This document shows, piece after piece, positions 1 through 55,702 of a stretch of DNA of 55,702 nucleotides (positions within the stretch are counted from its first letter, which is position 1; each line of letters starts with the position of its first letter). A program made the translations under genes and the position numbers. The stretch is taken from positions 1 to 55,702 of the forward strand of contig MFCA01000002.1 of NCBI GenBank assembly GCA_001775095.1. Direction: 5' to 3'. The DNA is from Candidatus Curtissbacteria bacterium RIFOXYA1_FULL_41_14. GTDB lineage: Bacteria > Patescibacteriota > Microgenomatia > Curtissbacterales > GWA2-41-24. Below the pieces are notes generated by a model. The model ran no database searches, was not told the origin of the DNA, and saw nothing but the letters and a program-made list of their open reading frames with translations.

Positions 1-432
1 AGAACTCATGGCAAAAATCTTAAAATCAATATCGTCAAACCCAATCAAGGCTTTTTGATTGATAATGTAAAAGCCGAATATTTTCCGGTTATCCACGGAA
101 AAACCCCGACGTACGGGGTCAAAATAAAAGATAATAAGATTCTCGCTTATATCCCGGACCTAAACAGAATTTTACCCTCCAGTCAAAAAATCATCCGTGA
201 CTGCCACATCCTTATCATCGATGGTTCATCACTAAACCAGGTTGGCCAGGCAAGAGGTCATATCTCAATTGTCGATGGAATAAAACTCGCTAAAAACCTA
301 AAAGCCCGAAAAACTTACTTTGTCCATATTGGCCACAAAACTAGCACTCATCAACTTTTAGAAAAATATCTTGCCGAAAACGCCGGTCCAAATTTCCACA
401 TTGCCTATGACGGCTTAGAGCTGGAAATCTAA
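1..432 (+). CDS. MBL-fold metallo-hydrolase (PhnP-like), C-terminal part; 5' end outside window
   Basis: Frame 1 is open from base 1, so the TTG at 55 is probably internal. The tail ...YFVHIGHKTSTHQLL...HIAYDGLELEI resembles MBL-fold hydrolase C-termini. Confidence 0.45.
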   Translation, partial: RTHGKNLKINIVKPNQGFLIDNVKAEYFPVIHGKTPTYGVKIKDNKILAYIPDLNRILPSSQKIIRDCHILIIDGSSLNQVGQARGHISIVDGIKLAKNLKARKTYFVHIGHKTSTHQLLEKYLAENAGPNFHIAYDGLELEI

Positions 433-450
433 AGTGCTAAAATTAGATTA

Positions 451-1260
451 ATGCCCACCATTCGAAAAATCCTCATTGTACTTGCAGTTATTCTAATTTT
501 TCAATTTTCAATTTTCAATTTTCAATTTTCAATTGCTATCACTCCGCTTGACCAGGCACAAGAGGACTATACTTTTCAGTTCACTAAATACCGTGAAGAG
601 CAAAGTAAATATATCACCGCCCGTTCAAGCTATTTGACTTTTAATACTGCCGTTTCTAAAAGTGAAGCTTTCCTGGCAACAAAAGATTACCTTGGCCAAA
701 TTGATAATCTTTATACCTCCTATATTCTTCTGGTTAACGAACACGCCAACAGTCTAAACTGGACAAACAGCACCCTTCCTAAAGATCTTGTTAGTAAAAT
801 CGCGGGCGAGCAAACCTCCTATCTTAAAGATCATCAAGAAAAAGTCTCTCAATCAACAACTCTTGAAGAACTGCCAGTATTGGCTGCGGAATTGAAAAAA
901 TATGTCGATACCAATCTCGCTGAAAAAATCAATAAAACTTTGGCAATTCTCGAAATCGTTGAAACCGAGTCGGCACTTTCTGATTTTAACGAGCTAACCG
1001 CCATTCTAGACCAGGCAATGACTTCTAAAAATCAACCAGGCGCAAGTCAATCATTTTACGCCAACTGGACCTCCGAAATATCCGATATTCGGACTAAAGC
1101 GGAAGCTTTTAAAGATCAGGCCAAAGCTCAACTTGCCAAAACCGAGGAGGAGACCGCTTCAGAAAGGGAATTATCCTCCATTTCCTATTCCGCACAACAG
1201 GCTAAAAAAGAACTTCAGAGGTCAAAACCATTGTTTGAGGAGGTTATTAAGAGTCTATGA
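451..1260 (+). CDS. Secreted or membrane-anchored coiled-coil protein, function unknown
   Basis: N-terminal hydrophobic segment ILIVLAVILIFQFSIFNFQFSIA, then an Ala/Glu/Lys-rich sequence. Part of the signal region is encoded by a heptamer array. Confidence 0.55.
   Translation: MPTIRKILIVLAVILIFQFSIFNFQFSIAITPLDQAQEDYTFQFTKYREEQSKYITARSSYLTFNTAVSKSEAFLATKDYLGQIDNLYTSYILLVNEHANSLNWTNSTLPKDLVSKIAGEQTSYLKDHQEKVSQSTTLEELPVLAAELKKYVDTNLAEKINKTLAILEIVETESALSDFNELTAILDQAMTSKNQPGASQSFYANWTSEISDIRTKAEAFKDQAKAQLAKTEEETASERELSSISYSAQQAKKELQRSKPLFEEVIKSL
495..534. repeat. Heptanucleotide tandem array (aattttc, about 5.5 units) inside a CDS
   Basis: Read directly: aatttttc aattttc x4 aattg. Translated as FQFSIFNFQFS. 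Confidence 0.9.
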
Positions 1261-1664
1261 ATCAAGATGATATAAACCCCATGGAAGAAGAGATAGCTTC
1301 CGAAGAGGTTACAAACGAAGAAAACCAAAAACGTCCAGAGCCTAAATCTAAAGCTGGGATACCTAAGATGAGGCTTCATTTCACCCTCACCAAACCAAAA
1401 ATTATTACACTGGTCATACTTTTTATGATAATACTTGCAACTTATTTCGCTTTACTTTTACTTTCAGCGAATAAACCGGAAGAAAATCTTTCTTCCATAC
1501 CAACAAATACAACTACCTATAGCCCTAAACCTTTAGTTGATCCCGAAACGGCCGCTCTTATTAATAAAGTAGAAACCTATAATAAGAAATTGGATACTCT
1601 GAATAATTACCCGAAAAAATTGGCCCCGCCCTCCGTCCAACTTGATATTAGCTTTGAAAAGTAA
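1257..1664 (+). CDS. Single-pass membrane protein, function unknown
   Basis: ATGA overlap with the upstream ORF. One TM segment (IITLVILFMIILATYFALLLL). Confidence 0.5.
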   Translation: MNQDDINPMEEEIASEEVTNEENQKRPEPKSKAGIPKMRLHFTLTKPKIITLVILFMIILATYFALLLLSANKPEENLSSIPTNTTTYSPKPLVDPETAALINKVETYNKKLDTLNNYPKKLAPPSVQLDISFEK

Positions 1665-1677
1665 TAAAATACGCGTG

Positions 1678-2277
1678 ATGAAACCATCACAAATAGTAAA
1701 AAATGTTGCGCAATCAGCTTTTGAGCCGTGGGAAACACTTAATTCGCAAATAACAAGGCCTATAATAGAGGAGACCGCTCGTGAGCTGGGATTTGGCGGA
1801 TCAAAGACATCAGGAGCAAAAAGAACAATTGCACAGGAAGAACTTCAACGAGCTAGAGAGAAGCGAAAGCTTGAAGAAGAAGATAGTCAAGATAAAGGGC
1901 AATCTTCTGAAAAAGCCAGCGCCTTAATTTCCCAAATTCAAAGTGAATATCAAATCTTTGAAGCAAGAACTAATAACCAGCAGGGCCCCAAAAAAGAATT
2001 TGTCGAACTTCAAGAAGAGATAGCTAAGCTTTCCAAGACAGCCGGAGTTGAAACAAAAGCTCATCTTGAGACAATTCCCAAAAAAGTAGGAGTTCTAGAT
2101 ATTAAGAGATTAACTTCAATTGTCAGATATTTAAGAATAAAGGTTGAGGAATCCAAAAGCGCAAAAGAGCTAGTTTCTCAAAGAGCCAATGCTAAACGAA
2201 CAACCGGTATGCTTGCCTGGGTTAGCGGCAAGCAAATGAAGGTCCACGAACAAGGCACACTCCAGCTTCAGGGGTAA
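1678..2277 (+). CDS. Hypothetical protein (charged, coiled-coil-like)
   Basis: ORF-track frame. The first ATG after the upstream stop (1664) is at 1678; the TTG at 1642 overlaps the previous gene. Confidence 0.45.
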   Translation: MKPSQIVKNVAQSAFEPWETLNSQITRPIIEETARELGFGGSKTSGAKRTIAQEELQRAREKRKLEEEDSQDKGQSSEKASALISQIQSEYQIFEARTNNQQGPKKEFVELQEEIAKLSKTAGVETKAHLETIPKKVGVLDIKRLTSIVRYLRIKVEESKSAKELVSQRANAKRTTGMLAWVSGKQMKVHEQGTLQLQG

Positions 2278-2311
2278 TTCTCAATTTTCAATTCTCAATT
2301 TTCAATTTCTA
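2277..2311. repeat. Heptanucleotide tandem array (attctca/attttca, 5 units)
   Basis: Read directly, immediately after the stop codon at 2275-2277. Confidence 0.9.
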
Positions 2312-2314
2312 CTG

Positions 2315-2388
2315 TGGGCTCAAGAGGACTCGAACCTCTGGCCTCCACGATGTCAACGTGACGCTCTAACCAACTGAGCTATGAGCCC
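2315..2388 (-). tRNA. tRNA-Val (anticodon GAC)
   Basis: The reverse complement folds as a 74-nt cloverleaf: GGGCTCA TA GCTC AGTTGGTTA GAGC G TCACG TTGACAT CGTGG AGGCC AGAGG TTCGAGT CCTCT TGAGCCC A. CCA is not encoded. Confidence 0.92.
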
Positions 2389-2403
2389 GCTCCAGTAGAA
2401 TAG

Positions 2404-2432
2404 ATTTTACATAAAACCTCCTCTATATTCAA
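2404..2432 (-). promoter_or_regulatory. Putative sigma70-type promoter of tRNA-Val
   Basis: Minus strand reads TTGAAT-17 nt-TAAAAT, ending about 15 nt before the tRNA 5' end. Confidence 0.4.
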
Positions 2433-2496
2433 ATCCTTATGTGTCTATCTGCATCACACCTGGTGTGATAGGAATAATAGGAACGGCAAACCACTC

Positions 2497-2769
2497 TTGC
2501 CAGAAACAAACATTTTCACTTACAATAAGTTTGTGGACGAGCAAAAAACTGTTGAAAAATATTATATTGAGGTAAGCCAATCCGGCCGACAGCGTTTTTT
2601 ACTTGGTCTCATAGGAGGACTTGGCTGGGGTATCGGCATCACTATAGGAACGTCTCTTCTTCTTCTACTAATAGGGTTTATTGTCTCAAAAATTGATTTT
2701 GTACCCGTTCTTGGAAATTTTTTAGCTCAAGTGATAGAATCCGCTCAAACTAACTTCAAGACAAGATGA
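2497..2769 (+). CDS. Small membrane protein, function unknown
   Basis: Two hydrophobic segments (FLLGLIGGLGWGIGITIGTSLLLLLIGFIV). ATGA overlap with thrS. Confidence 0.5.
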   Translation: MPETNIFTYNKFVDEQKTVEKYYIEVSQSGRQRFLLGLIGGLGWGIGITIGTSLLLLLIGFIVSKIDFVPVLGNFLAQVIESAQTNFKTR

Positions 2770-4073
2770 ATAAAACCAATCTTAAAGATCATCGCGAAAT
2801 TGGCCGCGATCTTGATCTATTTTCCTTCCACGAATATGCACCAGGCGCGGTTTTCTGGCATCATAAAGGCTGGATAATTTATCGGATTTTAGAAGAATTT
2901 ATTCGAGAAAACGACCAGCAAGGTGATTATCAAGAAATCTCCACTCCGGTAATGGTTAAAAATCAATTATTCAAGGAGTCTGGTCATTGGGAACACTTTG
3001 GTGAACACAACATGTTCAATCTGGCAATTTACGAGGAAGAAGAGGAAAAAAGGTTCCTCGAGAATTCTAAACTAGCAGAAAAGGAAGGAAGGATAAAAGT
3101 GTACAAAATCGATGGTACTCCAATGATCTTCCCGCAAGCAAACTATTCTCTCAAACCAATGAACTGCCCAGAAGCAGCTCTAGTATTTCGATCTAAAACC
3201 AGAAGTTATCAGGACCTACCAATACGACTAAGTGAGTTTGGAATTTTACACAGAAGGGAACTTTCAGGTGTACTCGGTGGACTTCTGCGTGTTCGTCAGT
3301 TTGTAATTGATGACGCTCATCTTTTTGTCCGGCCTGACCAAATTCAAGGGGAGATTCATAAATTACTTCTTTTAGTTATCGAAGTCTACCAGTCTTTAGG
3401 TTTTAAACCTAAATTTTATCTGGCTACCAGACCCGATAAAGCAATGGGAGATGTTAAAACCTGGAAACTTGCCGAAGAAGACTTAGAAAGTGCGTTAAAA
3501 AAAGCTAAGGTCAACTTTAATCTTAAACCCAAGGACGGCGCTTTTTATGGACCAAAAATTGATATTCACATCAATGATTCACAAGATAGAGATTGGCAGC
3601 TGGCTACAATTCAACTTGATTTCCAAATTCCACAAAGAATGAGTCTTGACTTCGTTAATAATAAGGGAGAAAAAGAAAGACCTGTGATGATTCATCGAGG
3701 TATTTTTGGCTCGTTAGAGCGTTTTATAGGTATATTAACAGAACATTTCCAAGGCGCCTTCCCTGTCTGGCTTTCTCCAGTTCAGACAATCATCTTGCCA
3801 ATTTCCGGCAAATTTAAAGATTATGCAAATAAAATTTACCGTGACCTAAAATCAAGCGGTATAAGAGTAGAACTTAACGAGAGGAATGAGACGTTACAAG
3901 CAAAAATCAGAGATGCAACCTTGCAAAAAATTCCCTATCTTCTAATTGTCGGTGAGAAAGAAGAGTCATCAGGCAAAATCGCTGTTAGAACTCGTGGGAG
4001 TCAAGACCTTGGTCAAATGACTATAGAAAAGTTTGCAGACAAAATTCACAAAGATATTGATAACAAATTATAA
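2766..4073 (+). CDS. thrS: Threonyl-tRNA synthetase, catalytic core plus anticodon-binding domain only
   Basis: Starts at DHREIGRDLDLFSF..APGAVFWHHKGW, equivalent to about residue 240 of E. coli ThrRS. Class II motifs present: KPMNCP, YQDLPIRLSEFG..HR.E.SG, RVRQF..DDAH.F. No TGS or editing domains. Confidence 0.92.
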   Translation: MNKTNLKDHREIGRDLDLFSFHEYAPGAVFWHHKGWIIYRILEEFIRENDQQGDYQEISTPVMVKNQLFKESGHWEHFGEHNMFNLAIYEEEEEKRFLENSKLAEKEGRIKVYKIDGTPMIFPQANYSLKPMNCPEAALVFRSKTRSYQDLPIRLSEFGILHRRELSGVLGGLLRVRQFVIDDAHLFVRPDQIQGEIHKLLLLVIEVYQSLGFKPKFYLATRPDKAMGDVKTWKLAEEDLESALKKAKVNFNLKPKDGAFYGPKIDIHINDSQDRDWQLATIQLDFQIPQRMSLDFVNNKGEKERPVMIHRGIFGSLERFIGILTEHFQGAFPVWLSPVQTIILPISGKFKDYANKIYRDLKSSGIRVELNERNETLQAKIRDATLQKIPYLLIVGEKEESSGKIAVRTRGSQDLGQMTIEKFADKIHKDIDNKL

Positions 4074-4635
4074 AAGTGATAATATCGCGGAGAAAATCCC
4101 AAGGAGGTCAAAAGTAAAGAAACTCTATAAATTAAATCATCAAATCTCAGCCAAAGAGCTAAGAGTTATCGACGAGGAAGGTAAGCAAATAGGAATTTTA
4201 TCACTTTCAGAAGCTTTGAAAAAAGCTCAATCGGCAGAAGCTGATCTTGTAGAAATTGCACCGGATGCTCAGCCTCCAGTTGCAAAAATAATTGATTTTA
4301 AAAAATTTAGATATTTAGAGGAGAAAAAGCAAAAAGAGGCCAGAAAACATACTAAACAAACGGAACTAAAAGAAGTCAGGTTTTCCCCTTTTATCGGAGA
4401 GCATGACTTGCAGACAGCACTTGAAAAAGTCAAGAAGTTTATAGCTGAAGGACATCTTGTAAAAATATCTGTAATTTTTAAGGGAAGACAAATGGCCCAT
4501 ACAGAATTCGGGCCTAAACTTCTAGATAGAATAATGACGGATCTTTCGCAAATCGCGCAGTCGGAAAGAGAAGCAAGATTTGAAGGACGCAGATTTGTTA
4601 CAATAATCAGGCCAGTTAAGGGAGCCAGTAGTTAG
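4033..4635 (+). CDS. infC: Translation initiation factor IF-3 (true start uncertain, probably non-canonical near 4111-4146)
   Basis: KLNHQISAKELRVIDEEGKQIGILSLSEAL...DLVEI..DAQPPVAKIIDFKKF aligns with IF-3. AAGGAGG sits at 4101-4107, downstream of the thrS stop. Confidence 0.9.
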   Translation: MQTKFTKILITNYKSDNIAEKIPRRSKVKKLYKLNHQISAKELRVIDEEGKQIGILSLSEALKKAQSAEADLVEIAPDAQPPVAKIIDFKKFRYLEEKKQKEARKHTKQTELKEVRFSPFIGEHDLQTALEKVKKFIAEGHLVKISVIFKGRQMAHTEFGPKLLDRIMTDLSQIAQSEREARFEGRRFVTIIRPVKGASS

Positions 4636-4637
4636 GC

Positions 4638-4700
4638 AGATCGATAGTTCGATAGAAAATAATTACTACCCAACTATCAAACTACCGAACTACCCAACTA
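4638..4700. repeat. Imperfect palindrome with heptamer-like arms (gatagtt / ctaccga)
   Basis: gatcgatagttcgatag ... ctatcaaactaccgaactacc; the arms are reverse-complementary. Confidence 0.6.
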
Positions 4701-4708
4701 ATTTAAAT

Positions 4709-4903
4709 ATGAAACAAAAAACCAAAAAGGCGGCAGCCAAAAGATTTAAAATTACGCCAAAAGGAAAAATTTTAAGAGGACGCCAAATGGCAGGCCATCT
4801 TAAGATGGCGAAAACAAAAAGTGCCAAAACACGGTATAAGAGGAAGGCCTTTGTCTCTAAACCTGAGAAGAGAAGGATAGAAAGGCTAATGCCGTATAAT
4901 TAA
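4709..4903 (+). CDS. rpmI: Ribosomal protein L35
   Basis: 64-aa basic protein ...AAAKRFKITPKGKILRGRQMAGHL... with the usual position after infC. Confidence 0.93.
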   Translation: MKQKTKKAAAKRFKITPKGKILRGRQMAGHLKMAKTKSAKTRYKRKAFVSKPEKRRIERLMPYN

Positions 4904-4905
4904 AA

Positions 4906-5130
4906 ATCCTAAACTCTAAATTCTAAATCCTAAATAAATCCAAATGAGGTAAAATACAAAATTCAAAACAGGAGGATAACTATATTGTTCGAGCCCTTCG
5001 TCGAAACTCAGGGCGAGAACTAAAACTTCTCACTTTGTTCGAAGACTAAAAGGGTTTTAACTGACTATCTTTCTTTTGAACATTTGAATTTTGAAATTGT
5101 TTAGAGTTTAGAATTTAGAATTTAGAATTT
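4906..5130. repeat. Composite nested palindrome: heptamer-type arms flanking a GC-richer core hairpin
   Basis: Left arm atcctaaactctaaattctaaatcc...caaaattcaaaaca. Right arm ttttgaacatttgaattttgaaattgtttagagtttagaatttagaatttagaattt. Core ttgttcgagccc...gggcgagaac recurs at 37925-38010 and 52862-52963. Confidence 0.8.
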
Positions 5131-5138
5131 CTTAAACA

Positions 5139-5480
5139 ATGAGAGTCAAACGCGGTGTAACAAGTCATAAAAGACATAAGAAACTTCTTGCTTCTGTCAA
5201 GGGCTATCGCGGCGGAAGGTCAAAACTTGTTAAAGAAGCCAAACAGGCTCAAATTCATGCCGGGGCTGATGCTTATCGCGGCCGCAAAGAGAAAAAACGT
5301 CAAATGAGAGGCCTCTGGATTACCCGAATAAACGGCGCGTTAAAACCTTACGATATTTCTTACAATCAATTCATAAATAAACTAAAGTCCAAAAAAATTG
5401 CTCTCGACCGCAAAATCCTCTCTCAAATCGCCATCGAAGACCCCAAAGCTTTCGAAAGCATCGTCAAAAAAATCATCTAG
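5139..5480 (+). CDS. rplT: Ribosomal protein L20
   Basis: MRVKRGVTSHKRHKKLL...GYRG matches the L20 N-terminus. Confidence 0.95.
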   Translation: MRVKRGVTSHKRHKKLLASVKGYRGGRSKLVKEAKQAQIHAGADAYRGRKEKKRQMRGLWITRINGALKPYDISYNQFINKLKSKKIALDRKILSQIAIEDPKAFESIVKKII

Positions 5481-5525
5481 TTGATCTAGTTGACAAAAAG
5501 ATTTTCAGCTGCTATAAATCCATCG

Positions 5526-5569
5526 CCTCTCGTTCTTAAAGCATTTATTTAAGTTCGAGAGGTTTTTTT
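5526..5569 (+). terminator. Intrinsic terminator after rplT
   Basis: cctctcg...(cttaaa/tttaag inner stem)...cgagagg followed by ttttttt. Confidence 0.7.
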
Positions 5570-5608
5570 ATCCAGCTCTGCTGGATCTACTCCAAACATA
5601 CAAACTGC

Positions 5609-5617
5609 TGATATAAT
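5609..5617 (+). promoter_or_regulatory. Extended -10 box (TGaTATAAT) 7 nt upstream of the pheS ATG
   Basis: ctgcTGaTATAAT tcatttc ATG. No SD and no room for a leader. Looks like a remnant end of the TATATCAG/CTGATATA repeat family. Confidence 0.45.
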
Positions 5618-5624
5618 TCATTTC

Positions 5625-6647
5625 ATGGACAAAGAATTAAAAGAATTATTGACCCATGCCCGCGCAAGAATCGGCTCTGTCAATACCACCAAAGATCTCG
5701 ATCAGGTCTACATTGAAATCTTTGGCAAAAGCGGCGAGTTCACAACTCTTACCAAACAACTTGGACAAGTTCCTAAATCAAAAAGACCAAAAATCGGTCA
5801 GCTTCTCAATGAAGCAAAAAAGGAAATAGAGCAACATCTTGAAAAAAAGCGTTCAGCGTTAAGCGCTGGGCGTTCAGCAACTCCTATTGATATTACAGCC
5901 CCCGGCGAAAAGACCAAAATCGGCCACCTTCATCTCGTTTCCCAGGCAATCGAAGAAATCGTCTCCATTTTTAAACAGCTTGGGTTCTCACTTCAAAGTT
6001 ACCCGGAAGTCGAATGGGACTGGTATGCCTTTGAAACTTTAAATATGCCCAAGAACCATCCTGCCAGAGACGATTGGGAAACATTTTTTATAAAATCCAA
6101 ACCTCATCCTAATTTAGGAAATCAAGTATTGACCCCGCACACCTCAAACGGCCAGGTTAGAGAAATGCTAAGAGTCAAAACACCTCCAATTAGAATGCTC
6201 AACATTGCCCGTTGCTACCGAAGACAAATTGATATTTCACATACGCCAATGTTTCATCAATTTGAAGGCCTTTTGGTTGACAAAAATGTTTCGATTCCGG
6301 ATCTTAAGGGTACTTTTGATTATTTCACCACCAGATTCTTTGGTCCCGAACGAGTTACCAGATTAAGACAACATCATTTCCGTTTCACCGAACCATCATT
6401 TGAAGTTGACGTCACTTGTGGGGTTTGTATGGGACGTGGCTGCCGATTCTGCAAATCCGGCTGGGTGGAACTTGGAGGATCCGGTATGGTGCATCCGAGA
6501 GTCCTAAGAGCAGGCAAAATCGACCCTGAAGTCTATAGCGGTTTTGCTTTTGGCTGGGGAATCGAAAGAACAATTGCTATGAAAACCAACATAGGCGACA
6601 TCAGACTTTTGTACCAAAATGATATTAGGTTCTTAGAACAGTTCTGA
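5625..6647 (+). CDS. pheS: Phenylalanyl-tRNA synthetase alpha subunit
   Basis: HPARD..(D)TFF, class II motifs FRFTEPS.E.D, GFAFG.G.ER. pheT follows. Confidence 0.95.
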   Translation: MDKELKELLTHARARIGSVNTTKDLDQVYIEIFGKSGEFTTLTKQLGQVPKSKRPKIGQLLNEAKKEIEQHLEKKRSALSAGRSATPIDITAPGEKTKIGHLHLVSQAIEEIVSIFKQLGFSLQSYPEVEWDWYAFETLNMPKNHPARDDWETFFIKSKPHPNLGNQVLTPHTSNGQVREMLRVKTPPIRMLNIARCYRRQIDISHTPMFHQFEGLLVDKNVSIPDLKGTFDYFTTRFFGPERVTRLRQHHFRFTEPSFEVDVTCGVCMGRGCRFCKSGWVELGGSGMVHPRVLRAGKIDPEVYSGFAFGWGIERTIAMKTNIGDIRLLYQNDIRFLEQF

Positions 6648-6650
6648 GAT

Positions 6651-6784
6651 GAAAATTCGAAATACGAAGCACGAAATTCGAAACAAATTCCAATTTTCAA
6701 AATACAAATGTTCAAGACGTTTTGAATTTAGGTCATTTGAATTTAAGTATTGTTTAGGATTTAGAATTTAGGATTTCGGATTTA
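6651..6784. repeat. Long imperfect palindrome (aaattcgaaa-type arms, centre acgtttt); same family as the carB insertions
   Basis: gaaaattcgaaatacgaagcacgaaattcgaaacaa...caagacgttttgaatttaggtcatttgaattta...ggatttagaatttaggatttcggattt. The 5' half is near-identical to 47299-47390. Confidence 0.85.
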
Positions 6785-6791
6785 AAATATT

Positions 6792-8837
6792 ATGAACATA
6801 CGTATTCCTGCATCCTGGCTGCGAGAATATCTAAAAACAGATATTGCTCTCAAAACTATTGCCAACCATCTTTCGCTGGCTGGTCCAGCGGTCGAAAAAA
6901 TCCAAAAAGTCGAAAACGACTATCTTCTGGATATCGAAGTGACCAGTAATCGCATTGATGCCTTCTCAGTTTTTGGTCTGGCAAGAGAAACTCACGCTAT
7001 TCTAAAAGGGAATAATTTAAAATCAGAACTTGTCAAACCCAAAGGCTTAAATCTTGTGCTCGAACCTGATACCGCAAGTCCTTTAACACTGGATGTCATT
7101 ATCAAAAATCGGAGCCTGTGTCCTCGATTCACTGCAATCATCATTGATAATGTCAAAATTAAACCCTCACCGGCATTTATAAGAAACCGCCTGGAAAAAT
7201 CGGGCATCAGGTCTATAAACAATATTGTTGATATCTCCAATTACATCATGCTTGAACTCGGCCAACCAATGCATACCTTTGACTTTGACAAAATTAAAGG
7301 CGGCAAAATGATTCTCCGTGCAGCCATTGAGGAAGAAAAAATTATCACTCTCGATGGACAAACAAGAAAAATTCCGGCAGGCGCCATAGTTATCGAAGAC
7401 GAGAAAAGGCTTATCGACCTTTGCGGTATCATGGGCGGCGCAAATTCCCAAATCTCCAAAAGAACGAAAAGGGTCGTCCTCTTTGTTCAGGCTTATGATC
7501 CTTTGACCATTCGTAAAACTACCCAGAATCTTGCATTCCGAACAGAGGCAGCAGCCAGGTTCGAAAAAGGAATCGACTTGGAAGGAATTATCCCGTCACT
7601 TTCCCGGGCAGCTTACCTTGCCAAGTTAACAGCGGGTGCAAAAATAGCCTCGGAATTAGTCGACATTGCCAATTATAAGAAGGAACAAAAACCAGTTATC
7701 TTAAATCTGGCAAAGCTTGCTTCTTACCTCAATGTGAAGATACAACCTGAAAAGGCTGCAAGAATCCTTGGGCTTCTTGGTTTTGATGTAAAAACAACAG
7801 CCCAGACTATTACTGCTCAAGCTCCAAGTTGGCGCACAAATGATGTAGAAGATGATGTCGATCTAATTGAGGAAATTGCCCGAATCTACGGTTACCACAA
7901 TCTTTCGTCAAAGCTGCCCAAAGGACAAATTCCTCAAGAGATAAATATCAGTGATCTGGAAAGCGTAATTGATCTTAAAAGGGCTCTTAAGTTTTTAGGA
8001 CTGACCGAAGTTATGACCTATTCGATAATATCTAAAGACCTGCTTAGTCTCGCCCAAGTTGGAGAAAATGAAGCAGTCAAGCTAACTAATCCCCTAACAG
8101 ACCAGTGGCAATTTATGAGGTCAACAATTCTCATATCTTTGGCTCAAATTATTACCAGTAATCAGAATCTACAAAAAAATATGGAAATATTCGAAGTTGC
8201 TAAAACCTACCAGAAAAAAGAGGGTGATTTGCCAAAACAGGATTTAACACTCGCCGTTGCACTCGATAATGCTAATTTTTATCAAATTAAAGGGATTGTT
8301 GAAAACATCTTTGAGATTCTTGCGCGTGATATTAAATTTCAAAAACTGACCGGCAATAATCCACTTTTTGAAAAAGAAAATTCGGCCCAAGTTAAAATAG
8401 GGGATACAGTTGTTGGTACTTTGGGGATTTTAAGTTCGCAAGTCACCGACTATTTTAAAAATGAAAATCCAGTCGCAGCAGTCGAAATAAATCTGTCAGC
8501 AGTCTACAGTCTACCGACTACAGCTAAATCATTTAGGCCGATCCCTAAATACCCGTCGGTTATTGAGGATATCTCGGCTGTATTTGAAGTTGAAACCGCA
8601 CTTGCGGAAATTGTATCTGCAATAAAAGAATCAGGTAAACCCCTAGTTAATAAAGTCGAGGTAATCGACGTTTATCAGAATGAGAAAATCGGGACAGATA
8701 AAAAGTCCGTGACCCTGCGTCTGTCCTATCAAAAATCATCAGGCACACCTACTCAAGAAAAAGTTACTCAGATAAGAAACAAGGTAATTTCCTCCCTTGA
8801 AAAAACTCTTAAAGCAAAAGTCCGAACTTCCACTTGA
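6792..8837 (+). CDS. pheT: Phenylalanyl-tRNA synthetase beta subunit (short form without the OB-fold tRNA-binding domain)
   Basis: The N-terminal B1 motif WLREYL runs directly into DIEVTSNRIDAFSVFGLARE. B3/4, B5 and FDX-ACB-like C-terminal regions are present. 681 aa. Confidence 0.93.
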   Translation: MNIRIPASWLREYLKTDIALKTIANHLSLAGPAVEKIQKVENDYLLDIEVTSNRIDAFSVFGLARETHAILKGNNLKSELVKPKGLNLVLEPDTASPLTLDVIIKNRSLCPRFTAIIIDNVKIKPSPAFIRNRLEKSGIRSINNIVDISNYIMLELGQPMHTFDFDKIKGGKMILRAAIEEEKIITLDGQTRKIPAGAIVIEDEKRLIDLCGIMGGANSQISKRTKRVVLFVQAYDPLTIRKTTQNLAFRTEAAARFEKGIDLEGIIPSLSRAAYLAKLTAGAKIASELVDIANYKKEQKPVILNLAKLASYLNVKIQPEKAARILGLLGFDVKTTAQTITAQAPSWRTNDVEDDVDLIEEIARIYGYHNLSSKLPKGQIPQEINISDLESVIDLKRALKFLGLTEVMTYSIISKDLLSLAQVGENEAVKLTNPLTDQWQFMRSTILISLAQIITSNQNLQKNMEIFEVAKTYQKKEGDLPKQDLTLAVALDNANFYQIKGIVENIFEILARDIKFQKLTGNNPLFEKENSAQVKIGDTVVGTLGILSSQVTDYFKNENPVAAVEINLSAVYSLPTTAKSFRPIPKYPSVIEDISAVFEVETALAEIVSAIKESGKPLVNKVEVIDVYQNEKIGTDKKSVTLRLSYQKSSGTPTQEKVTQIRNKVISSLEKTLKAKVRTST

Positions 8838-8869
8838 TTTTATTTCGCAATTTTTATATTATCTTCAGC

Positions 8870-9325
8870 ATGGTTGAAGCATTAACAGGAGAAAAACTGC
8901 CATTCTCACAAGAAAGCAGCGATGTACTATATCACGCTACTAATGAAGTAAAAAGGCAAGGGATTAATTACAGAAGTATTGATCATTTAGTTTGCGGACT
9001 ACTGAAAGATGATAACATACAAAAAAAGCTAAATGAATTAGGAGTCGATTTGGAAAAAATTAACTCTGCTGTCTGTAAGTCAATACGTTTAACTCCAGGC
9101 AGTCACTCAGTCATTGGTCTAATCGACAATCCAGGAACAACAGAAGAGGTATTACAACTAGCCGCTAAAGAAAGCAGCCAAAGAGGAGCTTGTCAAATTA
9201 CACCTGTTGATATTTTAATAGCAGTCATGACTGAAGGTAACAATACCGCGGCAAAAGCGTTGAGAGAGTCAGGTGTTACCTTTGATAAACTAAGAATCTC
9301 TTGCTACTCAATGCAAAATCTTTAA
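8870..9325 (+). CDS. Stand-alone Clp N-terminal (Clp_R repeat) domain protein
   Basis: Two repeats resemble the ClpA/ClpB N-domain (VLYHATNEVKRQG...IDHLVCGLL; VLQLAAKESSQRG...VDILIAVM). No AAA+ module. First ATG at 8870. Confidence 0.55.
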   Translation: MVEALTGEKLPFSQESSDVLYHATNEVKRQGINYRSIDHLVCGLLKDDNIQKKLNELGVDLEKINSAVCKSIRLTPGSHSVIGLIDNPGTTEEVLQLAAKESSQRGACQITPVDILIAVMTEGNNTAAKALRESGVTFDKLRISCYSMQNL

Positions 9326-9331
9326 CTATAG

Positions 9332-11914
9332 TCAGTCACTCCACGACTCTCCGACAGAAACCGTAATTTCCTGCTCGGAATCACGCCCGGCCTCGTTATA
9401 AGCCTTGACTTTTACTTTGTGTTTACCTTTATTACTTTCGGCAAAGGTAAAATTAAATTTATACGGACCATCGCCTGTCTTGTTGTCTTTTATTGAGCCG
9501 TCTATATAAAACTCAACTTTGGTTACCTTGCGGCCTGTTTGAACCTCGACTTCCGTCTCGAAACTCAAATCCACCTGGTTATGATCTGAGGGTTTATTGA
9601 TCTTAACTTTAATCTCATCAGGATTTTCTGTCGGTTCATTCTTAAGTTCGCTCGGCGGACGATACTTGGGATCGGATTGACTCTGTGCCCAGGCATCAAT
9701 TCCTTCCTGCCAGCGGTTTTTGCCGTCAGTAGAAACTGGATCAAACTCGACAAAAACAAGATAATCCTTGCCGTCTAAAGTCTTTTCAACTAAACAATCG
9801 CGTGTCGGCTCAGTACCTTTAATAAAATACTCGCTTCTTTTAGGGTAATCTCGGCAGGGAAGACCGCCACCTAAAGCATCAATCTCCAGAGCTGTAACAC
9901 TATCGGGCTTGCCAAAACCTTCCGGCCCTTTATCTTTTAAAACTCTACTCATCAGTCGATTCCAAATCGGAGTAGCGCCAGTGACTCCTGAGGCAATCTT
10001 TGGATTCATTTCAGAATTGTCATTATTACCTACCCAAACACCTACAGCTGCAGACGGGGTATAGCCGACAGCCCAGTTGTCCCGTTTATCATCAGTTGTC
10101 CCGGTCTTCACCGCAACAGTTTTACTGCTAATATTTAAAAGGGAAGAAGGTCCAAAGACGTCACTTCTGGCGTTATTGTCTGAAAGAATATGTGAAATCA
10201 GGAAAGCGATATCCTCATCAATGACTTGTTTGCTTTTCCTTTCTTTAACTTCATCCATAACTTTGTTATTTTTATCCTCAACCTTAAGGATGGCAACGGG
10301 TTCGAGATATTTGCCGCGATTTGCTAAAGTCGCATAGCCTGATGTTAGATCCAAAAGCCTAACTTCACCACCTCCAAGAGTTATGGAAAGACCAAAACGC
10401 TTCAGGTTTTCATCTGAAGGTTCCAATGATTTGAGACCGGCTTCATACGCAGTCCTTAGCATGTTCTTAATCCCGACTAAAGCGGTCATCTTAACAGCCG
10501 GCATATTGATTGAATTGCCCAGAGCAAATCGAATTTGAACCGGACCCCGACTTTTTCCATCGTAATTAACGGGTTTATAAGACGGTTGACCAGCCCCTCC
10601 TGGGAATTCGGTAGGAACATCCATTATCACAAAAGCGGGTGTGTAACCGGCTTTAAAAGCCGTAGCGTAAGTAAATGGTTTAAGAGCAGAACCGGGCTGA
10701 CGCAGAGATAACGCCACGTTAACCTGACCCTCATAATCTTTGGCGAAATAATCTTTAGACCCGACCATTGCCAAAACCTCAGAAGTCACCGGATCCATGA
10801 CTACGGCCGCTCCGTTTCCCACATGAAGGTCAGCAACTTTGGCAACCTCCTCAGTCACTATTTTCTGGGCATCATCCTGCAGGTCAAGATCGAGAGTGGT
10901 AGTAACTTTTAACCCTCCCTGTTCCAGAAATTTTTCGCCATATCTTTCTGCCAGCAGGTTTCTGACATAAAAAACGAAATGGGGTGCTCTAATTCCTTGT
11001 TCACTGGCGCTAAATTTAATCTGGGGTATTTCTTTTTTTAATTCTTCCTCTTGCTCACGAGTGATATAACTATCCTCGCGCATTCTCCTTGCCACATCTT
11101 CCGCTCGTTTGATATAAGCCTCGGGTTCCGCCCCAAAAGGTGAATAATATGAAGGACGCTGCGGGAAACCTGCTAAAATAACCGCTTCAGCTAAAGTTAA
11201 ATCCTTTGCTTCTCTACTAAAGTAAGTTTGAGAAGCTGCTTCGATTCCCCAAGCCGTACCGCCGTAGGGAACTTCATTCAAATAAATTTGCAATATTTCG
11301 TCTTTAGTATATTTACGTTCGACTTGAATAGCCAAAATAAATTCTTTTATTTTACGCGTTATTGTCCGCTCCGGAGAAAGAAGGCTATTTTTTACAACTT
11401 GCTGCGTAATTGTAGAACCTCCCTGTAGTTTGTGAAAAATTAAGATGTTAAAAACAGCCCTTCCAATACCTACTGGGGAAAATCCGCGATGCTCATAAAA
11501 ATCTTTATCTTCAATAGCAATTGTTGCCTCTTTAACATATGACGGCAACTCGTTCCATTTAACAAGTGCCCGGTTTTTCTCTCCAAAAATGTCGTAAAGA
11601 AGTTTTCCATTACGATCGTAGATTTTTGTTGAAAGAGAAGCATCTCTGGCTGTTAACTTATATGGAGAGGGCAAATCCTTGGCGAAAACTATAAAAGAGA
11701 AAACTGTAAAGATAATAAGGCCGATTAGCGAAAAAAAGACTAAAGTTGTAATAAGACCAAAAAAACGAATCCAAAAACGGCGCTTATCGAAGTTTGATGG
11801 TTTTAAGAATGGGTGACTGGAAGAGCGGGATGAAAGTTTGGCTAGTCTTGATGAGAATTTACGGCTTCCCGGGCGATATGGTGCAAACTTCATAATTTCA
11901 AACAGAGAAGCCAC
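9332..11914 (-). CDS. Class A penicillin-binding protein (transglycosylase plus transpeptidase) with a C-terminal Ig-like domain
   Basis: GT51 motifs EDKDFYEHRGF, GGSTITQQ, RKIKE. Transpeptidase motifs SALKP, SINMP, KTGTT. The start may be the ATG at 11893 rather than the GTG at 11914. Confidence 0.92.
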   Translation of the reverse strand: MASLFEIMKFAPYRPGSRKFSSRLAKLSSRSSSHPFLKPSNFDKRRFWIRFFGLITTLVFFSLIGLIIFTVFSFIVFAKDLPSPYKLTARDASLSTKIYDRNGKLLYDIFGEKNRALVKWNELPSYVKEATIAIEDKDFYEHRGFSPVGIGRAVFNILIFHKLQGGSTITQQVVKNSLLSPERTITRKIKEFILAIQVERKYTKDEILQIYLNEVPYGGTAWGIEAASQTYFSREAKDLTLAEAVILAGFPQRPSYYSPFGAEPEAYIKRAEDVARRMREDSYITREQEEELKKEIPQIKFSASEQGIRAPHFVFYVRNLLAERYGEKFLEQGGLKVTTTLDLDLQDDAQKIVTEEVAKVADLHVGNGAAVVMDPVTSEVLAMVGSKDYFAKDYEGQVNVALSLRQPGSALKPFTYATAFKAGYTPAFVIMDVPTEFPGGAGQPSYKPVNYDGKSRGPVQIRFALGNSINMPAVKMTALVGIKNMLRTAYEAGLKSLEPSDENLKRFGLSITLGGGEVRLLDLTSGYATLANRGKYLEPVAILKVEDKNNKVMDEVKERKSKQVIDEDIAFLISHILSDNNARSDVFGPSSLLNISSKTVAVKTGTTDDKRDNWAVGYTPSAAVGVWVGNNDNSEMNPKIASGVTGATPIWNRLMSRVLKDKGPEGFGKPDSVTALEIDALGGGLPCRDYPKRSEYFIKGTEPTRDCLVEKTLDGKDYLVFVEFDPVSTDGKNRWQEGIDAWAQSQSDPKYRPPSELKNEPTENPDEIKVKINKPSDHNQVDLSFETEVEVQTGRKVTKVEFYIDGSIKDNKTGDGPYKFNFTFAESNKGKHKVKVKAYNEAGRDSEQEITVSVGESWSD

Positions 11915-11963
11915 ACTGGCATGAAGAACCGTAGTTCTGTGCCAAGTGGACCTGCTGATATAA
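11901..11963. repeat. Degenerate copy of the TATATCAG...CTGATATA palindromic element (family A)
   Basis: aacagagaagccacactggca...tgccaagtggacctgctgatataa aligns with 44237-44312. Confidence 0.6.
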
Positions 11964-12011
11964 AAGCTAAGTAGAGATAATTATATATCAGGACCACCTG
12001 CTTTGCGAACA

Positions 12012-12040
12012 TTGCCATAAAACCTCCATCATTGTAATAT
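12012..12040 (+). promoter_or_regulatory. Putative promoter of tyrS (TTGCCA-17-TAATAT), 8 nt before the ATG
   Basis: Hexamers and spacing read directly. No SD. Implies a leaderless or near-leaderless mRNA. Confidence 0.5.
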
Positions 12041-12048
12041 TTGATGGT

Positions 12049-13215
12049 ATGGATAAGATCGATAAGGTTTTAACAAAAGTAGTCGAGCAAATCCTTCCAA
12101 ACAAAGAGGGTTTAGCTAAACTCATGGCTTCTAAAAAGATCCGCGTTTACCTTGGTGTCGATCCGACAGGTAGTAGACTTCATCTTGGCCATACTATCCC
12201 TCTGCGTAAACTCCAGGAGTTCGCGGACCTTGGCCATGAAGCGATTCTGTTATTTGGCACAGGAACTGTTCTTACAGGTGATCCATCGCAACGCGCTCAA
12301 GCCCGCACAAAAATAACCCAAGAGGAAATTGATAAAAATATTAAAACATGGAAATCCCAAACGCAGAAGATTATCAACTTTGACAAAGTCAAAATTAAGG
12401 AAAATGGTGATTGGCTATTGAAACTGAACCTTGCTGACATTATCAATATCGCCTCGAATTTGTCTGCAACTCAGCTTTTTAAGCGTGACATGTTTCAAGA
12501 CAGGATTAAACACGGCAATACTGTCTGGACTCATGAAATGCTTTACCCAATGCTTCAAGGTTATGATTCGGTCGCAATGGATGTCGATTTGGAAATAGGC
12601 GGCACGGACCAAACTTTCAATATGTTAATCGGCCGCGAACTTCAGAAAAAAATGAAGAACCGGGAAAAATTTGTTTTGACAACACCCTTAATCTCTGGAA
12701 CTAATGATAAACCAATGAGCAAATCCTCAGGAAATTGCATTTGGCTTGATGATTCACCGCAAGATATATTTGGCAAAATCATGTCAATGGCAGACAGTCA
12801 AATAGGAGAGTACTGGCTAAATCTCACTGATCTCGACCCTCAAGAACTAAAAAGTTTCAAGCCTCTAAATGCCAAGAAAAAACTGGCTTTTGAAATCGTC
12901 AAACAGTTTTATGCCGAAGAAATTGCAAGACACACCATGGAAGAATTTGAAAGAGTTTTTCAAAAAAAAATGCTCCCTTTAAATATCCCAATAACCAAAA
13001 GCTCCGGGGCAACAATCTCACAAGCCATATTAGATTCGGGCTTATCTGGAAGCATTTCGGAGTCAAAACGACTTATACAACAGGGAGCAATAAGCGGAAC
13101 TATAAGCCCTAATAAGCCATTCGGAAAGATTTCTGACCCAAAAGAGCCATTCACCGGAGATATTATAGTTAAAAAAGGAATCAATATTGTTAAAATAACA
13201 AAACAGGAAAAATGA
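12049..13215 (+). CDS. tyrS: Tyrosyl-tRNA synthetase
   Basis: HIGH-type motif GVDPTGSRLHLGH, KMSKS-type motif KPMSKSSGN, S4-like C-terminus (SKRLIQQGAI). Confidence 0.93.
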   Translation: MDKIDKVLTKVVEQILPNKEGLAKLMASKKIRVYLGVDPTGSRLHLGHTIPLRKLQEFADLGHEAILLFGTGTVLTGDPSQRAQARTKITQEEIDKNIKTWKSQTQKIINFDKVKIKENGDWLLKLNLADIINIASNLSATQLFKRDMFQDRIKHGNTVWTHEMLYPMLQGYDSVAMDVDLEIGGTDQTFNMLIGRELQKKMKNREKFVLTTPLISGTNDKPMSKSSGNCIWLDDSPQDIFGKIMSMADSQIGEYWLNLTDLDPQELKSFKPLNAKKKLAFEIVKQFYAEEIARHTMEEFERVFQKKMLPLNIPITKSSGATISQAILDSGLSGSISESKRLIQQGAISGTISPNKPFGKISDPKEPFTGDIIVKKGINIVKITKQEK

Positions 13216-13328
13216 AGCTTTTCAAGCGTTCTTATCTTAAAAAAATCTGGATTGCAATTGTTGTCATTGCCGGACTAAGCTTTATCATTGGCCAATTCGC
13301 CTTCTATCTTCTCTACGGCTTTCAATAA
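13212..13328 (+). CDS. Possible 38-aa membrane peptide
   Basis: ATGA overlap with the tyrS stop. MKLFKRSYLKKIWIAIVVIAGLSFIIGQFAFYLLYGFQ has one TM segment. Below the ORF-track size cutoff. Confidence 0.3.
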   Translation: MKLFKRSYLKKIWIAIVVIAGLSFIIGQFAFYLLYGFQ

Positions 13329-13370
13329 AAACTTCAATTGCTAGCCTACATACTGAATTTTTCGAACTCA

Positions 13371-13405
13371 ACTTTACACTTTACACTTTACACTTTACAC
13401 TTTAC
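13371..13405. repeat. Heptanucleotide tandem array (actttac x5) ending 5 nt before the recG ATG
   Basis: Five perfect units read directly. Confidence 0.95.
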
Positions 13406-13410
13406 CTGTT

Positions 13411-15492
13411 ATGGACCCAAAAACTCCTGTTAGTCAGCTTTCCGGAATAGGCAAGTGGTATTCCCAAAAGTTAAAACGCCTAGAAGTCAAAACCTTAGAG
13501 GATCTTATCTATCACTTTCCTTTCCGCTGGGATGATTTTTCTACTATTGCTAATATAAACAATATTACTCCCGGCGAAAAATTAAGCATTCAGGGCATTG
13601 TTTGGAAAATTCAAAATATCAGAACTCGCATGGGCAAATTTGTAACCTTGGCAACGATTGCCGATCAGTCGGGAACAATTGAAGTTATCTGGTTCAATCA
13701 GCCCTTTTTAACAAAAATCATCAAAGCCGGAATGCAAATTTCTCTTGCCGGCAAAGTTGAAGTTGAGGGATCTAAACCAAAACTTGTTTCCCCATCCTAC
13801 GAAATCATCAAAAGCCCTGATGTGCCAAGCTATACCACCCCAGGGGTGTCTTACGTTGACACCTCAGGAAAAGGAGTTTCCCAGACGCTACACACAGGAA
13901 GACTTGTCCCTATTTATCCGGAAACAGAAGGTGCTACTTCAAAATGGATTCGTGCCAAAATCGCTAAATATCTGCCGATTTATACAAAAAACCTGAAAGA
14001 TCATTTACCCAAAAAAATTATGGAGGAGGAACAGTTGGAAAAATTGGAATCAGCGCTAAAAAAAATCCATTTCCCAAAAAATTATGGTGAGGTTAGTCAG
14101 GCAAAGCTGAGATTAGCCTTTGATGAATTATTTCTAACACAACTAATGGCAATTTTGGCAAAAGAAAAATGGAAACAAAATCGCAAAGCGTTACCAATGA
14201 CTATAGACAAATCCAAAATTCTGACCCTTACCAAAGTCCTTCCCTTTAATCTAACCGACGCTCAAAAAAGGGCCTGCCGCGAAATTGCCAAAGATATGCA
14301 AAGGGAAATCCCCATGAATAGACTTCTGGAAGGCGACGTCGGTTCCGGAAAAACGGTTGTTGCCGCTATTGCGTCCTATATCGCATTTCTCAATGGGACA
14401 GATACTCTTGTAGCTGCTCCTACTGAGATTCTAACTTTCCAGCATCAAAAAACTTTTGAGGAAATCCTCTCGCCCTTTAAAGTGACAGTCGGCATTTGGA
14501 CAGGAAGCCGAAAGATCAAAGGTGACATTACGTGCGGCACTCACGCCCTCTTAACTACTTTTAAACCGCAAAAACAAGTCGGATTGGTAATAGTTGACGA
14601 ACAACACCGTTTCGGGACAGCTCAAAGGGCTAAGCTTTTTATGGATCAGTCCGGCAAATTAACTCCTCACCTTTTAACGATGACTGCAACGCCAATTCCC
14701 CGAACCCTTGCCCTGACTCTTTATGGTGATCTTGATTTATCAGTACTTGACCAAATGCCGACAGGCCGTCAAAAAATTGCCACCTTTGTCGTTCCAAACA
14801 ACAAGAGAAACGATGCCTATGGGTTTATTGAAAAAGAGATATCGGCCGGCAGGCAAGCATTTATTATCACACCATTTGTCGAACCTTCAGAAACAATGGC
14901 TACGGTCAAGGCAGCAACAGAAGAATTTACAAAACTCAAGAAAAATTTTTCTAAAAAAGTCAAACTTGGCCTTTTGCACGGCCGCCTTAAATCCAAAGAA
15001 AAAGAAAAAATCATCAATAACTTTAAAAACGTAAAGGTCGATATTTTAGTTGCCACTCCAGTCGTCGAAGTCGGAATTGACGTTCCCAACGCCACTATTA
15101 TGATGATAGAATCTGCTGACCGTTTTGGACTAGCCCAGCTTCATCAACTCCGCGGCCGGGTTGGCAGAGGAAAGTATAAGTCTTATTGTTTGCTTTTTAC
15201 CGATTCCCTACAAGAAAGTTCTATCGGCCGTCTTAAAAGCATGGAAAGACTTCAAATAGGATTTGAATTAGCCGAAGCTGATCTTGAAATGCGCGGACCG
15301 GGCGAAATCTTTGGACTTAAACAATCCGGCTTTGTCGATTTTAAGATTGCCAGTCTTTCCGATCATCAACTAATCGAAAAAACCCAAAAAGCCGCCCAGA
15401 AAGTTGCAAATTCCGATCCCACCCTCAAAAAATACCCGCTCCTTGCTGAAAAAATTTCTCAACTCTCAGCCGATTACTCCCAACCAAACTGA
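13411..15492 (+). CDS. recG: ATP-dependent DNA helicase RecG
   Basis: Wedge/OB N-terminus and helicase motifs GDVGSGKT, DEQHRFG, TATPIPR, QLHQLRGRVGRG. Confidence 0.95.
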   Translation: MDPKTPVSQLSGIGKWYSQKLKRLEVKTLEDLIYHFPFRWDDFSTIANINNITPGEKLSIQGIVWKIQNIRTRMGKFVTLATIADQSGTIEVIWFNQPFLTKIIKAGMQISLAGKVEVEGSKPKLVSPSYEIIKSPDVPSYTTPGVSYVDTSGKGVSQTLHTGRLVPIYPETEGATSKWIRAKIAKYLPIYTKNLKDHLPKKIMEEEQLEKLESALKKIHFPKNYGEVSQAKLRLAFDELFLTQLMAILAKEKWKQNRKALPMTIDKSKILTLTKVLPFNLTDAQKRACREIAKDMQREIPMNRLLEGDVGSGKTVVAAIASYIAFLNGTDTLVAAPTEILTFQHQKTFEEILSPFKVTVGIWTGSRKIKGDITCGTHALLTTFKPQKQVGLVIVDEQHRFGTAQRAKLFMDQSGKLTPHLLTMTATPIPRTLALTLYGDLDLSVLDQMPTGRQKIATFVVPNNKRNDAYGFIEKEISAGRQAFIITPFVEPSETMATVKAATEEFTKLKKNFSKKVKLGLLHGRLKSKEKEKIINNFKNVKVDILVATPVVEVGIDVPNATIMMIESADRFGLAQLHQLRGRVGRGKYKSYCLLFTDSLQESSIGRLKSMERLQIGFELAEADLEMRGPGEIFGLKQSGFVDFKIASLSDHQLIEKTQKAAQKVANSDPTLKKYPLLAEKISQLSADYSQPN

Positions 15493-15509
15493 TATATTTT
15501 CACAAAAAA

Positions 15510-15518
15510 TGATATTAT
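15510..15518 (+). promoter_or_regulatory. Extended -10 box (TGaTATTAT) 8 nt upstream of the ATG at 15527
   Basis: aaaaaTGaTATTAT atctccct ATG, read directly. Confidence 0.35.
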
Positions 15519-15526
15519 ATCTCCCT

Positions 15527-16021
15527 ATGGAAAGACGCAAGTTCTTGAAACTAGTAAGACTATTAGCAATCGTCGGTGGCCTCAAAGCCACTGATAAAAT
15601 CTTTCATTGGGAAAGAGCTTCGATAGATAGAGAATTGGCCATCCGGTTCAACGAAAGATTCGATGCTTTCTATCCAAAAATGTTTCCCGAAGGCACACCT
15701 GAAGAAGAAATGCTAGTTCCCGACGAATTGATGTGGGGAAGGGGCTTTGATATTAACGATCAAAACGGATACGGTCGTGTCGCTCTTGTAAAAAGACCTG
15801 ATTGCAGACGAGGGGTTTTGGCCTACATCCCTTGTGAAAAAAGCCCAATGGAGCTAACTACTCTGGGTAAGGATATAATTATAAGAAAAAACATCGCTTT
15901 AGCAAAAGAGTCAATTGATAGGCTTTGGCAACAAATTGAATCCGCTTGGGAAAACCGTCTAAATCCGCCAGTCCAAACCCCTCAACCTGGTATCCCGCTG
16001 AAACCCTGCTTAGAAAACTAA
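15527..16021 (+). CDS. Hypothetical exported protein (Tat-like N-terminus MERRKFLKLVRLLAIVGG)
   Basis: The internal ATG at 15527 lies just after the recG stop. The longer ORF-track start overlaps recG. Confidence 0.5.
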   Translation: MERRKFLKLVRLLAIVGGLKATDKIFHWERASIDRELAIRFNERFDAFYPKMFPEGTPEEEMLVPDELMWGRGFDINDQNGYGRVALVKRPDCRRGVLAYIPCEKSPMELTTLGKDIIIRKNIALAKESIDRLWQQIESAWENRLNPPVQTPQPGIPLKPCLEN

Positions 16022-16047
16022 GGTTTTCGTTCAGCTAAACTTTAGAT

Positions 16048-16075
16048 TTGACACCAAGTTGGTTTCTGCTATAAT
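16048..16075 (+). promoter_or_regulatory. Near-consensus promoter TTGACA-16-(TGc)TATAAT
   Basis: Read directly. No ORF follows it for about 300 nt. Confidence 0.6.
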
Positions 16076-16082
16076 CCAACCG

Positions 16083-16226
16083 TATCGAAGAGTCAGAGAA
16101 TCAAAACCGTTTGACCCTCTGACTCCTTGACCCCGTTAGAAGTTTGTTTTTAAATCTATATTTCGAAAAGTCTCTTCGGAGATCTTTAAGTCTGTATAAG
16201 TTGAAATACCATACTTCTAACGGGGT
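16083..16226 (+). ncRNA. Candidate structured small RNA of unknown class
   Basis: Downstream of the strong promoter there is a 9-bp perfect hairpin (16090-98/16117-25). It is followed by a 95-nt hairpin with a 13-bp perfect basal stem (16131-43/16213-25) and a cUUCGg-capped apical stem. No ATG-initiated ORF. Confidence 0.35.
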
Positions 16227-16245
16227 TGATACCCAACTATTTTAG

Positions 16246-16280
16246 TCAATTGCCAATTGTCAATTGTAAATTGTAAACTA
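16246..16280. repeat. Heptanucleotide tandem array (tcaattg/taaattg, 5 units)
   Basis: Read directly. Confidence 0.85.
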
Positions 16281-16283
16281 TTT

Positions 16284-16346
16284 ATATATCAGCAGATCGC
16301 CTTGGCACAATTCTTCAAATTCGTGCCAATGGCGCTCCTCTGATAT
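16284..16346. repeat. Family A palindromic element (MITE/REP-like), inverted orientation
   Basis: atatatcagcagatcgccttggcac-aattcttcaaattc-gtgccaatggcgctcctctgatat. Confidence 0.85.
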
Positions 16347-16347
16347 T

Positions 16348-16376
16348 TTTGCAAAATAATATTTATTAAGTAGAAT
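16348..16376 (+). promoter_or_regulatory. Putative rpmF promoter TTTGCA-17-TAGAAT
   Basis: Read directly. An 18-nt leader containing AAGGAAA precedes the ATG at 16395. Confidence 0.5.
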
Positions 16377-16394
16377 TAAGGAAATTTCGCAAAA

Positions 16395-16583
16395 ATGACA
16401 CCTTTACCTAAGAAAAAACACGCAAAGGCAAGAACAAGAAAACGTAAAGCAGCTATCAGCCTTAAAATTCCGGAGCTTGTTGCATGTCAAAGATGCCAAA
16501 ATCTGAAATTTCCGCATCAAGCTTGTCCTAGTTGTGGATTCTACAAAGAGGGGATAGAGCTTAAGGTCAAAAAGGGGAAATGA
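16395..16583 (+). CDS. rpmF: Ribosomal protein L32
   Basis: PKKKHAKARTRKRKA... plus the zinc-ribbon CQRC...CPSCG. Confidence 0.93.
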   Translation: MTPLPKKKHAKARTRKRKAAISLKIPELVACQRCQNLKFPHQACPSCGFYKEGIELKVKKGK

Positions 16584-16966
16584 AACGCAAAGATGATCCG
16601 AGGCACAAAACTAGAATCCAGACAGTAAAGACACTATTTGAAAAAAATTTTAGGCCCAGTCTAAAACTTTCAGAAAATTCACTGGCCCGAAAGGTGATCC
16701 TTGACCAGAAAGAAATTGATAGAATTATCGCCAAAAACGCACCTGTGTGGCCTATTGCGCAGATTGCAACGGTTGACCTAGCAATACTTCGCCTTGCCAT
16801 TTGGGAGCTTGTTTTTAAAAAAAAAGAGCCTTATAAAGTAATTGTTGACGAGGCAGTGGAGATTGCTAAAGAATTCGGTTCGGAAACATCAGCCAGTTTT
16901 GTTAACGGGGTTTTAGGATCAGTGATAAAATCAAATATCAAAATAACAATGCAAAATTTAAAATAA
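16580..16966 (+). CDS. nusB: Transcription antitermination factor NusB
   Basis: VDLAILRLAIWEL...P.KVIVDEAVEIAKEFG...SFVNGVLG. Confidence 0.88.
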   Translation: MKRKDDPRHKTRIQTVKTLFEKNFRPSLKLSENSLARKVILDQKEIDRIIAKNAPVWPIAQIATVDLAILRLAIWELVFKKKEPYKVIVDEAVEIAKEFGSETSASFVNGVLGSVIKSNIKITMQNLK

Positions 16967-17030
16967 GAGAGCTTGTTTTTCTCGCAAGCTCGAAAAATAA
17001 AAAGTTAACATTAGTTAACTTACATAATTT

Positions 17031-17064
17031 TGATTTTTGACTTTTAACTTATAACTTATCTTAT
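17031..17064. repeat. Heptamer array (tgatttt tgacttt taactta taactta) abutting the ATG at 17065
   Basis: Read directly. The same unit type occurs upstream of holB and gyrA. Confidence 0.8.
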
Positions 17065-17310
17065 ATGATTGATTATTTAGAAGATATTAAAAAACTAATC
17101 TCAAAACAATTCGGTATAACTGAAGATGACATCGAGGAAGATTCTTTTCTTGAGGCAGACCTTAATATAACGGATTTAGATCTCGAGGACCTTTTGGAAA
17201 GTATTCAGGATAAATACCAGATCCAGGTCCCCACTGAAAAAGTCGCAACTTTTAAAAAAGTTTCTGACATAGTCTCATACCTTTTTGAAAACGTTGAAAA
17301 TGCAGTCTAA
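17065..17310 (+). CDS. Acyl-carrier-protein-like protein lacking the canonical phosphopantetheine serine
   Basis: Aligns along its length with E. coli AcpP, and is in the usual position upstream of rnc. The DSL motif reads TDL (ADLNITDLDLEDL). Confidence 0.6.
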   Translation: MIDYLEDIKKLISKQFGITEDDIEEDSFLEADLNITDLDLEDLLESIQDKYQIQVPTEKVATFKKVSDIVSYLFENVENAV

Positions 17311-17989
17311 TCTGGTAGACCTCCAAAAAAAAATAGGTTTCAACTTTAGAAATGAATCACTCTTAAAAAACGCATTTATTCACCGCTCGTACCTAAACGA
17401 ACATAAAAACTTTAAGGATGATTCAAATGAACGCCTGGAATTTTTGGGTGATTCGATTCTATCTCTGGTGGTTTCCGCCTACCTTTTCAATAAACTCCCA
17501 AAATATCCCGAAGGAAAACTTACTCAACTTCGGGCGGCCCTCGTCAGAACGGAAACGCTGGGAAAACTAGCAAGCCAGCTCTCCTTAGGCAACTATCTTT
17601 ATCTTTCAAAGGGTGAGGAGGAGTCTGGCGGGCGGACTAGTATTTCGATCTTAGCCAATTCTTTTGAAGCTCTAATAGGAGCAATTTACCTCGATCAGGG
17701 GCTGGAAAAGACTCAAGATTTTTTAAATAAAATGATTCTTCAAAAATGGCAAATCTTGGCTAAATCAGCGGTTTCTGACAATAAATCAAAACTCCAAGAA
17801 CTGACGCAGAGAGAATCTCATCAATCGCCAGTTTATCAATTGTTAAAAAGCTGGGGACCGGATCATGCCCGCAGATTCGAAATCGGAGTTTATTTAGGCG
17901 AAAAACTATTGGGCAAGGGACTGGGTAAAAATAAACAAGAAGCCGCCCAAAACGCCGCTAAAGATGCTCTTAGTAGACTAAAGGGCTAA
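17300..17989 (+). CDS. rnc: Ribonuclease III
   Basis: Signature NERLEFLGDS, then a C-terminal dsRBD (KSKLQE...GKGLGKNKQEAAQNAAKDAL). The ATG at 17300 overlaps the ACP-like stop. Confidence 0.93.
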   Translation: MQSNLVDLQKKIGFNFRNESLLKNAFIHRSYLNEHKNFKDDSNERLEFLGDSILSLVVSAYLFNKLPKYPEGKLTQLRAALVRTETLGKLASQLSLGNYLYLSKGEEESGGRTSISILANSFEALIGAIYLDQGLEKTQDFLNKMILQKWQILAKSAVSDNKSKLQELTQRESHQSPVYQLLKSWGPDHARRFEIGVYLGEKLLGKGLGKNKQEAAQNAAKDALSRLKG

Positions 17990-18007
17990 TTTCTGGGATA
18001 ATCTATA

Positions 18008-18102
18008 CAAATTTTCAATTCTCAATTTGAAATTTTCAATCAAATCTAAATGTTTAAATTTTTAAAAATTAATCATTGAAAATTTATTAAAAATTAAAAA
18101 TT
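18008..18102. repeat. Intergenic repeat module upstream of rpsP (paralogue of 18418-18543)
   Basis: Shares ttgaaattttcaat.aaatctaaat.ttt and an identical 32-mer aatcattgaaaatttattaaaaattaaaaatt (18071-18102 = 18512-18543). Confidence 0.85.
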
Positions 18103-18137
18103 GTAAATTATAAATTTATTTTAAGCATTAAGGAAAT

Positions 18138-18407
18138 ATGTCAGTAAGGATCCGGCTTTCAAAGGTTGGCAAAAAACATCAAGTCTCTTATCGTATAGTC
18201 GCCCAGGACTCCAGAAGTAAAAGAGACGGCCAGTTTCTGGAAAATATTGGCTTTTATAACCCGCAAAACACAACGGATAATATAAAGTTAAAAATAGAAA
18301 GATTTGACTTCTGGATAAAAAAGGGCGCTAAACCGACTCAAGCAGTAGCAAAACTCTTAGAAAGAGCATTGAATGCTAAAGAACCCATCAAGACGACAAA
18401 CAAATAA
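18138..18407 (+). CDS. rpsP: Ribosomal protein S16
   Basis: MSVRIRLSKVGKKHQVSYRIVAQDSRSKRDG...E.IG.YNP. Confidence 0.95.
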   Translation: MSVRIRLSKVGKKHQVSYRIVAQDSRSKRDGQFLENIGFYNPQNTTDNIKLKIERFDFWIKKGAKPTQAVAKLLERALNAKEPIKTTNK

Positions 18408-18417
18408 CAACCTTAAT

Positions 18418-18543
18418 AATTTTCAATTTGAAATTCCCAACCTCGTCTCGACTCGGTCGAGGACGGGTTGAAATTTTCAATAAAATCTAAATATTTTAAG
18501 TTTGAAAATTAAATCATTGAAAATTTATTAAAAATTAAAAATT
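18418..18543. repeat. Intergenic repeat module upstream of the KH-domain gene, with an inserted GC-rich hairpin
   Basis: Same module as 18008-18102, interrupted by cccaacctcgtctcgactcggtcgaggacgggttg. Confidence 0.85.
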
Positions 18544-18545
18544 TT

Positions 18546-18779
18546 ATGGAAGATTTATTAACATATTTAATCAAACCTCTTGTTTCAGATATAAAGAAAG
18601 TCAAAATAGAAAAAGTCCAAGAGGACAACGCTGTCAAATTTCTTATATCTATTCCCAAAAAGGATATCGCTAAAGTTATTGGTAAAGACGGTAAAATGAT
18701 TAAATCTATTAAAAATTTACTAAAGATTAGGGCAATAAAGGAAAATGTCTTTGCATCCATTGAAGTTCAGGAAATCTAA
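18546..18779 (+). CDS. KH-domain RNA-binding protein (KhpA/YlqC-like)
   Basis: GXXG motif VIGKDGKMIKSI. Conserved position between rpsP and trmD. Confidence 0.85.
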   Translation: MEDLLTYLIKPLVSDIKKVKIEKVQEDNAVKFLISIPKKDIAKVIGKDGKMIKSIKNLLKIRAIKENVFASIEVQEI

Positions 18780-18780
18780 A

Positions 18781-18920
18781 GTTTCTGAAACGTCAGAAGA
18801 AATCAGCTAAAATCGGCATGAATCGGATTGAGAATAGACCGAATATATCGAATTCTGATTTATCTGAATTTTCAGCCGTTTGATACACCGATTTCTGCTG
18901 AAACTCCGAAGTTTCTAAAA
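18781..18920. repeat. Imperfect palindromic intergenic element (tcagaagaaatcagc ... gatttctgctga)
   Basis: The arms are read as reverse complements with mismatches. It occupies the position where rimM usually sits. Confidence 0.45.
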
Positions 18921-18923
18921 AAA

Positions 18924-19610
18924 ATGACTTTCTACATTCTCACTCTATTTCCTGAAATGTTTAAAGGAGTTTTAACTTCAAGCATCCTAAAACGAGCTCA
19001 AGCCAAGAAACTTGTAAAAATCAATCTTATAAATATACGCGATTTTGCAAGTGATAAACATAAAACAGTAGATGACAAACCCTATGGCGGAGGAAAAGGA
19101 ATGATCCTCAAAGTGGATGTGGTTGTAAAAGCACTAGCAACAATTAAACCCAAACCTCATGTAATTCTTCTCTCTCCGGCAGGTAAAAAATACGATCAAA
19201 AAAAGACCCGGGCTCTAGCCAGAAAAAAGTCATTGGCCTTAATCTGCGGTCATTACGAAGGAATTGATGCCAGAGTAGAGGAATTTGCAAGTGAAGTTAT
19301 TTCAATTGGCGATTATATTCTGACCGGAGGCGAAATTGCCACCATGGCTATTGTTGACTCAGTAGCCAGACTAATTCCCGGTGTCATTCACCCCGAATCA
19401 TTAATTTCGGAGTCTTTTTCTCTTCCCTCTGATACTTTTGGTACCTTTAATACTTTTGATACTTCTCTTCTTGAGTATCCTCAATACACCAAGCCTGAAA
19501 ACTTCAGAGGCTTAAAAGTACCCTCGGTTCTCCTCTCAGGTAATCACCAAAAAATAGCCAGATGGCGACATCTGCAAAGTATTAAAATAACCAAAAAATG
19601 GCAATTCTGA
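18924..19610 (+). CDS. trmD: tRNA (guanine37-N1)-methyltransferase
   Basis: MTFYILTLFPEMFKG..., DDKPYGGG.GM, GHYEGIDARV, LEYPQYTKP. Internal ATG at 18924. Confidence 0.93.
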   Translation: MTFYILTLFPEMFKGVLTSSILKRAQAKKLVKINLINIRDFASDKHKTVDDKPYGGGKGMILKVDVVVKALATIKPKPHVILLSPAGKKYDQKKTRALARKKSLALICGHYEGIDARVEEFASEVISIGDYILTGGEIATMAIVDSVARLIPGVIHPESLISESFSLPSDTFGTFNTFDTSLLEYPQYTKPENFRGLKVPSVLLSGNHQKIARWRHLQSIKITKKWQF

Positions 19611-19614
19611 AATC

Positions 19615-20394
19615 TTAATACTGTGAAAAGAGATCCGTTTTTCCTTTCGGGACTGGGGGAATTGCTGGTGGAGCAATAAAGCCTGTAGAGAGGACTTGAT
19701 CTAAAGTAGCCGACTCCTCACTTGTCAAATCCTCAATCTGAGATTCAATAGAATTTAATTCTTTAGGCAAAGGTTGCCAGTAGGCATCAATTGTCATAGA
19801 AGCTCTAACTTGAGTTGTTTGTTCAGAGGATGATGCTGAAGATGATAAACTCAGATCCTTTACTGCCATTACTCTCGAGACAGAGAAGATATTTTTTAGA
19901 AATTGCTCAAATGATCTATAATCACCCGTCAACAATATTCTAATTTGTATCTTAGGTGCAAGGTCACCTTGCGTACTTCCAGTACTGCTACCGGCACCTT
20001 TAGTAGCCCCAGCGTCTTTTAATGAACCTGGCGCAAGATCAATTTTATTGAGAAGAACACCAGAAGCTCGCGACGTATTTTCAATTTGCGTAATCAATGT
20101 AAAAACGCCTTTATCTGAAGGGAGCAACTGCTCAGCTATCCCGAGCTTAATATCAAGACCGCGACTGTCAAGACTTGCAAGTGTTTCTACTTTAGAATCA
20201 AGGCTCTCAACACGCTTCGTCAATTGCTCGTTTTCGCTTCTCAGCTGCAGAATTTGAGTAAACTTCGGCCAGATAATAAAAACGATAATAATAACAGAAA
20301 TTAAGATTGCCCCTCCCGGCGCTGCCAGACCCATCCATTTCGAGATTTCTTCCTCGTTTGCAATTTTTGGTAATGTTATACTCGATAGGTTCAT
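19615..20394 (-). CDS. pilO: Type IV pilus assembly protein PilO-like
   Basis: N-terminal TM segment plus coiled coil (LQLRSENEQLTKRVESLDSKVETL). Overlaps pilN in a pilMNO arrangement. Confidence 0.7.
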   Translation of the reverse strand: MNLSSITLPKIANEEEISKWMGLAAPGGAILISVIIIVFIIWPKFTQILQLRSENEQLTKRVESLDSKVETLASLDSRGLDIKLGIAEQLLPSDKGVFTLITQIENTSRASGVLLNKIDLAPGSLKDAGATKGAGSSTGSTQGDLAPKIQIRILLTGDYRSFEQFLKNIFSVSRVMAVKDLSLSSSASSSEQTTQVRASMTIDAYWQPLPKELNSIESQIEDLTSEESATLDQVLSTGFIAPPAIPPVPKGKTDLFSQY

Positions 20395-20930
20395 TTAAAT
20401 CCTACTAACTGCGCCGAGATGGCAAATGTATAAGCTCCGGTTTCGTCAGAACTTAATGAGTCAATAGCAACATCGGAAACAATTCCCGCACCTTCCTCGG
20501 TAAGGTTTTTAATAAGCCAGTTCATATCTTTAGATGATTTAGCCTTACCGGAAATTACAATCTTGCCGGAAGAAATTCTCAGGTCTGAAAAATAAACCTC
20601 CTGAGGAGTAAGTTGTTTTAGTTGATCAAAAACATATGATATATTACTCCGGGCAGAAATAATTTTGTGGGCAGTTGAAGCTTTTTGTTTAACAACAGTA
20701 ATCAACTCTTCGGTTGTTTTCAGGTCACTGATTTGGGCAGTACTCTCTTCAACCTTCGCAAACATATCCTTTCTGACAGACACAAGTCTTGTAAAGAATA
20801 CTAGTGTCGCTAGTGTCAAAATCGCCGTGAAGACTAAAACCGCAATAGAAACAAATAGTAACTTTCTCCTCGCAAGATCAATCCGCTCGGCTGTTTTCTC
20901 TTCTGATGGTAATAAATTTATATCGGCCAT
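20391..20930 (-). CDS. pilN: Type IV pilus assembly protein PilN
   Basis: N-terminal INLLP motif followed by one TM segment. Confidence 0.8.
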   Translation of the reverse strand: MADINLLPSEEKTAERIDLARRKLLFVSIAVLVFTAILTLATLVFFTRLVSVRKDMFAKVEESTAQISDLKTTEELITVVKQKASTAHKIISARSNISYVFDQLKQLTPQEVYFSDLRISSGKIVISGKAKSSKDMNWLIKNLTEEGAGIVSDVAIDSLSSDETGAYTFAISAQLVGFK

Positions 20931-20940
20931 ATATATTAGG

Positions 20941-20982
20941 GTCTAGTGTTTAGGGTTTAGAATACTAGTCTCTAGACACTAA
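20941..20982. repeat. CTAG-rich heptamer array (gtctagt gtttagg gtttaga atactag tctctag)
   Basis: Read directly, upstream of pilN on the minus strand. Confidence 0.6.
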
Positions 20983-20983
20983 T

Positions 20984-21014
20984 TTTTTCTAGACTCTTGT
21001 TTCAGCGTAGCAAA
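20984..21014 (-). promoter_or_regulatory. Conserved pil-operon module TTTGCTAYGMT-N6-AGAGTCTAGAAAAA (copy upstream of pilN)
   Basis: Minus strand reads tttgctacgctgaaacaagagtctagaaaaa. The 14-mer is identical at 37808-37821. Confidence 0.45.
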
Positions 21015-21016
21015 CC

Positions 21017-22039
21017 TTATCTTCTAAGAGCAAGCCCGGTGGAAACACAATAAAAGCTTCCTTGTCCGGGAAGTTTTAATACCACGCCCTCCTTTACAAA
21101 ATCGGCCCATGAATCTCCCAAGGAAACTTCTAAACTTGTTCTCTGCGCCAAAAATTCCGAAAGCCCCGGCAAGTAAGCCCCGCCACCACACATTACTATA
21201 CGACCTATCTGGGAATTTTCAACATGACTGTGCGCAAATTCGATTGCTTTAGTAATTTCGGAAATCAAAATATCCAAAATTGGTTTTAAAACCGCCGCCA
21301 CCTTCCCAGAAAGTTTATCCTCCATAATTCCATAGGTTTGCTTATATTCTTCAGCCTGACTTTGGGGCAAGTTAAATTCAGCCATTATTGCTTTAGTTAA
21401 AGTTATGCCGCCAGCCGCAATAGATCTGGTAAAAAGAACGTTACCCTCATATGCCATAACCAGTTCACTCGAGAACGCTCCCAAGGAAACGATTATCGTA
21501 GGCGGATCTTGTGGTTTAGTCAAAGCTCTGGTTAAAGCAATTGACTCAGTTTCCAGACTTTCAGGCCTTAAAGTGGCATTTCTAACAACATCCAAATACT
21601 TTCTAATAACTCTCTTGGGTGAAGCGATTAAAAGAACATCCATCTTAGCCCCGTTTGTGGCGTTTTGGGGGCGTGAGACCACCTTGTACTGCAAAAAAAC
21701 ATCTTTTATGGGTAAGGGAATATATTGCTCTGCTTCCCAATTAATAGCGGCAGCAAGTTCCTTATCCGTTAGATAGGGGAGCTGAATTAATCTGGCTACT
21801 ACTTGCGACTCGATGAGAGAAACAACGCATTTGTCTGTAGTAATTTTTGCCTGATTGACACAATTTCGAATAGCTTCGGACAGATTCTTTAAGTCAATCG
21901 GAGACTCTGACTGCATTCCGCCTGGAGGAGTCTTCAAACTGCCGGCAGCCAGCAGTCTCTTTTTATCATTCCTAACTTCAACCTGTACAACTTTAATAAA
22001 TGATCTTCCGATATCTAAACCAAATATATTAGCGGCCAT
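21017..22039 (-). CDS. pilM: Type IV pilus assembly protein PilM (actin-like ATPase fold)
   Basis: FGLDIGRSFIKVVQV... and a length and architecture typical of PilM. pilN and pilO follow. Confidence 0.88.
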   Translation of the reverse strand: MAANIFGLDIGRSFIKVVQVEVRNDKKRLLAAGSLKTPPGGMQSESPIDLKNLSEAIRNCVNQAKITTDKCVVSLIESQVVARLIQLPYLTDKELAAAINWEAEQYIPLPIKDVFLQYKVVSRPQNATNGAKMDVLLIASPKRVIRKYLDVVRNATLRPESLETESIALTRALTKPQDPPTIIVSLGAFSSELVMAYEGNVLFTRSIAAGGITLTKAIMAEFNLPQSQAEEYKQTYGIMEDKLSGKVAAVLKPILDILISEITKAIEFAHSHVENSQIGRIVMCGGGAYLPGLSEFLAQRTSLEVSLGDSWADFVKEGVVLKLPGQGSFYCVSTGLALRR

Positions 22040-22079
22040 ACAGCTTTTTAAAACAATCTAAAAAATTATTCCTGAAATT

Positions 22080-22143
22080 TATATCAGAGGAGCGCCCTGA
22101 GTCCTGAGCTTGTCGAAGGATCGAAGGGCGACCTGCTGATTTA
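22080..22143. repeat. Family A palindromic element with a GC-rich centre
   Basis: tatatcagaggagcgccctgagtcctgagcttgtcgaaggatcgaagggcgacctgctgattta. Its left end reads TGaTATAAA on the minus strand, facing pilM. Confidence 0.8.
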
Positions 22144-22189
22144 AACGACCTACCAATATCAAGACCAAAGACTTGGGCAGACATAATAT

Positions 22190-22444
22190 TTACTCTGCAG
22201 ATGGGCTTCCTTCGGAAATCGGCTTTGCTGAAGGAGTCGATGGACTAGCTGTCGGGAAAACCGATTCTTTCTTAGGGGCATTTTTTACTGCCTTCTCGAT
22301 ATTACCAACATCTATTGTCCTTTGCCCTGACGGAATCTCCGGCTGCGTACCTGTGTTCTGAGTAAATACTATAAGAAGAACAACCGGGATAATAATCGCA
22401 CTTACCCCGATTATTGAAAGAATTAACTTCGTCCGCTTGCTCAT
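22190..22444 (-). CDS. Small membrane-anchored protein with a Pro/Ser/Thr-rich tail
   Basis: MSKRTKLILSIIGVSAIIIPVVLLIVF... The upstream TTG at 22462 lies inside a repeat array. Confidence 0.45.
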   Translation of the reverse strand: MSKRTKLILSIIGVSAIIIPVVLLIVFTQNTGTQPEIPSGQRTIDVGNIEKAVKNAPKKESVFPTASPSTPSAKPISEGSPSAE

Positions 22445-22450
22445 TATTTT

Positions 22451-22527
22451 GTCAGTTGTCAAATGTCATCCTTCGACTTCGCTCAGGATGACCCTGAGTC
22501 TATCGAAGGGTCAGTTGTCAATTGTTA
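22451..22527. repeat. GC-rich core hairpin flanked by direct heptamer arrays (gtcagtt gtcaaat / gtcagtt gtcaatt)
   Basis: gtcagttgtcaaatgtcat-ccttcgacttcgctcaggatgaccctgagtctatcgaagg-gtcagttgtcaattgtta. Confidence 0.8.
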
Positions 22528-23310
22528 CTTGGTTATGTCTCCTTCGGAATATAAAACGTAGTCAAAAACCGCCGGCAGTTGCGGCAGAACTGTCTTCGTA
22601 ACCTGAACTTTCCTGGTTAAACCAAGTTCGGTAGTAGCACTGGAGGTAATATCATACTGCTGCAGGGGAAGTGTACCGCCATCACTTACTACTTTAACTG
22701 TCGCCTGATTCCAAAAAGGTCTGATCCTTAATAGGACCGGATTTGTCCCAAGGGGATCAATTCTTCCGCATTTCTCAAAGCCAGTAGGGAGGCAAGATGA
22801 ACTCCCTGGATCATCACCTGGATTTTTAAAACCTGCCTCGGACGCGCCATGTAATGAAGTCCCTTCCCAAGCAAACCTCTGCTGAGTATAATTCCCCGGC
22901 AATCCGCGAATTACTGTTATCTCTATCGAGGCCGGACTGGTCTGCTCTAAAGAATCAGATGACTTAGCCCATTCTATTCGTACCGGAAAATTCGATGCAT
23001 TAGTTAATTCAATCTGTCCAACATCCCCTTCCAAAATTACCGAGTTGTATTGATGCCTCTCATCAACAGTAACGTTCGGTGTAATATCTCCAACTGGAGG
23101 AACCACACCAGTCCAAGCTCCTGTTTTTAAAACAGAAAGGGCGTGCTCAATACCGCCTTCTGCTGCGTTAAACGCCCTTTGTGACTGCTCGCTCTGGGTT
23201 GTAATTCTAAGGTTCGTAAGGTTTCTGGAGGCTACCGAAAGACCAACAGCAAGCGCAACAACAACTACCAGTAAAACAAGTACCAGGACTTGTCCTTTTT
23301 TCTTTTTCAT
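22525..23310 (-). CDS. PilX-like pilus-associated protein
   Basis: MKKKKGQVLVLVLLVVVVALAVGLSVASRNL...QRAFNAAEGGIEHAL resembles the PilX N-terminal domain. The TTG at 23343 lies in a heptamer array. Confidence 0.55.
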   Translation of the reverse strand: MKKKKGQVLVLVLLVVVVALAVGLSVASRNLTNLRITTQSEQSQRAFNAAEGGIEHALSVLKTGAWTGVVPPVGDITPNVTVDERHQYNSVILEGDVGQIELTNASNFPVRIEWAKSSDSLEQTSPASIEITVIRGLPGNYTQQRFAWEGTSLHGASEAGFKNPGDDPGSSSCLPTGFEKCGRIDPLGTNPVLLRIRPFWNQATVKVVSDGGTLPLQQYDITSSATTELGLTRKVQVTKTVLPQLPAVFDYVLYSEGDITK

Positions 23311-23331
23311 CTCTAATTCCAGTTTAGGTTT

Positions 23332-23371
23332 GTCAATTGTCAATTGTCAAATGTCAAATGTTAATTGTTAT
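23332..23371. repeat. Heptanucleotide array (gtcaatt x2, gtcaaat x2, gttaatt, gttattt)
   Basis: Read directly. Confidence 0.9.
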
Positions 23372-23983
23372 TTAATATTGCCTTAGCGAAATCGTCGTCT
23401 CAAACTTGACATTTGCCAAAAAATCCGCGCGTGAAGGAGCATCAATTCCTTGATTGACCATAAAGCTTATGGAAACAATAGGAGGCGACCCGGAGGCCGT
23501 AGGAATTATTTTAAATCCTAAAGGGGGAGTACACGTAATATCTACTCCCGAAATAGTATCTCTACTTGTAATTGATTCATAGTCACCCGTATTAATATCT
23601 GTTCCGGGAGAGACATCTGCTACACCAATCCACCCATTGCTGGAAGGCGACGCAATACTATTGAAACATGCTATATAGAGTGAGTTTCCATCTGTCTTAG
23701 TTATATTAACCCCGCTTGATGAACCATTTGGTGTAATTTCAACAGCTGCGGTTGCACCTCGAATTTGTTTCTCCAGCAAATCCAGAACTGCCTGGCCGTT
23801 TTGCTTAACCTCTGCAGTCACATTAGCCTGATTTGTACCTTTTAAAACATTGGTTAAGAATAAAAGAGTAGCTCCTACGGCCGTAACCAGTATGCCCAAA
23901 ACAACCAGCAGCTCGATCAGGGTGAAACCATCCGAAAATTGAAAATTGAAAATTGAAAATTGAAAATTTTTGCGGAAGGGCAT
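23372..23983 (-). CDS. Minor pilin (prepilin-type N-terminal cleavage/methylation domain; PilW/PulJ-like)
   Basis: ...DG|FTLIELLVVLGIL class III signal. The 19-aa leader MPFRKNFQFSIFNFQFSDG is encoded by a heptamer array. Confidence 0.8.
   Translation of the reverse strand: MPFRKNFQFSIFNFQFSDGFTLIELLVVLGILVTAVGATLLFLTNVLKGTNQANVTAEVKQNGQAVLDLLEKQIRGATAAVEITPNGSSSGVNITKTDGNSLYIACFNSIASPSSNGWIGVADVSPGTDINTGDYESITSRDTISGVDITCTPPLGFKIIPTASGSPPIVSISFMVNQGIDAPSRADFLANVKFETTISLRQY
23934..23968. repeat. Heptanucleotide array (gaaaatt x5) inside the minor-pilin leader coding region
   Basis: Five perfect units between the only in-frame ATG and the G|FTLIE site. Confidence 0.95.
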
Positions 23984-24082
23984 TACTTCAATTGTCTCGA
24001 GAAGTCAGCACATTGTCAATTGCTTGCCCGCCGTAGCTTTAGCGAAGGCGGGCCTGCTCGCCGAAGTCCGGCAAAGCAACTG

Positions 24083-24589
24083 TTAATCATTGCTGGAAAG
24101 AATAGTCTGATTAATGACCGATTGGGTACCTCCAGAATCAGTCCATGAGACAGTAACTGTAACCTTTTTCTGATCGGAATTCGCTCCAATCTCGATCTTT
24201 AAAGATCGATCAAAAACAACTTGATTTAAAAGTACCGACTCGGGACAGTCAACAGAAGGATCTGATGAATTATTTGCCAGTTTCCAATTATTTGGATTAA
24301 TATCGGCAGTATTAGCAAGCACCCAGCAGTCGTTATTTGCCAAACTAGCAAAACCCTGCCTGTCGCGCAAAATTCTAACTTGCTCAATATTTTGCTGAAC
24401 CAATTTTGTAGCCTGGGAAGTATTTTTAGCGGTCCTTGATGCTCTTTGGACAACCAAAGTCGTAGTTACCAAAGCCACTGCCAAACCGACAATCACAGCC
24501 ATGGCGATAACAACCTCAATAAGCGACTGCGCTGACTTACTGACAACTGACAACGGACAACTGACAACTGACTTATGGCTTGCTTTCAT
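24083..24589 (-). CDS. Minor pilin (PilV-like)
   Basis: ...KSA|QSLIEVVIAMAVIVGLAV has Glu at +5. The ATG at 24589 overlaps the upstream gene end. Confidence 0.7.
   Translation of the reverse strand: MKASHKSVVSCPLSVVSKSAQSLIEVVIAMAVIVGLAVALVTTTLVVQRASRTAKNTSQATKLVQQNIEQVRILRDRQGFASLANNDCWVLANTADINPNNWKLANNSSDPSVDCPESVLLNQVVFDRSLKIEIGANSDQKKVTVTVSWTDSGGTQSVINQTILSSND
24533..24575. repeat. Heptanucleotide array (tgacaac-type, 6 units) in the minor-pilin leader coding region
   Basis: tgactta c tgacaac tgacaac ggacaac tgacaac tgactta, translated as HKSVVSCPLSVVSKS. Confidence 0.9.
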
Positions 24590-25346
24590 CCACTTCCCCT
24601 GAAGTCTGAATCTTAACATTATAGGTTTTAGAGGAATCAGATACTAAAATCAAACTTATCGTTAACTGACTTTGCGGAGTAAGTAAATTTTTTAGATTAT
24701 CACTAGTATCGATAAATGGGGGAGCCACATCGTTGTGGAAACTAACACCTGCTGCCACAGACCGATAGAAAATAGTCACGTCATTAACGGAAGAACTAAG
24801 TATACTAATTCCTCCTATCTTCACGTCTCTTGGTAGATTTACCGTTTTTGAGCCAACTGTGTAACTCTCTGTTCTACTAGGATCGTCCTGACAATAACCG
24901 GCCAACAAATATGATTGGGCATCTTGGCTAATTTTAATAAACCACCCGTCAAGAATTAGGTCATCTCTTTCAGGATTACTCTCACATTTACCGCCCGTGC
25001 CCTTATCACCGGATACTGCCTTGTTTTGAATTAAGCGAATGTCGCCTTTTAGCATTTGCGCGGCACTTTTGAGCCGCTGGTTACGTTCAAAAGACAGATA
25101 AGACGCGGTTATGGCTGAAACCGCAATACCAAAAACCGTAATCACAATCATAAACTCAATTAACCCAAAACCATGACGCCTACGGCGCCAGTTGATAGTT
25201 GACCCTTCGATGTACTCAGGGTCACCTCTTCGAGCCTGAGCCTCAGAGCCGAAGGCCTGAGCTTGCCGAATGGGTGATAGTTCATAGTTGACAGTTTTCT
25301 TATTTACGCAGACCGTGAACCGAGAACCATGAACCGTGAACCTCAT
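24573..25346 (-). CDS. Minor pilin (GspH/FimT-like); start uncertain
   Basis: RRRRHG|FGLIEFMIVITVFGIAVSAI...NQRLKSAAQML. The annotated 60-aa leader is made entirely of repeat sequence. Confidence 0.7.
   Translation of the reverse strand: MRFTVHGSRFTVCVNKKTVNYELSPIRQAQAFGSEAQARRGDPEYIEGSTINWRRRRHGFGLIEFMIVITVFGIAVSAITASYLSFERNQRLKSAAQMLKGDIRLIQNKAVSGDKGTGGKCESNPERDDLILDGWFIKISQDAQSYLLAGYCQDDPSRTESYTVGSKTVNLPRDVKIGGISILSSSVNDVTIFYRSVAAGVSFHNDVAPPFIDTSDNLKNLLTPQSQLTISLILVSDSSKTYNVKIQTSGEVDESKP
25191..25341. repeat. Composite element: GC-rich core (25201-25275) within gatagtt-type heptamers, plus an inverted cgtgaac array
   Basis: gttgatagtt-[gacccttcga...ctcagggtc...cctgagcctcagagccgaaggcctgagc...]-gatagttcatagttgacagtt ... 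cgtgaac cgagaac catgaac cgtgaac. Confidence 0.8.
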
Positions 25347-25350
25347 ATAC

Positions 25351-26118
25351 TCAATATAACATTAAATACCACTCAATAATCGGCTTTGCCCAGAAAAGGG
25401 CAGTTAAAAATCCCAGAGCCAGAAATGGAGCGAAGGGGATAGTCTGGCCAAAACTTTTTTTTCCACAAATTATCAAAAGGAGTGAAGCAACAGCACCAAT
25501 TAAAAATGCCAAGAATATTGCTAAAATTGCACCTTTTACACCCAAAACCATACCAATTAAGAAACCAAGTACGATATCTCCTTCGCCCATCCCCCGGCCA
25601 CGAGTCGCCAGAACTATTATTAGAAAAAAAAGACTAGCGGCAAACGCCGCTAACACATGCTCAAAAAAAAGCCCGGAAGATAAGTAAAAGTAATTATAAA
25701 AGAGTGAAATAAGAGAGGCAGCAAATACCAACGTAGTCGGAATAAGCGAGAATTTTTGATCCACAACAGCTACCACCAGAAAAGTCGATACAAGGAAAAA
25801 GTAGTAGAGAAGAGCAGCAACGGAAAGCTGGCCGCTTTGAACCAATACAAGGAAAGAAGAAACAAAAAGCAAAGCAATTATCGTCTCAACCAGCGGATAT
25901 TGCCAAGAGAGGGATTTTTTACAATAGCGGCATCTGGCGCCAAGGGTAATGAAACTTAAAATCGGCACAAGGTCAAACGTTCTCAAAGTCGCTTTGCAGT
26001 AATCGCAATAAGACCGACCCAAAATCGTCTCTCCCCGAGTTGTTCTGTCAATAACCACATTCAAAAAACTGCCAACAGCAGAACCTAAAATGAAAGTAAT
26101 AAGAAGCCAAAAAAACAT
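25351..26118 (-). CDS. pilD: Prepilin peptidase (A24 family)
   Basis: N-terminal Cys pairs CDYC...CRYC. Polytopic, with the catalytic-Asp context GMGEGD. Confidence 0.9.
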   Translation of the reverse strand: MFFWLLITFILGSAVGSFLNVVIDRTTRGETILGRSYCDYCKATLRTFDLVPILSFITLGARCRYCKKSLSWQYPLVETIIALLFVSSFLVLVQSGQLSVAALLYYFFLVSTFLVVAVVDQKFSLIPTTLVFAASLISLFYNYFYLSSGLFFEHVLAAFAASLFFLIIVLATRGRGMGEGDIVLGFLIGMVLGVKGAILAIFLAFLIGAVASLLLIICGKKSFGQTIPFAPFLALGFLTALFWAKPIIEWYLMLY

Positions 26119-26131
26119 CTACTCTCAAGAA

Positions 26132-26662
26132 TTAAGGCTGACAATTACCACTGCCAACCTCGCCTATACTAACGCTTTCCGATCGCCAGCACCAAACCCA
26201 ATTCCCGCTGCCGGAAGTCGGGTCTTCAATTTCGCCATAAACTGCTGCTTCTGATGAAATACCCGAACCTGAAACCAAATACTGATACTCTGTTCCTATA
26301 GGATCAAGAGGTATTATTTTTAAATCTCCTGAAGCCCTTAGCGCTGTTAAACCGCTAACAGAAGCTGGGCCGGCCGGTGAGGGATAAGCGTCATAAGTTG
26401 TGTAATATGCCTTCAGGGCATTGGCAATTTGACCGATATCGTTTTTCCTGGCGGCATCCCGAGCTTGAGATTTACGTTTAACAGGGTTGATGGCAACCAT
26501 AATTGTTGCGGCCAGAACAGCCATAATAGCAATCACAATCAGAAGCTCGATCAGGGTAAAACCATGCCGCCATGAACGGCGGTTAACAGTTGTCGGTTCA
26601 TGGTTCACAGTCTTTTGAATTCTGTGAACTATTAACTGTAAACCGTTAACTAACTTGGGCAT
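26132..26662 (-). CDS. Type IV pilin paralogue 1 (start uncertain)
   Basis: RHG|[19 protein letters not shown]-terminus has the [16 protein letters not shown]...GSGNCQP disulfide loop shared by all three pilins. Confidence 0.85.
26582..26650. repeat. Hairpin with gttcac/gttaac heptamer-type arms in the pilin 5' region
   Basis: gttcacag-tcttttgaattc-ctgtgaac is an 8-bp perfect stem, flanked by gttaac-type repeats. Confidence 0.7.
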
Positions 26663-26702
26663 TACTTTTAGACTACCCTAAAAATTAAACTCTGTAAAGT
26701 GA

Positions 26703-27239
26703 TTATGGAGTACAACTACCTGAAGTAATCTCTTGGACTTTGCCAATTGCCGATTGCCAACACCAAAGCCAATCACCATCACCCGAAGTCGGGTCTTCAA
26801 GCGTAGCATACAGCGCCGCTTCACTATTTGCGGGAGCGCCGCCAAGAGTCAAACAATAATCATCACCGGTAGGTCCGGTTGGTACTTCTTTTAAATCACC
26901 ACTTGTAGTTAGAGCAGTTAAGCCTCCGCTGGTCCCGCAGCCGTCCGGCGTAGGATAATAACCATTTCCGCGGCTGACATAATAAGCATCCAGAGCGTGG
27001 GCTAGGGTTCCGATATTAGTTTTTCGAGAAGAATCCCGTGCTTGCCTTTGTCTTTTGGCGGGATTAACCGCCACTAGAACTGCTGCGGCCAGAATACCTA
27101 GAATACCAATAACTACCAGAAGTTCGATCAGTGTAAAACCATGCCGCCAACGGCGGCAGTTCACGGTTTTGAGTTCACTGTTCACGGACTTTTGTTTTCT
27201 GTAAGCTATGAACTGTGAACTATGAACTAGATTGGGCAT
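26703..27239 (-). CDS. Type IV pilin paralogue 2 (start uncertain: ATG 27239 or GTG 27164)
   Basis: RHG|FTLIELLVVIGILGILAA. C-terminus EDPTSGDGDWLWCWQS...TSGSCTP. Confidence 0.85.
   Translation of the reverse strand: MPNLVHSSQFIAYRKQKSVNSELKTVNCRRWRHGFTLIELLVVIGILGILAAAVLVAVNPAKRQRQARDSSRKTNIGTLAHALDAYYVSRGNGYYPTPDGCGTSGGLTALTTSGDLKEVPTGPTGDDYCLTLGGAPANSEAALYATLEDPTSGDGDWLWCWQSAIGKVQEITSGSCTP
27159..27230. repeat. Hairpin whose arms are inverted heptamer arrays (agttcay / rtgaacn) in the pilin 5' region
   Basis: Minus strand reads agttcat agttcac agttcat agcttac agaaaac aaaagtc cgtgaac agtgaac tcaaaac cgtgaac. Confidence 0.8.
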
Positions 27240-27243
27240 TACT

Positions 27244-27303
27244 TCAATTGTCAATTGTCAATTGTCAATTGTCAATTGTCAGTAGTCAGCAGTCAGTAGT
27301 AGT
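27244..27303. repeat. Longest heptanucleotide array: tcaattg x5 then tcagtag/tcagcag x3
   Basis: Read directly, in the divergent gap between the pilin and the 27316 gene. Confidence 0.95.
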
Positions 27304-27315
27304 ATATTAATTATC

Positions 27316-28494
27316 TTGGCCAAAAACAGCAAAAATATCAAAAGAACACTGCTTCTTGCAATAATCCTAATCCTTTCCTCAATTAGTTTCTTCTCAGCAT
27401 TATCCAAAGTGGGGCTCCCTTATACTTCTGACACACTTTTCTACAAACACATATTTTATCAATTTCAAGGGGGCAGCTTTAATGAGGCTCGGGATAAGGT
27501 ATTAAAGAATCATCAAATACTTTGGCCGGATAAAATCCAAAGGAATATTTTTACAAACGAAGAAACATATAAAAACTCCTATACGTTCTTCACTAAAAGA
27601 CCTCTGTATCCATTCATGGCCTTCATAATCAATAAATTTATAAGAAACGAATTCTATGCATTCATGCTGCCTGTATTCATATCGTTTCTGGGTTTTATCA
27701 CGCTTGCATTTTTTTTACTCATAAAGAGGACTGGTGTCGTTGGAGCCTCTATCGGGTGTCTTTTATTAGTCTCAACCCCGCTTTTTATAAAGAACGCTAT
27801 ATACTTTATGACGGATACAATTGGGGCCTTTTTCTGGCTTACACAAATAATATTGATAATTGCTTTTCTTCAAAAACCTAAGTGGCAGGTTCTGTTACTT
27901 TTTACTATCTGTCTGATTATTTCACTTTTTAATAGGGAACAAAGTCTGTTTATAGTACCCACAATAATTATCGCAGGCTTATTTTTTCTTAAACAGAAAG
28001 AAAGTACTCAAGTCAAGCGGATAGTTCCGCTTTTGCTATTATCCTCCACAATTAGCCTTCTTTATATTCTGGGGCTTTATTTACTGGGGCAAAGGGGAGC
28101 CCTTGACTCAATCGTCTATGCTCAAAATTCCTTTGGATTTTATAACAACTCGTTCACCAAGATTGAAACAGTAGCTTTTATGATTGATTCAATTTCCTAC
28201 GTTCATCAAAAATTTATCAAGGATTTGCTAAGTTCTCCGGCATATACACTATTTTTCACAACTTTTATCTTTGCAGTTTTCAGGTTTTTCAAGCAAAAAA
28301 ATGGTTTCAAAACAATTGACACCTTAATTTTATCCTCAGGAATAGGCTCTTATTTATCAATTTTTATTTTACCTCTCTTGAACTATCGTTATTTTTTCCC
28401 GGTAATGTTTACGGTGATTTATTTTTCTACCATGTATATACTTGAGTTTTTAAAATCATTAGAGCAAAAACCGCCAAATAAAACAGAAATATAA
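27316..28494 (+). CDS. Polytopic membrane protein, possible GT-C-fold glycosyltransferase
   Basis: About 10 predicted TM segments. The first loop has the aromatic-rich FFTKRPLYPF. No family assigned with confidence. Confidence 0.45.
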   Translation: MAKNSKNIKRTLLLAIILILSSISFFSALSKVGLPYTSDTLFYKHIFYQFQGGSFNEARDKVLKNHQILWPDKIQRNIFTNEETYKNSYTFFTKRPLYPFMAFIINKFIRNEFYAFMLPVFISFLGFITLAFFLLIKRTGVVGASIGCLLLVSTPLFIKNAIYFMTDTIGAFFWLTQIILIIAFLQKPKWQVLLLFTICLIISLFNREQSLFIVPTIIIAGLFFLKQKESTQVKRIVPLLLLSSTISLLYILGLYLLGQRGALDSIVYAQNSFGFYNNSFTKIETVAFMIDSISYVHQKFIKDLLSSPAYTLFFTTFIFAVFRFFKQKNGFKTIDTLILSSGIGSYLSIFILPLLNYRYFFPVMFTVIYFSTMYILEFLKSLEQKPPNKTEI

Positions 28495-30675
28495 ATGGGT
28501 AATATTCCAGCCATTCTATTTATTTTTATTGTCAACGTAGTATTCTTTATAAGATTATTTTTGCCTACTTCAGTCTTCGTTACGCCAGATTTTGGCAGAA
28601 GTGATGCCCTTCATTCAAACCTTCCTGAAAAACTAATTCTGCAAAAGAGTCTCAAAAGTTTAAGAGTTCCTCTTTGGGAGAATAACATTGGCCAAGGTTA
28701 TCCTGTCTTTGCCCAGGGAATAATGGGCTTTTTTTATCTGCCTAATTTAGTAATCTTCGGCTTATTGCCATTTAATTTTGCAATACCCACAATGTACGTC
28801 TTTACTTTTCTAACATCATCATTTTCAATGTTTTATCTAATAAAAAAGCTGAGATTCGGTAATTTAGCTGCCACAATTTCGGGTATATCCTTTGCCCTCT
28901 GCGCCTCAATGATTCTTCACGTCCAACATTTTAACTTCATCCAATCAGCATCGCTTCTACCGCTACTTTTCTTATGGCTTTTAAATTTTCTTGAAAAGAA
29001 AAATGTAACCAATGCGATAATCTGCTCACTTATTCTCTCCCAAATAATTCTTGCAGGCTTTGTTCAAATCTTTACTTACACTGCAGTCATTTTCTTTCTT
29101 TTTGCAGCCTTTTTAACATATCTACAAGACAAACAAGGTTTTAAAAAAGTCATACTTTCATACATATGTATAGTTTTGTTCTCAATAATGCTTTCTGCAA
29201 TTCAAATTCTTCCATCATACGAACTCACAAAATCATCAACCAGAAACTCCGGCGTAGCCGGCCAAAATCTACTTGAAGCTTTTCCGCTATTTCCAAGAAA
29301 CTATCTCACTTATTTAAACCCCTTTATTCTAGGCAAAGCTCAGGATGGCTCCTATAACCATACCCAATGGTCCAAATACGGCATCTTTTGGGAAAGCACA
29401 AGCTATATCGGCTTAATACCGTTAATATTTTATTTTGTCGGTCTATACTTTTTACTTCTCAAACGCGCAAATTATGTACTTCTGGCTGTTTTTACAGCAT
29501 CAATAATCGCTATTTTATTGTCCCTTGGCAAATATTCGCCCCTACACATAGTCTTTGCCTTCCCGCCTCTAAACTATTTCAGGGTTCCTGCCAGATTTAT
29601 TCTGCTTGTTCAGTTTCTAACGTTAATAATAGCCGCCTATGGAATCAAAAGTCTTCAGGAAAAAATACCTAAAATAAATATCCCAATTCTTCAAATCACG
29701 CTTGTCATATTCACTGCGGCAAACCTTTTTTTCTACTGGGCAAATTACAACCCAATAGGTGAAACTAAAAAATGGTTAACGCCTCCAGAACTGGCAAATT
29801 CAATTGATAGTAGTCAAAAATGGCGTATATTTTCTTTTGCATCGAAACAATGGAATAACGTATTTACAACTAAAGGCTGGCAAAATCAAGACGAAAACTA
29901 TTACTTTTTCAGGAATTCTCTTGATCAAAATTTGAATTTACTTTACGGCATCAGCCAATTTTCTCACTTTGAAACCTTACCGACTAGAAGGTATGACCTG
30001 CAAAACCTGTTACTCAGAAACTCAATAACGCAAAAGGGTGAAAAAATAAACATTACTAAAAGGGGGCAGAATATCCTAAAACAATCAAATGTAAGGTATT
30101 TAATTTCTCCTAACAAAATCGAGTCGGAAGGACTCTCTCAAGTCAAAAGCGTTAGCAAAGACAATTTCATATTCTATTTATATGAACTGGAGAATCCAAA
30201 CAGCCGTACTAGTCTGTATTACGATTACAAATCGGTAAAAACAACTGGTCAATACGCCAATCTTATAGAAGAAATCAATCCTGCTCAAACCGTTCTTTTA
30301 GAAAATATAGAAAATCTCAAACTAGAGAATGGAAAAGGCTCAATATCGACAATTAAGATAGAAGAGGACTATCAATCTTACAAAATTACTACGGATAAAC
30401 AGGGTATATTTGTAGTTTCAAACTCACCATATCCAGGATGGGAAGCAACAATTGATAACAAAAAAACTACTATTCACCCAGCAAACATCAACTCTCAGGC
30501 AATAATCGTACCACAAGGAGAACACAAAGTAGAATTCGAATATAAACCAAAAAGCTTTCTAGCAGGTCTGATAATCAGCTGTGCGTCTTATATTTTCGCT
30601 CTCATCTGGCTAGTAAAAGAAAGGCTAAAGTTCCTCAACAGGTTTATCAATACCTTCCTTTTGACTCATCTGTGA
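28495..30675 (+). CDS. YfhO-family polytopic membrane protein (GT-C-like)
   Basis: N-terminal FVTPDFGRSDALHSNLP...LRVPLWENNIGQGYPVFAQG...FYLPN pattern, many TM segments and a large C-terminal extracytoplasmic domain, as in YfhO proteins. Confidence 0.6.
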   Translation: MGNIPAILFIFIVNVVFFIRLFLPTSVFVTPDFGRSDALHSNLPEKLILQKSLKSLRVPLWENNIGQGYPVFAQGIMGFFYLPNLVIFGLLPFNFAIPTMYVFTFLTSSFSMFYLIKKLRFGNLAATISGISFALCASMILHVQHFNFIQSASLLPLLFLWLLNFLEKKNVTNAIICSLILSQIILAGFVQIFTYTAVIFFLFAAFLTYLQDKQGFKKVILSYICIVLFSIMLSAIQILPSYELTKSSTRNSGVAGQNLLEAFPLFPRNYLTYLNPFILGKAQDGSYNHTQWSKYGIFWESTSYIGLIPLIFYFVGLYFLLLKRANYVLLAVFTASIIAILLSLGKYSPLHIVFAFPPLNYFRVPARFILLVQFLTLIIAAYGIKSLQEKIPKINIPILQITLVIFTAANLFFYWANYNPIGETKKWLTPPELANSIDSSQKWRIFSFASKQWNNVFTTKGWQNQDENYYFFRNSLDQNLNLLYGISQFSHFETLPTRRYDLQNLLLRNSITQKGEKINITKRGQNILKQSNVRYLISPNKIESEGLSQVKSVSKDNFIFYLYELENPNSRTSLYYDYKSVKTTGQYANLIEEINPAQTVLLENIENLKLENGKGSISTIKIEEDYQSYKITTDKQGIFVVSNSPYPGWEATIDNKKTTIHPANINSQAIIVPQGEHKVEFEYKPKSFLAGLIISCASYIFALIWLVKERLKFLNRFINTFLLTHL

Positions 30676-32685
30676 TCTCTCAAAATACTCATCTGCTTTC
30701 TCGCTGTCATCAAAACAAACGCTGTAAACTTGACCCAAACCTTCCCATGCCTGCCAATAAGATTCATCTATTTTAACAATTGCCAAGAACAAATCCCTTG
30801 ATTTCTCGCAGTCTCTTTTCTCAAAGTAGTAAACGCCTAGTCCAAACATAGAAACATGATTTTCTGGCAAAATCTCTAGACTTTTTTCAAAATATTCCTT
30901 GGATTTATCAATATTCCCGTTCCTCAAAAGCGCAAAAGCATTGTCGGCAAAAACGCCAGAATAAGTTGCTTTAATGTCGTCTTCAAAGAAATTAACATAT
31001 CTGTTCTTAACAAGACTAACTTCAAAACTAAGCTTGTCTAAGCCTTCCAAAACTCTCTTGGAGATCTCAGAATTACTCGGTAAACCATCATGCCGGTAGA
31101 GCCTCTTTAGCATTCCTTGTTGAACCCATACATAATCGGCAGGAACTGAAACTGCCGAATAAGAATAAATTGGAGATTTGTCGTAGTTTATATCGATTAA
31201 TTTAAAAACTGTATCAGCATATTCAGCCTTGCCTTTTGAGGAAAAATTCTCTGGAAAAGAAATTTCGGGATAGAATCTTTCAAGCTGTTTCCTGTAGCTT
31301 TCATGCCTTAACCTTCCTGTCAAAATAATAGGAGACTCCTCGTTTATCTTATCAACGTAATACGAATATTGAGTATTAAAAGTAATTGTATCTCCTTGTA
31401 AGAAAAGTATCCCGGGAGGCTCGGCAGCAGTGAGAATATCCTTACCCAAAATTCCACCAACTTCGTAATCTGAAAGATCTGCTTTTGGCCAGTTTGTAAT
31501 AAACAAATAGAAAGGAAAAATCAAAAATACAGAAGAAAAAAGTAACTTAAAAAAATTTTCTTTCTTAAGATGGAATTTTTTCATCAAATTAAAAATAGAC
31601 TCAGAAATTGCAACCATGCCGAAAAAAGCAAATACTGTAAGAAACACGTAGTTTAGGAGTAAAAATCTCTCGGAAATACCCAGAAGAAGTGATGTAAAAG
31701 GAGGAAAAGACGCATATGCCAAAAAAAACGGACCGCTAAAAAAAGCACAAAGCAAAAAGAACCAAAACCATTCCTTTTTTTTAAAAAAAAGCCAAAAAAA
31801 TCCCAACACAATTAAAATTGCACCGAAAAAAGTAAAGTCAAAAAGGACAACCTTAAAGTACCAGAGAACTTGAACGAGCCGAGCGAAAGCGGAAAAACCG
31901 ACAAGATCGTGAGAAGCTGTAAAAGCTCCGTAATCGGCACGAGTAATTAGCTGCCAGAACCCCGAAATATTCGAAGGATTGTCCCAATTAACCGGAGTTT
32001 CACGCGAGGCAGCCCAAAAAACATATACATAAGGAACCATCCCCAAAAGGAATGCGATAGATAATTTCAATAAGTTTCTAAGATTCTCAAGCTTAAAGAT
32101 TTTTAACTTTAAAAATACATATAAATAAGCCGGTGCTAAAAGTAGAGAAGTATAATGATGAAAAACCGCAAGACCAAAGAAAAACACACATAGGTATAAG
32201 CTCCTTTTTCCAAAAAAACTCTTGGGAAACCACAAATAGTCGAACAAAAAAAACAAAGAAAGAAGAACTAAAATTATAGCAAGTTGAAACACTTCTGCAA
32301 CGTGCGCATAAAGCCAATACAAGGGTACAAAAGCCAAGATTAGAGAACCGGTAATCGATAAAATTAAATTCCCCAAAAGCCTAAACAGAAAAAGACTCAA
32401 AAACCCAATACCAAGGGCCATATAGACAGCTGAAACTAAGTTTGCTTTAAAGGCAAAAGTTCCGGCAGGTATTAATCTGGTTATAATAAATCCCAAAATT
32501 GTATTTAGCGGATACCCTGGAGGATGAGCGACACCGGCAAAATAATAAGAAAGGATAATGTCACCAGAATCTCCACCAAAAACGTTACCAGCTACACCTC
32601 GGAAATAAAGAAGGAAAACTATGAAAGAAAGAAGGACAGCGGCAAATATTCCGTACTTTCCAAGCGCGTAGACAGACTTACTCAT
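30625..32685 (-). CDS. DUF2723-family (TMEM260-like) membrane glycosyltransferase-like protein with C-terminal TPR repeats
   Basis: GGDSGDIILSYYFAGVAHPPGYPL motif near the N-terminus, about 12 TM segments and a TPR-like tail (EKSLEILPENHVSMFGLGVYYFEKRDCEKS...WQAWEGLGQVY). Confidence 0.65.
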   Translation of the reverse strand: MSKSVYALGKYGIFAAVLLSFIVFLLYFRGVAGNVFGGDSGDIILSYYFAGVAHPPGYPLNTILGFIITRLIPAGTFAFKANLVSAVYMALGIGFLSLFLFRLLGNLILSITGSLILAFVPLYWLYAHVAEVFQLAIILVLLSLFFLFDYLWFPKSFFGKRSLYLCVFFFGLAVFHHYTSLLLAPAYLYVFLKLKIFKLENLRNLLKLSIAFLLGMVPYVYVFWAASRETPVNWDNPSNISGFWQLITRADYGAFTASHDLVGFSAFARLVQVLWYFKVVLFDFTFFGAILIVLGFFWLFFKKKEWFWFFLLCAFFSGPFFLAYASFPPFTSLLLGISERFLLLNYVFLTVFAFFGMVAISESIFNLMKKFHLKKENFFKLLFSSVFLIFPFYLFITNWPKADLSDYEVGGILGKDILTAAEPPGILFLQGDTITFNTQYSYYVDKINEESPIILTGRLRHESYRKQLERFYPEISFPENFSSKGKAEYADTVFKLIDINYDKSPIYSYSAVSVPADYVWVQQGMLKRLYRHDGLPSNSEISKRVLEGLDKLSFEVSLVKNRYVNFFEDDIKATYSGVFADNAFALLRNGNIDKSKEYFEKSLEILPENHVSMFGLGVYYFEKRDCEKSRDLFLAIVKIDESYWQAWEGLGQVYSVCFDDSEKADEYFERSQMSQKEGIDKPVEEL

Positions 32686-32904
32686 TTACTTTAAATCCAG
32701 CGTAGATTTTAAAAAGGTTTTTGTCAAAAATGACACATTTACTATAAACTTCCGTGGGCTCTTAGCCCTCGGTCCTGCCTGCCGGTAGGCAGGTATTTTC
32801 CTTTAAGTTTACATGAGCGAGCAAGGTAACCCAAGTACTCGGAAGTATGTATTCTCTCGCTCCTCATCCGTGGACTAATAGTCCACGGTGTTCTGCGAGC
32901 GAGT

Positions 32905-32938
32905 ATAAAGAGAGCACAACAACCTTAATGTTGTGCTC
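32905..32938 (-). terminator. Intrinsic terminator after the major pilin gene
   Basis: Minus strand reads gagcacaac-attaaggtt-gttgtgctc tctttat. Confidence 0.6.
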
Positions 32939-32965
32939 AATAGAAATTATGTCAGAGCCTTAATA

Positions 32966-33424
32966 TTATGGTGTACAATCTCCACTTGACACTTCTGTAG
33001 CTTTACCAGAAACAGATCGCCAACACCATTCATAAGTACCTGTACTCGCCGTAGTAGGATCTTCCAGTGCATCATAGATTGCAGCCTCGCTTGAATCGCT
33101 TGCAACCGTATACGAATATTGACCACTTGTTGGATCAGTTGGAATTGACTTCAGATCCTGAGTTGTTGTTAATGCTACCAAACCTCCCGGTGCACCGCTT
33201 GTGCCAAGATAGTAACCTAGACCTGGTGTTGTGTAATAGGCTTGCAGTGCTGTTGCCATTTGTCCGATGTCGTTTTTGCGGGCAGCATCACGAGCCTGCC
33301 TTTGTCTCTTAGCCGGATTTACAGCTACTAGAACTGCCGCGGCCAAAATCCCTAAAATTGCAATAACAATAAGAAGCTCAATTAAGGTAAAACCAAATAA
33401 TTTCTTGCGGGCAGAAATAACCAT
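32966..33424 (-). CDS. Type IV pilin, likely the major pilin (short canonical leader, strong SD)
   Basis: GAGGAGGTG SD. MVISARKKLFG|[22 protein letters not shown]-terminal WCWRS...SSGDCTP. Confidence 0.9.
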   Translation of the reverse strand: MVISARKKLFGFTLIELLIVIAILGILAAAVLVAVNPAKRQRQARDAARKNDIGQMATALQAYYTTPGLGYYLGTSGAPGGLVALTTTQDLKSIPTDPTSGQYSYTVASDSSEAAIYDALEDPTTASTGTYEWCWRSVSGKATEVSSGDCTP

Positions 33425-33616
33425 CAAAATTTTCTCACCTCCTCTTGAGGATTAATTTTCTAATTTTCCCTCTTATATTTAAGTATTGAGGATTCTCTTG
33501 GCTGTTGTCAAGGGTTCAGAAGTCAAAGTCGAAAGTCAAAGTGAAAAGTATCATAGATAGAAGTAAGTCGTATTGGTCCTATTGGACTTATACGACCTAT
33601 ACGCCATCCTTCTCAT

Positions 33617-34831
33617 CTAAAATTGGCTCGTTAGATTGTAGATGGGTAAGATGATCGAAAGTACCAAAATTCCCACACCCGCACCTAAGATCACTAATAT
33701 AACCGGCTCCAGCGCTGTTGTTAAATTACGAATCAGATTCTCGCTCTCCGCCTCAAAGTAGACAGAAAGCCTCACTAAGACCTCATCCATTTTACCGGTT
33801 TCCTCACCAACTCTGACCATCTGGCCGATAATTGGCGGAAAATCAGGGTTAGTTGCCAGTGGCTGGTAAAGTGGTGAACCTCGCTCGACTCTCGAGATTA
33901 CAAATTCAATCCCTTCTTTGTAAGAAGGAGTTGCTAAAAGATCGGCAACCACCCTAAGGGCAGTAATAATCGGAATACCGCTGCCAATCAATAAACCTAA
34001 AGTTCTTGTAAATTGCGCCAGGACTAAGGTTTTGCGGATTTTTCCCCAAATAGGTAATCTAAGCACCATATTTGAAACTATCATGCTGCCCTTAGGAGTA
34101 CTTACAAAAGCCTTAAAGCTATAGATAAACGCCCCAATCATCATCAAAAGAAGCCACCAAAAATTTCTCATAAAGTTTGAGGTAAAAATTAAAACTCTAG
34201 TAGGCAGCGGCAAAGCAGCGCCGATTTCAGTATAAAGGCTGGTTAATTTCGGAATAACAAAAATCATCATTATACTCATAACAATAATCATCACCACAAC
34301 AACAATTCCCGGATAAATAAAAGCGCCTCTGGTTTTAGATTTAAACTCTCTTTCTTTTTCTAAAGACTCGGCCAGTTTATTCAAAACTTTATCCAAAACG
34401 CCTCCGGTCTCTCCGGCTTCTACCAATCTAATATAAATCACATTAAAAATTTTAGGATGTTTACCCAAAGCCCCAGAAAGAGAAATTCCGCCTTCCACAT
34501 CTGCTACAACTTCAGAAAGAACCCGGATAAAATGCTTATTCTTTGTCTGTTTTTCCAGAATAACCAGAGCATCAGTCAGAGGAAGACCCGCCGAGATCAT
34601 CGTTGAAAGCTGTCTTGTAAAACCTACTATTTCAGAAGAAGGTACGCCTCCAGTTCTAGGTAGAACTTTCTCAATGGAAATTCTGGATTGAGTACCGCGC
34701 TCTTTAATATCAATCGGTACCAGGCCTTGACCTTGAAGTGTTGTAACTAAAGCTTTCTCATCGATTGCTTCGACTTCCCCGACAAACTTTTTACCGGAAG
34801 TATCTTTTGCGCTGTAACGATAAAGTGACAT
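33617..34831 (-). CDS. pilC: Type IV pilus platform protein PilC (GspF family)
   Basis: Two T2SS-F repeats (...GLPL.DAL..L......; GSPLYQPL) and three TM segments. Confidence 0.92.
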   Translation of the reverse strand: MSLYRYSAKDTSGKKFVGEVEAIDEKALVTTLQGQGLVPIDIKERGTQSRISIEKVLPRTGGVPSSEIVGFTRQLSTMISAGLPLTDALVILEKQTKNKHFIRVLSEVVADVEGGISLSGALGKHPKIFNVIYIRLVEAGETGGVLDKVLNKLAESLEKEREFKSKTRGAFIYPGIVVVVMIIVMSIMMIFVIPKLTSLYTEIGAALPLPTRVLIFTSNFMRNFWWLLLMMIGAFIYSFKAFVSTPKGSMIVSNMVLRLPIWGKIRKTLVLAQFTRTLGLLIGSGIPIITALRVVADLLATPSYKEGIEFVISRVERGSPLYQPLATNPDFPPIIGQMVRVGEETGKMDEVLVRLSVYFEAESENLIRNLTTALEPVILVILGAGVGILVLSIILPIYNLTSQF

Positions 34832-34839
34832 ATTTTCAG

Positions 34840-34867
34840 TGTCTAGTTGCTAGTGGCTAGTGACTAG
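34840..34867. repeat. Heptamer array tgNctag x4 immediately upstream of pilC, overlapping the pilT stop
   Basis: tgtctag ttgctag tggctag tgactag. Confidence 0.85.
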
Positions 34868-35930
34868 AACCCTCGCTATTGTTTCCCACCAGCCTATCTA
34901 ATTCGTCCTGTCTAATGCTATAACTTTTAGCGACATCAAGAGCAACCCTGCCGGCACTAACCAGATATGCCAAAGATGCATCAAGAAGAACCATTCCTGC
35001 TTCACCCGATGTCTGAATAATATTGTCGATCATATGGCTTTTTGCTTCTCTGATTGCTGTCTGCACAGCGCCGGAAGTCATAAGGATTTCAACAGCGGGT
35101 AATCTTCCTCCGCCAATTGCCGGTACAAGTCTCATCGAGACTACTGCAGCAATGGTTTCAGCAAGCTGCAGGCGGACTTGGGCCTGCTGATTTTGCGGAA
35201 AGACATCAATAATCCTATCAATAGACTGCGCAGCTGAATTTGTGTGAAGGGTTGCGAAGACTAAATGTCCTGTTTCGGCAATGGTGATAGCAGACGCTAT
35301 CGTTTCATAATCACGCATTTCTCCAACTAAAACCACATCCGGATCTTCACGCAGAGCCGATCTTAAAGCAACCTCCCAAGAGTGAGTATCGAGGTGCATT
35401 TCTCTTTGAGAGATCAAGGATTTACCTTTGGGGTAAACATATTCTATAGGATCCTCAATGGTCACAACGTGAAGAGCTCGAGTCTGATGAATTTCATTGA
35501 TAATTGAGGCAATGGTGGTCGATTTACCATGTCCGGTAGGTCCAGTTATCAGAATGAACCCCTGGCGAAGTTTTACGAAATTGTGACAAATCCTAGGAAG
35601 ATTCAGTTCCTCAATTGATTTAATATAAGAGGGGATAAGCCGCAGTGCCGCAGAAAGATAACCCTTTTGAAAATAAGCATTTACCCTAAATCTGGCAACC
35701 TCTCCAAGTGCAAATGAAAAATCCAACTCTTTATTAACAAGTAACATCTCCTTTTGCTCGGGAGATAAAAGCTCAAATACTAAGCTTTCGGTATCTTCTG
35801 GCGTCAAGAGTGCGCCTGAAACAGGCAAAAGCTGCCCGTCAATACGAATCATCGCTGGTGCCCCGGTTATCAGATGAAGATCTGAGGCTTCCTTTTTAAC
35901 AACTATTTCTAAGTATTCCTGTATAGACAT
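34857..35930 (-). CDS. pilT: Twitching-motility (retraction) ATPase PilT
   Basis: GPTGHGKST Walker A, VGEMRD, TGHLVFATLHT, and the IREAKSHMIDNIIQTS PilT signature region. Confidence 0.92.
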   Translation of the reverse strand: MSIQEYLEIVVKKEASDLHLITGAPAMIRIDGQLLPVSGALLTPEDTESLVFELLSPEQKEMLLVNKELDFSFALGEVARFRVNAYFQKGYLSAALRLIPSYIKSIEELNLPRICHNFVKLRQGFILITGPTGHGKSTTIASIINEIHQTRALHVVTIEDPIEYVYPKGKSLISQREMHLDTHSWEVALRSALREDPDVVLVGEMRDYETIASAITIAETGHLVFATLHTNSAAQSIDRIIDVFPQNQQAQVRLQLAETIAAVVSMRLVPAIGGGRLPAVEILMTSGAVQTAIREAKSHMIDNIIQTSGEAGMVLLDASLAYLVSAGRVALDVAKSYSIRQDELDRLVGNNSEGSSH

Positions 35931-35976
35931 TTGACTTAATTGGTCCTACAAGTCTTATAAGTCGTATAGGACTTGT

Positions 35977-37728
35977 TTACTCCTCCGCAACTCTCAGCAC
36001 TTCTTCGATAGTCGTAACCCCTTCAATAACTTTTAAAAATCCGTCTTGTTTCATAGCTATCATACCTTCGCTAATTGCTTGACTGGCAATTACCATGGCT
36101 GGCTCATGGCTAAGCACCATTCTAGAAACCTTTTCAGAAACAACTAAAACTTCAAAAATACCAATACGTCCTAAATATCCGGTATTATTGCATTCCCGGC
36201 ATCCCTTGCCCGCATAGAAAGTTACTTGTTTACCTTTTTCAAATTTATAAATACCTTCTAAATCCTTTTTTATTCCCGCTAATATTTCCTCTGTCGGCGG
36301 TTTTGGATACCTGCATGCAGAACAAATCCTTCTTACAACTCGCTGACCAACTACGCATGTTACCGTTGAAGCAATTAGATACGGTTCTGCCTGCATGTCC
36401 AGAAGTCGTGGCAAAGCTCCAGCTGCATCATTAGTATGAAGTGTTGAAAAAACTAAATGACCGGTTAGAGCTGCTTGTATTGCCAATTCTGTCGTCTCTG
36501 TGTCACGAATCTCACCAACCATAATAATGTTAGGATCCTGACGCAGAAATGACCGCAGTCCGGAAGCAAACGTCAAACCAGCCTGTAGGTTCACCTGAAC
36601 TTGATTCACTCCGGCGATCTGATATTCGATAGGATCTTCTAAAGTCATAATGTTAACCTTTGTTGAATTCAACTTGGACAAAATTGCGTAAAGTGTCGTT
36701 GTCTTCCCAGAGCCAGTAGGACCGCAAACAAGAATAATCCCGTGAGGTCTGGCGATATTTTCCTCCAGATGTTTAATTGCTATACCACGAAGTCCAAGCT
36801 CCGGCAGTGAGGGAACACCGCCGGTTTTTTTAAGAAGCCTCATTACCACCTTTTCCCCATAAGCAGTAGGCATAGTCGAAAGTCTCAAATCCAAATCTTC
36901 CTGGCCGATTTTAAAGTTAAAACGGGCATCCTGAGGCAAGCGCTTTTCATCGATCTTCATGTTACCTAAAATTTTTATTCTGGAAACAATAGCATCGTGA
37001 ATGCGTCTCGGTAAAATTAACTTCTCATGTAAAATTCCATCAATTCGATAGCGAATTCTTGTCTCGTTTTCCAAAGGCTCAATATGAATATCAGAGGCCC
37101 TGACTTTAATACCGTATTCCAAAAGTGTTGAAACAATTCTGGCAACAGGAGCTTCCCCTAAAATACCGCTTACTTCTGTCTGTATAGTCAGCGGTGCAGT
37201 TAGTCCGGGTGCAGCTTCTTTTAAGGCTTCACCAACTTCAAAAGAAAGCCCTCGACTGTACTGCTCAGCGACTGCTCTCTGAATAGACTGGCTAGTAGCA
37301 ATGTATGGCCTGACAGCAAGACCGGATTTTTTCTCAATAAACTCCAACACCTGTAAGTCCAAGGGGTCAACCATGGCAACAGCGATGGTATCTTTTTCTC
37401 TGGCTATAGGAATTACCGTAAATCTTCTGGCAACCTCTTCAGGCAGATAAGCTAAAACTTCAGGTGAAATTGGTTGTTGAGCAGGATCAACATAAGGAAC
37501 CCCTATAATTTTACCTTTAGCAGCGACAAGCTGCTCTTCATTAACCCAGCCCATCTGGGAAAGAATTTTTTCGGTGGATTCTTGTCTTCTTTTAGCTTCA
37601 TTTTTGATAAAATCCAGCTGCTGAGAGGTTAGTAAACCTTGAGATGCTAAGACATCTTCAATAAAAGAAGAGTGCGTCGAAGAATTCGTACTACTTTGCA
37701 GATTAAACCTCTGGGCAGTATCCGCCAT
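35977..37728 (-). CDS. pilB: Type IV pilus assembly ATPase PilB (GspE family)
   Basis: N-terminal GSPII_E_N-like domain, GPTGSGKTTT, VGEIRD, TGHLVFSTLHT, tetracysteine CSAC...CRECNNTGY. The ATG at 37728 is preferred over the upstream start. Confidence 0.92.
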   Translation of the reverse strand: MADTAQRFNLQSSTNSSTHSSFIEDVLASQGLLTSQQLDFIKNEAKRRQESTEKILSQMGWVNEEQLVAAKGKIIGVPYVDPAQQPISPEVLAYLPEEVARRFTVIPIAREKDTIAVAMVDPLDLQVLEFIEKKSGLAVRPYIATSQSIQRAVAEQYSRGLSFEVGEALKEAAPGLTAPLTIQTEVSGILGEAPVARIVSTLLEYGIKVRASDIHIEPLENETRIRYRIDGILHEKLILPRRIHDAIVSRIKILGNMKIDEKRLPQDARFNFKIGQEDLDLRLSTMPTAYGEKVVMRLLKKTGGVPSLPELGLRGIAIKHLEENIARPHGIILVCGPTGSGKTTTLYAILSKLNSTKVNIMTLEDPIEYQIAGVNQVQVNLQAGLTFASGLRSFLRQDPNIIMVGEIRDTETTELAIQAALTGHLVFSTLHTNDAAGALPRLLDMQAEPYLIASTVTCVVGQRVVRRICSACRYPKPPTEEILAGIKKDLEGIYKFEKGKQVTFYAGKGCRECNNTGYLGRIGIFEVLVVSEKVSRMVLSHEPAMVIASQAISEGMIAMKQDGFLKVIEGVTTIEEVLRVAEE

Positions 37729-37807
37729 GTTAAAAAGTAAACTAGTGTCTAGCAGGACTAGCGGGTAGTTCAAAGTACGCAAAAACTACTAGACCCTATT
37801 CGCTAGT

Positions 37808-37838
37808 TTTTCTAGACTCTATCTTGATCATAGCAAAT
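37808..37838 (-). promoter_or_regulatory. Conserved pil-operon module (TGcTATGAT extended -10, then AGAGTCTAGAAAAA) upstream of pilB
   Basis: Minus strand reads atttgctatgatcaagatagagtctagaaaaa. Paralogous to 20984-21014. Confidence 0.5.
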
Positions 37839-37890
37839 CCGAAGGGCAAATTGAAAATAGGCAAAAGGGGAAGTAGAATGGATGGGTAAA

Positions 37891-38047
37891 TTCAAAATTC
37901 AAAAGGCAAAAGTCAAAATTATGGTAAGTTCTCGATCCTTCGATGAACTCAGAACTCGAACAATAACATATTCTTCGAGTGAGTCAGCGAAGTGACGAAT
38001 CGAGAAGTTTCCTTACTTTTGACTTCTAACTTATAACTTTTAACTTA
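37891..38047. repeat. Composite nested palindrome: inverted heptamer arms (ttcaaaa.../...ttataac ttttaac) around a GC-richer core
   Basis: The core gttctcgatccttcgatgaactcagaactcgaacaata...ttcttcgagtgag is homologous to 4985-5046 and 52862-52963. The right arm abuts the holB ATG. Confidence 0.8.
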
Positions 38048-38055
38048 TTTAAACT

Positions 38056-38748
38056 ATGTCTTTATTCCAATCCTACCTTATCATCGGAGAGGCAAGTCAA
38101 AGAAGAATCCAAACAGAAACCCTCGCCAAAAATCTGGGAATTGATCTTAAAAAAGTTTCTCCGGACATTTTCATAATCGCACCTCAAGATCAGTCGATAT
38201 CAATAAGCCAAGTACGGGATCTAAAAGCCCACATATTTGAAAAACCCGTAAAGTCCAAGTATAAATTTATAATTATTGAAAGTGCCCATAACTTAACCGT
38301 AGAAGCCCAAAACGCACTTCTTAAAATCCTCGAAGAACCGCCGGATTGCGCCATCATCGTCATGGAGGCCAAAACCAGACAAGACCTTTTACCAACAATC
38401 CTCTCAAGAGTAGTCATTAAACGTTCCCAGCAGTCAAAAGCACATTTGTCCTCAAATCCAATATCTTATGAAAAAGAAAATCTTCTAGCTGATTTAGAAA
38501 CAATCGCTCAAGTCAAAGACCCCACAGATTGGATTGATGAACAAATTCAACTACTCTACTGGCAATTACTTGAAAATCTAAAGGATGAAAACTTTTCATC
38601 AGCTATTTGGCATTTAGCACAAATTATCAACAGGTTCCAAAAAGCTAAAATAATGATCGAAGCCAATGTAGACTCAAAATTTGCTCTTGCAGATTTGATT
38701 TTTAGCCTTAAATCGCTTGACTATCCTAAACTTAACCAGTTACATTAA
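38056..38748 (+). CDS. holB: DNA polymerase III delta' subunit (short form)
   Basis: AQNALLKILEEPP and PTILSRV motifs. 230 aa. Confidence 0.8.
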   Translation: MSLFQSYLIIGEASQRRIQTETLAKNLGIDLKKVSPDIFIIAPQDQSISISQVRDLKAHIFEKPVKSKYKFIIIESAHNLTVEAQNALLKILEEPPDCAIIVMEAKTRQDLLPTILSRVVIKRSQQSKAHLSSNPISYEKENLLADLETIAQVKDPTDWIDEQIQLLYWQLLENLKDENFSSAIWHLAQIINRFQKAKIMIEANVDSKFALADLIFSLKSLDYPKLNQLH

Positions 38749-38764
38749 TTAGCCTTAGTTTAGC

Positions 38765-38793
38765 TTGCACTAGAAGCACATTTTTGCTACAAT
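38765..38793 (+). promoter_or_regulatory. Putative promoter TTGCAC-17-(TGc)TACAAT upstream of gyrB
   Basis: Read directly. Transcription would pass through the family A elements before gyrB. Confidence 0.4.
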
Positions 38794-38836
38794 TAATATA
38801 ATGGCCGCTCATCTCAGAGACTTATCACTTTTCACT

Positions 38837-40845
<2,009 letters not shown>

Positions 40846-40851
40846 AATACT

Positions 40852-41382
40852 ATGCCTGAGCCTGAAACAAAAACAGCAGAACTACAAGGTCCAAAATCTT
40901 GGAATGCTCAACCGTTCAAAGACCGCGAAACTGAAACCACCGGTATAGGGTTAGAGTCACAACCATTTAGTATACCAGGGGTTGGTCAGGCGGTTTTTAG
41001 AGTATCTGCAGGTTATCTTGGTAAAGGGCTTGATACCAGATTTTTTACAAGACCTGTAAGTATCCTTGTCGAAGTTGAACTGGTTGAAGACGATGAATCT
41101 CGACGGACATTCGATTACTGGAGACGTAATCTAGAAGTCCAAATTTGCTTGAAGAATCAAAAGATTCTATGGGGTTACCCTGATGAAACAAATAAAACCC
41201 CCAACAAAATCCTCTTTGATCGCTGGACAACAGAAAGACGATACAGAGAATGGGCCCAGACGGGAGATAATAAACTCGAACCTACTCTTTTAATCGTTAA
41301 CGCAGATGAAATTCCAAATCTTCGTTTTCAATTTGTAGACAGTATGGCTACAAATGTACGCATGGAGACTAAGTCAGCCTGA
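40852..41382 (+). CDS. Hypothetical protein encoded between gyrB and gyrA
   Basis: 176-aa ORF starting 6 nt after the gyrB stop. Trp/Arg-rich with no recognisable motif. Followed by an 8-bp palindrome (aagctaat-gca-attagctt). Confidence 0.55.
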   Translation: MPEPETKTAELQGPKSWNAQPFKDRETETTGIGLESQPFSIPGVGQAVFRVSAGYLGKGLDTRFFTRPVSILVEVELVEDDESRRTFDYWRRNLEVQICLKNQKILWGYPDETNKTPNKILFDRWTTERRYREWAQTGDNKLEPTLLIVNADEIPNLRFQFVDSMATNVRMETKSA

Positions 41383-41453
41383 AAATGATCTTTTCGTCCA
41401 AAGTTATCGAAGAACTAAAATAAAAGCTAATGCAATTAGCTTCCATAACTTGT

Positions 41454-41488
41454 GACTTTTAACTTATAACTTATAACTTTTAACTTAA
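41454..41488. repeat. Heptamer array (gactttt aacttat aacttat aactttt aacttaa) ending 5 nt before the gyrA ATG
   Basis: Read directly. Confidence 0.9.
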
Positions 41489-41493
41489 ATAAA

Positions 41494-44145
41494 ATGGCTG
41501 ATATCGGCAAAATCCAACCAGTTGAAATAATCGAGGAAATGCAAAGGTCTTATCTGGACTATGCAATGAGCGTTATTGTTGCCCGGGCGCTGCCGGATGT
41601 TCGCGACGGCTTAAAACCTGTGCAGCGAAGAATTATCTATGCGATGCAGAGAATAGGTGTTACCCATAGCGCCCGCTACACTAAAAGCGCCAAGGTTGTC
41701 GGTGAAGTCTTAGGTAAATATCATCCCCACGGCGATGCTCCTGTCTACGAAGCGCTTGTTAGAATGGCTCAAAATTTCTCGATGCGTATACCGCTCATTG
41801 ATGGCCAAGGTAACTTCGGGTCAGTTGACGGTGACCCTCCGGCTGCTATGCGCTATACGGAAGCCCGCCTGGCCCATATCACCGAAACTTTACTTTACGA
41901 TCTTGACAAAAACACGGTCGATTTTGCCGACAATTTTGATGGTACTCTAAAAGAACCCATATTTTTACCGGCACTTTTACCAAATCTGTTAATTAATGGG
42001 GCATCCGGCATCGCCGTTGGTATGGCTACCAACATTCCTCCTCATAATTTGGGCGAAATTATTGACGCCGTGATCTGCTTAATCAATAACCCTGAAAGTT
42101 CTGTCGAAGGTCTGATGGAAAGTGTCAAAGGCCCGGATTTCCCGACCGGCGCCCAAATTTACGATATAAGCGAGATAACTGCTGCCTATGCTACCGGCCG
42201 GGGCAAAATTTTAATGCGCGGCAAAGCGGATATAGAAGAAACTAAGGCAGGTAAATTCCAAATAATAATCACCGAAATCCCTTACCAAGTCAACAAAGCA
42301 ACTCTGGTTACTAAAATTGCCGATCTTGTCAAAGAGAAAAAACTGGATGGCATCTCTGATTTGCGCGACGAATCAGATCGAAGAGGCATGCGTATAGTTA
42401 TTGAGCTCAAACGGGATGCCAGACCTCAATCAGTACTTAACAATCTTTATAAACATACGGCGCTGCAACAGTCCTTCCCGGTCAATATGGTAGCTCTTGT
42501 CGATGGTACTCCTCAAACCCTTACGCTCAAGATGATCCTAGAGGAGTTTATCAAACACCGTCAAAAGGTCATCATACGAAGAAGCCAGTTTGAACTTGAT
42601 GAAGCTAAGAAACGCGCCCACATTCTGGAAGGGCTAAAAATTGCCGTAGACAACATCGACGCTGTTATCGAAACAATCAAAAAGAGTAAAGACCCTGCTG
42701 AGGCTAAAGTCAACCTAATGCAGAAGTTTAAATTAACGGAAGTCCAAGCGCTGGCTATTCTTGACATGCAGCTTAAAAGACTTGCTGCCTTGGAAAGGCA
42801 AAAAATTGAGGAGGAATTAGCGATGACTTTGGAAGAAATTGCCTACTTGGAAGAACTGCTTAAAAGCCCCGAGAAGATACTTGAAGTTGCTAAAGGAGAA
42901 CTTTTAAAGATTAAAGAGCGCTTCGGTGACGACCGACGAACTCGAGTTTTCAAACAAAAAATAGGTGAATTCTCCGAAGAAGACCTCATTGCAAATGAAG
43001 CAACAATTGTGACTATCACCGTCGGCGGCTATGTCAAAAGACAGGATATTGGTTCATTTCGCACCCAAAGACGGGGAGGCAAAGGCATCTCTGGTATTAC
43101 TACAAAAGAAGAAGACACTGTTGCCCATCTTTTCGCAGCCTATACTCACGATAATTTACTTTTCTTTACCGACAAAGGACGAGTCTTCCAACTTAAGGTC
43201 TACGATCTCCCGGAAAGTTCGAGAACATCCAAAGGTGTAGCCATCGTCAATCTTTTGGATCTTTCCCAGGACGAAAAAGTCCTTTCAATCTTGCCTGTCA
43301 AGAAAAATAAAGAAGCAACAACTAACAACTACAAATATGTACTGATGGCTACCAAAAATGGGGTGGTTAAAAAAACCGAAATTAACCAGTATGCATCAAT
43401 TAGAAGATCAGGAATTATAGCCATAAAATTGTCAGGTGATGACCAACTGCGCTGGGCAAAATTAACTACCGGGGATAATATTGTTTTTCTGGTTTCGAGA
43501 CACGGTATGTCCATTAAATTTGACGAGAGAGATGTCCGGCCAATGGCACGGGATACGATGGGTGTGCGCGGCATAAAAATTAAGACGGGCGATGAACTTA
43601 TCGGAATGGACGTTATCGACAAAAATGACATTAAAGCCGACCTTCTAGTTGTTACCGACAAAGGAATTGGTAAAAAAACTCAGGGTTTAGCCTGGCCAAA
43701 ACAGCTAAGAGGCGGCGTTGGCGTAAAGGCTGCCAACCTTACAGACAAAACCGGCGAAATCGTCTGCGCCCAAATTCTGACCAAAGCAGATGAAGCACTA
43801 ATTTTAACTTCTCAAAAAGGTCAAGTAATGAGAACGACCTTAAGATCAATCCCCAGACTGACGCGCGATACCCAAGGTGTAATTATCATGAGACTTGGGT
43901 CAGACGACAAGGTGGCTGCGACGACTGTCATTCAAAAAAAACAAGACGAGGAGCAAATACCAGACGTAACCGTTAAATCTGTGCCAAAAAAGCCAAAAAT
44001 TACACCTAAGACTCAGATAAAAATTAAATCCCAACAAACAATCAAAGTTAAATCTAAACCTAAAGCCTATTTTAGGGCTAAATCGAAACCACAAGTGAAA
44101 ACAAAACTAAAAATAAAAGTTGTTAAAAAGGCAAAAAAGAGGTAA
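41494..44145 (+). CDS. gyrA: DNA gyrase subunit A with a Lys-rich C-terminal tail
   Basis: [16 protein letters not shown], active-site region [10 protein letters not shown], beta-pinwheel CTD. The last ~60 aa are KxK-rich. Confidence 0.97.
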
Positions 44146-44191
44146 TGTTGTCATGATGTTAAGGAAAAAACCGGCAACGATACTCCACTTA

Positions 44192-44216
44192 GAAGCCCCA
44201 GGGGCTTCTTTTTTTA
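44192..44216 (+). terminator. Intrinsic terminator after gyrA
   Basis: gaagcc-ccagg-ggcttc followed by ttttttt. Confidence 0.75.
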
Positions 44217-44237
44217 ATTTGCACAAAAGTGCAAATT
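44216..44237. promoter_or_regulatory. Perfect 9-4-9 palindrome AATTTGCAC-AAAA-GTGCAAATT (possible operator)
   Basis: Read directly, between the gyrA terminator and carA. Confidence 0.3.
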
Positions 44238-44312
44238 ATATCAGAGGAGCGCCATTGGCAGGACGAGTCGAGTCTGACTCGACGAAGTCTGCCAAGACGA
44301 CCTGCTGATATA
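44237..44312. repeat. Family A palindromic element (most complete copy)
   Basis: tatatcagaggagcgccattggcaggacgagtcgagtctgactcgacgaagtctgccaagacgacctgctgatata. The right end is TGaTATAAA, 6 nt before an ATG at 44321. Confidence 0.9.
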
Positions 44313-44343
44313 AATTAACAATGGCAAACGAAAAAAATACAAA

Positions 44344-45558
44344 ATGCAAAATAAAAAAGCAAGATTAATTCTCGAAGACGGCACCATCTTTAAAGGTAAT
44401 GCAGCCGGCAGTCAGACCTCTTCAGCAGGCGAAGTAGTTTTTGCAACAGGCATGGTCGGTTATGATTTATCGCTTACCGACCCTTCTTACGCCGGCCAGA
44501 TATTAACCTTCACATACCCTTTAATCGGTAATTGGGGTGTACCGCCAAAAGAGTTTTGGGAATCGGATAAAATCCAAGTTGCTGGTCTTGTAGTCAGCGA
44601 CTTAACTACAAAACCCAGCCATTGGCAATCGCAACAAACTCTTGATGAATGGCTGAAAGAAGAAGGAGTCTCTGCAATTTTTGGTATAGATACAAGACTC
44701 TTGACCCAAAAATTACGAGATAGGGGAGTAATGCTGGGTAAAATTGTAGTTGAGGATCAGGATATCGAATTTTATGATCCGAATGCCGAAAATCTTGTCG
44801 CCAAAGTTTCGCCGAAAGAACCAAAAATCCTCAAATCCGAAATCCGAAATCCGAAATCCGAAATCCGGGTCGGCCTATTAAATTGTGGAGCGAAAAGAAA
44901 TATCCTGCGCAGTCTTCTTGCTCGAGGAGTAACCGTTTATGATCTCCCATGGAATTTCGATCCGTTCGTTTCGGACGGGTGGCAGTCGTGGAAAGGTTCC
45001 CGACAGCGCGGACCCCGCACTTTTACAAATTCTGATCAAAATCACAAATATCAAACCAACCTAAAAGTGCGGGGGAGCACTGACGGGAAGGAAACGACTG
45101 ACAGGACCCGTCCGGAATTCCCCAAACTTGACGGCCTGGTCATTTCCAATGGTCCGGGAGACCCTAAAATGGCCAAAGAGACCATCAATATTATCAAAAA
45201 AGCTTTAAAAAAGAAGATCCCAACATTCGGAATATGTCTTGGCAACCAGCTTCTGGCTTTAGCGACCGGGGGAGATACTTACAAATTAAAATTCGGCCAT
45301 CGGGCACAAAATCAACCGACTATTCAAGCCGGAACCAAACGCTGCTACATCACCACTCAAAATCATGGCTTTGCGGTCGACGAGAAAAAAATGCCAAAAG
45401 GCTTTAAGAGATGGTTTCATAATGCTAACGATAATACTAATGAGGGAATAATCCATGAGAATCTCTCATTTTTTTCCGTCCAATTCCATCCGGAAGCCAG
45501 TCCCGGGCCAACAGATACCGAATGGCTCTTTGATTACTTTTTGGAGAAATTTAAATGA
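44344..45558 (+). CDS. carA: Carbamoyl-phosphate synthase small (glutaminase) subunit, carrying two in-frame repeat insertions
   Basis: ARLILEDGTIFKG, GAKRNILR, SNGPGDP, GICLGNQLL, VQFHPEA. Confidence 0.95.
   Translation: MQNKKARLILEDGTIFKGNAAGSQTSSAGEVVFATGMVGYDLSLTDPSYAGQILTFTYPLIGNWGVPPKEFWESDKIQVAGLVVSDLTTKPSHWQSQQTLDEWLKEEGVSAIFGIDTRLLTQKLRDRGVMLGKIVVEDQDIEFYDPNAENLVAKVSPKEPKILKSEIRNPKSEIRVGLLNCGAKRNILRSLLARGVTVYDLPWNFDPFVSDGWQSWKGSRQRGPRTFTNSDQNHKYQTNLKVRGSTDGKETTDRTRPEFPKLDGLVISNGPGDPKMAKETINIIKKALKKKIPTFGICLGNQLLALATGGDTYKLKFGHRAQNQPTIQAGTKRCYITTQNHGFAVDEKKMPKGFKRWFHNANDNTNEGIIHENLSFFSVQFHPEASPGPTDTEWLFDYFLEKFK
44833..44867. repeat. Heptanucleotide array (aaatccg x5) in frame inside carA
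   Basis: Five perfect units plus a degenerate unit at 44825-32. Translated as LKSEIRNPKSEIR. Confidence 0.95.
44971..45116. repeat. GC-rich ~146-nt imperfect palindrome in frame inside carA
   Basis: The left arm tcggacgggtggcagtcgtggaaaggttcccgacagcgcggaccccgcacttttac pairs with the right arm ctaaaagtgcgggggagcactgacgggaaggaaacgactgacaggacccgtccgga. Confidence 0.9.
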
Positions 45559-48500
45559 GAAAAATCCTTCTTCTTGGATCCGGAGCTTTAAAAATCGGCC
45601 AAGCCGGCGAGTTTGATTATTCCGGATCGCAGGCAATTAAAGCTCTTAAGGAGGAAGAAATTAAGGTAATTTTAATTAACCCAAATATCGCCACAGTCCA
45701 AACATCCGAAGGCTTCGCAGACCAAGTCTATTTCTTACCTGTTGAAACACACTTCGTCAAAGAAATCATCAAGAAAGAAAGACCCGAAGGTATTATTCTT
45801 TCGTTTGGAGGACAAACCGCCTTAAATTGCGCTCTGGAACTTGCAAAATTAAGAATACTAGAAAAATATCGAGTTAAAGTTCTAGGGACCCAAATAGACA
45901 CAATTGAAAAAACCGAGGATAGGGAACTTTTCAATGAAACTTTGAGAAAAATTGGTCTGTCAATTCCAAAAAGTGTTGCGTGTAAAAGTTTAAGCCAGGC
46001 GGAAATTGCTATCGGCAAAATCGGTTATCCTGTTATCGCGCGATGCGGTTTTTCTTTAGGAGGTCAGGATTCACAAGTCATTTTCAATAATACTCAGCTG
46101 AAAGAAGCTGTCATCAGGGCTCTTTCCAAATCTCCACAAGTTCTAATTGAAGAATACTTAGAAGGCTGGAAAGAAGTGGAGTACGATGTAGTCAGAGACA
46201 AGTATGACAACTGTATTACTGTCTGCAACATGGAAAATGTCGATCCGATGGGTATTCACACCGGCGAATCAATCGTTGTCGCTCCTTCGCAAACTCTGAA
46301 TAATTTTGAATATCATAAGCTTCGGGAAATCGCCATCAAAGTGATCCGTCACCTAAAAATAGTCGGGGAGTGCAATATTCAGTTTGCTCTAAACCCCCGT
46401 CCGACAAACTCTAAATCCGAAATCCTAAATTCTAAACAATCTCAAAATCCAAATGACCTAAATTCAAAACGTTTTGAGCATTTGAATTTAGAAAATTCGG
46501 ATTTGTTTAGAAATTCGGATTTAGAAATTAGAAATTACCTCGATTATAGAATTATCGAGGTTAACGCTCGTCTTTCTCGAAGTTCTGCCCTGGCTTCGAA
46601 AGCAACCGGTTATCCATTGGCTTATATAGCAGCCAAATTGGCACTCGGATATTCGCTGACCGAACTTAAAAATACCGTTACAAAAAAAACCATAGCCTGC
46701 TTTGAACCTGCCCTCGATTATCTGGTTGTCAAAATTCCACGCTGGGATCTGGGTAAATTTCTAAAAAGCGAAACGCAAATCGGACCCTCTATGCAATCTG
46801 TGGGAGAAGTAATGGCAGTAGGACGCAAATTCGAAGAAGCAATTCAGAAAGCAATCCGCATGCTTGATATCGGACTCGAAGGTATTTTGGACAAACGCGC
46901 CCCAATCTCCAAGTATCAAAAACCCACCCCCTGGCGAATTTTCTCCGTGGCAAAAAGTCTGGCGGCCGGAGAGGCTGTCGACAAAATTTACAAGGCAACC
47001 GGCATCGACCCATTTTTTCTGGAAAAGATCAAAAACATAGTAGAGTTTGAAAAAAATATTAAAGCCTGTGATACTCGTGATACTCTTACTACCCGTGATA
47101 CTCTTCTTTTAGCCAAGCAACTTGGATTCTCTGATAAACGATTGGCAAAACTTACAAATTCAGCTGAGGAAAAGATTAGGAAACTGCGAAAAAAATATGG
47201 CATCTATCCGAAAGTCAAGCAAATTGACACTCTAGCTGCCGAATACCCGGCCCAGACGAATTACCTCTACCTTACATACAATGGAGAATCGGATGATATA
47301 AATTCGAAATCCAAAGCACGAAATTCGAAACAATATCAAATTTCAAATAACAAAAATTTTAAACGTTTTGAACATTTGAATTTAGAGAATTCGGATTCGT
47401 TTAGAAATTCGAAATACGAGAGCGTATTTTCGGAAAACCGAAAAGTGGAAATTAGAAATTCCCAAAACGATCGCAAGGTGATCGTTTTGGGATCTGGTCC
47501 TTACCGCATTGGGTCTTCCGTTGAATTTGACTGGTGCTCGGTAACATGCACCCAGACCGCTTCAAAAAATAACCTCTCCACAATAATTGTAAACTGCAAC
47601 CCGGAAACAGTCTCTACTGATTACGACATGGCCGACAGGCTTTATTTCGAAGAACTCTCTTTGGAAACTGTTCTGGAAATTTACGAAAGGGAGAAACCCT
47701 TTGGAATAATTCTCTCGATGGGTGGCCAAACTCCCAATAACCTGGCTACAAGTCTTTCTAAAAACGGAGTCAACATTCTGGGTACTAAATCAACTTCTAT
47801 CGATCAGGCAGAAGATCGAAATAAATTCTCAAACCTTTGCGATAAACTGTCAATAGACCAACCGGTCTGGGCTAAATTAAAAAATCTAAAAGAAGCTCTC
47901 ACTTTTGCCGAAAAAATCGGCTATCCGGTTCTAATCAGACCTTCCTACGTTCTTTCCGGAGCAGCTATGAACGTCGCATTCAGTTCTGAAGATCTCGCGA
48001 TATATCTTAAGTTAGCCTCCCGTATCTCTAAGGAATATCCTGTTGTGATCTCAAAATATTACGAGGAGGCTAAAGAGATCGAAATTGACGCAGTTGCGCA
48101 AGAAGGCCAGATTCTATGTTCTGCGATTTCCGAGCACGTTGAAAATGCCGGAGTCCACTCGGGAGACTCAACCATGGTTTTACCTGCTCAAAAACTCTAC
48201 CTCAAAACGGTTACTCAAATCGAAAATATCGCCCAAGAAATTGCCAAAAATTTAAAAATTACGGGCCCTTTTAACATCCAATTTTTGGCAAAAAATAATC
48301 ACGTCATGGTGATTGAATGCAATCTGCGCGCATCCCGAAGTTTTCCGTTTGTTTCCAAAGTAACCGGAGTCAACTTCATAGAGGTTGCAACAAATGCAAT
48401 CCTTAACATTAACCAAATACCAAATACTAAATACCAGATACTAGACTATGTCGGCGTCAAAGCTCCCCAGTTTTCTTTTTCCCGTATTAAAGGTGCTGAT

Positions 48501-49019
48501 CCGATTTTAAGGGTTGAAATGACCTCAACCGGAGAGGTTGGCTGTTTTGGCGATGACATCTATGAGGCCTTTTTAAAATCGCTTTTGGCAACTGGCGTAA
48601 CTCTACCCAAGAAATCGGTTTTTGTATCCCTGGCCGGCGACGAAAATAAAGTAGATTTTTTAGACAGCGCCCAAACTTTAAAAAAACTTGGCCTAAAAAT
48701 TTTCGCCACCGATGGAACCAGCAAATTTCTTAAATCGAAAGGCATAACCTCTACCAAGCTTTACAAAATTCACGAGCACAAGAAACCAAACGTTCTGGAT
48801 TTCCTGCACAATAAAAAAATCGACCTGGTGATTAATATTTTCGACCCCTATTTCAAAAAAGAATTTGATGACGATTATCTAATCCGCCGCTCTGCAATCG
48901 ATTTTGGTATCCCGCTTCTAACAAATATGCAAACCGCCGAGCTTTTTGTCAAAGCAATTTCTCTCAAAAAACTCTCTGATCTTAAAACTCTTCCCTGGTC
49001 ACAATACATCACTCCCTAG
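45555..49019 (+). CDS. carB: Carbamoyl-phosphate synthase large subunit, carrying two in-frame palindromic repeat insertions
   Basis: ILLLGSGALKIGQAGEFDYSGSQA, two ATP-grasp halves (IEVNARLSRSSALASKATGYPLA; IECNLRASRSFPFVSK) and an MGS-like C-terminal domain. Confidence 0.97.
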   Translation: MRKILLLGSGALKIGQAGEFDYSGSQAIKALKEEEIKVILINPNIATVQTSEGFADQVYFLPVETHFVKEIIKKERPEGIILSFGGQTALNCALELAKLRILEKYRVKVLGTQIDTIEKTEDRELFNETLRKIGLSIPKSVACKSLSQAEIAIGKIGYPVIARCGFSLGGQDSQVIFNNTQLKEAVIRALSKSPQVLIEEYLEGWKEVEYDVVRDKYDNCITVCNMENVDPMGIHTGESIVVAPSQTLNNFEYHKLREIAIKVIRHLKIVGECNIQFALNPRPTNSKSEILNSKQSQNPNDLNSKRFEHLNLENSDLFRNSDLEIRNYLDYRIIEVNARLSRSSALASKATGYPLAYIAAKLALGYSLTELKNTVTKKTIACFEPALDYLVVKIPRWDLGKFLKSETQIGPSMQSVGEVMAVGRKFEEAIQKAIRMLDIGLEGILDKRAPISKYQKPTPWRIFSVAKSLAAGEAVDKIYKATGIDPFFLEKIKNIVEFEKNIKACDTRDTLTTRDTLLLAKQLGFSDKRLAKLTNSAEEKIRKLRKKYGIYPKVKQIDTLAAEYPAQTNYLYLTYNGESDDINSKSKARNSKQYQISNNKNFKRFEHLNLENSDSFRNSKYESVFSENRKVEIRNSQNDRKVIVLGSGPYRIGSSVEFDWCSVTCTQTASKNNLSTIIVNCNPETVSTDYDMADRLYFEELSLETVLEIYEREKPFGIILSMGGQTPNNLATSLSKNGVNILGTKSTSIDQAEDRNKFSNLCDKLSIDQPVWAKLKNLKEALTFAEKIGYPVLIRPSYVLSGAAMNVAFSSEDLAIYLKLASRISKEYPVVISKYYEEAKEIEIDAVAQEGQILCSAISEHVENAGVHSGDSTMVLPAQKLYLKTVTQIENIAQEIAKNLKITGPFNIQFLAKNNHVMVIECNLRASRSFPFVSKVTGVNFIEVATNAILNINQIPNTKYQILDYVGVKAPQFSFSRIKGADPILRVEMTSTGEVGCFGDDIYEAFLKSLLATGVTLPKKSVFVSLAGDENKVDFLDSAQTLKKLGLKIFATDGTSKFLKSKGITSTKLYKIHEHKKPNVLDFLHNKKIDLVINIFDPYFKKEFDDDYLIRRSAIDFGIPLLTNMQTAELFVKAISLKKLSDLKTLPWSQYITP
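46408..46537. repeat. ~130-nt imperfect palindrome (aaatccgaaa/ctaaattc arms, centre aaaacgtttt) in frame in carB
   Basis: tctaaatccgaaatcctaaattctaaacaa...cctaaattcaaaacgttttgagcatttgaatttag...aaattcggatttagaaattagaaatt. Confidence 0.9.
47068..47103. repeat. Nonamer tandem repeat (gtgatactc x3 plus 1 degenerate) inside carB
   Basis: Translated as CDTRDTLTTRDTL. The gatact core also occurs in the trmD nonamer repeat at 19431-19467. Confidence 0.8.
47299..47461. repeat. ~160-nt palindromic element in frame in the carB inter-half linker; homologue of the intergenic 6651-6784
   Basis: taaattcgaaatccaaagcacgaaattcgaaacaatatcaaatttcaaataacaaaaattttaaacgttttgaacatttgaatttag... compared with 6651-6740. 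Confidence 0.92.
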
Positions 49020-49042
49020 GATGAATACATCATTGCGGTATA

Positions 49043-49071
49043 TTGACTCTCCACAGCTCTTGAATTAGAAT
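49043..49071 (+). promoter_or_regulatory. Putative promoter TTGACT-17-TAGAAT upstream of the histidine kinase
   Basis: Read directly. Confidence 0.5.
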
Positions 49072-49094
49072 ATCCTCTTCTTTAGAAACTCTAG

Positions 49095-51140
49095 ATGACT
49101 AATTCCTCTAACATTCGGGAATCGGGGATAAGAATGATTGGCAAAGTTCCGTGGGGAACTCATTTTTGCCAATTCTACCAAACCAAAAAGGACCTTCTCG
49201 ATATCCTTATCCCTTACTTCAAATCCGGACTTAAAAACAACGAGTATTGCATGTGGGTCACGTCTAAACCTCTTAACGTGGAGGAAGCCGTAAAACGGAT
49301 GAAAACGACAATGCCTGATTTTGAGTCATATTTAAATAAAGGACAGATAGAAATTATTCCCTACACCAAATGGTACCTCAAAGATGGCAGTTTCGACGAT
49401 AAACGGGTTCTTGAAGGTTGGGTTAATAAACTCAATCAAGCATTGCGCAAGGGATACGATGGTCTGCGACTGACAGGCAATACCCTCTGGTTAGAGCAAA
49501 AAGGCTGGAAAAAATTTACCGAGTATGAGGAAGAAGTAAATGGAGTTATCCGCAACTATAAGATGATCGCCGTTTGTACCTATTCGCTTGACAGATGTGG
49601 TGCTTCGGAAATTGTCGACGTTGTCAACAATCACCAGTTCGCCATGATTAAGAAATCCGGACACTGGACACTTTTCCAAAATTCGGTACGTAAAAAAATG
49701 GAGGAAGCGCTTCAACTTAGCCAGACGCGCTTCAAGTCAAATATTGAACTTACAAGACAAATCCCATGGACTACAAATGCAAACGGTAAGGTTACAGAGG
49801 ATCTGCCTGTATGGAGAAAATTCACCGGACAGACATATGAAGAAATTAAGGGCTCGGATTGGTCCAAAGCTCTGCACCCGGATGATTTTGATCGTACTCT
49901 TAAAATTTGGAAGGATTCGGTCAAGAATAGAAGCAACTATGAGACCGAATATCGTATACGCAGACATAACGGTGTTTACCGGAATTTCCTGGTCCGCGGC
50001 ACTCCGCTTTTTAATGAAGGAGGAAAAATTCGGGAATGGGTGGGTACTTGCATCGATGTCACCGAACGCAAGACGGCCGAAGAAGCACTGCGTGAGAGTG
50101 AATATCGCCTCAAAAGAGCTCAAGAAATTTCTCATCTTGGCAGTTGGGAACTTGATCTTTTAAACAATAAATTAACCTGGTCAGATGAAGTTTACCGAAT
50201 CTTTGGACTTAAACCTCAACAATTCGACGCTACCTATGAAGCTTTTCTCGAAGCGGTTCATCCTGAAGATCGAACCACGGTAGATACCGCATACTCAGGA
50301 TCACTTCGCAAAAAATCAGATGGTTACGAGATAGAGCATCGGATCGTTAGAAAATCAGATAACCAGACCCGCTATGTCTATGAGAAATGTGAGCACATTC
50401 GCGATGGCTCGGGAAAAATTATTAAGTCAATCGGGATGGTCCACGATATCACCGAACGCAAAGAGGAAGAAAAAAGGATTGAGCATTTGCTTGGAATTGC
50501 CCACCATGAACTTAAAACTCCTCTAACCTCACTCAAAGGTTTTAGTCAACTTCTAAAAAAACGCCTCGCGAAAGAGGGTGACGAAAAAAAACTATTTTTT
50601 GTTTCAAAAATTGAAAGCCAAACCGATAGACTGGTCGAACTCATTGACCAGCTATTAAATGTCACTCGAATCAAAGCAGGCAAGATGGAATTTATGGACG
50701 ACTATTTCGATTTAAACAAATTAGTCAATGAGGTCATTGAAAACCTCAAGCCGACTACCAGCCATAAAATTATAAAACAAGGAAGAAAACCAAAAATAAT
50801 TTTTGCTGACCCAAAATATATCAGCAGAATAATCACAAATATGATCACCAATGCCATTAAGTACTCACTCGGAAGAAACAAAATTATCGTTAAAGTCGCA
50901 GGAGAAATAGAATCGGTAACTGTAAGCGTTCAGGATTTTGGACGTGGTATTAAAAAAGGGAAACAATGGGTAATTTTTGAACCATATTCCAGAATCGAAA
51001 CCAGAAAAGAGGAAAAGGTTCCCGGTCTTGGTCTGGGACTTTACATAGCCCGAGAAATAGCCAGTCACTATAAGGGTAAAATTTGGGTAAATAGTAAAAC
51101 AGGTCAAGGCTCGACTTTCTATTTTCAGATGCCTTGTTAG
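49095..51140 (+). CDS. Sensor histidine kinase: MEDS domain, 2x PAS, HisKA, HATPase_c
   Basis: MEDS-like THFCQFYQTKKDLLDILIPYFKSGLKNNEYCMWV. Two PAS/PAC units, each ending in DVTERK/DITERK. H-box IAHHELKTPLTS, N-box NAIKYS, G-boxes DFGRGI and GLGLGLYIA. Confidence 0.9.
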   Translation: MTNSSNIRESGIRMIGKVPWGTHFCQFYQTKKDLLDILIPYFKSGLKNNEYCMWVTSKPLNVEEAVKRMKTTMPDFESYLNKGQIEIIPYTKWYLKDGSFDDKRVLEGWVNKLNQALRKGYDGLRLTGNTLWLEQKGWKKFTEYEEEVNGVIRNYKMIAVCTYSLDRCGASEIVDVVNNHQFAMIKKSGHWTLFQNSVRKKMEEALQLSQTRFKSNIELTRQIPWTTNANGKVTEDLPVWRKFTGQTYEEIKGSDWSKALHPDDFDRTLKIWKDSVKNRSNYETEYRIRRHNGVYRNFLVRGTPLFNEGGKIREWVGTCIDVTERKTAEEALRESEYRLKRAQEISHLGSWELDLLNNKLTWSDEVYRIFGLKPQQFDATYEAFLEAVHPEDRTTVDTAYSGSLRKKSDGYEIEHRIVRKSDNQTRYVYEKCEHIRDGSGKIIKSIGMVHDITERKEEEKRIEHLLGIAHHELKTPLTSLKGFSQLLKKRLAKEGDEKKLFFVSKIESQTDRLVELIDQLLNVTRIKAGKMEFMDDYFDLNKLVNEVIENLKPTTSHKIIKQGRKPKIIFADPKYISRIITNMITNAIKYSLGRNKIIVKVAGEIESVTVSVQDFGRGIKKGKQWVIFEPYSRIETRKEEKVPGLGLGLYIAREIASHYKGKIWVNSKTGQGSTFYFQMPC

Positions 51141-51183
51141 TTGCTTCTTTTTTTTAAATAGATTATATTAGTCTCTTTTAATC

Positions 51184-51549
51184 ATGAGGAACAAGAAGAA
51201 AAAAATCTGGATAATTGACGATGATCTTGCCATTCTTCAATGCATGGCGATCACACTGGAGGACGAAGGTTATCAAGTCTTAACATTTGAAAATGCCACA
51301 GTCTTTGAGAAGGCTATTGAAAGAAACCTTCCAGATATCATACTGATGGATTATTATTTACCTGACCAAAACGGCGACCAGTTAATCTTGAATCTTGAGA
51401 AAAAAAAGAAAACCAAGAAAATTCCGGTAATTTTGATCTCTGCTCATCATGAAGCAAGAAACCTAGCCAAAAAAAACGGCGTGGTTAATTTTCTTGCAAA
51501 ACCTTTTGACACGGATACTCTTTTGAATATCGTTAAAAAGAACATCTAA
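51184..51549 (+). CDS. Single-domain response regulator (CheY-like receiver)
   Basis: IWIIDDD, phospho-acceptor context ILMDYYLPD, LISA, AKPF. Confidence 0.88.
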   Translation: MRNKKKKIWIIDDDLAILQCMAITLEDEGYQVLTFENATVFEKAIERNLPDIILMDYYLPDQNGDQLILNLEKKKKTKKIPVILISAHHEARNLAKKNGVVNFLAKPFDTDTLLNIVKKNI

Positions 51550-51661
51550 GACTTGCCTGCCGGCAGGTAGGTTTCCTTACAAAACCCTTACTTCTTTTTT
51601 ATCTCCTTTTAAATTTAAGGTAGTAAAATAATAGTCTTAAAAATTTAAAAAGGAGGTGAAA

Positions 51662-51832
51662 ATGACTGAAATTGTACTTAATTCCAACTATTTATCAATA
51701 CCTCAAAAACAAGAAGCAACAACGTCATCATTATTAAAGTCGTCTCAAAAAATAGGCATTTACTTTAAAAAGACATTCCAAAAAACAATATTTTTTCAAA
51801 TTTGGGTACTTTTAAAAGAACCGGTAATTTAA
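51662..51832 (+). CDS. Possible 56-aa small protein with a strong SD
   Basis: AAAGGAGGTGAAA-ATG. MTEIVLNSNYLSIPQKQEATTSSLLKSSQKIGIYFKKTFQKTIFFQIWVLLKEPVI. Below the ORF-track cutoff. Confidence 0.35.
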   Translation: MTEIVLNSNYLSIPQKQEATTSSLLKSSQKIGIYFKKTFQKTIFFQIWVLLKEPVI

Positions 51833-51867
51833 ATTAAAAAAATAAATGCAAAACGTGAGATCTCCGC

Positions 51868-52542
51868 CTAAGGGCTTTCACTAATTTTATAACCGAACCC
51901 TCTGACAGTATGTATTAACTTATTTTTAAAACTCTTATCGATTTTCTCTCTCAAATAACCAATGTAAACATCAACAGCCCTGCTTTCAATATCCGGAGAA
52001 TAAAGCCAGATCCGGTTTAAAATCATTTCGCGCGAAAGAATCCTGTTTTTATTAATCATCAAATATTGCAACAGTTTGTATTCTTTGGGAGTAAGTTGAA
52101 TTAATTTGCCTGCGCGTTTCACTTCAAAATTCTTACTATTAAGCTCAAGATCCGCAACTTTTATATCCTCGTTATTTTTTTTGACGCGTCTTAGATTCGC
52201 CTTAATTCTTGCCAAAAGTTCTTCCTCGACAAAAGGCTTAGTTATATAATCATCCGCTCCTAACTCCAACCCGCGGACAATATCACTTTTATCACCTCTG
52301 GCGCTAATAATTAGTATCGGTAAATCTGCAAACTTTTTCTTAAGCTGACGGCAAACTGTTTCTCCGCTTATTTTAGGTAAGATCAAATCGAGAAGCACTA
52401 AATCGGGTTTGGATTTTCCAGCGACTCTTAAAGCCGAAGCTCCGTCATTTGCGGTTTGTACTTCATAACCTTCATCGCCAAGCAGCTCCTGTAAGAAATC
52501 ACAAATATCGGTATCATCCTCCACAATCAGAATCGATGTCAT
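51868..52542 (-). CDS. OmpR-family response regulator (receiver plus winged-helix)
   Basis: ILIVEDD, LLDLILP, ITKPF, C-terminal VDVYIGYLREKI...TVRGFGY. The ATG at 52542 is preferred over the GTG at 52560. Confidence 0.9.
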   Translation of the reverse strand: MTSILIVEDDTDICDFLQELLGDEGYEVQTANDGASALRVAGKSKPDLVLLDLILPKISGETVCRQLKKKFADLPILIISARGDKSDIVRGLELGADDYITKPFVEEELLARIKANLRRVKKNNEDIKVADLELNSKNFEVKRAGKLIQLTPKEYKLLQYLMINKNRILSREMILNRIWLYSPDIESRAVDVYIGYLREKIDKSFKNKLIHTVRGFGYKISESP

Positions 52543-52675
52543 GCCGATGAATTCTATCACATTTTCTTACATAACTATTACAATTTTTTGTATTTTATTT
52601 AAACGAGAAAAATTTAATATGATAACTGCAAATAACTCAGCTTGTTTTTGCAAAACAACACAAAGGGGGTGAAGG

Positions 52676-52834
52676 GTGAGCGATTTTACAGGCTTTTGCA
52701 GATATTGCGAATGGAGTCTGGAACATGACGAACGCAATTGGCAGACAGAAGGGGAAGATAAAGTTTATATCCCCAAATCTTTCAAGAAAATAATAGAGGA
52801 AGAACCTGAAAAGCAAGTTTATATCTACGCGTGA
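52676..52834 (+). CDS. Possible 52-aa Cys-containing small protein
   Basis: AAGGGGG SD, then GTG. VSDFTGFCRYCEWSLEHDERNWQ... Weak evidence only. Confidence 0.2.
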   Translation: MSDFTGFCRYCEWSLEHDERNWQTEGEDKVYIPKSFKKIIEEEPEKQVYIYA

Positions 52835-52861
52835 TAAAATCTTAGTCCGCTGAAAACCTTG

Positions 52862-52963
52862 TTATTCTTCGAACAAAGTGAGAAGTCTGTAGTTCTCGCT
52901 ACGCTCGAACAATATGCAAAGCATGTTGTTCGAGCCCTGAGTTTTACCGAAGGGCTCGAACAA
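52862..52963. repeat. GC-richer core repeat: inverted copy of 4985-5046 plus a perfect 12-bp hairpin ttgttcgagccc/gggctcgaacaa
   Basis: tcttcgaacaaagtgagaagt is the reverse complement of 5025-5045. The hairpin is at 52926-37/52952-63. Confidence 0.85.
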
Positions 52964-52991
52964 TAGGGGTTTCCAGCAATCTCAGATCTAC

Positions 52992-53948
52992 TTATTTATT
53001 CCCGCTATGGAATGCTTTATGAACATCCCTAAGTTGAGCATTGGTAACGTGAGTATAAATTTGGGTTGTTGCCACATTCTTGTGTCCCAAAAGTTCCTGG
53101 ACTGACCTTAAATCCGCACCGTTCATCAGCAAATCCGTCGCAAACGAATGACGCATCACATGGGGTGTAGCCTTAACTGGTAATCGAGCTTTACGTACAT
53201 ACTTTTCTAAAATCCGCTGAACGGATCGAGCAGTTAATCGCATTTTCTCTCCATTAACGGCCGGCTCTTGATTCCCTCTAGTGCGAATAAATAGGGGGTT
53301 AAAGATGTCAGTTCTTTTAGCTAAATAGCGCTCAAGCCAGATTTTTGCTCTGTCAGAAAGAAAGACTACGCGAAGTCTTTGTCCTTTCCCGATAACTCCG
53401 AACTCTCCTCGTTCCAGATTAACCTGGTCGCGATTTAAACGGCAAAGCTCCGAGACTCGAAGACCCGTTGAAAAAAGCATTTCCATAATAGCTTTGTCAC
53501 GAATACCTTGATCAGTAGACATATTAGGCTGGGCGAGCAAACGGTCAACCTGGTCTCTATCTAAAAACTTTAAAGACCGGCTTTCAACCTTTGGCAATTC
53601 AATTTTGTCAGGCGAAATAACGGGTAGATCCTTCCTTATTAAATACTTTAGAAATGACCGAAGAGCGATTACGTAATAATTTTGGGTGACTTTTTTGAGA
53701 GGCAAACCTTGTCCTGAGCGTGTCGAAGGATTACCGTTTGGACTATTGTAATGGGCTAAATTTACTCGATATTTGCGCACTAATTCGACAGTTAAGTCCT
53801 GCGGTTTGCTAATAGGGGAATGAGAACTCGACCAGGTAACAAAATTCTCAAGATAATGCCGATAATCACGAATTGTAAGAGGGGAAAGGTTACGTTCGAT
53901 TTCTAAGTATTCTAAAAACTCATCAACAAGGGCGGGCAAGTCAAACAT
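52992..53948 (-). CDS. xerC: Tyrosine recombinase XerC/XerD family
   Basis: N-terminal SAM-like domain (FLEYLEIERNLSPLTIRDYR). Catalytic R...HVMRHSFAT...GH....T.IYTH. Confidence 0.88.
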   Translation of the reverse strand: MFDLPALVDEFLEYLEIERNLSPLTIRDYRHYLENFVTWSSSHSPISKPQDLTVELVRKYRVNLAHYNSPNGNPSTRSGQGLPLKKVTQNYYVIALRSFLKYLIRKDLPVISPDKIELPKVESRSLKFLDRDQVDRLLAQPNMSTDQGIRDKAIMEMLFSTGLRVSELCRLNRDQVNLERGEFGVIGKGQRLRVVFLSDRAKIWLERYLAKRTDIFNPLFIRTRGNQEPAVNGEKMRLTARSVQRILEKYVRKARLPVKATPHVMRHSFATDLLMNGADLRSVQELLGHKNVATTQIYTHVTNAQLRDVHKAFHSGNK

Positions 53949-53949
53949 G

Positions 53950-54058
53950 TTTGTTATTGTTCGAGAGAAATCGAGAACTTACCTTGTGTCATTCTGGAAG
54001 GAGTGAAACGACTGATAGAATCTCCTTTAGATCCTATCGCTTCGCTCCAGGATGACGA
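53950..54058. repeat. GC-richer hairpin repeats (ttgttcgagag..., gtcattctgg...ccaggatgac)
   Basis: Stem gtcattctgg/ccaggatgac (9 of 10). The motifs are related to 22470-22509 and 52862-52963. Confidence 0.6.
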
Positions 54059-54201
54059 AGGAAAGCTCATACACTATTCTACGACGCTTTCGAAGTAAAA
54101 ATCAATTAGTAGAGAAGTCACTTCCAAAATTCTACGACCCTAGTAATCCGCATGTGCAATCCTAAAACACACCGAGTGTAATGGAAGTATCAACCTATAG
54201 T

Positions 54202-54230
54202 TTGACTAGCTAGGAAAACTCGGGTATAAT
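54202..54230 (+). promoter_or_regulatory. Consensus-like promoter TTGACT-17-TATAAT, 7 nt before the ATG at 54238
   Basis: Read directly. Implies a leaderless mRNA. Confidence 0.55.
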
Positions 54231-54237
54231 TAGAAAC

Positions 54238-55011
54238 ATGGAACCTAAAGAAAAGAAAGGTACCAGAATCGTAATTGGGCCACAAGAGTTAACCCCCGAA
54301 GAACAACGAATCAGAGATGCAACTACTGGAGCCATTGAGCAACTCAGGTCGGATCTCGAAAAATCTCAAGCACTAGCAGAATTTATGGCCAACTATCGTG
54401 CTCTGAGAGCCCTTTGCCGGGCTGACCTTAGCTGGATGCAACCTAATGAAATTACCACAGAATCACTTATTGTATCTTTCCGCTCCCAAACAGAAGCTAT
54501 AGAAGATGCAAAGATTGCCAGTGAACTACTGCCAGTAATCCAATCAACATCTGGTCAACCTGATCAAATCAAAATGACTTTAAAAAGGATTAGGGATAAG
54601 CGAGGTTATTATACCTATGCTGTTTTAGCCCAATTTCCGAAAGGAAAATTTGCGGAGGATCCCGTCTTCGGCCACATGGACAGGCAACCGGATGAGACTG
54701 ACATTATCTATTTTCGGCCAACGTCCCCCTGTGTCCTGCACACGTGTGATGATTTATTCAAAATCCACAGAAATAATGGATTTCATATCCCTTTCAAAAC
54801 AAGAAATGAAGCGGTAGCACTTTTAGAGCAAACTCCAGAAGGTTTAAACGAATATGTAGTATCAAGAACCGAAGAAGGCAGAGTCAAACAAGAAGCCGGT
54901 AATTTTATTTTGGTTGCTTTACACGGCGCATATTCTAACGAAATCAATGTGGTGAGGGTCTCCAAGTTTTTATCAAGACAGACAGGCGCAGAACCATCGA
55001 CACGAAACTAA
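54238..55011 (+). CDS. Hypothetical protein
   Basis: 257-aa ORF with no recognisable motif. It has its own promoter. Confidence 0.55.
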   Translation: MEPKEKKGTRIVIGPQELTPEEQRIRDATTGAIEQLRSDLEKSQALAEFMANYRALRALCRADLSWMQPNEITTESLIVSFRSQTEAIEDAKIASELLPVIQSTSGQPDQIKMTLKRIRDKRGYYTYAVLAQFPKGKFAEDPVFGHMDRQPDETDIIYFRPTSPCVLHTCDDLFKIHRNNGFHIPFKTRNEAVALLEQTPEGLNEYVVSRTEEGRVKQEAGNFILVALHGAYSNEINVVRVSKFLSRQTGAEPSTRN

Positions 55012-55033
55012 TTAGTTGTTACAATTACACTAA

Positions 55034-55702
55034 ATGGCCCAACCTAAGTATAAACGCGTTCTTCTAAAACTTTCCGGTGAAATGTTTCTTGGCAAAAGAG
55101 AATACGGGATTGATCCTGAATTTACCCAGTGGCTAGCAAAGGAAATCGTCAAGGCTCAAAAGGTGGGCTCCCAAATTGCTATTGTCGTTGGCGGCGGTAA
55201 TATCTTCCGCGGTACCGCAGCAGCCGATCATGGCCTTGAACGGACTGTCGGCGACTACATAGGCATGCTGGCAACAATCATGAATTCACTGGCTCTTCAG
55301 GCAGCCTTAGAGAAAGAAAAACAAAAAACACGGGTCCTTTCGGCCATTGAAATTAAAGATGTCGCCGAACCATATATCAGAGGCAGAGCAATCCGCCATC
55401 TGGAAAAGGGGAGAGTCGTCATTTTTGCCGGCGGCACCGGTAATCCTTATTTTACAACCGATACCACTGCAGCCCTACGTGCATTAGAAACTAATTGCGA
55501 AATAATTCTTAAAGCTACCAAAGTTGACGGAGTTTATGATAAAGATCCTAAAAAATTTAAGGATGCCAAAAAATTTGATCACATGTCGTTCAAAAACGCA
55601 ATCACAGACAAACAGATTGGAGTTTTGGATAACAGCGCGCTCTCACTTTGCATGGACCACAAAATTCCGGTTCTGGTTTTTAATCTGAACGAGGAAAATA
55701 AC
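55034..55702 (+). CDS. pyrH: UMP kinase (3' end outside window)
   Basis: YKRVLLKLSGE, IAIVVGGGNIFRG, GGTGNPYFTTDT. The frame is open to the window end. Confidence 0.93.
   Translation, partial: MAQPKYKRVLLKLSGEMFLGKREYGIDPEFTQWLAKEIVKAQKVGSQIAIVVGGGNIFRGTAAADHGLERTVGDYIGMLATIMNSLALQAALEKEKQKTRVLSAIEIKDVAEPYIRGRAIRHLEKGRVVIFAGGTGNPYFTTDTTAALRALETNCEIILKATKVDGVYDKDPKKFKDAKKFDHMSFKNAITDKQIGVLDNSALSLCMDHKIPVLVFNLNEENN

Follow-up and report, generated by a model that had tools for sequence, protein, structure and literature searches.

Heptanucleotide simple-sequence repeats are already known as a kind. Described parallels include the STRR sequences of heterocystous cyanobacteria, the 7-bp repeats of the Haemophilus influenzae hmw promoters and the TAACTGA repeats of Beggiatoaceae, the last of which have been proposed to act in translation initiation (MacGregor 2015, PMC4679880). 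As cited in PMC4679880 and PMC4692102, an excess of heptamers is a genome-wide mutational pattern in many bacteria, for which a bias towards 7-nt slippage has been proposed (Mrázek 2007). Here we analysed a window of 55,702 nt (contig MFCA01000002.1) from an uncultured groundwater bacterium, Candidatus Curtissbacteria (Microgenomates, candidate phyla radiation, CPR), which carries numerous arrays of this type.

Period-7 arrays in the window and in independent assemblies

Utilizing a mismatch-tolerant score, we identified 22 period-7 arrays in the window against 0.12 expected (maximum of 1 across 100 dinucleotide shuffles), with 0-1 arrays for each of the other periods from 4 to 12. Exact arrays of at least three copies numbered seven at period 7, and none was present in the window at periods 5, 6 or 8-15. 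Tandem Repeats Finder assigned 37 of its 81 rows to period 7, approximately 21 with at least four copies, and returned matches at essentially every coordinate listed in an earlier note that had reported more than 20 arrays. That note also gave each locus its own unit, which does not strictly hold as a few unit families recur.

The arrays are genuine and specific to period 7. Mis-assembly of repeats is possible, and in L005, an older scaffold, two spacers rich in arrays contain N-gaps, but an artefact of short-read metagenome assembly, a possibility raised by the earlier note, is effectively refuted. Identical arrays were present in independent ENA, JGI and NCBI assemblies (11 loci), with copy numbers equal except in the array at 27244-27304 (8 versus 9 units, ordered differently). 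More than 10 independent assemblies from different samples, MEGAHIT among them, contain the arrays, the read length exceeds that of arrays of 35-55 nt, and other species carry related arrays at orthologous sites. Their density in Curtissbacteria relatives is 0.5-1.9 per 10 kb, and about no arrays were found in the distant CPR and other phyla compared. The arrays and associated features of the window are:

498-534 (+), AATTTTC x5.3, exact; inside orf451, codons 16-28, hydrophobic N-terminal segment IFQFSIFNFQFSI; the orf451 start at 451 is backed by TAAAAT 7 nt upstream
2276-2311 (no strand), AATT(C/T)TC x4.7; between the orf1642 stop and the tRNA-Val 3′ end, upstream of no start codon
2314-2388 (-), tRNA-Val
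4665-4700, period-8 'array' upstream of rpmI
4904-4945 (+), A-rich hairpin arm of AAATCCT/AAATTCT units; rpmI-rplT spacer, directly after the rpmI stop
5090-5130 (+), T-rich arm of TTTAGAA units; ends 8 nt before the rplT ATG; TTTAGA-N17-TAGAAT
6648-6791 (+), full copy of the palindromic element, occupying the whole pheS-pheT spacer; arms 6653-6683 and 6753-6784, the latter (3′) with its end 8 nt from the pheT ATG; promoter-like match 6760-6788
13371-13405 (+), ACTTTAC x5, exact; ends 5 nt before the recG ATG; TTTACA-N17-TACACT
16245-16277 (+), GTCAATT/GTAAATT x4.3; 117 nt upstream of rpmF; TTGCCA-18-TAAACT
17028-17059 (+), TTTTGAC/AACTTAT units; ends 5 nt before the ATG of the ACP-like gene
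17300-17989, RNase III gene
18086-18116 (+), ATTAAAA-type units; rpsP 5′ leader, 21 nt before the ATG, with a conserved TG-GATAAT promoter upstream
18527-18543 (+), ATTAAAA x2.4; ends 2 nt before the ATG of the KH-domain gene
20936-20960 (-), ACCCTAA-type x3.6 (minus-strand sense); ends 5 nt before the pilN ATG
22451-22527 (-), TTGTCA(A/G) array in two parts (22451-22469 and 22510-22527) split by a 41-nt palindromic insertion; L017 has the same junction
23330-23370 (-), TTGACAA/TTGACAT x5.6 (minus-strand sense); -35 box and spacer of the pilX promoter
23934-23968 (-), AATTTTC x5, exact (minus-strand sense); prepilin-like leader peptide, MPFRKNFQFSIFNFQFSDG followed by FTLIELLVV; TTGACA-N17-GACAAT-N7-ATG upstream of the start of this gene
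24539-24572 (-), TTGTCAG x4.9 (minus-strand sense); pseudopilin-like N-terminal leader, immediately behind the stop codon of the preceding gene
25312-25342 (-), GTTCACG x4.4 (minus-strand sense); called N-terminus of a prepilin-like gene
27206-27229 (-), TTCATAG x3.4 (minus-strand sense); long leader of pilin178, with an orthologous array in L016
27244-27304 (no strand), TCAATTG x5 and TCAGTAG/TCAGCAG x3; divergent spacer, 4 nt from pilin178 and 12 nt from a PMT2-like gene; TTGACA-17-GACAAT on the minus and TTGTCA-18-TAGTAT on the plus strand
34838-34867 (-), CTAGNCA x4.3 (minus-strand sense); fills the 25-nt pilT-pilC spacer 11 nt before the pilC ATG and overlaps the last 11 nt of pilT (34857-35930)
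37888-37920 (no strand), AAATTCA/AAAAGTC units; A-rich hairpin arm, divergent pilB/holB spacer
38022-38048 (+), ACTT(A/C/T)TA units; T-rich arm, ends 9 nt before the holB ATG
41445-41487 (+), ATAACTT/TTAACTT x6.1; spans the stretch between a terminator-like hairpin and the position 7 nt upstream of the gyrA ATG, TAACTT standing 7 nt from the ATG
44833-44867 (+), AAATCCG x5, exact; translated inside carA as KSEIRNPKSEIR, the unit being that of the A-rich arm of the palindromic element
46402-46541 (+), in-frame element copy in carB, residues 283-328; hairpin z = -5.6
47296-47460 (+), second in-frame element copy in carB, residues 585-637; degraded hairpin

Placement at gene starts and promoter-like signals

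Within the window the arrays cover 9.6 % of non-coding versus 0.4 % of coding DNA, a 23-fold enrichment. In co-directional spacers 7 of 11 arrays end ≤ 9 nt before a start codon where 1.5 would be expected (P = 5.5e-5), and no comparable bias was found at stop codons. The earlier note had named ten genes with an array abutting a start that lacks a Shine-Dalgarno (SD) sequence. Nine of these stand, with 2-12 nt between array and start, namely recG, gyrA, holB, pheT, rplT, pilC, the ACP-like gene, the KH gene and the gene at 27316; at rpsP, by contrast, the array ends 21 nt upstream with AAGGA in between. Further start-abutting arrays precede pilin178 (4 nt) and pilN (5 nt). Other arrays sit after stop codons or within the reading frames of orf451, carA, carB and the prepilin leader peptides. 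The arrays are spacer-biased, start-abutting, orientation-biased and turning over between species. Survival of the repeats is almost confined to tolerant places, namely spacers, surface loops and N-termini that are cleaved off or embedded in the membrane.

SD sequences are scarce in the lineage, with SD-like 4-mers at just 39 of 220 starts. Matches to TATAAT of at least 5/6 bases lie 6-8 nt before 34 of the 220 starts versus ~2.3 per other offset, and a -10 box at this distance is conserved across species at pheS, tyrS and rpmF. Such a peak near start codons is a signature indicating probable leaderless or nearly leaderless mRNAs. Start-abutting arrays scored 3.9 bits in sense versus 0.4 bits in antisense orientation with a sigma-70 weight matrix (23 of 29 arrays, p = 0.0017), in a test that includes non-independent orthologues and where any periodic unit with TAnnnT places one copy near the ATG automatically. 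An independent scan located promoter-like sites in the arrays at rplT, pheT, recG, pilX, pilin178 and the 27316 gene, recovering the TTTACA-N17-TACACT match already proposed for recG. The pilX promoter, TTGACA-N18-TAAACT (10/12 matches), is conserved in array-free relatives, while TTGACAA repeats make up its -35 box and spacer in the window. Counting against a promoter reading, the start-abutting arrays of the KH gene, pilN, pilC and L017 pheT are not promoter-like, and the rpsP arrays lie in the leader, downstream of a conserved promoter. Also against it are the arrays in reading frames and behind stop codons, the absence of arrays before three genes of the close relative L065 (see below), a copy number that is stable in the 11 loci except at one array, and predicted arm-to-arm pairing, by which the rplT and pheT arms would become buried in any transcript shared with the preceding gene.

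Unit turnover and a dispersed palindromic element

Comparison of orthologous intergenic regions, which the earlier note had suggested, showed that the array is kept at the same site while its unit changes between relatives. At rpmF, KH, pheT and recG the unit or the copy number is altered, and in more than 10 relatives the rpmF start is directly preceded by an array, with a different unit in each. The recG site of the close relative L065 has ACTTTAA/ACTTTTA x3 and the KH site of L015 AATACTA x5. At rplT, L065 retains the unit and spacing of the window, so that TTTAGAA stands 8 nt from the ATG in both species, whose PheS proteins are 84 % identical. Arrays are missing in L065 ahead of pheT, rpsP and the ACP-like gene (spacers of 16 nt for pheS-pheT and 27 nt for rpsP), and are therefore dispensable for expression of these genes. 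Turnover of units at orthologous sites indicates local amplification, for which slipped-strand mispairing is the process we infer.

A subset of arrays (AAATCCG/AGAATTT-type) are arms of one dispersed palindromic element of ~135 nt, with 7-nt phased arms, (AAATYCN)n and (NGRATTT)n, and a conserved core with ACGTTTTGARCATTTGAATTT. The element was found also in a Planctomycetota-like contig, i.e. in unrelated bacteria. The carB insertion at residues 283-328 is absent from human CPS1, the match to E. coli CarB also splits into three stretches, and L068 and L118 use the same insertion site. Two sources account for the arrays, a 7-nt unit amplified locally and the arms of this element, which partly resolves what had been left as unexplained. 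The arms of the rpmI-rplT hairpin are 83 % complementary (-65.6 kcal/mol, z = -5.8), and the hairpin is conserved in L065 (z = -3.75); that of the pilB/holB spacer has z = -4.2. Of the four element copies in the window, two show no folding advantage over shuffled sequence (z = -1.6 and -1.5). Across 30 copies 77.7 % of arm positions pair versus 20-59 % with the partner slid, and the two arms covary at the seventh base of the unit (GC/UA/CG, with 10-13 double changes in each pair), although the covariation score exceeds that of column shuffles only modestly (0.137 versus 0.111). No partner arm was found for the solo arrays at recG, gyrA, the ACP-like gene and KH.

Possible roles and relation to known repeats

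Our preferred explanation, held tentatively, is that the arrays are slippage-born repeats retained as promoter scaffolds, forming or preserving a promoter. A local 7-nt unit would be amplified at individual sites by slipped-strand mispairing or unequal exchange, and the unit would consequently differ between sites, and between species at one site. As an SD is missing from most genes and many have a -10 box 6-8 nt before the start, the 35-45 nt preceding the ATG would constitute the core promoter in this lineage, an interval that start-abutting arrays fill exactly, in an orientation where the unit reads TT(T/G)Ann and TAnnnT. From start to start the two promoter hexamers are 23 nt apart, which equals 3×7+2, so that a single unit yields a -35-like and a -10-like hexamer with 17±1 nt between them, whatever the copy number. 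Transcription may accordingly initiate from arrays. Of the roles offered by the earlier note, the promoter or spacing module has gained computational support from the -10 peak, the sense-biased sigma-70 scores, the independent scan and the pilX promoter; the translation-initiation region has gained none beyond AT-richness, and the case for a slippage switch is weak, only one array differing among the 11 loci.

A strong if somewhat unlikely rival considers the arrays neutral by-products of a lineage bias to 7-nt replication slippage together with a selfish palindromic element, seen where tolerated, the promoter-like look being that of AT-rich sequence beside genes. This accommodates the spread of arrays over all contexts that tolerate them, from spacers, leaders and cleaved prepilin leader peptides to a membrane segment, carA/carB loops and 3′ regions, as well as the three array-free L065 sites, the fast turnover of units and the heptamer excess known from many bacteria. 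It sits less well with spacer arrays that abut start and not stop codons, with orientation-biased promoter-likeness, with an rpmF array kept across more than 10 species and with the conserved unit and distance at rplT. For the inverted pairs only (rpmI-rplT, pheS-pheT, pilB/holB and carB) it is possible, but unlikely, that a long RNA or ssDNA hairpin is the functional unit, serving as terminator, RNase III processing site, mRNA stabiliser or substrate for element mobility, with the 7-nt periodicity belonging to the element and not to gene expression. Correia elements of Neisseria act in this manner, an RNase III gene is present, and the strong predicted folds, their retention in L065 and the arm pairing with seventh-base covariation are as expected. 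The two weakly folding copies and the partnerless solo arrays argue against it, and copying of one arm from the other could explain the modest covariation.

It is improbable that the arrays stand in for the SD as weakly structured A/U-rich leaders or as tandem sites for ribosomal protein S1 or a cold-shock protein, either of which covers about 6-7 nt. The short distances to SD-less starts, the low SD use, the arrays preceding internal cistrons of likely operons (rplT, pheT and pil genes) and the like proposal for Beggiatoaceae all favour such a role, as does weak predicted structure around array-preceded starts (-4.8 versus -7.0 kcal/mol). That weakness is, however, explained by base composition alone (leader-folding z ~0, with p = 0.09 for the difference from other genes), and AT-richness aside nothing supports the claim. 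CAATTG-type units are self-complementary (pilin178, z = -2.9), the predicted folds pair the rplT and pheT arms with their upstream arm, transcripts starting at -10 boxes 6-10 nt before the ATG would exclude the arrays, and unit diversity is too great for one sequence-specific binder. Very improbable are slippage-prone contingency switches, in which gain or loss of units would alter the expression of the neighbouring gene, as at the hmw promoters of Haemophilus influenzae. The variable array between the pilin and the glycosyltransferase-like gene, a 14-nt difference upstream of the KH gene in L005 and the many arrays flanking type IV pilus genes could fit switching, but the remaining arrays are equal in copy number across the 11 loci from different samples, most array-preceded genes are housekeeping genes (recG, gyrA, holB, pheT and rplT) and a 7-nt periodic promoter would if anything be buffered against copy-number change.

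The parallels previously drawn with STRR and the hmw promoters hold as analogies and not as memberships. The Beggiatoaceae TAACTGA repeats are of the same kind as the arrays described here, and the Curtissbacteria arrays are a new variant of these known heptanucleotide repeats.

Heptanucleotide arrays and their placement

The tandem heptanucleotide arrays are a real and striking feature of the window. Tandem Repeats Finder, applied to the whole window, returned period 7 in 37 of 81 rows, and about 21 distinct period-7 arrays carried at least 4 copies with mismatches allowed, sitting where the earlier note had placed them. Counting exact arrays of at least 3 copies across periods 5-15, we identified 7 with period 7 (3-5.4 copies) and 0 with every other period. 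A mismatch-tolerant score gave 22 period-7 arrays, where 100 dinucleotide-preserving shuffles gave 0.12 (maximum 1); each of the other periods within 4-12 had 0-1. The repeat upstream of rpmI (ACTACCNA x4.5, 4665-4700) has a period of 8, not 7, and is identical in L066, one of the loci drawn from other assemblies or relatives.

An assembly artefact, raised as a possibility in the earlier note, can be excluded since the arrays and their copy numbers recur in assemblies of different samples: contigs from ENA, JGI and NCBI are equally close to the window and agree in both. A stretch of NCBI GCA_036738575.1 is identical to the window apart from single substitutions and two array differences, one upstream of the KH gene and one at 27244-27304, the divergent spacer between pilin178 and the PMT2-like 27316 gene. 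Across 11 loci from independent assemblies of near-identical strains only the 27244-27304 array differed (8 vs 9 units, order changed); one older scaffold, L005, has a 14-nt difference upstream of the KH gene. The sequences preceding rpsP (18027-18117) and the KH gene (18468-18543) have in common a 77-91 nt repeat of about 91 % identity, and the L005 KH copy is rpsP-type sequence plus 14 nt, which suggests that the two copies exchanged sequence. Strain variation clusters at 53705-53913, in the N-terminal part of an integrase gene (52992-53948, minus strand), where L011 carries 16 substitutions in 90 nt and L010 a block of small indels in contigs otherwise >99.9 % identical.

The window encodes translation and replication genes (thrS, infC, rpmI, rplT, pheST, tyrS, recG, rpmF, nusB, rnc, rpsP, trmD, holB, gyrBA and carAB) and a large type IV pilus cluster; 8.7 % of it is non-coding. 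RecG is 62-69 % identical to that of its nearest genomes, which are Candidatus Curtissbacteria (Microgenomates, candidate phyla radiation, CPR). Gene content and closest genomes rule out a cyanobacterial origin, hinted at by the parallel with STRR repeats and a GC content of about 40 %.

Arrays account for 9.6 % of non-coding bases vs 0.42 % of coding bases. Within co-directional spacers, 7 of 11 arrays end ≤ 9 nt before a start codon, with 1.5 expected at random placement (P = 5.5e-5), and 2 of 11 adjoin the upstream stop codon, which is the chance level. Nine of the ten genes previously listed as having an array abutting their start do so; the exception is rpsP, where the array lies 21 nt away with AAGGA between. 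A number of arrays are translated, including AATTTTC x5 in the N-terminal hydrophobic segment of orf451, AAATCCG x5 in carA, and, in four prepilin-like genes (23372-27239, minus strand), arrays in the part of the leader peptide that precedes the G|F cleavage motif. These four leaders are unusually long, with 19 to about 59 residues ahead of the G|F site, and three of the genes have the start context AAGTA-ATGCCC in common.

Gene starts, promoter-like arrays and their turnover

A set of 220 start codons was examined, drawn from the window and from its relatives among Curtissbacteria and Microgenomates, with orthologues located by tblastn. Shine-Dalgarno (SD)-like 4-mers were present at 39 of the 220 starts vs 18 in a control interval, while matches to TATAAT of at least 5 of 6 bases peaked 6-8 nt before the start (9, 14 and 11 cases vs about 2.3 per other offset). 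At pheS, tyrS and rpmF the -10 box is kept across species 6-8 nt before the start. We infer that this peak is a signature of leaderless or near-leaderless mRNAs, in which case the 35-45 nt before many start codons would be core promoter.

Strong SDs (GAGGAGGTGA, AAGGAGGTGA and AGGGGGTGA; 33425-33445, 51640-51661 and 52655-52675) precede a few genes, namely a 152-aa pilin and two small ORFs, and the anti-SD is therefore probably intact though most genes do without it. The motif CTSCTGATAT occurs six times vs 0.13 expected (5605-5614, 11952-11961, 16286-16295, 38838-38847, 44302-44311 and 50818-50827), often paired with CTCCTCTGATAT some 50 nt from it (16283-16348, upstream of gyrB and pilM), and at pheS it provides the -10 box TGATATAAT, 7 nt before ATG. 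Between the 164-aa gene and rpmF (16048-16230) lies a perfect consensus promoter, TTGACA-16-TGcTATAAT (12/12), kept in the close relative L065 and followed by about 150 nt of nested inverted repeats with no Rfam match; this region may encode a small RNA missed by annotation or form the leader of rpmF.

Arrays that abut a start have lengths of 25-53 nt and stop 2-12 nt short of ATG, and would therefore fill the core-promoter interval. A TT(T/G)Annn unit gives a -35-like hexamer and a TAnnnT hexamer that lie two bases out of phase with a 17-nt spacer, because the start-to-start distance of the two promoter hexamers, 23 nt, equals 3 × 7 + 2. Three arrays read as follows:

rplT: TTTAGA-N17-TAGAAT
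recG: TTTACA-N17-TACACT
pilin178: TTGACA-N17-GACAAT-N7-ATG

The recG reading, already proposed from the actttac array, holds in the sequence and is also matched by an independent consensus scan. That scan placed promoter-like sites on the correct strand in the arrays of rplT, pheT, recG, pilX, pilin178 and the 27316 gene, with predicted sigma-70-type -35- and -10-like hexamers 16-18 nt apart, in sense orientation and near the gene. The pilin178-type arrangement also precedes the p203 gene, there without repeats. Over 29 start-abutting arrays from the window and relatives, which include orthologous and hence non-independent cases, the best promoter score was 3.9 bits in sense vs 0.4 bits for the reverse-complemented array, with sense the higher in 23 of 29 (Wilcoxon p = 0.0017). 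The case is clearest at pilX, whose TTGACA-N18-TAAACT is kept in L015, L016, L017 and L025; the -35 box and spacer consist of TTGACAA/TTGACAT repeats in the window and L017 and of unique sequence in L015, L016 and L025.

Array density is 3.1 per 10 kb in the window vs 0.5-1.9 in other Curtissbacteria; among loci sampled around recG, other Microgenomates have arrays only here and there, and lineages further away have essentially none. Position can persist while the unit changes: more than 10 species have an array abutting the rpmF start, with a different unit in each, the KH gene array is built of ATTAAAA in the window vs AATACTA in L015, and that of pheT of TTTAGGA vs ATTGAAA in L017. L065, whose PheS is 84 % identical, keeps the rplT array (TTTAGAA, 8 nt from ATG) and has ACTTTAA/ACTTTTA x3 at recG vs ACTTTAC x5 in the window. 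Upstream of pheT (16-nt spacer), rpsP (27 nt) and the ACP-like gene it lacks an array; the arrays are therefore gained and lost and are not indispensable.

A palindromic element with heptamer arms

The pheS-pheT spacer, two insertions in carB and the rpmI-rplT spacer of L065 contain members of one family of about 135 nt (70 % mean column identity). The window's own rpmI-rplT spacer has outer arms that belong to this family by eye and stand outside that four-sequence alignment. Copies in the window, on forward-strand coordinates, are:

6648-6791, element copy in the pheS-pheT spacer
46402-46541, element copy within carB
47296-47460, element copy within carB
4904-4945 with 5070-5130, element arms in the rpmI-rplT spacer

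In the element a conserved centre separates an A-rich arm, built of AAATYCN units, from a T-rich one built of NGRATTT units. Arrays of AGAATTT and AAATCCG thus belong to a dispersed element as its arms, and the suggestion that each locus has its own unit does not extend to them. For holB, too, the array is a hairpin's 3′ arm; those of recG, gyrA, the ACP-like gene and the KH gene have no partner arm. Folding predicts strong hairpins for three copies, at rpmI-rplT (z = -5.8), at carB copy 1 (z = -5.6) and in L065 (z = -3.75), and weak ones for the pheS-pheT copy and carB copy 2. Both carB copies keep the reading frame (residues 283-328 and 585-637) and have no counterpart in human CPS1; the match to E. 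coli CarB, which is weaker, likewise breaks into three stretches (alignment not displayed). The first insertion site is filled in two other species (L068 and L118). Within carA there is a second in-frame insertion (44962-45124) of about 54 GC-rich codons absent from CPS1, with a very stable predicted hairpin (-75 kcal/mol) and a sequence unrelated to the heptamer element.

The exact 21-nt core ACGTTTTGARCATTTGAATTT was found in 70 metagenome contigs (L067-L136) with GC contents of 33-69 %, including one, L132, that is Planctomycetota-like as judged by a neighbouring ABC transporter, and another, L087, in which the element lies inside a 16S rRNA gene. Over 30 aligned copies, 77.7 % of arm positions pair vs 20-59 % with the partner slid, a count biased towards the full hairpin on which it was made, since that structure was set by hand after RNAalifold, run de novo, had found no more than 15 of the arm pairs. 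The seventh base of the heptamer covaries between the arms (GC, UA, CG), with 10-13 double changes per pair in the 30 copies. Many copies adjoin short GC-rich hairpins, as viewed by eye in the flanks.

Viral contigs gave no exact match to the core and hence no evidence for a phage vector. Rfam, at the gathering threshold for the window and an E-value threshold for five element-bearing loci, had no family for the arrays or the element, its matches being limited to tRNA, rRNA, intron and spurious microRNA-hairpin ones. Because spurious ORFs cross the element, a mechanical survey of ORF context at 61 copies was too noisy to reveal whether one orientation towards genes is preferred, and a literature search with its sequence strings returned only unrelated primers.

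A 41-nt palindrome, TCCTTCGACTTCGCTCAGGATGACCCTGAGTCTATCGAAGG, is inserted within the TTGTCAA array at 22469-22509, and similar sequences occur at 4985-5060 and 37925-38010 and in L097 and L017. Relatives of the form TTCGA...CTCAG...TCGAA lie inside two large hairpins and break an element arm in L097, which suggests that small elements nest into heptamer repeats. Nostoc is said to have small dispersed repeats, and such nesting has reportedly been described there.

Competing explanations and known repeat systems

We consider it plausible, at somewhat below even chances, that the arrays are heptamer repeats which arose by slippage or came with the element and have been kept as promoter scaffolds for genes with no leader or a short one. 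A serious rival is purely mutational, with a 7-nt slippage bias and a selfish element yielding repeats that are visible wherever they are tolerated. It keeps that standing because the promoter reading has several weak points. The arrays of KH, pilN and pilC do not look like promoters, nor does the pheT array of L017; at rpsP a conserved TG-GATAAT promoter lies upstream of the arrays; a periodic unit containing TAnnnT always puts one copy near ATG; the orientation test draws on non-independent arrays; and in any read-through transcript arm-to-arm hairpins are predicted to mask the arms of rplT and pheT. A translational role, as put forward for the TAACTGA repeats of Beggiatoaceae (PMC4679880), gains nothing from folding, since the weaker folding at array-preceded starts is explained by composition (z about 0), and we accordingly dropped the unstructured leader as a positive argument. 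If the arrays were contingency switches, the variable 27244-27304 array would fit, but copy number is steady in all others across the 11 loci and the downstream genes are mostly housekeeping.

A broader form of the promoter-scaffold reading joins the two features, and we regard it as unlikely: heptamer arrays would be self-registering promoters of leaderless genes in Microgenomates, and the element an undescribed cross-phylum mobile hairpin that delivers such promoters. A single T/A-rich unit would supply both hexamers, and since 23 = 3 × 7 + 2, slippage could create, move and repair a promoter with its geometry unchanged. The element, with its covarying 7-nt phased arms and a core kept from Curtissbacteria to Planctomycetota, would bring a promoter immediately upstream of genes and also deliver a terminator or processing stem, while being tolerated in frame in proteins and in 16S rRNA genes.

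To our knowledge, almost nothing is known of how transcription and translation start in uncultured CPR bacteria. Should the arrays be promoters of leaderless genes, gene-start prediction and operon models would need adjusting for a very large share of bacterial diversity, and the build-up of 7-nt repeats, and not of 6- or 8-nt ones, in front of genes in several SD-poor lineages would have a concrete basis. As far as can be gathered through PMC4679880 and PMC4692102, the heptamer excess has been noted since 2007 with no functional explanation so far. The most unexpected by-product of the analysis is the cross-phylum palindrome. Its copies in two phyla, in carB and within a 16S rRNA gene make it a candidate for a new family of small mobile DNA, and it would account for many of the low-complexity 'hypothetical proteins' of metagenomes.

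Mrázek, Guo & Shah 2007, as reported in PMC4679880 and PMC4692102, described bacterial genomes as having heptanucleotide repeats in excess and proposed polymerase slippage as the source. The arrays resemble those long simple sequence repeats, so far as these sources relay them, in being head-to-tail heptamers (at least 3 copies), in excess over chance and over other unit lengths, mostly intergenic and with many units per genome, and differ in abutting start codons with an orientation bias consistent with promoters. The literature searched contained no report of such heptamer repeats for the CPR, and no description of heptamer arrays, this element or leaderless mRNAs in these bacteria. The nearest described case is marine Beggiatoaceae, in which 2-6 copies of TAACTGA lie a few nt upstream of starts in forward orientation, in spacers without an SD, those of ribosomal protein genes included, and occasionally within reading frames (MacGregor 2015, PMC4679880). 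Both systems place copies a few nt upstream of SD-less starts, but Beggiatoaceae use a single unit genome-wide, which suggests one binding factor and for which a translational rather than promoter role was proposed, whereas the window has at least 10 unit families. Xanthomonas GGGAATC and Nostoc GGGGAYT form intergenic arrays kept between the same genes with varying length and sequence, and some of them are paired in inverted orientation and could fold into stem-loops (Rehm et al. 2015, PMC4692102). The window's inverted pairs recall those of Xanthomonas; its A/T-rich units cannot form quadruplexes, unlike the G-rich units of Xanthomonas and Nostoc (PMC4692102).

In the window, GGGAATC and GGGGATT are never tandem, and TAACTGA occurs as three single copies, none tandem. 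Heterocystous cyanobacteria reportedly carry STRR heptamers with the units CCCCAGT, TTGGTCA and CAACAGT, none of which occurs in tandem in the window. The arrays are therefore not members of these named families. The likeness to STRRs lies in tandem 7-nt intergenic units within a genome also rich in small dispersed repeats; the host differs, the nearest genomes being Candidatus Curtissbacteria, of another phylum and with gene content typical of the CPR. The 7-bp repeats in the Haemophilus influenzae hmw1A and hmw2A promoters are said to vary in number between and within strains and to tune adhesin expression; the window likewise has heptamer arrays within predicted promoter regions, but with copy numbers stable for all but one array and mostly before housekeeping genes.

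Correia elements are Neisseria MITEs, dispersed palindromes lying beside gene starts, which may have outward-facing promoter hexamers and may fold into long hairpins, and Rickettsia palindromic elements insert in frame into conserved proteins. The heptamer-armed element resembles both in behaviour, not in sequence, and we know of no sequence relationship to either. As with Correia elements, its dispersed copies have sequence and inverted arms in common (4 in the window, 70 contigs, 77.7 % paired); as with the Rickettsia elements, it is a palindromic in-frame insertion in a conserved protein gene (carB), here in Curtissbacteria, with further copies including a Planctomycetota-like contig, and with no Rfam family. 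It differs from both in that its centre is the most conserved part, its arms are 7-nt periodic and it spans at least two phyla.

Follow-up and report, generated by a model that had tools for sequence, protein, structure and literature searches.

Heptamer tandem repeats are a genome-wide class of element in the Candidatus Curtissbacteria (CPR/Microgenomates) groundwater genome studied here, and they are not specific to pilins, as they also stand before and inside housekeeping genes. With moderate confidence, we propose that this lineage-wide repeat class gives the pilin genes of a type IV pilus cluster long cleaved leaders, which would be read from leaderless mRNAs and carry hairpins acting in cis. 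The cluster lies in the window, by which we mean the whole 55,702-nucleotide stretch analyzed, and the coordinates of its features are collected in Table 1.

Heptamer repeats across the window and the genome

We counted perfect tandem arrays of at least three copies in the window and took the expectation from dinucleotide shuffles of it. Period 7 was the sole enriched period, with seven such arrays against 0.03 expected, and the same census found none for periods 5, 6 and 8-12. Altogether, 36 period-7 arrays are spread over the whole window, outside the pilin genes too; 19 of them lie within non-coding DNA, which makes up 11% of the window, and ten end 2-8 nt upstream of a start codon (P about 3e-7). 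Their length is narrowly distributed (mode about 4.3-5.6 units), several families occur (AATTTTC, AAATCCK, TTGACAA, TAACTTA, GTTCACR and others), identical unit families recur at many, unrelated loci, and hairpin-forming pairs of inverted arrays are common. K-mers of (GAAAATT)n occur at about 100 times the depth of the flanking sequence, and Curtissbacteria loci carry 1-16 arrays per 10 kb versus about 0-1 in the non-CPR loci.

The genome-wide spread, the in-frame insertions in carA and carB, and the unit families shared by unrelated loci would suit a reading that we consider possible, if doubtful: purely neutral or selfish repeats, arising by replication slippage and template switching or from a mobile palindromic element, and tolerated with no function in pilin expression. 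A Y1 (IS200/RAYT-type) transposase adjoining a minor pilin in the related locus L052 points the same way. However, the precise array ends and the narrow array length argue against it, as does the TTGACAA array upstream of the pilX-like gene, which is conserved in L001 with the same unit at the orthologous position. The exact placement 2-8 nt before housekeeping starts suggests some function beyond even our best explanation.

Table 1. Positions of leaders, repeat arrays, promoter-like signals and pilus genes in the window.
Feature	Position	Strand	Remarks
(TTTTCAA)5.3 in signal peptide of secreted protein 451-1260	498..534	+	TGcTAAAAT ends 7 nt before ATG
(TTTAGAA)4.4	5100..5130	+	ends 8 nt before rplT ATG; housekeeping-gene example
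Array before pheT	6753-6784		
Array before recG	13371-13405		
Array	17028-17059		another of the housekeeping-gene arrays
Array at pilN	20936-20960		
(TTGACAA)-type array upstream of PilX-like gene	23330..23373	-	gene ATG at 23310
Minor pilin (23372-23983) leader	23927..23983	-	19 aa, MPFRKNFQFSIFNFQFSDG/FTLIE; only in-frame start ATG 23983
Promoter-like TTGACA-17-GACAAT, minor pilin	23991..24019	-	-10 hexamer ends 7 nt before ATG 23983
PilV-like minor pilin (24083-24589) leader	24530..24589	-	20 aa, MKASHKSVVSCPLSVVSKSA/QSLIE; A at -1
FimT-like gene (24573-25346) leader	25170..25346	-	59 aa
Prepilin peptidase PilD	25351..26118	-	A24_N_bact and Peptidase_A24 domains
Pilin A (26132-26662) leader	26561..26662	-	34 aa
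Pilin B (26703-27239) leader	27138..27239	-	34 aa
(TGACAAT)5 and TGACTRC units	27244..27304	-	directly upstream of pilin B ATG; doubles as promoter-like signal
Pilin C	32966..33424	-	canonical control; 11-aa leader; strong Shine-Dalgarno GGAGGTGA
Array at pilC	34838-34867		
Array before holB-like gene	38022-38048		
Array before gyrA	41445-41487		
(AAATCCG)5 inside carA	44833..44867	+	in frame; encodes KSEIRNPKSEIR
Inverted heptamer arrays in carB	46404..46537	+	hairpin, z = -5.45; ~46-aa in-frame insertion

Repeat-encoded leaders of the pilus cluster

Among the class III signal peptides of type IV prepilins are the longer leaders of type IVb pilins, of about 15-30 aa. The leaders of the cluster resemble them in having G or A at -1, a hydrophobic residue at +1, E at +5 and an N_methyl domain, with PilD adjacent; unlike the usual ones, they are 19-59 aa long and repeat-encoded, and their length and nucleic-acid structure are conserved while their sequence is not. 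Pilin C, whose short leader and Shine-Dalgarno sequence were re-found as originally described, has neither an array nor a hairpin in its leader.

Direct arrays build two of the leaders. The minor pilin had been described as having a single in-frame start separated from the cleavage site by five perfect units, and both points were verified: (AATTTTC)5 at 23934-23968 encodes NFQFSIFNFQFS and is unstructured as RNA (folding z = +1.6). The six-unit array noted in the PilV-like gene corresponds to a GTCAGTT array at 24539-24572 with ~5 units, or six once the degenerate ends are counted. Orthologues of this gene have leaders of 7-14 aa, so the array appears to be an in-frame insertion of about 39 nt peculiar to this lineage; leader insertions are sporadic among these orthologues, in keeping with neutral repeats. 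The array reported within the signal peptide of the secreted protein is likewise present, and it belongs to the same AATTTTC family as that of the minor pilin. The coding arrays of these surface and secreted proteins lie 4-47 nt past the start codon.

The other three leaders, of the FimT-like gene, pilin A and pilin B, carry inverted GTTCAxx/xxTGAAC heptamer arms, and the hairpins noted in them were verified in both arms and folding. In pilin A, hairpin 1 has arms at 26622-26650 and 26582-26610 (GTTxAxx/xxTxAAC heptamers), followed by a GC junction hairpin, CCGCC..GGCGG, at 26567-26582; in pilin B, hairpin 1 spans about 27158-27228 and the junction hairpin TGCCGCC-GTT-GGCGGCA lies at 27142-27158. 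RNA folding z-scores are -3.8 and -3.5 for the leader regions of pilins A and B, and -2.1 and -2.3 for two overlapping segments of the FimT-like leader. The latter combines a 34-aa leader of the hairpin type (5' arm 25312-25342, 3' arm about 25273-25296) with a junction hairpin at 25174-25190 and an in-frame insertion of 75 nt at about 25199-25270 that forms a GC-rich hairpin; in L029, an in-frame 30-nt deletion removes 25226-25255. The 3' arm begins at nt 53 in all three paralogues.

Start sites and translation of the leaders

The array-borne TTGACA-17-GACAAT-7-ATG upstream of pilin B (27247-27275) has the same layout as the promoter-like signal of the minor pilin. Across the window, 10 of 51 genes have a -10-like hexamer at exactly 7 nt before the start codon, the distance at which such hexamers peak. 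Of 17 pilin-like genes surveyed in 8 loci, 12 have TAnnnT or GACAAT ending 7 nt before ATGCC[CT]. This exact spacing before ATGCCC suggests that the pilin mRNAs are leaderless, with the 5' end at the upstream ATG. The leader frames contain no stops versus 1-6 in the other frames, with the exception of the stop-free AATTTTC array. Because a stop-free heptamer is open in all three frames, the open frame across the direct arrays of the minor pilin and PilV-like gene is weak evidence. In the hairpin leaders, in-frame TGA has been lost solely in the repeat unit where it would be in frame, in all four xxTGAAC arms.

We also considered a reading in which the arrays and hairpins stay untranslated as 5' leaders and initiation just upstream of the cleavage site, at GTG or the non-canonical GTT or ATC, yields a short MNxRRxWRHG leader, with the hairpins serving as 5'-UTR regulators. 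The motif (V/I)NxRRx(W/R)RHG is kept in the three paralogues, arrays elsewhere in the genome normally end just before starts, and pilin B has a GTG at -9, a start that one GenBank record annotates. The codons originally read nine positions before G/F (GTT, GTG and ATC in pilin A, pilin B and the FimT-like gene) were confirmed; however, GTT is not a start codon, ATG, GTG and TTG are absent near the cleavage site in most of the orthologues and leader genes examined, and the minor pilin and PilV-like gene contain no in-frame start downstream. The selective avoidance of in-frame stops throughout the hairpins, the promoter-like signals that put the 5' end at the upstream ATG, and a GC-rich DNA palindrome, CGCC..GGCG, that accounts for the conserved peptide make such untranslated leaders highly improbable. 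The long leaders are very probably translated, as judged from these signals, the lack of usable downstream starts in most genes, the selective TGA avoidance, and the leader length and frame kept in orthologues.

Conservation of the leader design among relatives

Leaders of related Curtissbacteria pilins are mostly 11-12 aa, and about a quarter of the related major pilins have assorted leader insertions, which would fit neutral repeats. Those of minor-pilin orthologues have a mode of 32-34 aa and mostly an MP start, and the 34-aa leader is retained in frame in the L033 orthologue (76% identity). The 32-34-aa mode and the ATGCCC start are kept in many species even though the arm sequences have turned over completely, which argues against neutral repeats. 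Among 12 examined leaders of 29-35 aa, 10 have hairpin z-scores of -2 to -4.65, with differing heptamer units. In several species, the junction hairpin pairs the G-F-T codons with an upstream complement (GGATTTAC/GTAAATCC, GGCTTCAC/GTGAAGC), and it changes on both sides, Phe codon TTT versus TTC being matched by AAA versus GAA; this covariation with synonymous codons also speaks against neutrality. Some of the arm substitutions that distinguish the window from L033 disrupt base pairs, and overall they resemble concerted evolution of the units within an arm more than compensation, as neutral repeats would have it.

Across Curtissbacteria, the leader sequence turns over, with compensatory changes, but the two-hairpin design persists, a hint that it acts in cis as RNA or DNA. 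The alternative offered in the original prediction, that the hairpins act as regulators, is viable and gains support from this structural conservation across species. However, the design also occurs in carB, where a regulatory role is unlikely, and the apparent conservation could reflect repeat origin, not selection.

Two observations bear on whether the leader/mature junctions are DNA-level recombination hot spots at which paralogues swap leader or pilin cassettes and so diversify. P0136 matches the minor pilin at 95% identity in the aligned portion (52% of the query) yet has a pilin-B-type leader of 34 aa, and the L041 contig switches locus exactly at a heptamer array; the leader architecture common to the three paralogues, down to the start of the 3' arm, could be read likewise. 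However, both P0136 and L041 may be chimeras that were misassembled through conserved or repeated sequence, no silent cassettes were seen, and the cluster contains no recombinase, which leaves cassette swapping decidedly unlikely.

Unit-number stability and phase variation

The original prediction interpreted the arrays as classical contingency loci, in which slipped-strand mispairing would shift the frame and switch the pilins and the secreted protein ON or OFF, with the upstream array tuning the promoter. The unit length is not divisible by 3, the perfect arrays lie shortly after the starts of surface or secreted proteins, and L002 contains a leaderless 11-codon remnant, MPLRKNIQFSI*, before a pilin with a short leader. 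There are heptanucleotide precedents in neuO, with (AAGACTC)n in its 5' coding region (3-53 repeats over 64 genomes, 20 being commonest, 66% of the genomes OFF, and minority lengths detectable within a culture; PMC13001214), and in hmw1A/hmw2A, with (ATCTTTC)n between promoters (13-24-repeat promoter constructs; PMC8262952). The window resembles these in having a 7-nt unit in the 5' coding region or promoter of surface-related genes and, as in neuO, a full-length protein only with a unit number in the correct frame. Unlike those long, hypervariable tracts, its tracts reach ~6 units at most, and the same arrays also stand before or within essential housekeeping genes. Every coding array is in the ON frame, and no unit-number change was found among the compared independent assemblies and cluster members, a comparison of consensus assemblies and k=31 contigs that is blind to minority length variants. 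SNPs in neighboring DNA between the same assemblies mean that different strains are sampled. The only unit-number polymorphism, a difference of one unit between assemblies, is in the non-coding array upstream of pilin B, with both alleles apparently present in run X18; since this array is periodic, both alleles keep TTGACA-17-GACAAT. Moreover, the hairpin-type leaders are imperfect arrays, which are unfriendly to slippage. Slippage can thus occur, as the pilin B array indicates, but it is probably not the operating principle, and contingency loci are an unlikely account; the part of the original interpretation that is supported is that of atypically long, repeat-encoded leaders.

Comparison with known repeat systems

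Cyanobacterial STRR heptanucleotide repeats (Mazel et al. 1990) reportedly comprise several tandem heptamer families, intergenic and within one lineage. Compared by description only, the window arrays are alike in their several scattered intergenic families and differ in unit sequence; to our knowledge, STRR repeats are neither leader-coding nor hairpin-forming. Rickettsia palindromic elements (Ogata et al. 2000) are said to be homologous elements, about 100-150 bp long and grouped in families, found in frame in protein-coding genes and presumably translated. The carB and 75-nt FimT-like insertions are similarly tolerated in-frame palindromes; unlike those elements, the window arms are simple heptamer arrays with differing units, for which no shared consensus was established.

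TAACTGA direct repeats occur in marine Beggiatoaceae, some Cyanobacteria and Bacteroidetes (MacGregor 2015, PMC4679880), where the 7-nt units form tandems of 2-6 copies that are mostly intergenic, end a few nt from start codons at the Shine-Dalgarno position (Shine-Dalgarno sequences being rare there), precede essential genes including ribosomal protein genes, and are sometimes in frame at the protein periphery; 'long simple sequence repeats' were described by Mrazek et al. 2007, as summarized in PMC4679880. The window arrays likewise form tandems of few units, are mostly intergenic, end near starts at the place of a Shine-Dalgarno sequence, in regions where such sequences are rare, precede essential genes including one for a ribosomal protein, and are now and then in frame at the edge of proteins. 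In contrast to that single heptamer, they comprise several families with frequent inverted, hairpin-forming pairs, are inserted in frame mid-enzyme and systematically used in prepilin leaders, and reside in a CPR bacterium; our literature search found no report of such heptamer repeats in CPR.

Proposed explanation

In the explanation we favor, heptamer repeats (direct arrays of ~3-6 units, or two inverted arrays making a hairpin) would build up in this genome and its relatives, in intergenic DNA, typically 2-8 nt before starts, and in frame where extra residues are tolerated. Prepilin leaders and signal peptides would be such positions because they are cleaved off, which would explain why five of the cluster's six pilin-like genes have the repeats as part of the ORF. 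From the sequence, we infer leaderless initiation, translation and cleavage of the leaders, and cis action of the hairpins, as follows. Transcription would start at the A of the conserved ATGCCC, behind a -10-like hexamer that ends 7 nt before it; a TTGACAA-type array often makes up the -35 and spacer region. Ribosomes reading through the array or hairpin would produce class III leaders of 19-59 aa, which PilD would cut at G/A followed by F/Q-x-x-x-E. The hairpins, which start ~12 nt after the AUG and also span the cleavage-site codons, may act in cis on the mRNA, and their most likely effect would be to hold down initiation or early elongation in the accessory pilins compared with the canonical, Shine-Dalgarno-driven pilin C.

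The pilus locus encodes predicted long, repeat-built pilin leaders

The 55.7-kb window (40% GC) derives from a groundwater population of Candidatus Curtissbacteria (CPR/Microgenomates), and identical copies of the region are present in groundwater metagenome assemblies in NCBI, JGI and ENA. Pfam assignments place a type IV pilus cluster on its minus strand, with PilO, PilN, PilM, PilX-like, minor pilin, PilV-like, FimT-like, PilD, pilin A and pilin B, followed by three glycosyltransferase-like membrane proteins, then pilin C, PilC and two T2SSE-family ATPases, which we label PilT and PilB. Type IV pili are believed to play a central part in host attachment and DNA uptake by ultrasmall CPR bacteria. 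PilD, whose nearest relatives are in Curtissbacteria MAGs (65-70% identity), has A24_N_bact and Peptidase_A24 domains, so the locus has a dedicated prepilin peptidase; assembly genes are also present. The class III prepilin motif (G/A at -1, hydrophobic helix, E at +5) is seen as G↓FTLIE, A↓QSLIE and G↓FGLIE, and PF07963 (N_methyl) matches pilin A, pilin B and the FimT-like protein. Pilin homologues were abundant in searches, and public records disagree on the annotation of these pilin genes.

Curtissbacteria major-pilin homologues mostly have an 11-12-aa leader (MIxxAxKKxFxG↓FTLIELL), with a longer one in about a quarter. Pilin C has the short basic leader (5-12 aa) of type IVa pilins and most of these homologues, while the other five leaders of the cluster are 19, 20, 34, 34 and 59 aa long. 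The original prediction described the sequence of these leaders correctly. ATG 23983 is the sole in-frame start of the minor pilin and gives the 19-aa leader MPFRKNFQFSIFNFQFSDG↓FTLIE, 12 residues of which are encoded by a perfect heptamer array; the PilV-like leader, from ATG 24589, is MKASHKSVVSCPLSVVSKSA↓QSLIE, again with heptamer units, and the signal peptide of the secreted protein at the left end of the window carries a further array. Inverted heptamer arms (5' GTTCAxx, 3' xxTGAAC; folding z = -3.8 for pilin A, -3.5 for pilin B, and -2.1 and -2.3 in two overlapping FimT-like segments) are a feature of pilin A, pilin B and the FimT-like gene, which carry GTT, GTG and ATC, respectively, nine codons before the cleavage site. 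The 11-aa leader of pilin C is preceded by a Shine-Dalgarno sequence, GGAGGTGA. The 59-aa FimT-like leader combines the 34-aa hairpin design with an in-frame, GC-rich 75-nt hairpin element, and one assembled copy of the window (L029) has an additional in-frame 30-nt deletion there. The peptide (V/I)NxRRx(W/R)RHG, conserved before the cleavage site, is explained by a GC-rich junction palindrome, CGCC..GGCG, and does not point to a short leader. An example of a predicted leader-derived peptide is NFQFSIFNFQFSDG.

Table. Positions of the features discussed (window coordinates unless another contig is named)
Feature	Position	Strand	Remark
Secreted-protein gene	451-1260	+	
Array in its signal peptide	498-534		(TTTTCAA)5.3
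Array at convergent junction	2276-2308		(AATTYTC)4.7
tRNA-Val	2314-2388	-	
Complementary arrays, first pair	4904-4945; 5099-5130		
Complementary arrays, second pair	6653-6683; 6753-6784		
Type IV pilus cluster	~19.6 to 37.8 kb	-	
Minor pilin	23372-23983	-	
Array in minor pilin leader	23934-23968		(AATTTTC)5
PilV-like	24083-24589	-	
Array in PilV-like	24539-24572		~5 GTCAGTT units; CAACTGA on + strand
FimT-like	24573-25346	-	
PilD	25351-26118	-	
Pilin A	26132-26662	-	
Pilin B	26703-27239	-	
Promoter-like region with array	27244-27304		
Pilin C	32966-33424	-	
TAACTTA units	38022; 41445		
carA array	44833-44867	+	(AAATCCG)5
carA second insertion	~44962-45123	+	~54 aa
Inverted repeat in second insertion	45013-45025 / 45062-45074		perfect, 13 bp
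carB inverted array pair	46404-46537	+	z = -5.45
Start codons with -10-like hexamer exactly 7 nt upstream	451, 1678, 5625, 8870, 12049, 23983, 27239, 27316, 53948, 54238		several hexamers extended (TGnTAnAAT); Shine-Dalgarno absent at the ten starts
Short GC-rich hairpins	16075-16140, 22040-22180, 24010-24075, 25199-25270, 37950-38010, 38837-38920, 44255-44295		
Sequence lacking from L053	~406-497		92 nt
Sequence lacking from L038	46656-46777		122 nt
End of match to L041	44864		
Y1_Tnp gene in contig L052	1857-2534		
Region with mini-ORF in contig L002	9330-9470		

The long leaders are probably translated from leaderless-type starts

Promoter-like sequences stand at a fixed distance from the upstream ATGs. 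For the minor pilin and pilin B alike, the order is a perfect TTGACA, 17 nt of spacer, GACAAT, 7 nt and ATGCCC; direct reading of the upstream sequence gives TTTACA-17-TAGTCT-7-ATGCCC for pilin A, and the secreted-protein gene has TGcTAAAAT-7-ATG. In the window as a whole, -10-like hexamers show a sharp peak at exactly 7 nt upstream of start codons (10 of 51 genes vs ~2 per position), and 12 of 17 pilin-like genes from eight Curtissbacteria loci have a TAnnnT or GACAAT hexamer whose end lies 7 nt from ATGCC(C/T). We take this 7-nt peak to be the signature of leaderless mRNAs, and by this measure they may be produced by at least a fifth of the genes in this CPR genome. Array sequence frequently occupies the -35 and spacer stretch 5' of the -10 hexamer, and the TTGACAA-type array upstream of the pilX-like gene is conserved in another locus (L001). 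Array-supplied -10 hexamers hold for TTGACAA-type arrays (pilin B, and the L051 and L052 orthologues), for RecG and perhaps for GyrA; as a general source of leaderless -10 elements, start-proximal arrays fail at rplT, pheT, pilN and pilC. Metatranscriptomes searched for the locus gave no match.

The coding potential of the leaders bears on whether they are untranslated, with initiation at non-canonical starts further downstream. ATG, GTG or TTG near the cleavage site is absent in most hairpin-type leaders, and each of these leaders has no in-frame stop, vs one to six in every other frame. The 3' arms consist of xxTGAAC units that shift frame by one per unit, and begin at nt 53 in the three window genes (pilin A, pilin B and FimT-like) as well as in L033, the orthologue of pilin A. 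In all four arms, TGA has been lost precisely in the sole unit that reads it as a codon (to ACA, AAA, TCA and ATA), vs 7 of 11 out-of-phase units that retain it. The L033 orthologue (76% identity) keeps the 34-aa leader in frame, and the leaders of 120 minor-pilin homologues mostly start with MP, with a length mode of 32-34 aa. Together, the promoter-like signals at the upstream ATG, the stop-free frames, the selective loss of TGA and the conservation in orthologues argue that the leaders are very probably translated, and it is the atypically long, repeat-encoded leader, one of two readings originally proposed, that they support; the other, phase variation, is not supported by the assemblies compared.

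In another contig, L002, TATATT-7-ATGCCCCTCCGCAAAAATATTCAATTTTCAATTTGA forms a leaderless-type 11-codon mini-ORF that matches the 5' end of the window's minor pilin gene almost exactly at the DNA level and lies ~90 nt upstream of a pilin with its own 14-aa leader. Long- and short-leader forms may be interconvertible.

Two hairpins recur in Curtissbacteria leaders

Folding of leader DNA covered pilin-like genes at ten loci. An inverted-heptamer hairpin (hairpin 1) was found in 10 of 12 leaders of 29-35 aa (z = -2.06 to -4.65), with units that vary by species (GTTCACA, TAGTTGG/CTACCCA, GTATTAA/ATACAAA, AAATAGT/CCATTTA, GTTCACG/CTGTCAA), and no structure was found in short leaders or direct-array leaders. 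A second, short stem at the boundary between leader and mature protein (the junction hairpin; folding energy -4.4 to -14.7 kcal/mol) is present in 13 of the 15 long leaders. Its stem, in several species, joins the G-F-T codons to a complement further upstream (GGATTTAC/GTAAATCC, GGCTTCAC/GTGAAGC, GGCTTTAC/GTAAAG), and the choice of TTT or TTC for the Phe codon is mirrored by AAA or GAA, a two-sided compensatory change. Rfam gave tRNA-Val as the sole match in the window and none for the leader hairpins. We also considered the junction hairpin as a terminator, as a GC stem is followed by GGUUUUAC, yet this U-tract is the G-F-T codons themselves, and other species show no U-tract after the stem.

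The evidence on a conserved cis-acting RNA structure, as against the rival explanation of purely neutral repeats, points both ways. The compensatory change in the junction hairpin would speak for such a structure; for hairpin 1, the window and L033 differ by both pair-restoring and pair-breaking changes, its units look homogenised within an arm, and the resemblance of hairpins inside carB to the leader hairpins counts against selection on it.

In L052, a related contig, a transposase gene of the Y1_Tnp family (PF01797, IS200/IS605 or RAYT-type) directly adjoins a minor pilin whose leader is of the hairpin type; the transposase is a candidate for mobilising palindromic repeats. A partial homologous protein, P0136, is 95% identical to the minor pilin (aligned part, 52% of the query) and has a pilin-B-like 34-aa leader; a leader swap in nature or a chimera made in assembly would account for it.

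Heptamer arrays are genome-wide and enter conserved enzymes

Tandem Repeats Finder returned ~36 period-7 rows in the window, with a maximum of 6.1 units. Seven perfect arrays of at least three copies have period 7 (vs 0.03 in dinucleotide shuffles), and the window contains none at periods 5, 6 or 8-12. Nineteen of the 36 are intergenic, though non-coding DNA makes up 11% of the window, and ten terminate 2-8 nt 5' of a start codon (random-placement P ~3e-7), namely those of rplT, pheT, recG, an ACP-like gene, a KH-domain gene, pilN, pilC, a holB-like gene, gyrA and pilin B, usually where a Shine-Dalgarno sequence is absent. The recurring unit families are AATTTTC, AAATCCK/AAATTCT, TTGACAA, TAACTTA, GTTCACR and GTCAGTW. 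In the source metagenomes, the k-mer depth of (GAAAATT)n is ~100-fold above that of flanking DNA, and the arrays are therefore present at many loci or genomes of the community. In the other loci compared, period-7 arrays number 1-16 per 10 kb in Curtissbacteria, up to ~3 in other CPR lineages and ~0-1 in clearly non-CPR loci. The arrays are thus genome-wide and not specific to pilins. A role for start-upstream arrays as unstructured ribosome landing pads was rejected (mean z -0.56 vs -0.29 without arrays, P = 0.84).

Other placements were also seen. One array occupies the gap from the stop codon of gene 1678-2277 to the tRNA-Val 3' end, a convergent junction with no start codon close by. Arrays of complementary units (AAATCCT vs TTTAGAA/TTTAGGA), spaced 100-160 nt, flank the rpmI-rplT and pheS-pheT intergenic regions and could pair over long range. 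Metatranscriptome contigs from three RNA runs of the same aquifer (X23-X25) contain (ACTGACA)n with GC-rich flanks unlike this genome, so a heptamer array is transcribed in other community members. A second repeat class, set against the AT-rich background of the genome, consists of short GC-rich hairpins, many of them with loops of GCGAAG or TTCG type; a CTGATATAA (extended -10-like) motif frequently lies beside them, and one hairpin is in frame in the FimT-like leader.

Both carA and carB, genes of essential enzymes, contain in-frame repeat insertions. The carA array lies in frame, and the carB open reading frame is intact across an inverted array pair, an insertion of ~46 aa relative to human CPS1 and E. 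coli CarB. Rickettsia palindromic elements are palindromic insertions found in frame in proteins, and the carB palindromic repeat, in frame within a conserved protein, resembles them. A second insertion in carA contains an inverted repeat. Contig k141_245824 (L041) matches the window up to a point within the carA array and continues into a ribosomal-protein operon from rplC onward; the cause is either a false join across a shared array or a genuine rearrangement.

Coding arrays do not vary in unit number among assembled copies

Heptamer arrays in the 5' coding regions of the minor pilin, the PilV-like gene and the secreted-protein gene, and another in the promoter-like region of pilin B, are what a contingency locus would present, and one-unit slippage had been predicted to switch these surface proteins ON or OFF. 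We compared the window with 17 independently assembled copies (L026-L032, L037-L046) among the contigs listed, 24 contigs being read per look-up; identical-context places were collapsed, and the test is at consensus level. The 20 DNA runs with the locus are k=31 Logan contigs that break at 35-bp arrays, where unit counts are unreadable. The copies differ by SNPs, so different strains were sampled, and among ~25 arrays compared across them no change in unit number was found except in the array upstream of the pilin B ATG. This array has nine units in two assemblies vs eight in the window (nine-unit allele: TGACTGC, TGACTAC, three TGACAAT, two TGACTAC, TGACAAT, TGAAGTA), and contigs of both forms were found in one run; the periodicity of the array lets both alleles keep TTGACA-17-GACAAT. 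Metagenome contigs were also scanned with a variable gap across the minor pilin array, a test of low power, which gave two further copies, both with five units, and no member of the 90%-identity clusters had a differing unit count. Shorter cluster members, considered as OFF-phase alleles, are contig-edge fragments or alternative start calls.

The repeats are also not restricted to surface genes, being found at rplT, pheT, recG, holB, gyrA, carA and carB. Tract lengths differ as well from those of experimentally established switches: neuO has 3-53 repeats across 64 genomes (commonest 20), with 66% OFF and minority lengths within a culture (PMC13001214), and hmw promoter work used constructs of 13-24 repeats (PMC8262952). 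With coding arrays invariant across assemblies at the consensus level, at most 6.1 units long and also at housekeeping genes, the contingency-locus reading is unsupported at this level, which does not resolve minority length variants.

Larger segments are missing from two GenBank assemblies of this population, both from 2015: L038 lacks sequence within carB, where the gene is split, and L053 at the start of the secreted-protein gene, where the missing stretch ends in a four-unit array. Both deletions are probably local assembly errors.

Discussion

The closest described phenomenon is the TAACTGA heptamers of marine Beggiatoaceae, cyanobacteria and Bacteroidetes, which occur in 2-6 copies directly 5' of start codons, without Shine-Dalgarno sequences, precede essential genes among others and have no known function (PMC4679880); the same paper summarises an observation by Mrazek that heptanucleotides dominate long SSRs in some prokaryotes. 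Shared with our window are tandem 7-nt units that are enriched, mostly intergenic and start-proximal, usually with no Shine-Dalgarno sequence. The window differs in having several unit families and no dominant TAACTGA, the nearest units being CAACTGA and TAACTTA, and adds inverted pairs, which are frequent, insertions placed in frame within conserved enzymes, a systematic presence in the leaders of prepilins and a CPR host. Our literature searches found no description of such arrays in CPR or Patescibacteria.

We propose that the arrays represent a lineage-specific heptanucleotide repeat class. Slippage, template switching or some mobile or binding factor would generate the units and keep them alike, and the arrays would be retained at translation starts and at insertion-tolerant protein positions. 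In pilin genes they would become part of unusually long class III leaders, translated from leaderless AUGs and then removed by PilD. The two-hairpin design, beginning ~12 nt past the AUG and also covering the cleavage-site codons, would most plausibly act in cis on the mRNA, holding back the accessory pilins, at initiation or early in elongation, in comparison with the Shine-Dalgarno-driven pilin C.

Taken jointly, the heptamer-array modules of Curtissbacteria could be evolvable cis-regulatory blocks and a new type IV pilin leader architecture in CPR, a tentative reading that we consider rather unlikely as a whole. Under it, TTGACAA-type arrays would make slippage-robust promoters, because 3 × 7 + 2 = 23 gives every TTGACA a -10-like GACAAT exactly 17 nt further on. 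The accessory pilins would have leaderless mRNAs, and within the translated leader of 32-34 aa there would be a conserved module of two hairpins, one arising from inverted arrays and the other sequestering the cleavage-site codons. The module would control pilin stoichiometry, or serve as a recombination or processing site; recombination hot spots are also a rival explanation in their own right, and an unlikely one.

These results caution that a non-triplet repeat in a surface gene need not mean a contingency locus. If the long repeat-built leaders are real, gene callers and annotators would mis-start or split many CPR pilins. Repeats that sit at starts and are tolerated in carA and carB would offer a tractable case of the heptamer-at-start-codon phenomenon of Beggiatoaceae and cyanobacteria, and class III leader peptides would be far longer and more plastic than the textbook form.

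Follow-up and report, generated by a model that had tools for sequence, protein, structure and literature searches.

The window, that is, the whole 55.7-kb stretch of Candidatus Curtissbacteria (CPR) DNA analysed here, contains several copies of a short palindromic repeat, which is very probably a dispersed DNA element that is or was mobile. Judged by analogy with the repeat systems compared below, it is a new repeat family, Correia-like in architecture and residing in a different phylum from Neisseria. The interpretation towards which we lean, with some reserve, is that of a Correia-like non-coding palindromic DNA repeat of CPR bacteria whose ends can donate promoters. CPR bacteria (Patescibacteria) have very small genomes, most of them from uncultured organisms and regarded as poor in mobile DNA; to our knowledge, hardly anything is known about transcription start in these bacteria. 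If the ends are promoters, a single repeat family supplies start signals for carA, pheS, gyrB and an epimerase gene in many species and provides a direct handle on leaderless expression in the CPR radiation. Otherwise the family remains of use as a marker, and its invariant arms and swappable apex point to an enzyme specific for a DNA structure. Breaks in the assembly of these MAGs, and start codons called wrongly in them, are explained by the repeats as well.

Copies in the window and distribution among CPR genomes

The element has the form TATATCAG-AGGAGCGCC (A arm), followed by a variable hairpin and by GGCGACCTG-CTGATATA (B arm, the reverse complement of which is TATATCAGCAGGTCGCC). Four copies in the window are full and one is half-degenerate; an end remnant and a mini-relative are also present. 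All are listed in Table 1 together with the associated features. Each of the 17-mer arms has five matches in the window at no more than three mismatches, compared with 0.05–0.07 expected, and TATATCAG occurs 13 times in the window versus 1.09 expected. The palindrome family that an earlier note had proposed from this DNA is thus real: a copy is present at every site named there, and 17-mer matches are far above expectation. The coordinates given in that note were correct or nearly so, except that the copy placed at 16284–16346 was off by one. The assignments of the neighbouring genes as PheS, GyrB, GyrA, CarA and PilM were also confirmed (Pfam); GyrB and GyrA of the window are ~80% identical to those of a Curtissbacteria MAG.

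Table 1. Copies of the element, related modules and associated features in the window (z, single-strand folding relative to shuffles)
Feature	Coordinates	Strand	Description
Focal intact type-1 element	44237..44312	+	A arm 44237–44253, apical hairpin 44254–44295, B arm 44296–44312
Intact type-1 element	22080..22143	+	Apical part is the CCTGAG...TCGAAGG module; z −3.6
Intact type-1 element, inverted, B arm at left	16285..16347	-	Upstream of nusB; z −7.5
Type-1 element, inverted	38837..38888	-	z −6.5
34-nt mini-hairpin of sister subfamily	38885..38918	+	TATATCAG-A-TTCAGC-GAA-GCTGAA-G-GCTGATATC; z −5.4
Half-degenerate type-1 element	11901..11963	+	B arm 15/17, A arm eroded, terminal TATAT lost; z −3.6
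B-end remnant CTGCTGATATAAT	5603..5617	+	Perfect TGATATAAT 7 nt before pheS ATG at 5625
Possible collapsed remnant, uncertain	11984..12005	+	TATATCAG followed directly by GACCACCTGCT, B-arm-like
Weak A-side extension of focal copy, TTTAATTTGCACAAAAGTGCAAAT	44213..44236	+	Motif comparison
Putative outward extended -10-like box TGATATAAA, B end	44306..44314	+	Read from sequence; final hexamer T absent
15-codon uORF MANEKNTKCKIKKQD	44321..44368	+	Starts 8 nt after the element

The copies differ in their state of preservation and in their surroundings. The B arm of the focal copy carries one mismatch. The right end of the 22080–22143 copy reads CTGATTTA, and its A end is directed toward pilM on the minus strand, 40 nt from the ATG. 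In the 38837–38888 copy, the inner helix CGCC/GGCG has changed to CAAC/GTTG, a compensatory change. Its TATA overlaps that of the 38885–38918 mini-hairpin, which was placed in a sister subfamily because only its 8-nt termini are in common with type-1 elements; the right end of this mini-hairpin lies 7 nt upstream of the gyrB ATG, and its subfamily is also found in loci L021, L042, L046 and L081. The 11901–11963 copy sits between the divergent genes for PBP1A and a Tyr/Trp-tRNA synthetase, and on it depends the claim that all copies are intergenic, which holds if PBP1A starts at the ATG at 11893 and fails if it starts at the GTG of the longest ORF at 11914. The rplT–pheS spacer of L009, orthologous to the site of the 5603–5617 remnant, contains a full element.

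To define the distribution of the family, an exact scan with the A arm was carried out using one genome per species. It produced 81 stretches, in about 74 of which the B arm follows 41–102 nt downstream. With the window copies included, 77 paired copies were collected from 28 assemblies, and the family is present in at least 28 species-level CPR genomes, mostly of Curtissbacteria, with one of Daviesbacteria and several unplaced or evidently mislabelled CPR MAGs. The elements are 41–102 nt long (the commonest variant is 58 nt), lack an ORF and are multi-copy, with 5–7 copies per 55.7 kb in the window and up to 11 exact-arm copies per assembly. The invariance of the A arm is partly a matter of ascertainment, because this arm was the search key; the B arm, which was not part of the key, deviates by only 0–2 bases. 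Seven A-arm matches in unrelated phyla have no B arm and were set aside as chance, and phage carriage was rejected, the single match in viral contigs being a chance 17-mer without a B arm. An association with tRNA genes was rejected as well, since the seven copies near such genes are about as many as a rough estimate gives for random placement among intergenic spacers. The syntenic loci L068, L028 and L009 came from the element scan; scans for GyrB/CarA synteny returned mostly distant phyla, and only L173, in which the carA site is without the element, was useful.

Arm structure and folding

Across the 77 paired copies, the two arms, each of 17 nt, hardly vary and show the same asymmetry throughout, the terminal inverted repeats consisting of a perfect 8 bp (TATATCAG/CTGATATA) and an imperfect 9 bp. 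The two ends had been taken to be alike; the arms in fact differ (TATATCAGAGGAGCGCC versus TATATCAGCAGGTCGCC), and when paired they leave a bulged G and a 2×1 internal loop. From base to tip, the hairpin comprises 8 bp, the bulged G on the 3′ side, 3 bp, the 2×1 internal loop, 4 bp (CGCC/GGCG), a bulged A and the variable apical stem-loop, of which 6 bp are included in the alignment described next. In a structure alignment of 35 distinct sequences, which covers the arms and the first nine interior bases on each side, 92.7% of the cells are paired and seven pairs are changed on both sides; the observed pairing and covariation values were reached by none of 500 shuffles. The apical hairpin is 11–68 nt long and widely divergent in sequence, yet it always folds, its pairing being kept by compensatory changes. 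The segments attggca and tgccaag, previously regarded as part of the fixed palindrome, belong to this variable, covarying stem. Single-strand folding of all copies in the window far exceeds that of shuffles (z −3.6 to −7.5), and the focal copy folds as DNA with −20.2 kcal/mol (z −5.9), equally on both strands.

Other short hairpins have the same 8-nt termini and different interiors, for example, TATATCAG-CC-GCCAGnnnGCTGGC-CC-CTGATATA and TATATCAG-A-TTCGCC-GAAA-GGCGAA-G-GCTGATATA. These modules are often found directly before the A arm with TATA in common, giving the junction palindrome CTGATATATCAG, and the 38837–38918 pair in the window is a tandem array with such a common TATA. Small hairpin modules with the same 8-nt termini, which stack in tandem, make up a superfamily of which the family is a member. 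Longer copies contain an extra hairpin nested in the apical loop, which at an orthologous site is present in L072 and absent in L056. On the A side, an extension of the form (C/T)ATAAT-TTTGAGC-nnnn-GCGAAAAAT was detected in about 19 of the 61 non-tandem copies. In the Curtissbacteria loci, good matches to the extension (0–1 mismatch) adjoin A arms with two exceptions, and at an orthologous site the extension moves with the A arm upon inversion (L040 versus L034 and L062).

The pairing itself bears on the level at which the hairpin is maintained. Among the non-Watson–Crick cells, G·T and A·C number 15 and 10, respectively, with no strand bias, and the apical stems are almost purely Watson–Crick. 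Non-Watson–Crick cells being few and G·T about as frequent as A·C, complementarity is kept on both strands, i.e. at the DNA level, which points to a hairpin conserved as DNA and not as RNA of one strand. A dedicated RNA gene was rejected because G·T and A·C mismatches are without strand bias and Rfam holds no family for the element: at gathering level, the scan of the window yielded only tRNA-Val, and the best sub-threshold match over the element, a plant miRNA precursor (E = 0.046), reflects a generic hairpin only. Several other candidates were rejected too. An intrinsic terminator does not fit, since the flank after the hairpin reads A-A-W-T-T and is not a T-run, and the terminator scan skips the element. 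The core motifs of hammerhead, twister, K-turn and tRNA-intron structures are absent or not general among the copies, and a mini-ORF inside the element, with AGGAG followed by ATG 10 nt later, occurs in one subfamily only. The B arm has stops in two of the three frames.

It is also conceivable, but in our view unlikely, that the element is a transcribed cis-acting RNA hairpin, read through from a native promoter or from the TATAAT-like box 18–25 nt before the A arm. The stem would then be an RNase III site or an mRNA stabilizer, and the promoter-like ends would be a by-product of AT-rich termini. The box does precede the A arm by a constant distance in about 19 of 61 copies, those at all three carA loci among them; each of these loci has it just after the terminator, where it could read into the element. 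However, it is part of a near-palindrome and in several loci reads ATTATG, the gene start of the other strand. A perfect TGTATAAT lies 4 nt upstream of the hairpins in L027 and L052 and reads into the elements, and some copies reside inside the serS 3′ UTR, whereas copies in general occur in both orientations relative to the flanking genes. The unpaired bases of the A-to-B strand are purine-rich (537:266), with many GAA/GAAA loops and GAA/GAA internal loops, in line with a transcribed hairpin; this signal is weak because many copies share loops by descent. Moreover, near-pure Watson–Crick pairing with no excess of G·T over A·C would be unusual for a long-kept RNA, and no Rfam family matches. 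As for processing, a gene for RNase III is present in the window (17285–17989), and RNase III acts on Correia elements once they are transcribed (PMC2649163).

Gain, loss and inversion of copies at intergenic sites

Copies of the element are gained, lost, inverted and re-filled at intergenic sites, and the idea of a dispersed MITE/REP-like family is borne out by more than its presence in at least 28 species. Identical interiors are found in different species at unrelated sites (L010/L017/L024 and L008/L016/L066), the 60-nt flanks of these copies being 42–58% identical, compared with a random mean of 54%. In the serS 3′ UTR, L011 and L014 have an element between the stop codon and the terminator, and the site in L046 is empty. 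Upstream of sucC, the site is filled in L050, and L056 and L072 have TGATAAAAT 6 nt before a GTG instead. The gyrA–carA spacer has an element in the window, L068 and L028, and a different palindrome in L173. Furthermore, an inverted copy is found in L040 at a site occupied in L034 and L062, and nested and tandem arrays as well as end remnants occur. A flanking gene family is common to another copy in 21 of the 77 copies.

The comparison of filled and empty sites is one between species: no strain-level empty allele was found in six carA-locus assemblies, which are all identical, the flank-to-flank pattern of an empty allele of the 22080 copy is absent from metagenome contigs, and joints skipping copies 11901, 16285 or 22080 were not found in reads or contigs of four DNA runs. 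Target duplications of 2–5 nt outside the termini were not detected either (P = 0.29–1.0), a result under which a duplication of TA or TATA inside the termini would stay hidden.

The arms are either under selection or continually homogenized, whereas the apex turns over. In orthologous pairs, the arms are identical at 31–34 of 34 positions even where the flanks are at the random level; between L027 and L052, with flanks 97% and 82% identical, the arms are the same at all 34 positions and the apical part has been replaced (44 versus 16 nt). A putative enzyme that recognizes the arm structure, or gene conversion between copies, may both spread and homogenize the element.

One could go further and regard the arms as the recognition structure of a hairpin-specific ssDNA enzyme, either REP/RAYT-like HUH or an attC-like tyrosine recombinase, which alone would explain arm conservation and apical exchange, the promoter likeness being incidental. 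As a full account we find this quite improbable. All copies have kept the extrahelical G, the 2×1 loop and the bulged A, the loops are strand-asymmetric and flanking duplications are lacking, all of which would suit such an enzyme, but no candidate for it came to light. In the window there is no transposase, no RAYT (Y1 HUH) and no integron integrase, no enzyme gene recurs beside the elements in the 81 loci (about 600 kb of flanks), and no distant arm pair enclosing a gene was found, so that the associated transposase envisaged earlier is seen neither in the window nor recurrently in the flanks. The sole recombinase of the window (52992–53948) is XerC/XerD-like; it scores 108.7 bits as an integron integrase, for which the cut-off is 265 bits, and its orthologues occur in the L084, L091 and L107 loci, in none of which an element was detected. 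The apical part does vary in length between invariant arms, as in attC sites, and has been swapped between near-identical loci, but the copies are not in cassette arrays; in addition, the excess of B ends at 7–11 nt from start codons, described below, would be left unexplained.

It is very unlikely that the arms are instead duplex operators for a global regulator or nucleoid protein, i.e. fixed and not mobile sites: although arms are conserved at orthologous sites where flanks are saturated and copies adjoin the housekeeping genes carA, pheS, gyrB, secA and sucC, the half-sites are 11–68 bp apart, beyond the span of a dimer on duplex DNA, and identical copies at unrelated sites, orthologous sites that are filled or empty, nested or tandem arrays and end remnants all speak against it.

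The Correia-like reading rests on a comparison with known systems. Similarly to the Correia/CREE/NEMIS elements of Neisseria, the repeat described here is small, non-coding and palindromic, has ends starting with TATA, falls into length classes, is intergenic and leaves end fragments. CREE are 69–157 bp long, with inverted-repeat ends beginning TATA and several length classes; their two end variants result in symmetric and asymmetric copies, end fragments are left behind, and the elements are mostly intergenic, often 5′ of genes (PMC2649163). Correia elements generate promoters at either or both ends, insertion completing a partial -10; in the ‘Black’ promoter, the partial -10 of the end is completed by flanking bases, and in the ‘Snyder’ promoter, the -10 lies within the first bases reading inward (PMC2649163). 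The element differs from CREE in being shorter (41–102 nt), in having a hypervariable, covarying apical hairpin in place of the conserved core, in lacking an internal -35 and in the reach of its arm conservation, which extends over at least 28 species and not over one genus; the host, too, is different, being a CPR bacterium with many leaderless genes. Descent from Correia/CREE was rejected, as the arm sequences are unrelated and TATAGTGGATTAA, the terminus of CREE, shows no enrichment in the window, with 12 matches where 21 are expected; the likeness is architectural and functional only.

Other systems share some of these features. REP/BIME of Enterobacteria and Pseudomonas are likewise short imperfect palindromes (the mini-modules here are 34–36 nt long), with clustered modules, conserved bulges, intergenic placement and compensatory stem changes. 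However, the hairpin foot here lacks GTAG, no RAYT (Y1_Tnp) gene is found near any of the 77 copies, the modules are in tandem with a common TATA and do not alternate, and the termini are AT-rich and promoter-like. Integron attC sites resemble the element in their conserved outer arms, extrahelical bases and variable, always-folding centre, and in both cases function would depend on a folded single strand; unlike attC sites, the copies are scattered one by one among housekeeping genes, facing either way, and form no cassette array, and there is neither an R/L box consensus (GTTRRRY) nor an integron integrase in the window. ERIC/IRU, RUP, BOX, Nezha and Rickettsia RPE are also short, non-autonomous, multi-copy and structured and can alter the expression of neighbours, but none has these termini or arms, most are genus-confined, and the present family includes several subfamilies with only the 8-nt terminus in common. 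Finally, the terminal inverted repeats, the small non-coding multi-copy nature and the filled and empty orthologous sites are those of a MITE, although no cognate autonomous element or same-ended transposase was found in the window or the 81 loci.

Promoter likeness of the ends and the carA start

Shine–Dalgarno sequences are rare upstream of the genes in the window, and many ATGs are located 6–8 nt after a TATAAT-like box, as exemplified by gggTATAATtagaaacATG at 54238. In the Curtissbacteria loci, a -10-like hexamer ends 6–8 nt before the ATG in 80 of 335 genes, ~2 times the background found at other offsets, and TGn is found just upstream of 29% of those hexamers compared with 8% of controls. 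Since TGn is enriched and TGA is the commonest trinucleotide, TGATATAAT is near the lineage's own leaderless promoter consensus, although most TGn boxes in these loci are not element ends. The terminus of the element, cTGATATA, is all of TGATATAAT but its last two bases, and the element ends look like the promoters normally used by these bacteria. Together with two flanking bases, the terminus would form the lineage's usual extended -10, TGnTATAAT. Because only two flanking bases are needed, a copy landing upstream of a gene could supply or replace its promoter.

The positions of the ends relative to genes are consistent with this possibility. The spacings reported earlier were all recovered, namely, TGATATAAT-7 nt-ATG at pheS, TGATATCAC-5 nt-ATG at gyrB, 38 nt at pilM and TGATATAAA-6 nt-ATG at the uORF starting at 44321. 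Among the B ends that face gene starts, 9 of 39 lie 7–11 nt from the start codon, compared with 2.1 expected under uniform placement (P = 3.6e-4), a statistic that rests on about seven independent events because orthologous copies are not independent. A ends point toward gene starts in a ratio of 43:25 (p = 0.04), and divergent intergenic contexts exceed convergent ones 16:6. Six start codons, belonging to at least five different genes, are found 19–23 nt out from A ends, at the end of the conserved extension. Some copies, however, are located in 3′ UTRs (serS) or face gene ends. At carA and pheS, the element is situated between an upstream intrinsic terminator and the start codon, and therefore the promoter must lie within about 100 nt.

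Other observations are less favourable to promoter activity. No -35 at the right spacing was found at the element, and the apical TTGGCA was rejected as a -35, its spacing to either end being wrong and variable. The hexamer of the B end is usually TATAAA, with T at the last hexamer position in only 22% of B ends, and the carA copies (window, L028 and L068) have no B-end hexamer in which the conserved A and the final T are both in register. Coverage was zero both in the groundwater metatranscriptomes X21–X24, which come from studies holding the window, and in the mine-drainage metatranscriptomes X27–X29, from the study holding the commonest 58-nt variant.

Taken together, we would put the chance that the ends act as promoters for at least some of their neighbours at somewhat below even, and portable outward promoters giving leaderless transcripts, as originally suggested, are plausible on sequence grounds. 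In this scheme, transcripts from the B end would start about 7 nt out and would be leaderless where an ATG is 7–11 nt away, and those from the A end would have a short conserved leader, ATTTTTCGCnnnnGCTCAAAATT, ending at the ATG. Selection for promoter function may keep the ends, sometimes the ends alone, as at pheS in the window, and the promoter role would not be held by every copy. A bolder extension, which we consider rather doubtful, is that the element might be more than a selfish repeat, namely, a portable promoter cassette that is specific to CPR bacteria and maintained by the host. A putative enzyme would read the folded arms, install, invert and re-fill the cassette and exchange its apical hairpin, with the B end as a leaderless start and the A end providing a fixed leader of roughly 15 nt without a Shine–Dalgarno sequence; such a mobile system would be wiring housekeeping genes in minimal genomes.

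The focal copy is positioned 28 nt after the intrinsic terminator of gyrA (44191–44209); in L068 and L028, the corresponding site also contains an element, with its orientation unchanged. CarA itself starts 7 nt after the element in L028 and 5 nt after it in L068. The uORF that follows the focal element runs in a different frame from carA and extends over the start codon of the latter (ATG at 44344). Six independent assemblies show the identical arrangement of uORF and carA, and contigs with an identical carA locus are present in GCA_000994225.1 and GCA_001775175.1. The focal locus has an alternative hexamer, TAAATT, at 44311–44316; should this be the true -10, the transcript would begin near 44323, and carA would have a 21-nt leader without a Shine–Dalgarno sequence. 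One extra A in the A7 run at 44331–44337 would fuse the uORF to carA.

Probable leaderless gene starts and promoter-like arrays

Shine-Dalgarno sequences are rare, both at all gene starts of the window and in the outside loci carrying an exact A arm of the type-1 palindromic element (L001–L081; one genome per species, mostly Curtissbacteria). A -10-like box, frequently with TGn, lies 6–8 nt upstream of the ATG in 80 of 335 genes. The scarcity of Shine-Dalgarno motifs together with the commonness of this box indicates that leaderless genes are widespread in Curtissbacteria. What looks like a further promoter of this kind is found at the end of recG (15489–15531), the stop codon of which falls within a solo CTGATATA; about 11 nt further on, TGATATTAT is followed by 8 nt and an ATG. 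The ORF list instead starts the next gene at a TTG (15404) in another frame, and this start is therefore probably mis-called. Many window genes are also preceded by tandem heptamer repeats that reiterate promoter-like hexamers, with TTGACAA as the -35-like unit and TATAACT, TAGAATT and TACACTT as -10-like units; such repeats may constitute promoter boxes arrayed in phase.

Repeats described in the text and their locations
Feature	Source	Positions
(GA)CCCTGAG...TCGAAGGG(TC) family	window	22489-22524; 25189-25224; 4974-5020; 52928-52974
GTCATTC...GAATGAC family	L173 (carA locus of a related genome)	~1330-1400
GTCATTC...GAATGAC family	L046	5470-5700
carB	window	45555-49019
Copies related to the carB-insertion repeat	window	6648-6783; 4899-5130
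Tandem heptamer repeats	window	27246-27290; 23321-23365; 38015-38053; 41455-41493; 5100-5130; 13371-13401; 489-533

Other palindromic families

A second palindromic family, (GA)CCCTGAG...TCGAAGGG(TC), is dispersed in the window, and the type-1 copies at 22080 and in L037, L052 and L074 have its motif as their apical part. Another family, based on GTCATTC...GAATGAC palindromes, occupies spacers in related genomes, including the gyrA–carA spacer, where the window has a type-1 element. In L026 (6356–6479), an inverted repeat of ~20 bp with the outer ends TATATCAG and CTGATATA encloses a tRNA-Met gene, so that a functional gene occupies the ‘loop’ of such a module.

Repeats within carA and carB

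Two in-frame insertions interrupt carB: the first (46405–46541) corresponds to residues 284–329, and the second (47299–47411) starts at residue 582 and appears to end at about residue 640. Both are made of one heptamer-flanked palindromic repeat of ~136 bp, which is also present between pheS and pheT (77–83% identity), and resemble the Rickettsia palindromic elements, whose insertions in housekeeping genes keep the reading frame. One assembly (GCA_000994225.1, L186) has carB split into two called ORFs. The interior of carA contains an in-frame run of AAATCCG heptamers (KSEIRNPKSEIR; 44818–44877), which lies in the linker joining the two CarA domains. At its start, carA is overlapped in a different frame by the 15-codon uORF (44321–44368), and the sequence of this region is identical among six assemblies; one additional A in the A7 run at 44331–44337 would fuse the uORF to carA.

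Follow-up and report, generated by a model that had tools for sequence, protein, structure and literature searches.

The Rickettsia palindromic elements, RPE-1 to RPE-10, form ten families of repeats of about 150 bp that lie in frame in unrelated metabolic genes (Ogata et al. 2000, in PMC10969869). They are palindromic repeats of about 100-150 bp, with many copies scattered through a genome that is small, AT-rich and host-dependent. Unrelated housekeeping or metabolic genes carry them in frame and stay intact, and further copies are present in non-coding DNA; the added peptides are judged compatible with the protein fold, and the elements are not known to have a transposase. Intragenic ERIC, Correia/NEMIS, BOX, Anabaena and Coxiella MITEs have also been reported to make in-frame fusions, a MITE being recognised by its terminal inverted repeats, its target-site duplications and the transposase of a cognate IS (PMC10969869). 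By definition REPs lie outside genes, and they are marked by GTAG or CGTC tags (PMC3733652). The palindromes of the REP/REPIN-RAYT (Y1) systems, and those derived from IS200/IS605, are GC-rich imperfect hairpins, strand-asymmetric and with conserved bulges, which are recognised as single-stranded DNA and come without a target-site duplication. In mitochondria, the GC clusters of yeast, the double-hairpin elements of Allomyces and the 'byps' of Magnusiomyces are mobile GC-rich gene inserts. Such hairpins spread in AT-rich genomes, coding sequence included, and at recurrent sites; the byps are skipped by the ribosome, and an in-frame position is not needed.

A comparable hairpin lies within carA in the window (the whole 55.7-kb stretch of DNA that was analysed, which is from a Candidatus Curtissbacteria genome of the Microgenomates, CPR), where carB is found directly 3' of carA; the coordinates are given in Table 1. 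The preliminary description had reported a palindrome at 44971-45116, with two 56-nt arms around a 34-nt loop, richer in GC than the gene around it, in frame, free of stops and adding about 49 residues to a loop of CarA, and each of these points is borne out. The ends agree within 2-3 nt (44969-45117), with arms of 57 and 56 nt flanking a 36-nt AT-rich loop in an imperfect hairpin. The GC content is 0.61 and 0.59 in the arms and 0.31 in the loop, against 0.428 in carA minus the element and 0.401 in the window, and a value of 0.63 is reached by just 0.16% of 57-nt windows. The RNA fold of the element has an energy of -72.7 kcal/mol, compared with -46.6 +/- 4.1 for 200 dinucleotide shuffles, none of which was as good as the native sequence (z -6.4); the fold of the reverse strand reaches -74.3 kcal/mol (z -5.7). 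The ORF at 44344-45558 is uninterrupted through the element, and the five other frames across the element are all closed by stops.

At the protein level, the element encodes approximately residues 209-257 of CarA, in a loop of the glutaminase domain. Most of 120 orthologues, and most CarA proteins of Curtissbacteria, read 'LPWNxDPF-ENNLP-IDG' at this place, with a loop of about five residues, to which the window CarA adds about 49; its alignments to human CPS1 and to E. coli CarA break exactly at query residues 206/261, and solved CPS structures hold approximately 4-15 residues at the insert site. In an AlphaFold2 model of CarA, residues 221-251 have a pLDDT below 50 and the strands at 196-201 and 264-267 a pLDDT above 90, which suggests that the insert is a disordered loop between confidently predicted flanks. 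Insert peptides from four frames gave no match to NCBIfam or Pfam models at E values up to 10. The window CarA itself falls into protein cluster P0001 (NCBI: hypothetical protein, 'Candidatus Curtissbacteria bacterium RIFCSPHIGHO2_01_FULL_34_..').

Table 1. Features of carA and of its hairpin element, in window coordinates.
Feature	Position	Strand	Pairing, size or basis
carA, carbamoyl-phosphate synthase small subunit, 404 aa	44344..45558	+	ORF; homologues; Pfam CPSase_sm_chain, GATase
Whole hairpin element (outer stem + core + apical module), 149 nt	44969..45117	+	nested inverted repeats, MFE structure, covariance-model match
Arm pair 1	44969-44980/45106-45117		12 nt, 92%; inverted-repeat search
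Arm pair 2	44980-44989/45094-45103		10 nt, 90%; inverted-repeat search
Arm pair 3	44997-45009/45077-45089		13 nt, 85%; inverted-repeat search
Arm pair 4	45013-45025/45062-45074		13 nt, 100%, CCCCGCACTTTTA; inverted-repeat search
Family core, GGGTGGC... to ...GACAGGACCC, 133 nt	44977..45109	+ (family model strand)	alignment A2, 81 copies
P1 5' side, CGGAC + GGGT	44972..44980	+	pairs with 45106-45114 (ACCC + GTCCG)
P2 5' side, CAGTCGT	44983..44989	+	pairs with 45094-45100 (ACGACTG)
Purine-rich internal loop 5' side, GGAAAGG, conserved	44990..44996	+	opposite GGAA 45090-45093; columns near-invariant in A2
P3/P4 5' side, TTCCCGACAGCGC	44997..45009	+	pairs with 45077-45089 (GCACTGACGGGAA)
Apical module, perfect 13-bp stem CCCCGCACTTTTA/TAAAAGTGCGGGG + 36-nt AT-rich loop	45013..45074	+	variable across the family
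Conserved 3' arm, GAGCACT-GAC-GGGA-AG-GAA-ACGACT-GACAGGACCC	45075..45109	+	stretch used as search pattern

The carA hairpin belongs to a dispersed family. A search pattern of 24 fixed bases from the 3' arm, with the stem positions left free, matched 87 stretches in species-representative genomes (one genome per species), from Curtissbacteria, Levybacteria, Roizmanbacteria, WWE3 and further Patescibacteria, with up to about eight stretches from the contigs of one assembly; in metagenomes it matched at least 118 stretches. No match to the pattern was obtained in IMG/VR viral contigs, which gave no sign of a phage vector. A covariance model built from 81 copies (alignment A2) gave 103 matches in 709 kb of genome-set loci, including copies that the pattern had missed, and 108 in metagenome loci among the matches listed. 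The carA element matches this model over its full length at 44965-45121 on the '+' strand (102.3 bits, E 1e-23), and its reverse strand scores 8.9 bits only, so the family is strand-asymmetric. An unfiltered scan of the 55.7-kb window with the model, together with seed searches, returned the carA copy only; the hairpin is thus distinct from the AT-rich palindromes of carB in the same window, as had been proposed before. Searches of Rfam 15 at the gathering level found nothing in the window but a tRNA elsewhere in it, and at a permissive threshold yielded only chance-level matches at 44800-45300 (21 bits or less). A literature search found no description of the family in CPR/Patescibacteria, which is absence of evidence only; the family is large and apparently undescribed, and its in-frame copies occupy dozens of Microgenomates (CPR) housekeeping genes.

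Slightly more than half of the copies are intragenic and the remainder lie outside long ORFs. Of the 88 copies in the genome set, 50 are in long ORFs, which represent 30 gene families: CarA, CarB, 6PGDH, CysRS, LeuRS, ArgRS, TopA, DnaX/HolB, RecJ, UvrD, RadA, Fpg, ATP-dependent DNA ligase, RplA, TGT, Map, Mur ligases, transketolase, a P-type ATPase, ComEC, glycosyltransferases and others, all of them ordinary housekeeping genes. The carA hairpin is thus one of many copies of a palindromic repeat, and quite probably this repeat is a non-coding element that behaves like the RPEs or the intragenic MITEs.

Each unit of the family forms a strand-asymmetric stem-loop, about 70-140 nt in length. Read from its 5' end, it consists of an outer stem, GGGTGGC, P2, a GGAAGGG loop, CTCCCGACAGCGCGCAG and the apical module, which is followed by CGAGCACTGGCGGGAG, a GGAAAC loop, P2', GACAGGACCC and the second strand of the outer stem. 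The outer stem is variable and covarying, usually of about 1-5 bp and occasionally of 7-11 perfect bp running into the flank. The GGGT/ACCC pairs are invariant (81 of 81 copies), and just outside them 37 copies have a G-C pair and 33 a C-G pair; with the outer stem the invariant pairs constitute terminal inverted repeats. An asymmetric internal loop, GG opposite ACAGG, separates these repeats from P2, in which 92-94% of the cells are paired, 39 different 5-mers occur in the 81 copies, and both partners have changed in six of the seven pairs, a result obtained with each of two independent sets. Purine-rich loops follow (GGAAGGG opposite GGAA), then P3, formed by CTCCCGACAG/CTGGCGGGAG with a conserved A.G mismatch, and a short helix, P4. 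The mismatch columns, 42/125, are unpaired in 75 of 81 copies; in the window copy this non-canonical position is A.A, in place of the A.G of the consensus. The apical module, of about 10-85 nt, is free in sequence and length between copies, and a CCCCGC...GCGGGG apical stem like that of the window is also present in L089 and L032. Conserved unpaired loops and the A.G mismatch exceed what a simple element with terminal inverted repeats needs, an observation that runs against a selfish reading of the element.

The pairing in these stems is supported by covariation. The covariation score of alignment A2 is 0.319, against 0.126 after shuffling (a score reached by none of 500 shuffles was that of A2) and no more than 0.10 when the partners are slid, and it is replicated in the independent metagenome set, with 0.311 among the matches listed. 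Conservation of the left arm is not an artefact of the search, since that arm lies outside the search pattern. On the family '+' strand, wobble-compatible G.T mismatches outnumber A.C mismatches 60:24 in genes that are transcribed in the opposite orientation; this suggests that the element, rather than the mRNA, sets the folding strand, and it fits recognition as single-stranded DNA; this bias is modest evidence, the 3' arm having been fixed by the search pattern.

The best reading of these data, and in our judgement a rather probable one, is that of a selfish hairpin of the RPE or MITE kind which is translated as a disordered surface loop. Copies would land, or be kept, both between genes and inside genes; within genes, the survivors would be those that keep the frame, are free of stops and add a harmless hydrophilic peptide, rich in Pro, Ser and Gly, to a permissive surface loop. 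The carA copy would be one such survivor, transcribed and translated with its gene as a disordered loop of about 49 residues in the glutaminase domain. The conserved stems and loops would constitute the recognition structure for a copying agent, probably as single-stranded DNA.

Some of the loops that hold these hairpins are occupied more than once. In the window, a first site in carA holds an AT-rich heptamer repeat (KSEIRNPKSEIR), and the carA of locus L077 has the GC-rich hairpin both at that first site and at the site of the window's hairpin. The sites of the window's two AT-rich carB palindromes hold the GC-rich hairpin in other loci, the first in L014 and the second in L005 and L006, there in two different frames. 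The site of the carA hairpin is elsewhere occupied by two further unrelated hairpins, type C (L095) and type D (L097), and small CCTGCCGGCAGG palindromes are nested within some copies. It is possible that insert-tolerant loops are few and the insertion flux is high, or that hairpin-prone or already occupied sites are targeted. In orthologous pairs the identity of the whole element is mostly about that of the flanks, with a few pairs in which it is much higher; several pairs of identical elements in divergent flanks were set aside as artefacts of indels in an ungapped comparison. Between L151 and L199 the flanks are about 96% identical and the arms and P2 are identical, and the apical modules are wholly different (19 vs 85 nt, a 66-nt difference that is therefore in frame). 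Between L155 and L199 the element is identical at 152 of 155 positions (98%) and the flanks at 77% (global) or 86% (local BLAST), which could result from constraint in place or from site-specific re-insertion. The two pairs together hint at exchange between copies or site-specific re-insertion.

These cases bear on a tentative alternative, namely a site-seeking, structure-specific element or a functional single-stranded DNA or RNA module, whose asymmetric loops are bound by a dedicated protein and which homes to a small set of hairpin-prone or permissive loops of essential genes, replacing other hairpin families there or nesting with them. Such a mode of life would explain at least three unrelated hairpin families in the same carA and carB loops, a 98% identical variant at the same site in flanks diverged by 14-23%, the apical swaps between strains 96% identical in their flanks, and a wobble bias towards one strand, whichever way the gene is transcribed; we consider it a possibility with a small share of the probability.

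It is also unlikely that the family is a functional structured nucleic acid under purifying selection, either an RNA motif or a single-stranded DNA or protein-binding signal for regulation, replication or recombination. Covarying stems with sequence-conserved loops and an A.G mismatch are the classic signature of such a fold, and the strand asymmetry (102 vs 8.9 bits), the '+'-strand wobble bias (60:24), which holds even where transcription runs the opposite way, and the L155/L199 element, 152/155 identical in flanks of 77-86%, agree with it. Against it, the copies are spread over about 30 unrelated housekeeping genes and intergenic DNA without preference of orientation, the occupancy of sites is patchy among close relatives, unrelated hairpin families sit in the same loops, and there is no Rfam match; moreover, the same conservation would arise if descendants came from transposition-competent master copies alone. 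With respect to neighbouring genes, the intergenic copies showed no orientation bias (15 '++' vs 15 '--'), and a role of these copies as terminators or regulators, like a replication-strand bias, was rejected on the same count. With no intergenic orientation preference and with unrelated host genes, a role in host transcripts is unlikely.

The use of reading frames is strongly biased. Among the 50 in-ORF copies of the genome set, 33 are read in '-' frame 2, none in '-' frames 0 or 1 and 17 in the three '+' frames; in metagenomes, among the matches listed, 41 of the 48 in-ORF copies are in '-' frame 2, again none in '-' 0 or 1, and seven in the '+' frames. In-ORF copies thus use four of the six frames, about three quarters of them a single one, and are always stop-free. 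In the '-' frame 2 orientation the peptide reads GPVSxFPPASAR...LRAVGNPSSxATP; the '+' frame 0 of the window copy is among the rarest classes. The length of the core is restricted as well, being 2 mod 3 in 32 of the 33 '-' frame 2 copies of the genomes and in 41 of 41 from metagenomes among the matches listed, while outside long ORFs the three classes of core length mod 3 stand at 13:7:7 in genomes and 12:6:4 in metagenomes, among the matches listed. A constraint on frame and length would be pointless if the insert were removed or skipped, and the element is therefore most likely translated as part of the host protein.

This same constraint makes it very improbable that the hairpin is an intervening sequence left out of the protein, whether spliced like an intron or bypassed by the ribosome, as in the byps of Magnusiomyces or the gap of T4 gene 60. 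A stable GC-rich hairpin within an AT-rich gene, at a site where orthologues have almost nothing, is what such a sequence would look like; however, an insert that is removed or bypassed could do without an open frame, and the in-ORF copies are always stop-free and use only four of six frames, about three quarters of them a single one, with a core length (2 mod 3 in 32/33 and, among the matches listed, 41/41) that is relaxed in intergenic copies, and no intron or ribozyme family is matched.

Comparison of carA orthologues shows the same DNA read in other ways. The insertions at the carA site of type A (the window, L001 and L003), type B (L005-L007) and type E (L096, 65.5 bits with the family model) are one hairpin by DNA comparison; they have in common the blocks GGGTGGC...GGAAGGG...AGCGCG...GAGCACT...GGGA..GAA...GACAGGACCC, and their stems differ by compensating changes. 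Three frames are in use at this one site, giving GWQSWKGS../..GSTDGKETTDRTR, RGVAVVEGFPLAR../..RALMGRKPLTGP (also given as RGVAVVEGFP..) and ..REGNWRQDP, peptides that look unrelated to each other across the A, B and E orthologues. Since the same DNA is read in different frames, selection acts on the nucleic acid and on an open frame and not on the peptide. The preliminary description had named, as the outcome that would speak against a mobile repeat, a lack of further copies together with an insertion conserved at the protein level in relatives; there are instead many copies in related genomes and metagenomes, and in relatives the carA insertion is the same hairpin in different frames. In the carA of L004 only the two ends of the element are left, joined in frame, which reads as an in-frame deletion scar. 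In a neighbour-joining tree of CarA, which is weak at such divergence, the filled sites are scattered among empty ones, and this pattern points to repeated gain and loss of the element at the carA site. That the insert should be a lineage-specific CarA loop under selection as protein, with the palindromic DNA incidental, is scarcely credible: the frame is open, the peptide is hydrophilic, and clusters P0002 and P0024 have the GW(Q/R)..K and TDRTR motifs in common with the window CarA, but in other carA orthologues this DNA, at the same site, is read in other frames and yields unrelated peptides, and it recurs between genes and in about 30 further gene families; the insert is, moreover, predicted to be disordered, and its peptides match no Pfam or NCBIfam model.

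For a selfish hairpin of the RPE or MITE kind, the agent of mobility was sought around the copies. Among the 211 model matches, in approximately 1.3-1.4 Mb of loci, there was no mobilising enzyme, no autonomous partner and no half-element flanking an ORF, and no Y1 or RAYT gene was seen adjoining the copies. A search for target-site duplications at all offsets gave no consistent direct repeat (at best 13/86, for 3-mers). As no empty/filled pair between near-identical genomes was recovered, we infer the exact ends of the element and its mobility. Two candidates were rejected: P2 as a guide matching the flanks, with 38 cases observed against 35.7 +/- 4.1 expected, and small GIY-YIG nuclease ORFs as a partner, with five distinct ORFs in about 200 loci. 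One small GIY-YIG nuclease ORF adjoins carA in L003.

The Rickettsia palindromic element is the closest known kind, the Microgenomates family being like it in size, palindromic form and dispersal in a small, AT-rich genome, in its in-frame position in unrelated genes along with non-coding copies, and probably in the peptides that it adds to proteins. NCBIfam includes RPE domain models, and the peptides of the Microgenomates family match no NCBIfam or Pfam model, so that at the peptide level the two are unrelated in sequence. Unlike the RPEs, the family belongs to a different host phylum (Microgenomates/CPR), is GC-rich, has asymmetric internal loops, a paired helix of variable sequence and a swappable apical module, and is read in four frames, three of them at a single site. 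With the MITEs it shares the form of a short, non-autonomous, hairpin-forming repeat that can sit in ORFs and add peptides; it differs in that neither a target-site duplication nor a cognate IS was found and in that the whole stem is conserved, not the ends alone. The resemblance to REP/REPIN and IS200/IS605-derived palindromes lies in the GC-rich, imperfect, strand-asymmetric hairpin with conserved bulges and in the lack of target-site duplication, and the '+'-strand wobble bias fits their recognition as single-stranded DNA. However, the Microgenomates family is mostly intragenic, has no GTAG or CGTC tag in its consensus and no RAYT adjoining its copies, and its intergenic copies are without orientation bias. 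The byps of Magnusiomyces differ in that the frame and length constraints found here argue for translation, and the hosts are bacteria and not organelles.

If this reading is correct, an abundant RPE-like repeat of Microgenomates and related CPR rewrites surface loops of essential enzymes, among them aminoacyl-tRNA synthetases, topoisomerase I, ribosomal protein L1 and carbamoyl-phosphate synthase. Gene calling, orthology assignment and phylogenomic alignments in CPR would then be affected, and structure prediction likewise; the inserts would have to be masked, since they are homologous DNA in different frames, and 'lineage-specific insertions' in CPR proteins may need to be reread. The family would further offer, independently of the RPEs and on a much larger scale, a second natural experiment in the tolerance of proteins to selfish in-frame DNA, in which the frame preference could teach which peptides are harmless, and its conserved fold would point to new mobilisation machinery in very small genomes. 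As for the range of hosts, a few of the records carry the labels Gammaproteobacteria, Chlamydiae or Nanoarchaeia; the contigs labelled 'Nanoarchaeia' encode MurT/GatD and RecO, so that this label is probably wrong.

Positions in carA and carB that hold repeat insertions in the window have different occupants in other genomes (loci from related genomes or metagenomes carry L-numbers). The two palindromes of the window carB belong to a family distinct from the GC-rich hairpin of carA; at exactly matching positions, both of their sites hold the GC-rich hairpin elsewhere. An inverted repeat at another place in the window is apparently related to this carB type. The same holds in carA, where the site of the window's heptamer repeat, which immediately precedes VGLLNCGAK, is filled in L077 by a complete copy of the GC-rich hairpin (~5975-6114).

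Repeat elements and neighbouring features in the window and in related loci
Feature	Locus and positions	Details
Tandem heptamer aaatccg x5-6	window 44826-44866	in frame in carA (KSEIRNPKSEIR)
AT-rich palindromic insertions (two)	window 46410-46532 and ~47320-47510	in frame in carB; aaatccgaaat/atttcggattt type
GC-rich hairpin, first carB site	L014	ECNIQFALNP|..|DYRIIEVN site
GC-rich hairpin, second carB site	L005 12894-13033; L006 12914-13056	LTYNG..|..LGSGPYRIG site
Long AT-rich inverted repeats	window 4898-5130	aaatcctaaactctaaattctaaat... vs ...tttagaatttagaatttagaattt; 41-nt arms, 83% complementary
Type C hairpin	L095 1781-1834	carA loop of the GC-rich hairpin; arms CACTCCCGGAGTG...CACTCCGGGAGTG
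Type D hairpin	L097 ~2130-2250	same carA loop; -46 kcal/mol
Deletion scar of the GC-rich element	L004 2396-2461	in frame in carA; encodes SHGWQSEK
10-mer CTGCCGGCAG	window 21939-21948 and 51557-51566	one just past a response-regulator ORF, the other within a pilM-like ORF
GIY-YIG nuclease-domain ORF, 71 aa	L003 9785-10000	directly adjoins the carA start

The carA loop occupied by the GC-rich hairpin also takes other insertions, types C and D being two further, unrelated hairpins observed there in other Curtissbacteria. The type C insertion, whose peptide reads HTPGV..HTPGV, is present in 9 of 120 CarA orthologues. Loss is recorded by the scar in L004, in which the 5' end of the element (TCTCACGGGTGGCAGTC) is fused straight to the 3' flank (CGAGAAAATTAAT).

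Variation within the GC-rich family could be followed at a single gene site. In the copy of L151 (~6799-6887) and that of L199 (with L205 and L155), the arms are identical, as is P2, the sequence-variable paired helix, and the flanks show about 96% identity. The apical modules, at the free tip of the hairpin, are unrelated, one being 19 nt long (CCCTCCGATTCGGAGGG) and the other 85 nt; the difference reflects either a module swap or a nested 66-nt insertion or deletion, in frame. Between L155 (~1023-1177) and L199/L205, the element is identical at 152 of 155 positions, whereas the 400-nt flanks are ~77% identical by global alignment and ~86% by local BLAST, so that conservation of the element is far above that of the adjacent coding sequence.

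In L090, L034, L014, L011, L047 and L067 the outer stem extends by 7-11 perfectly complementary bases into expected host sequence (in L090, for example, CTTGAATTTGC...GCAAATTCAAG). Pairing of this length greatly exceeds chance expectation and suggests either that the flank was duplicated in inverted orientation or that the palindrome has grown. The hairpin copies of L013, L031, L034 and L042 contain within them a small GC palindrome, (C)CTGCCGGCAG(G); its 10-mer is present at two places in the window, with 0.02 occurrences expected by chance.

The GIY-YIG nuclease ORF beside carA was rejected as a partner of the hairpin family, with just 5 distinct such ORFs in ~200 loci. Some element-bearing MAGs appear to be mislabelled taxonomically. 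Among the records concerned are L026, L064 and L080 (DATBWR01), filed under Nanoarchaeia, whose contigs carry genes for MurT/GatD, RecO and a GlyRS of bacterial type; several others are labelled 'uncultured Gammaproteobacteria', and one 'Chlamydiae'.
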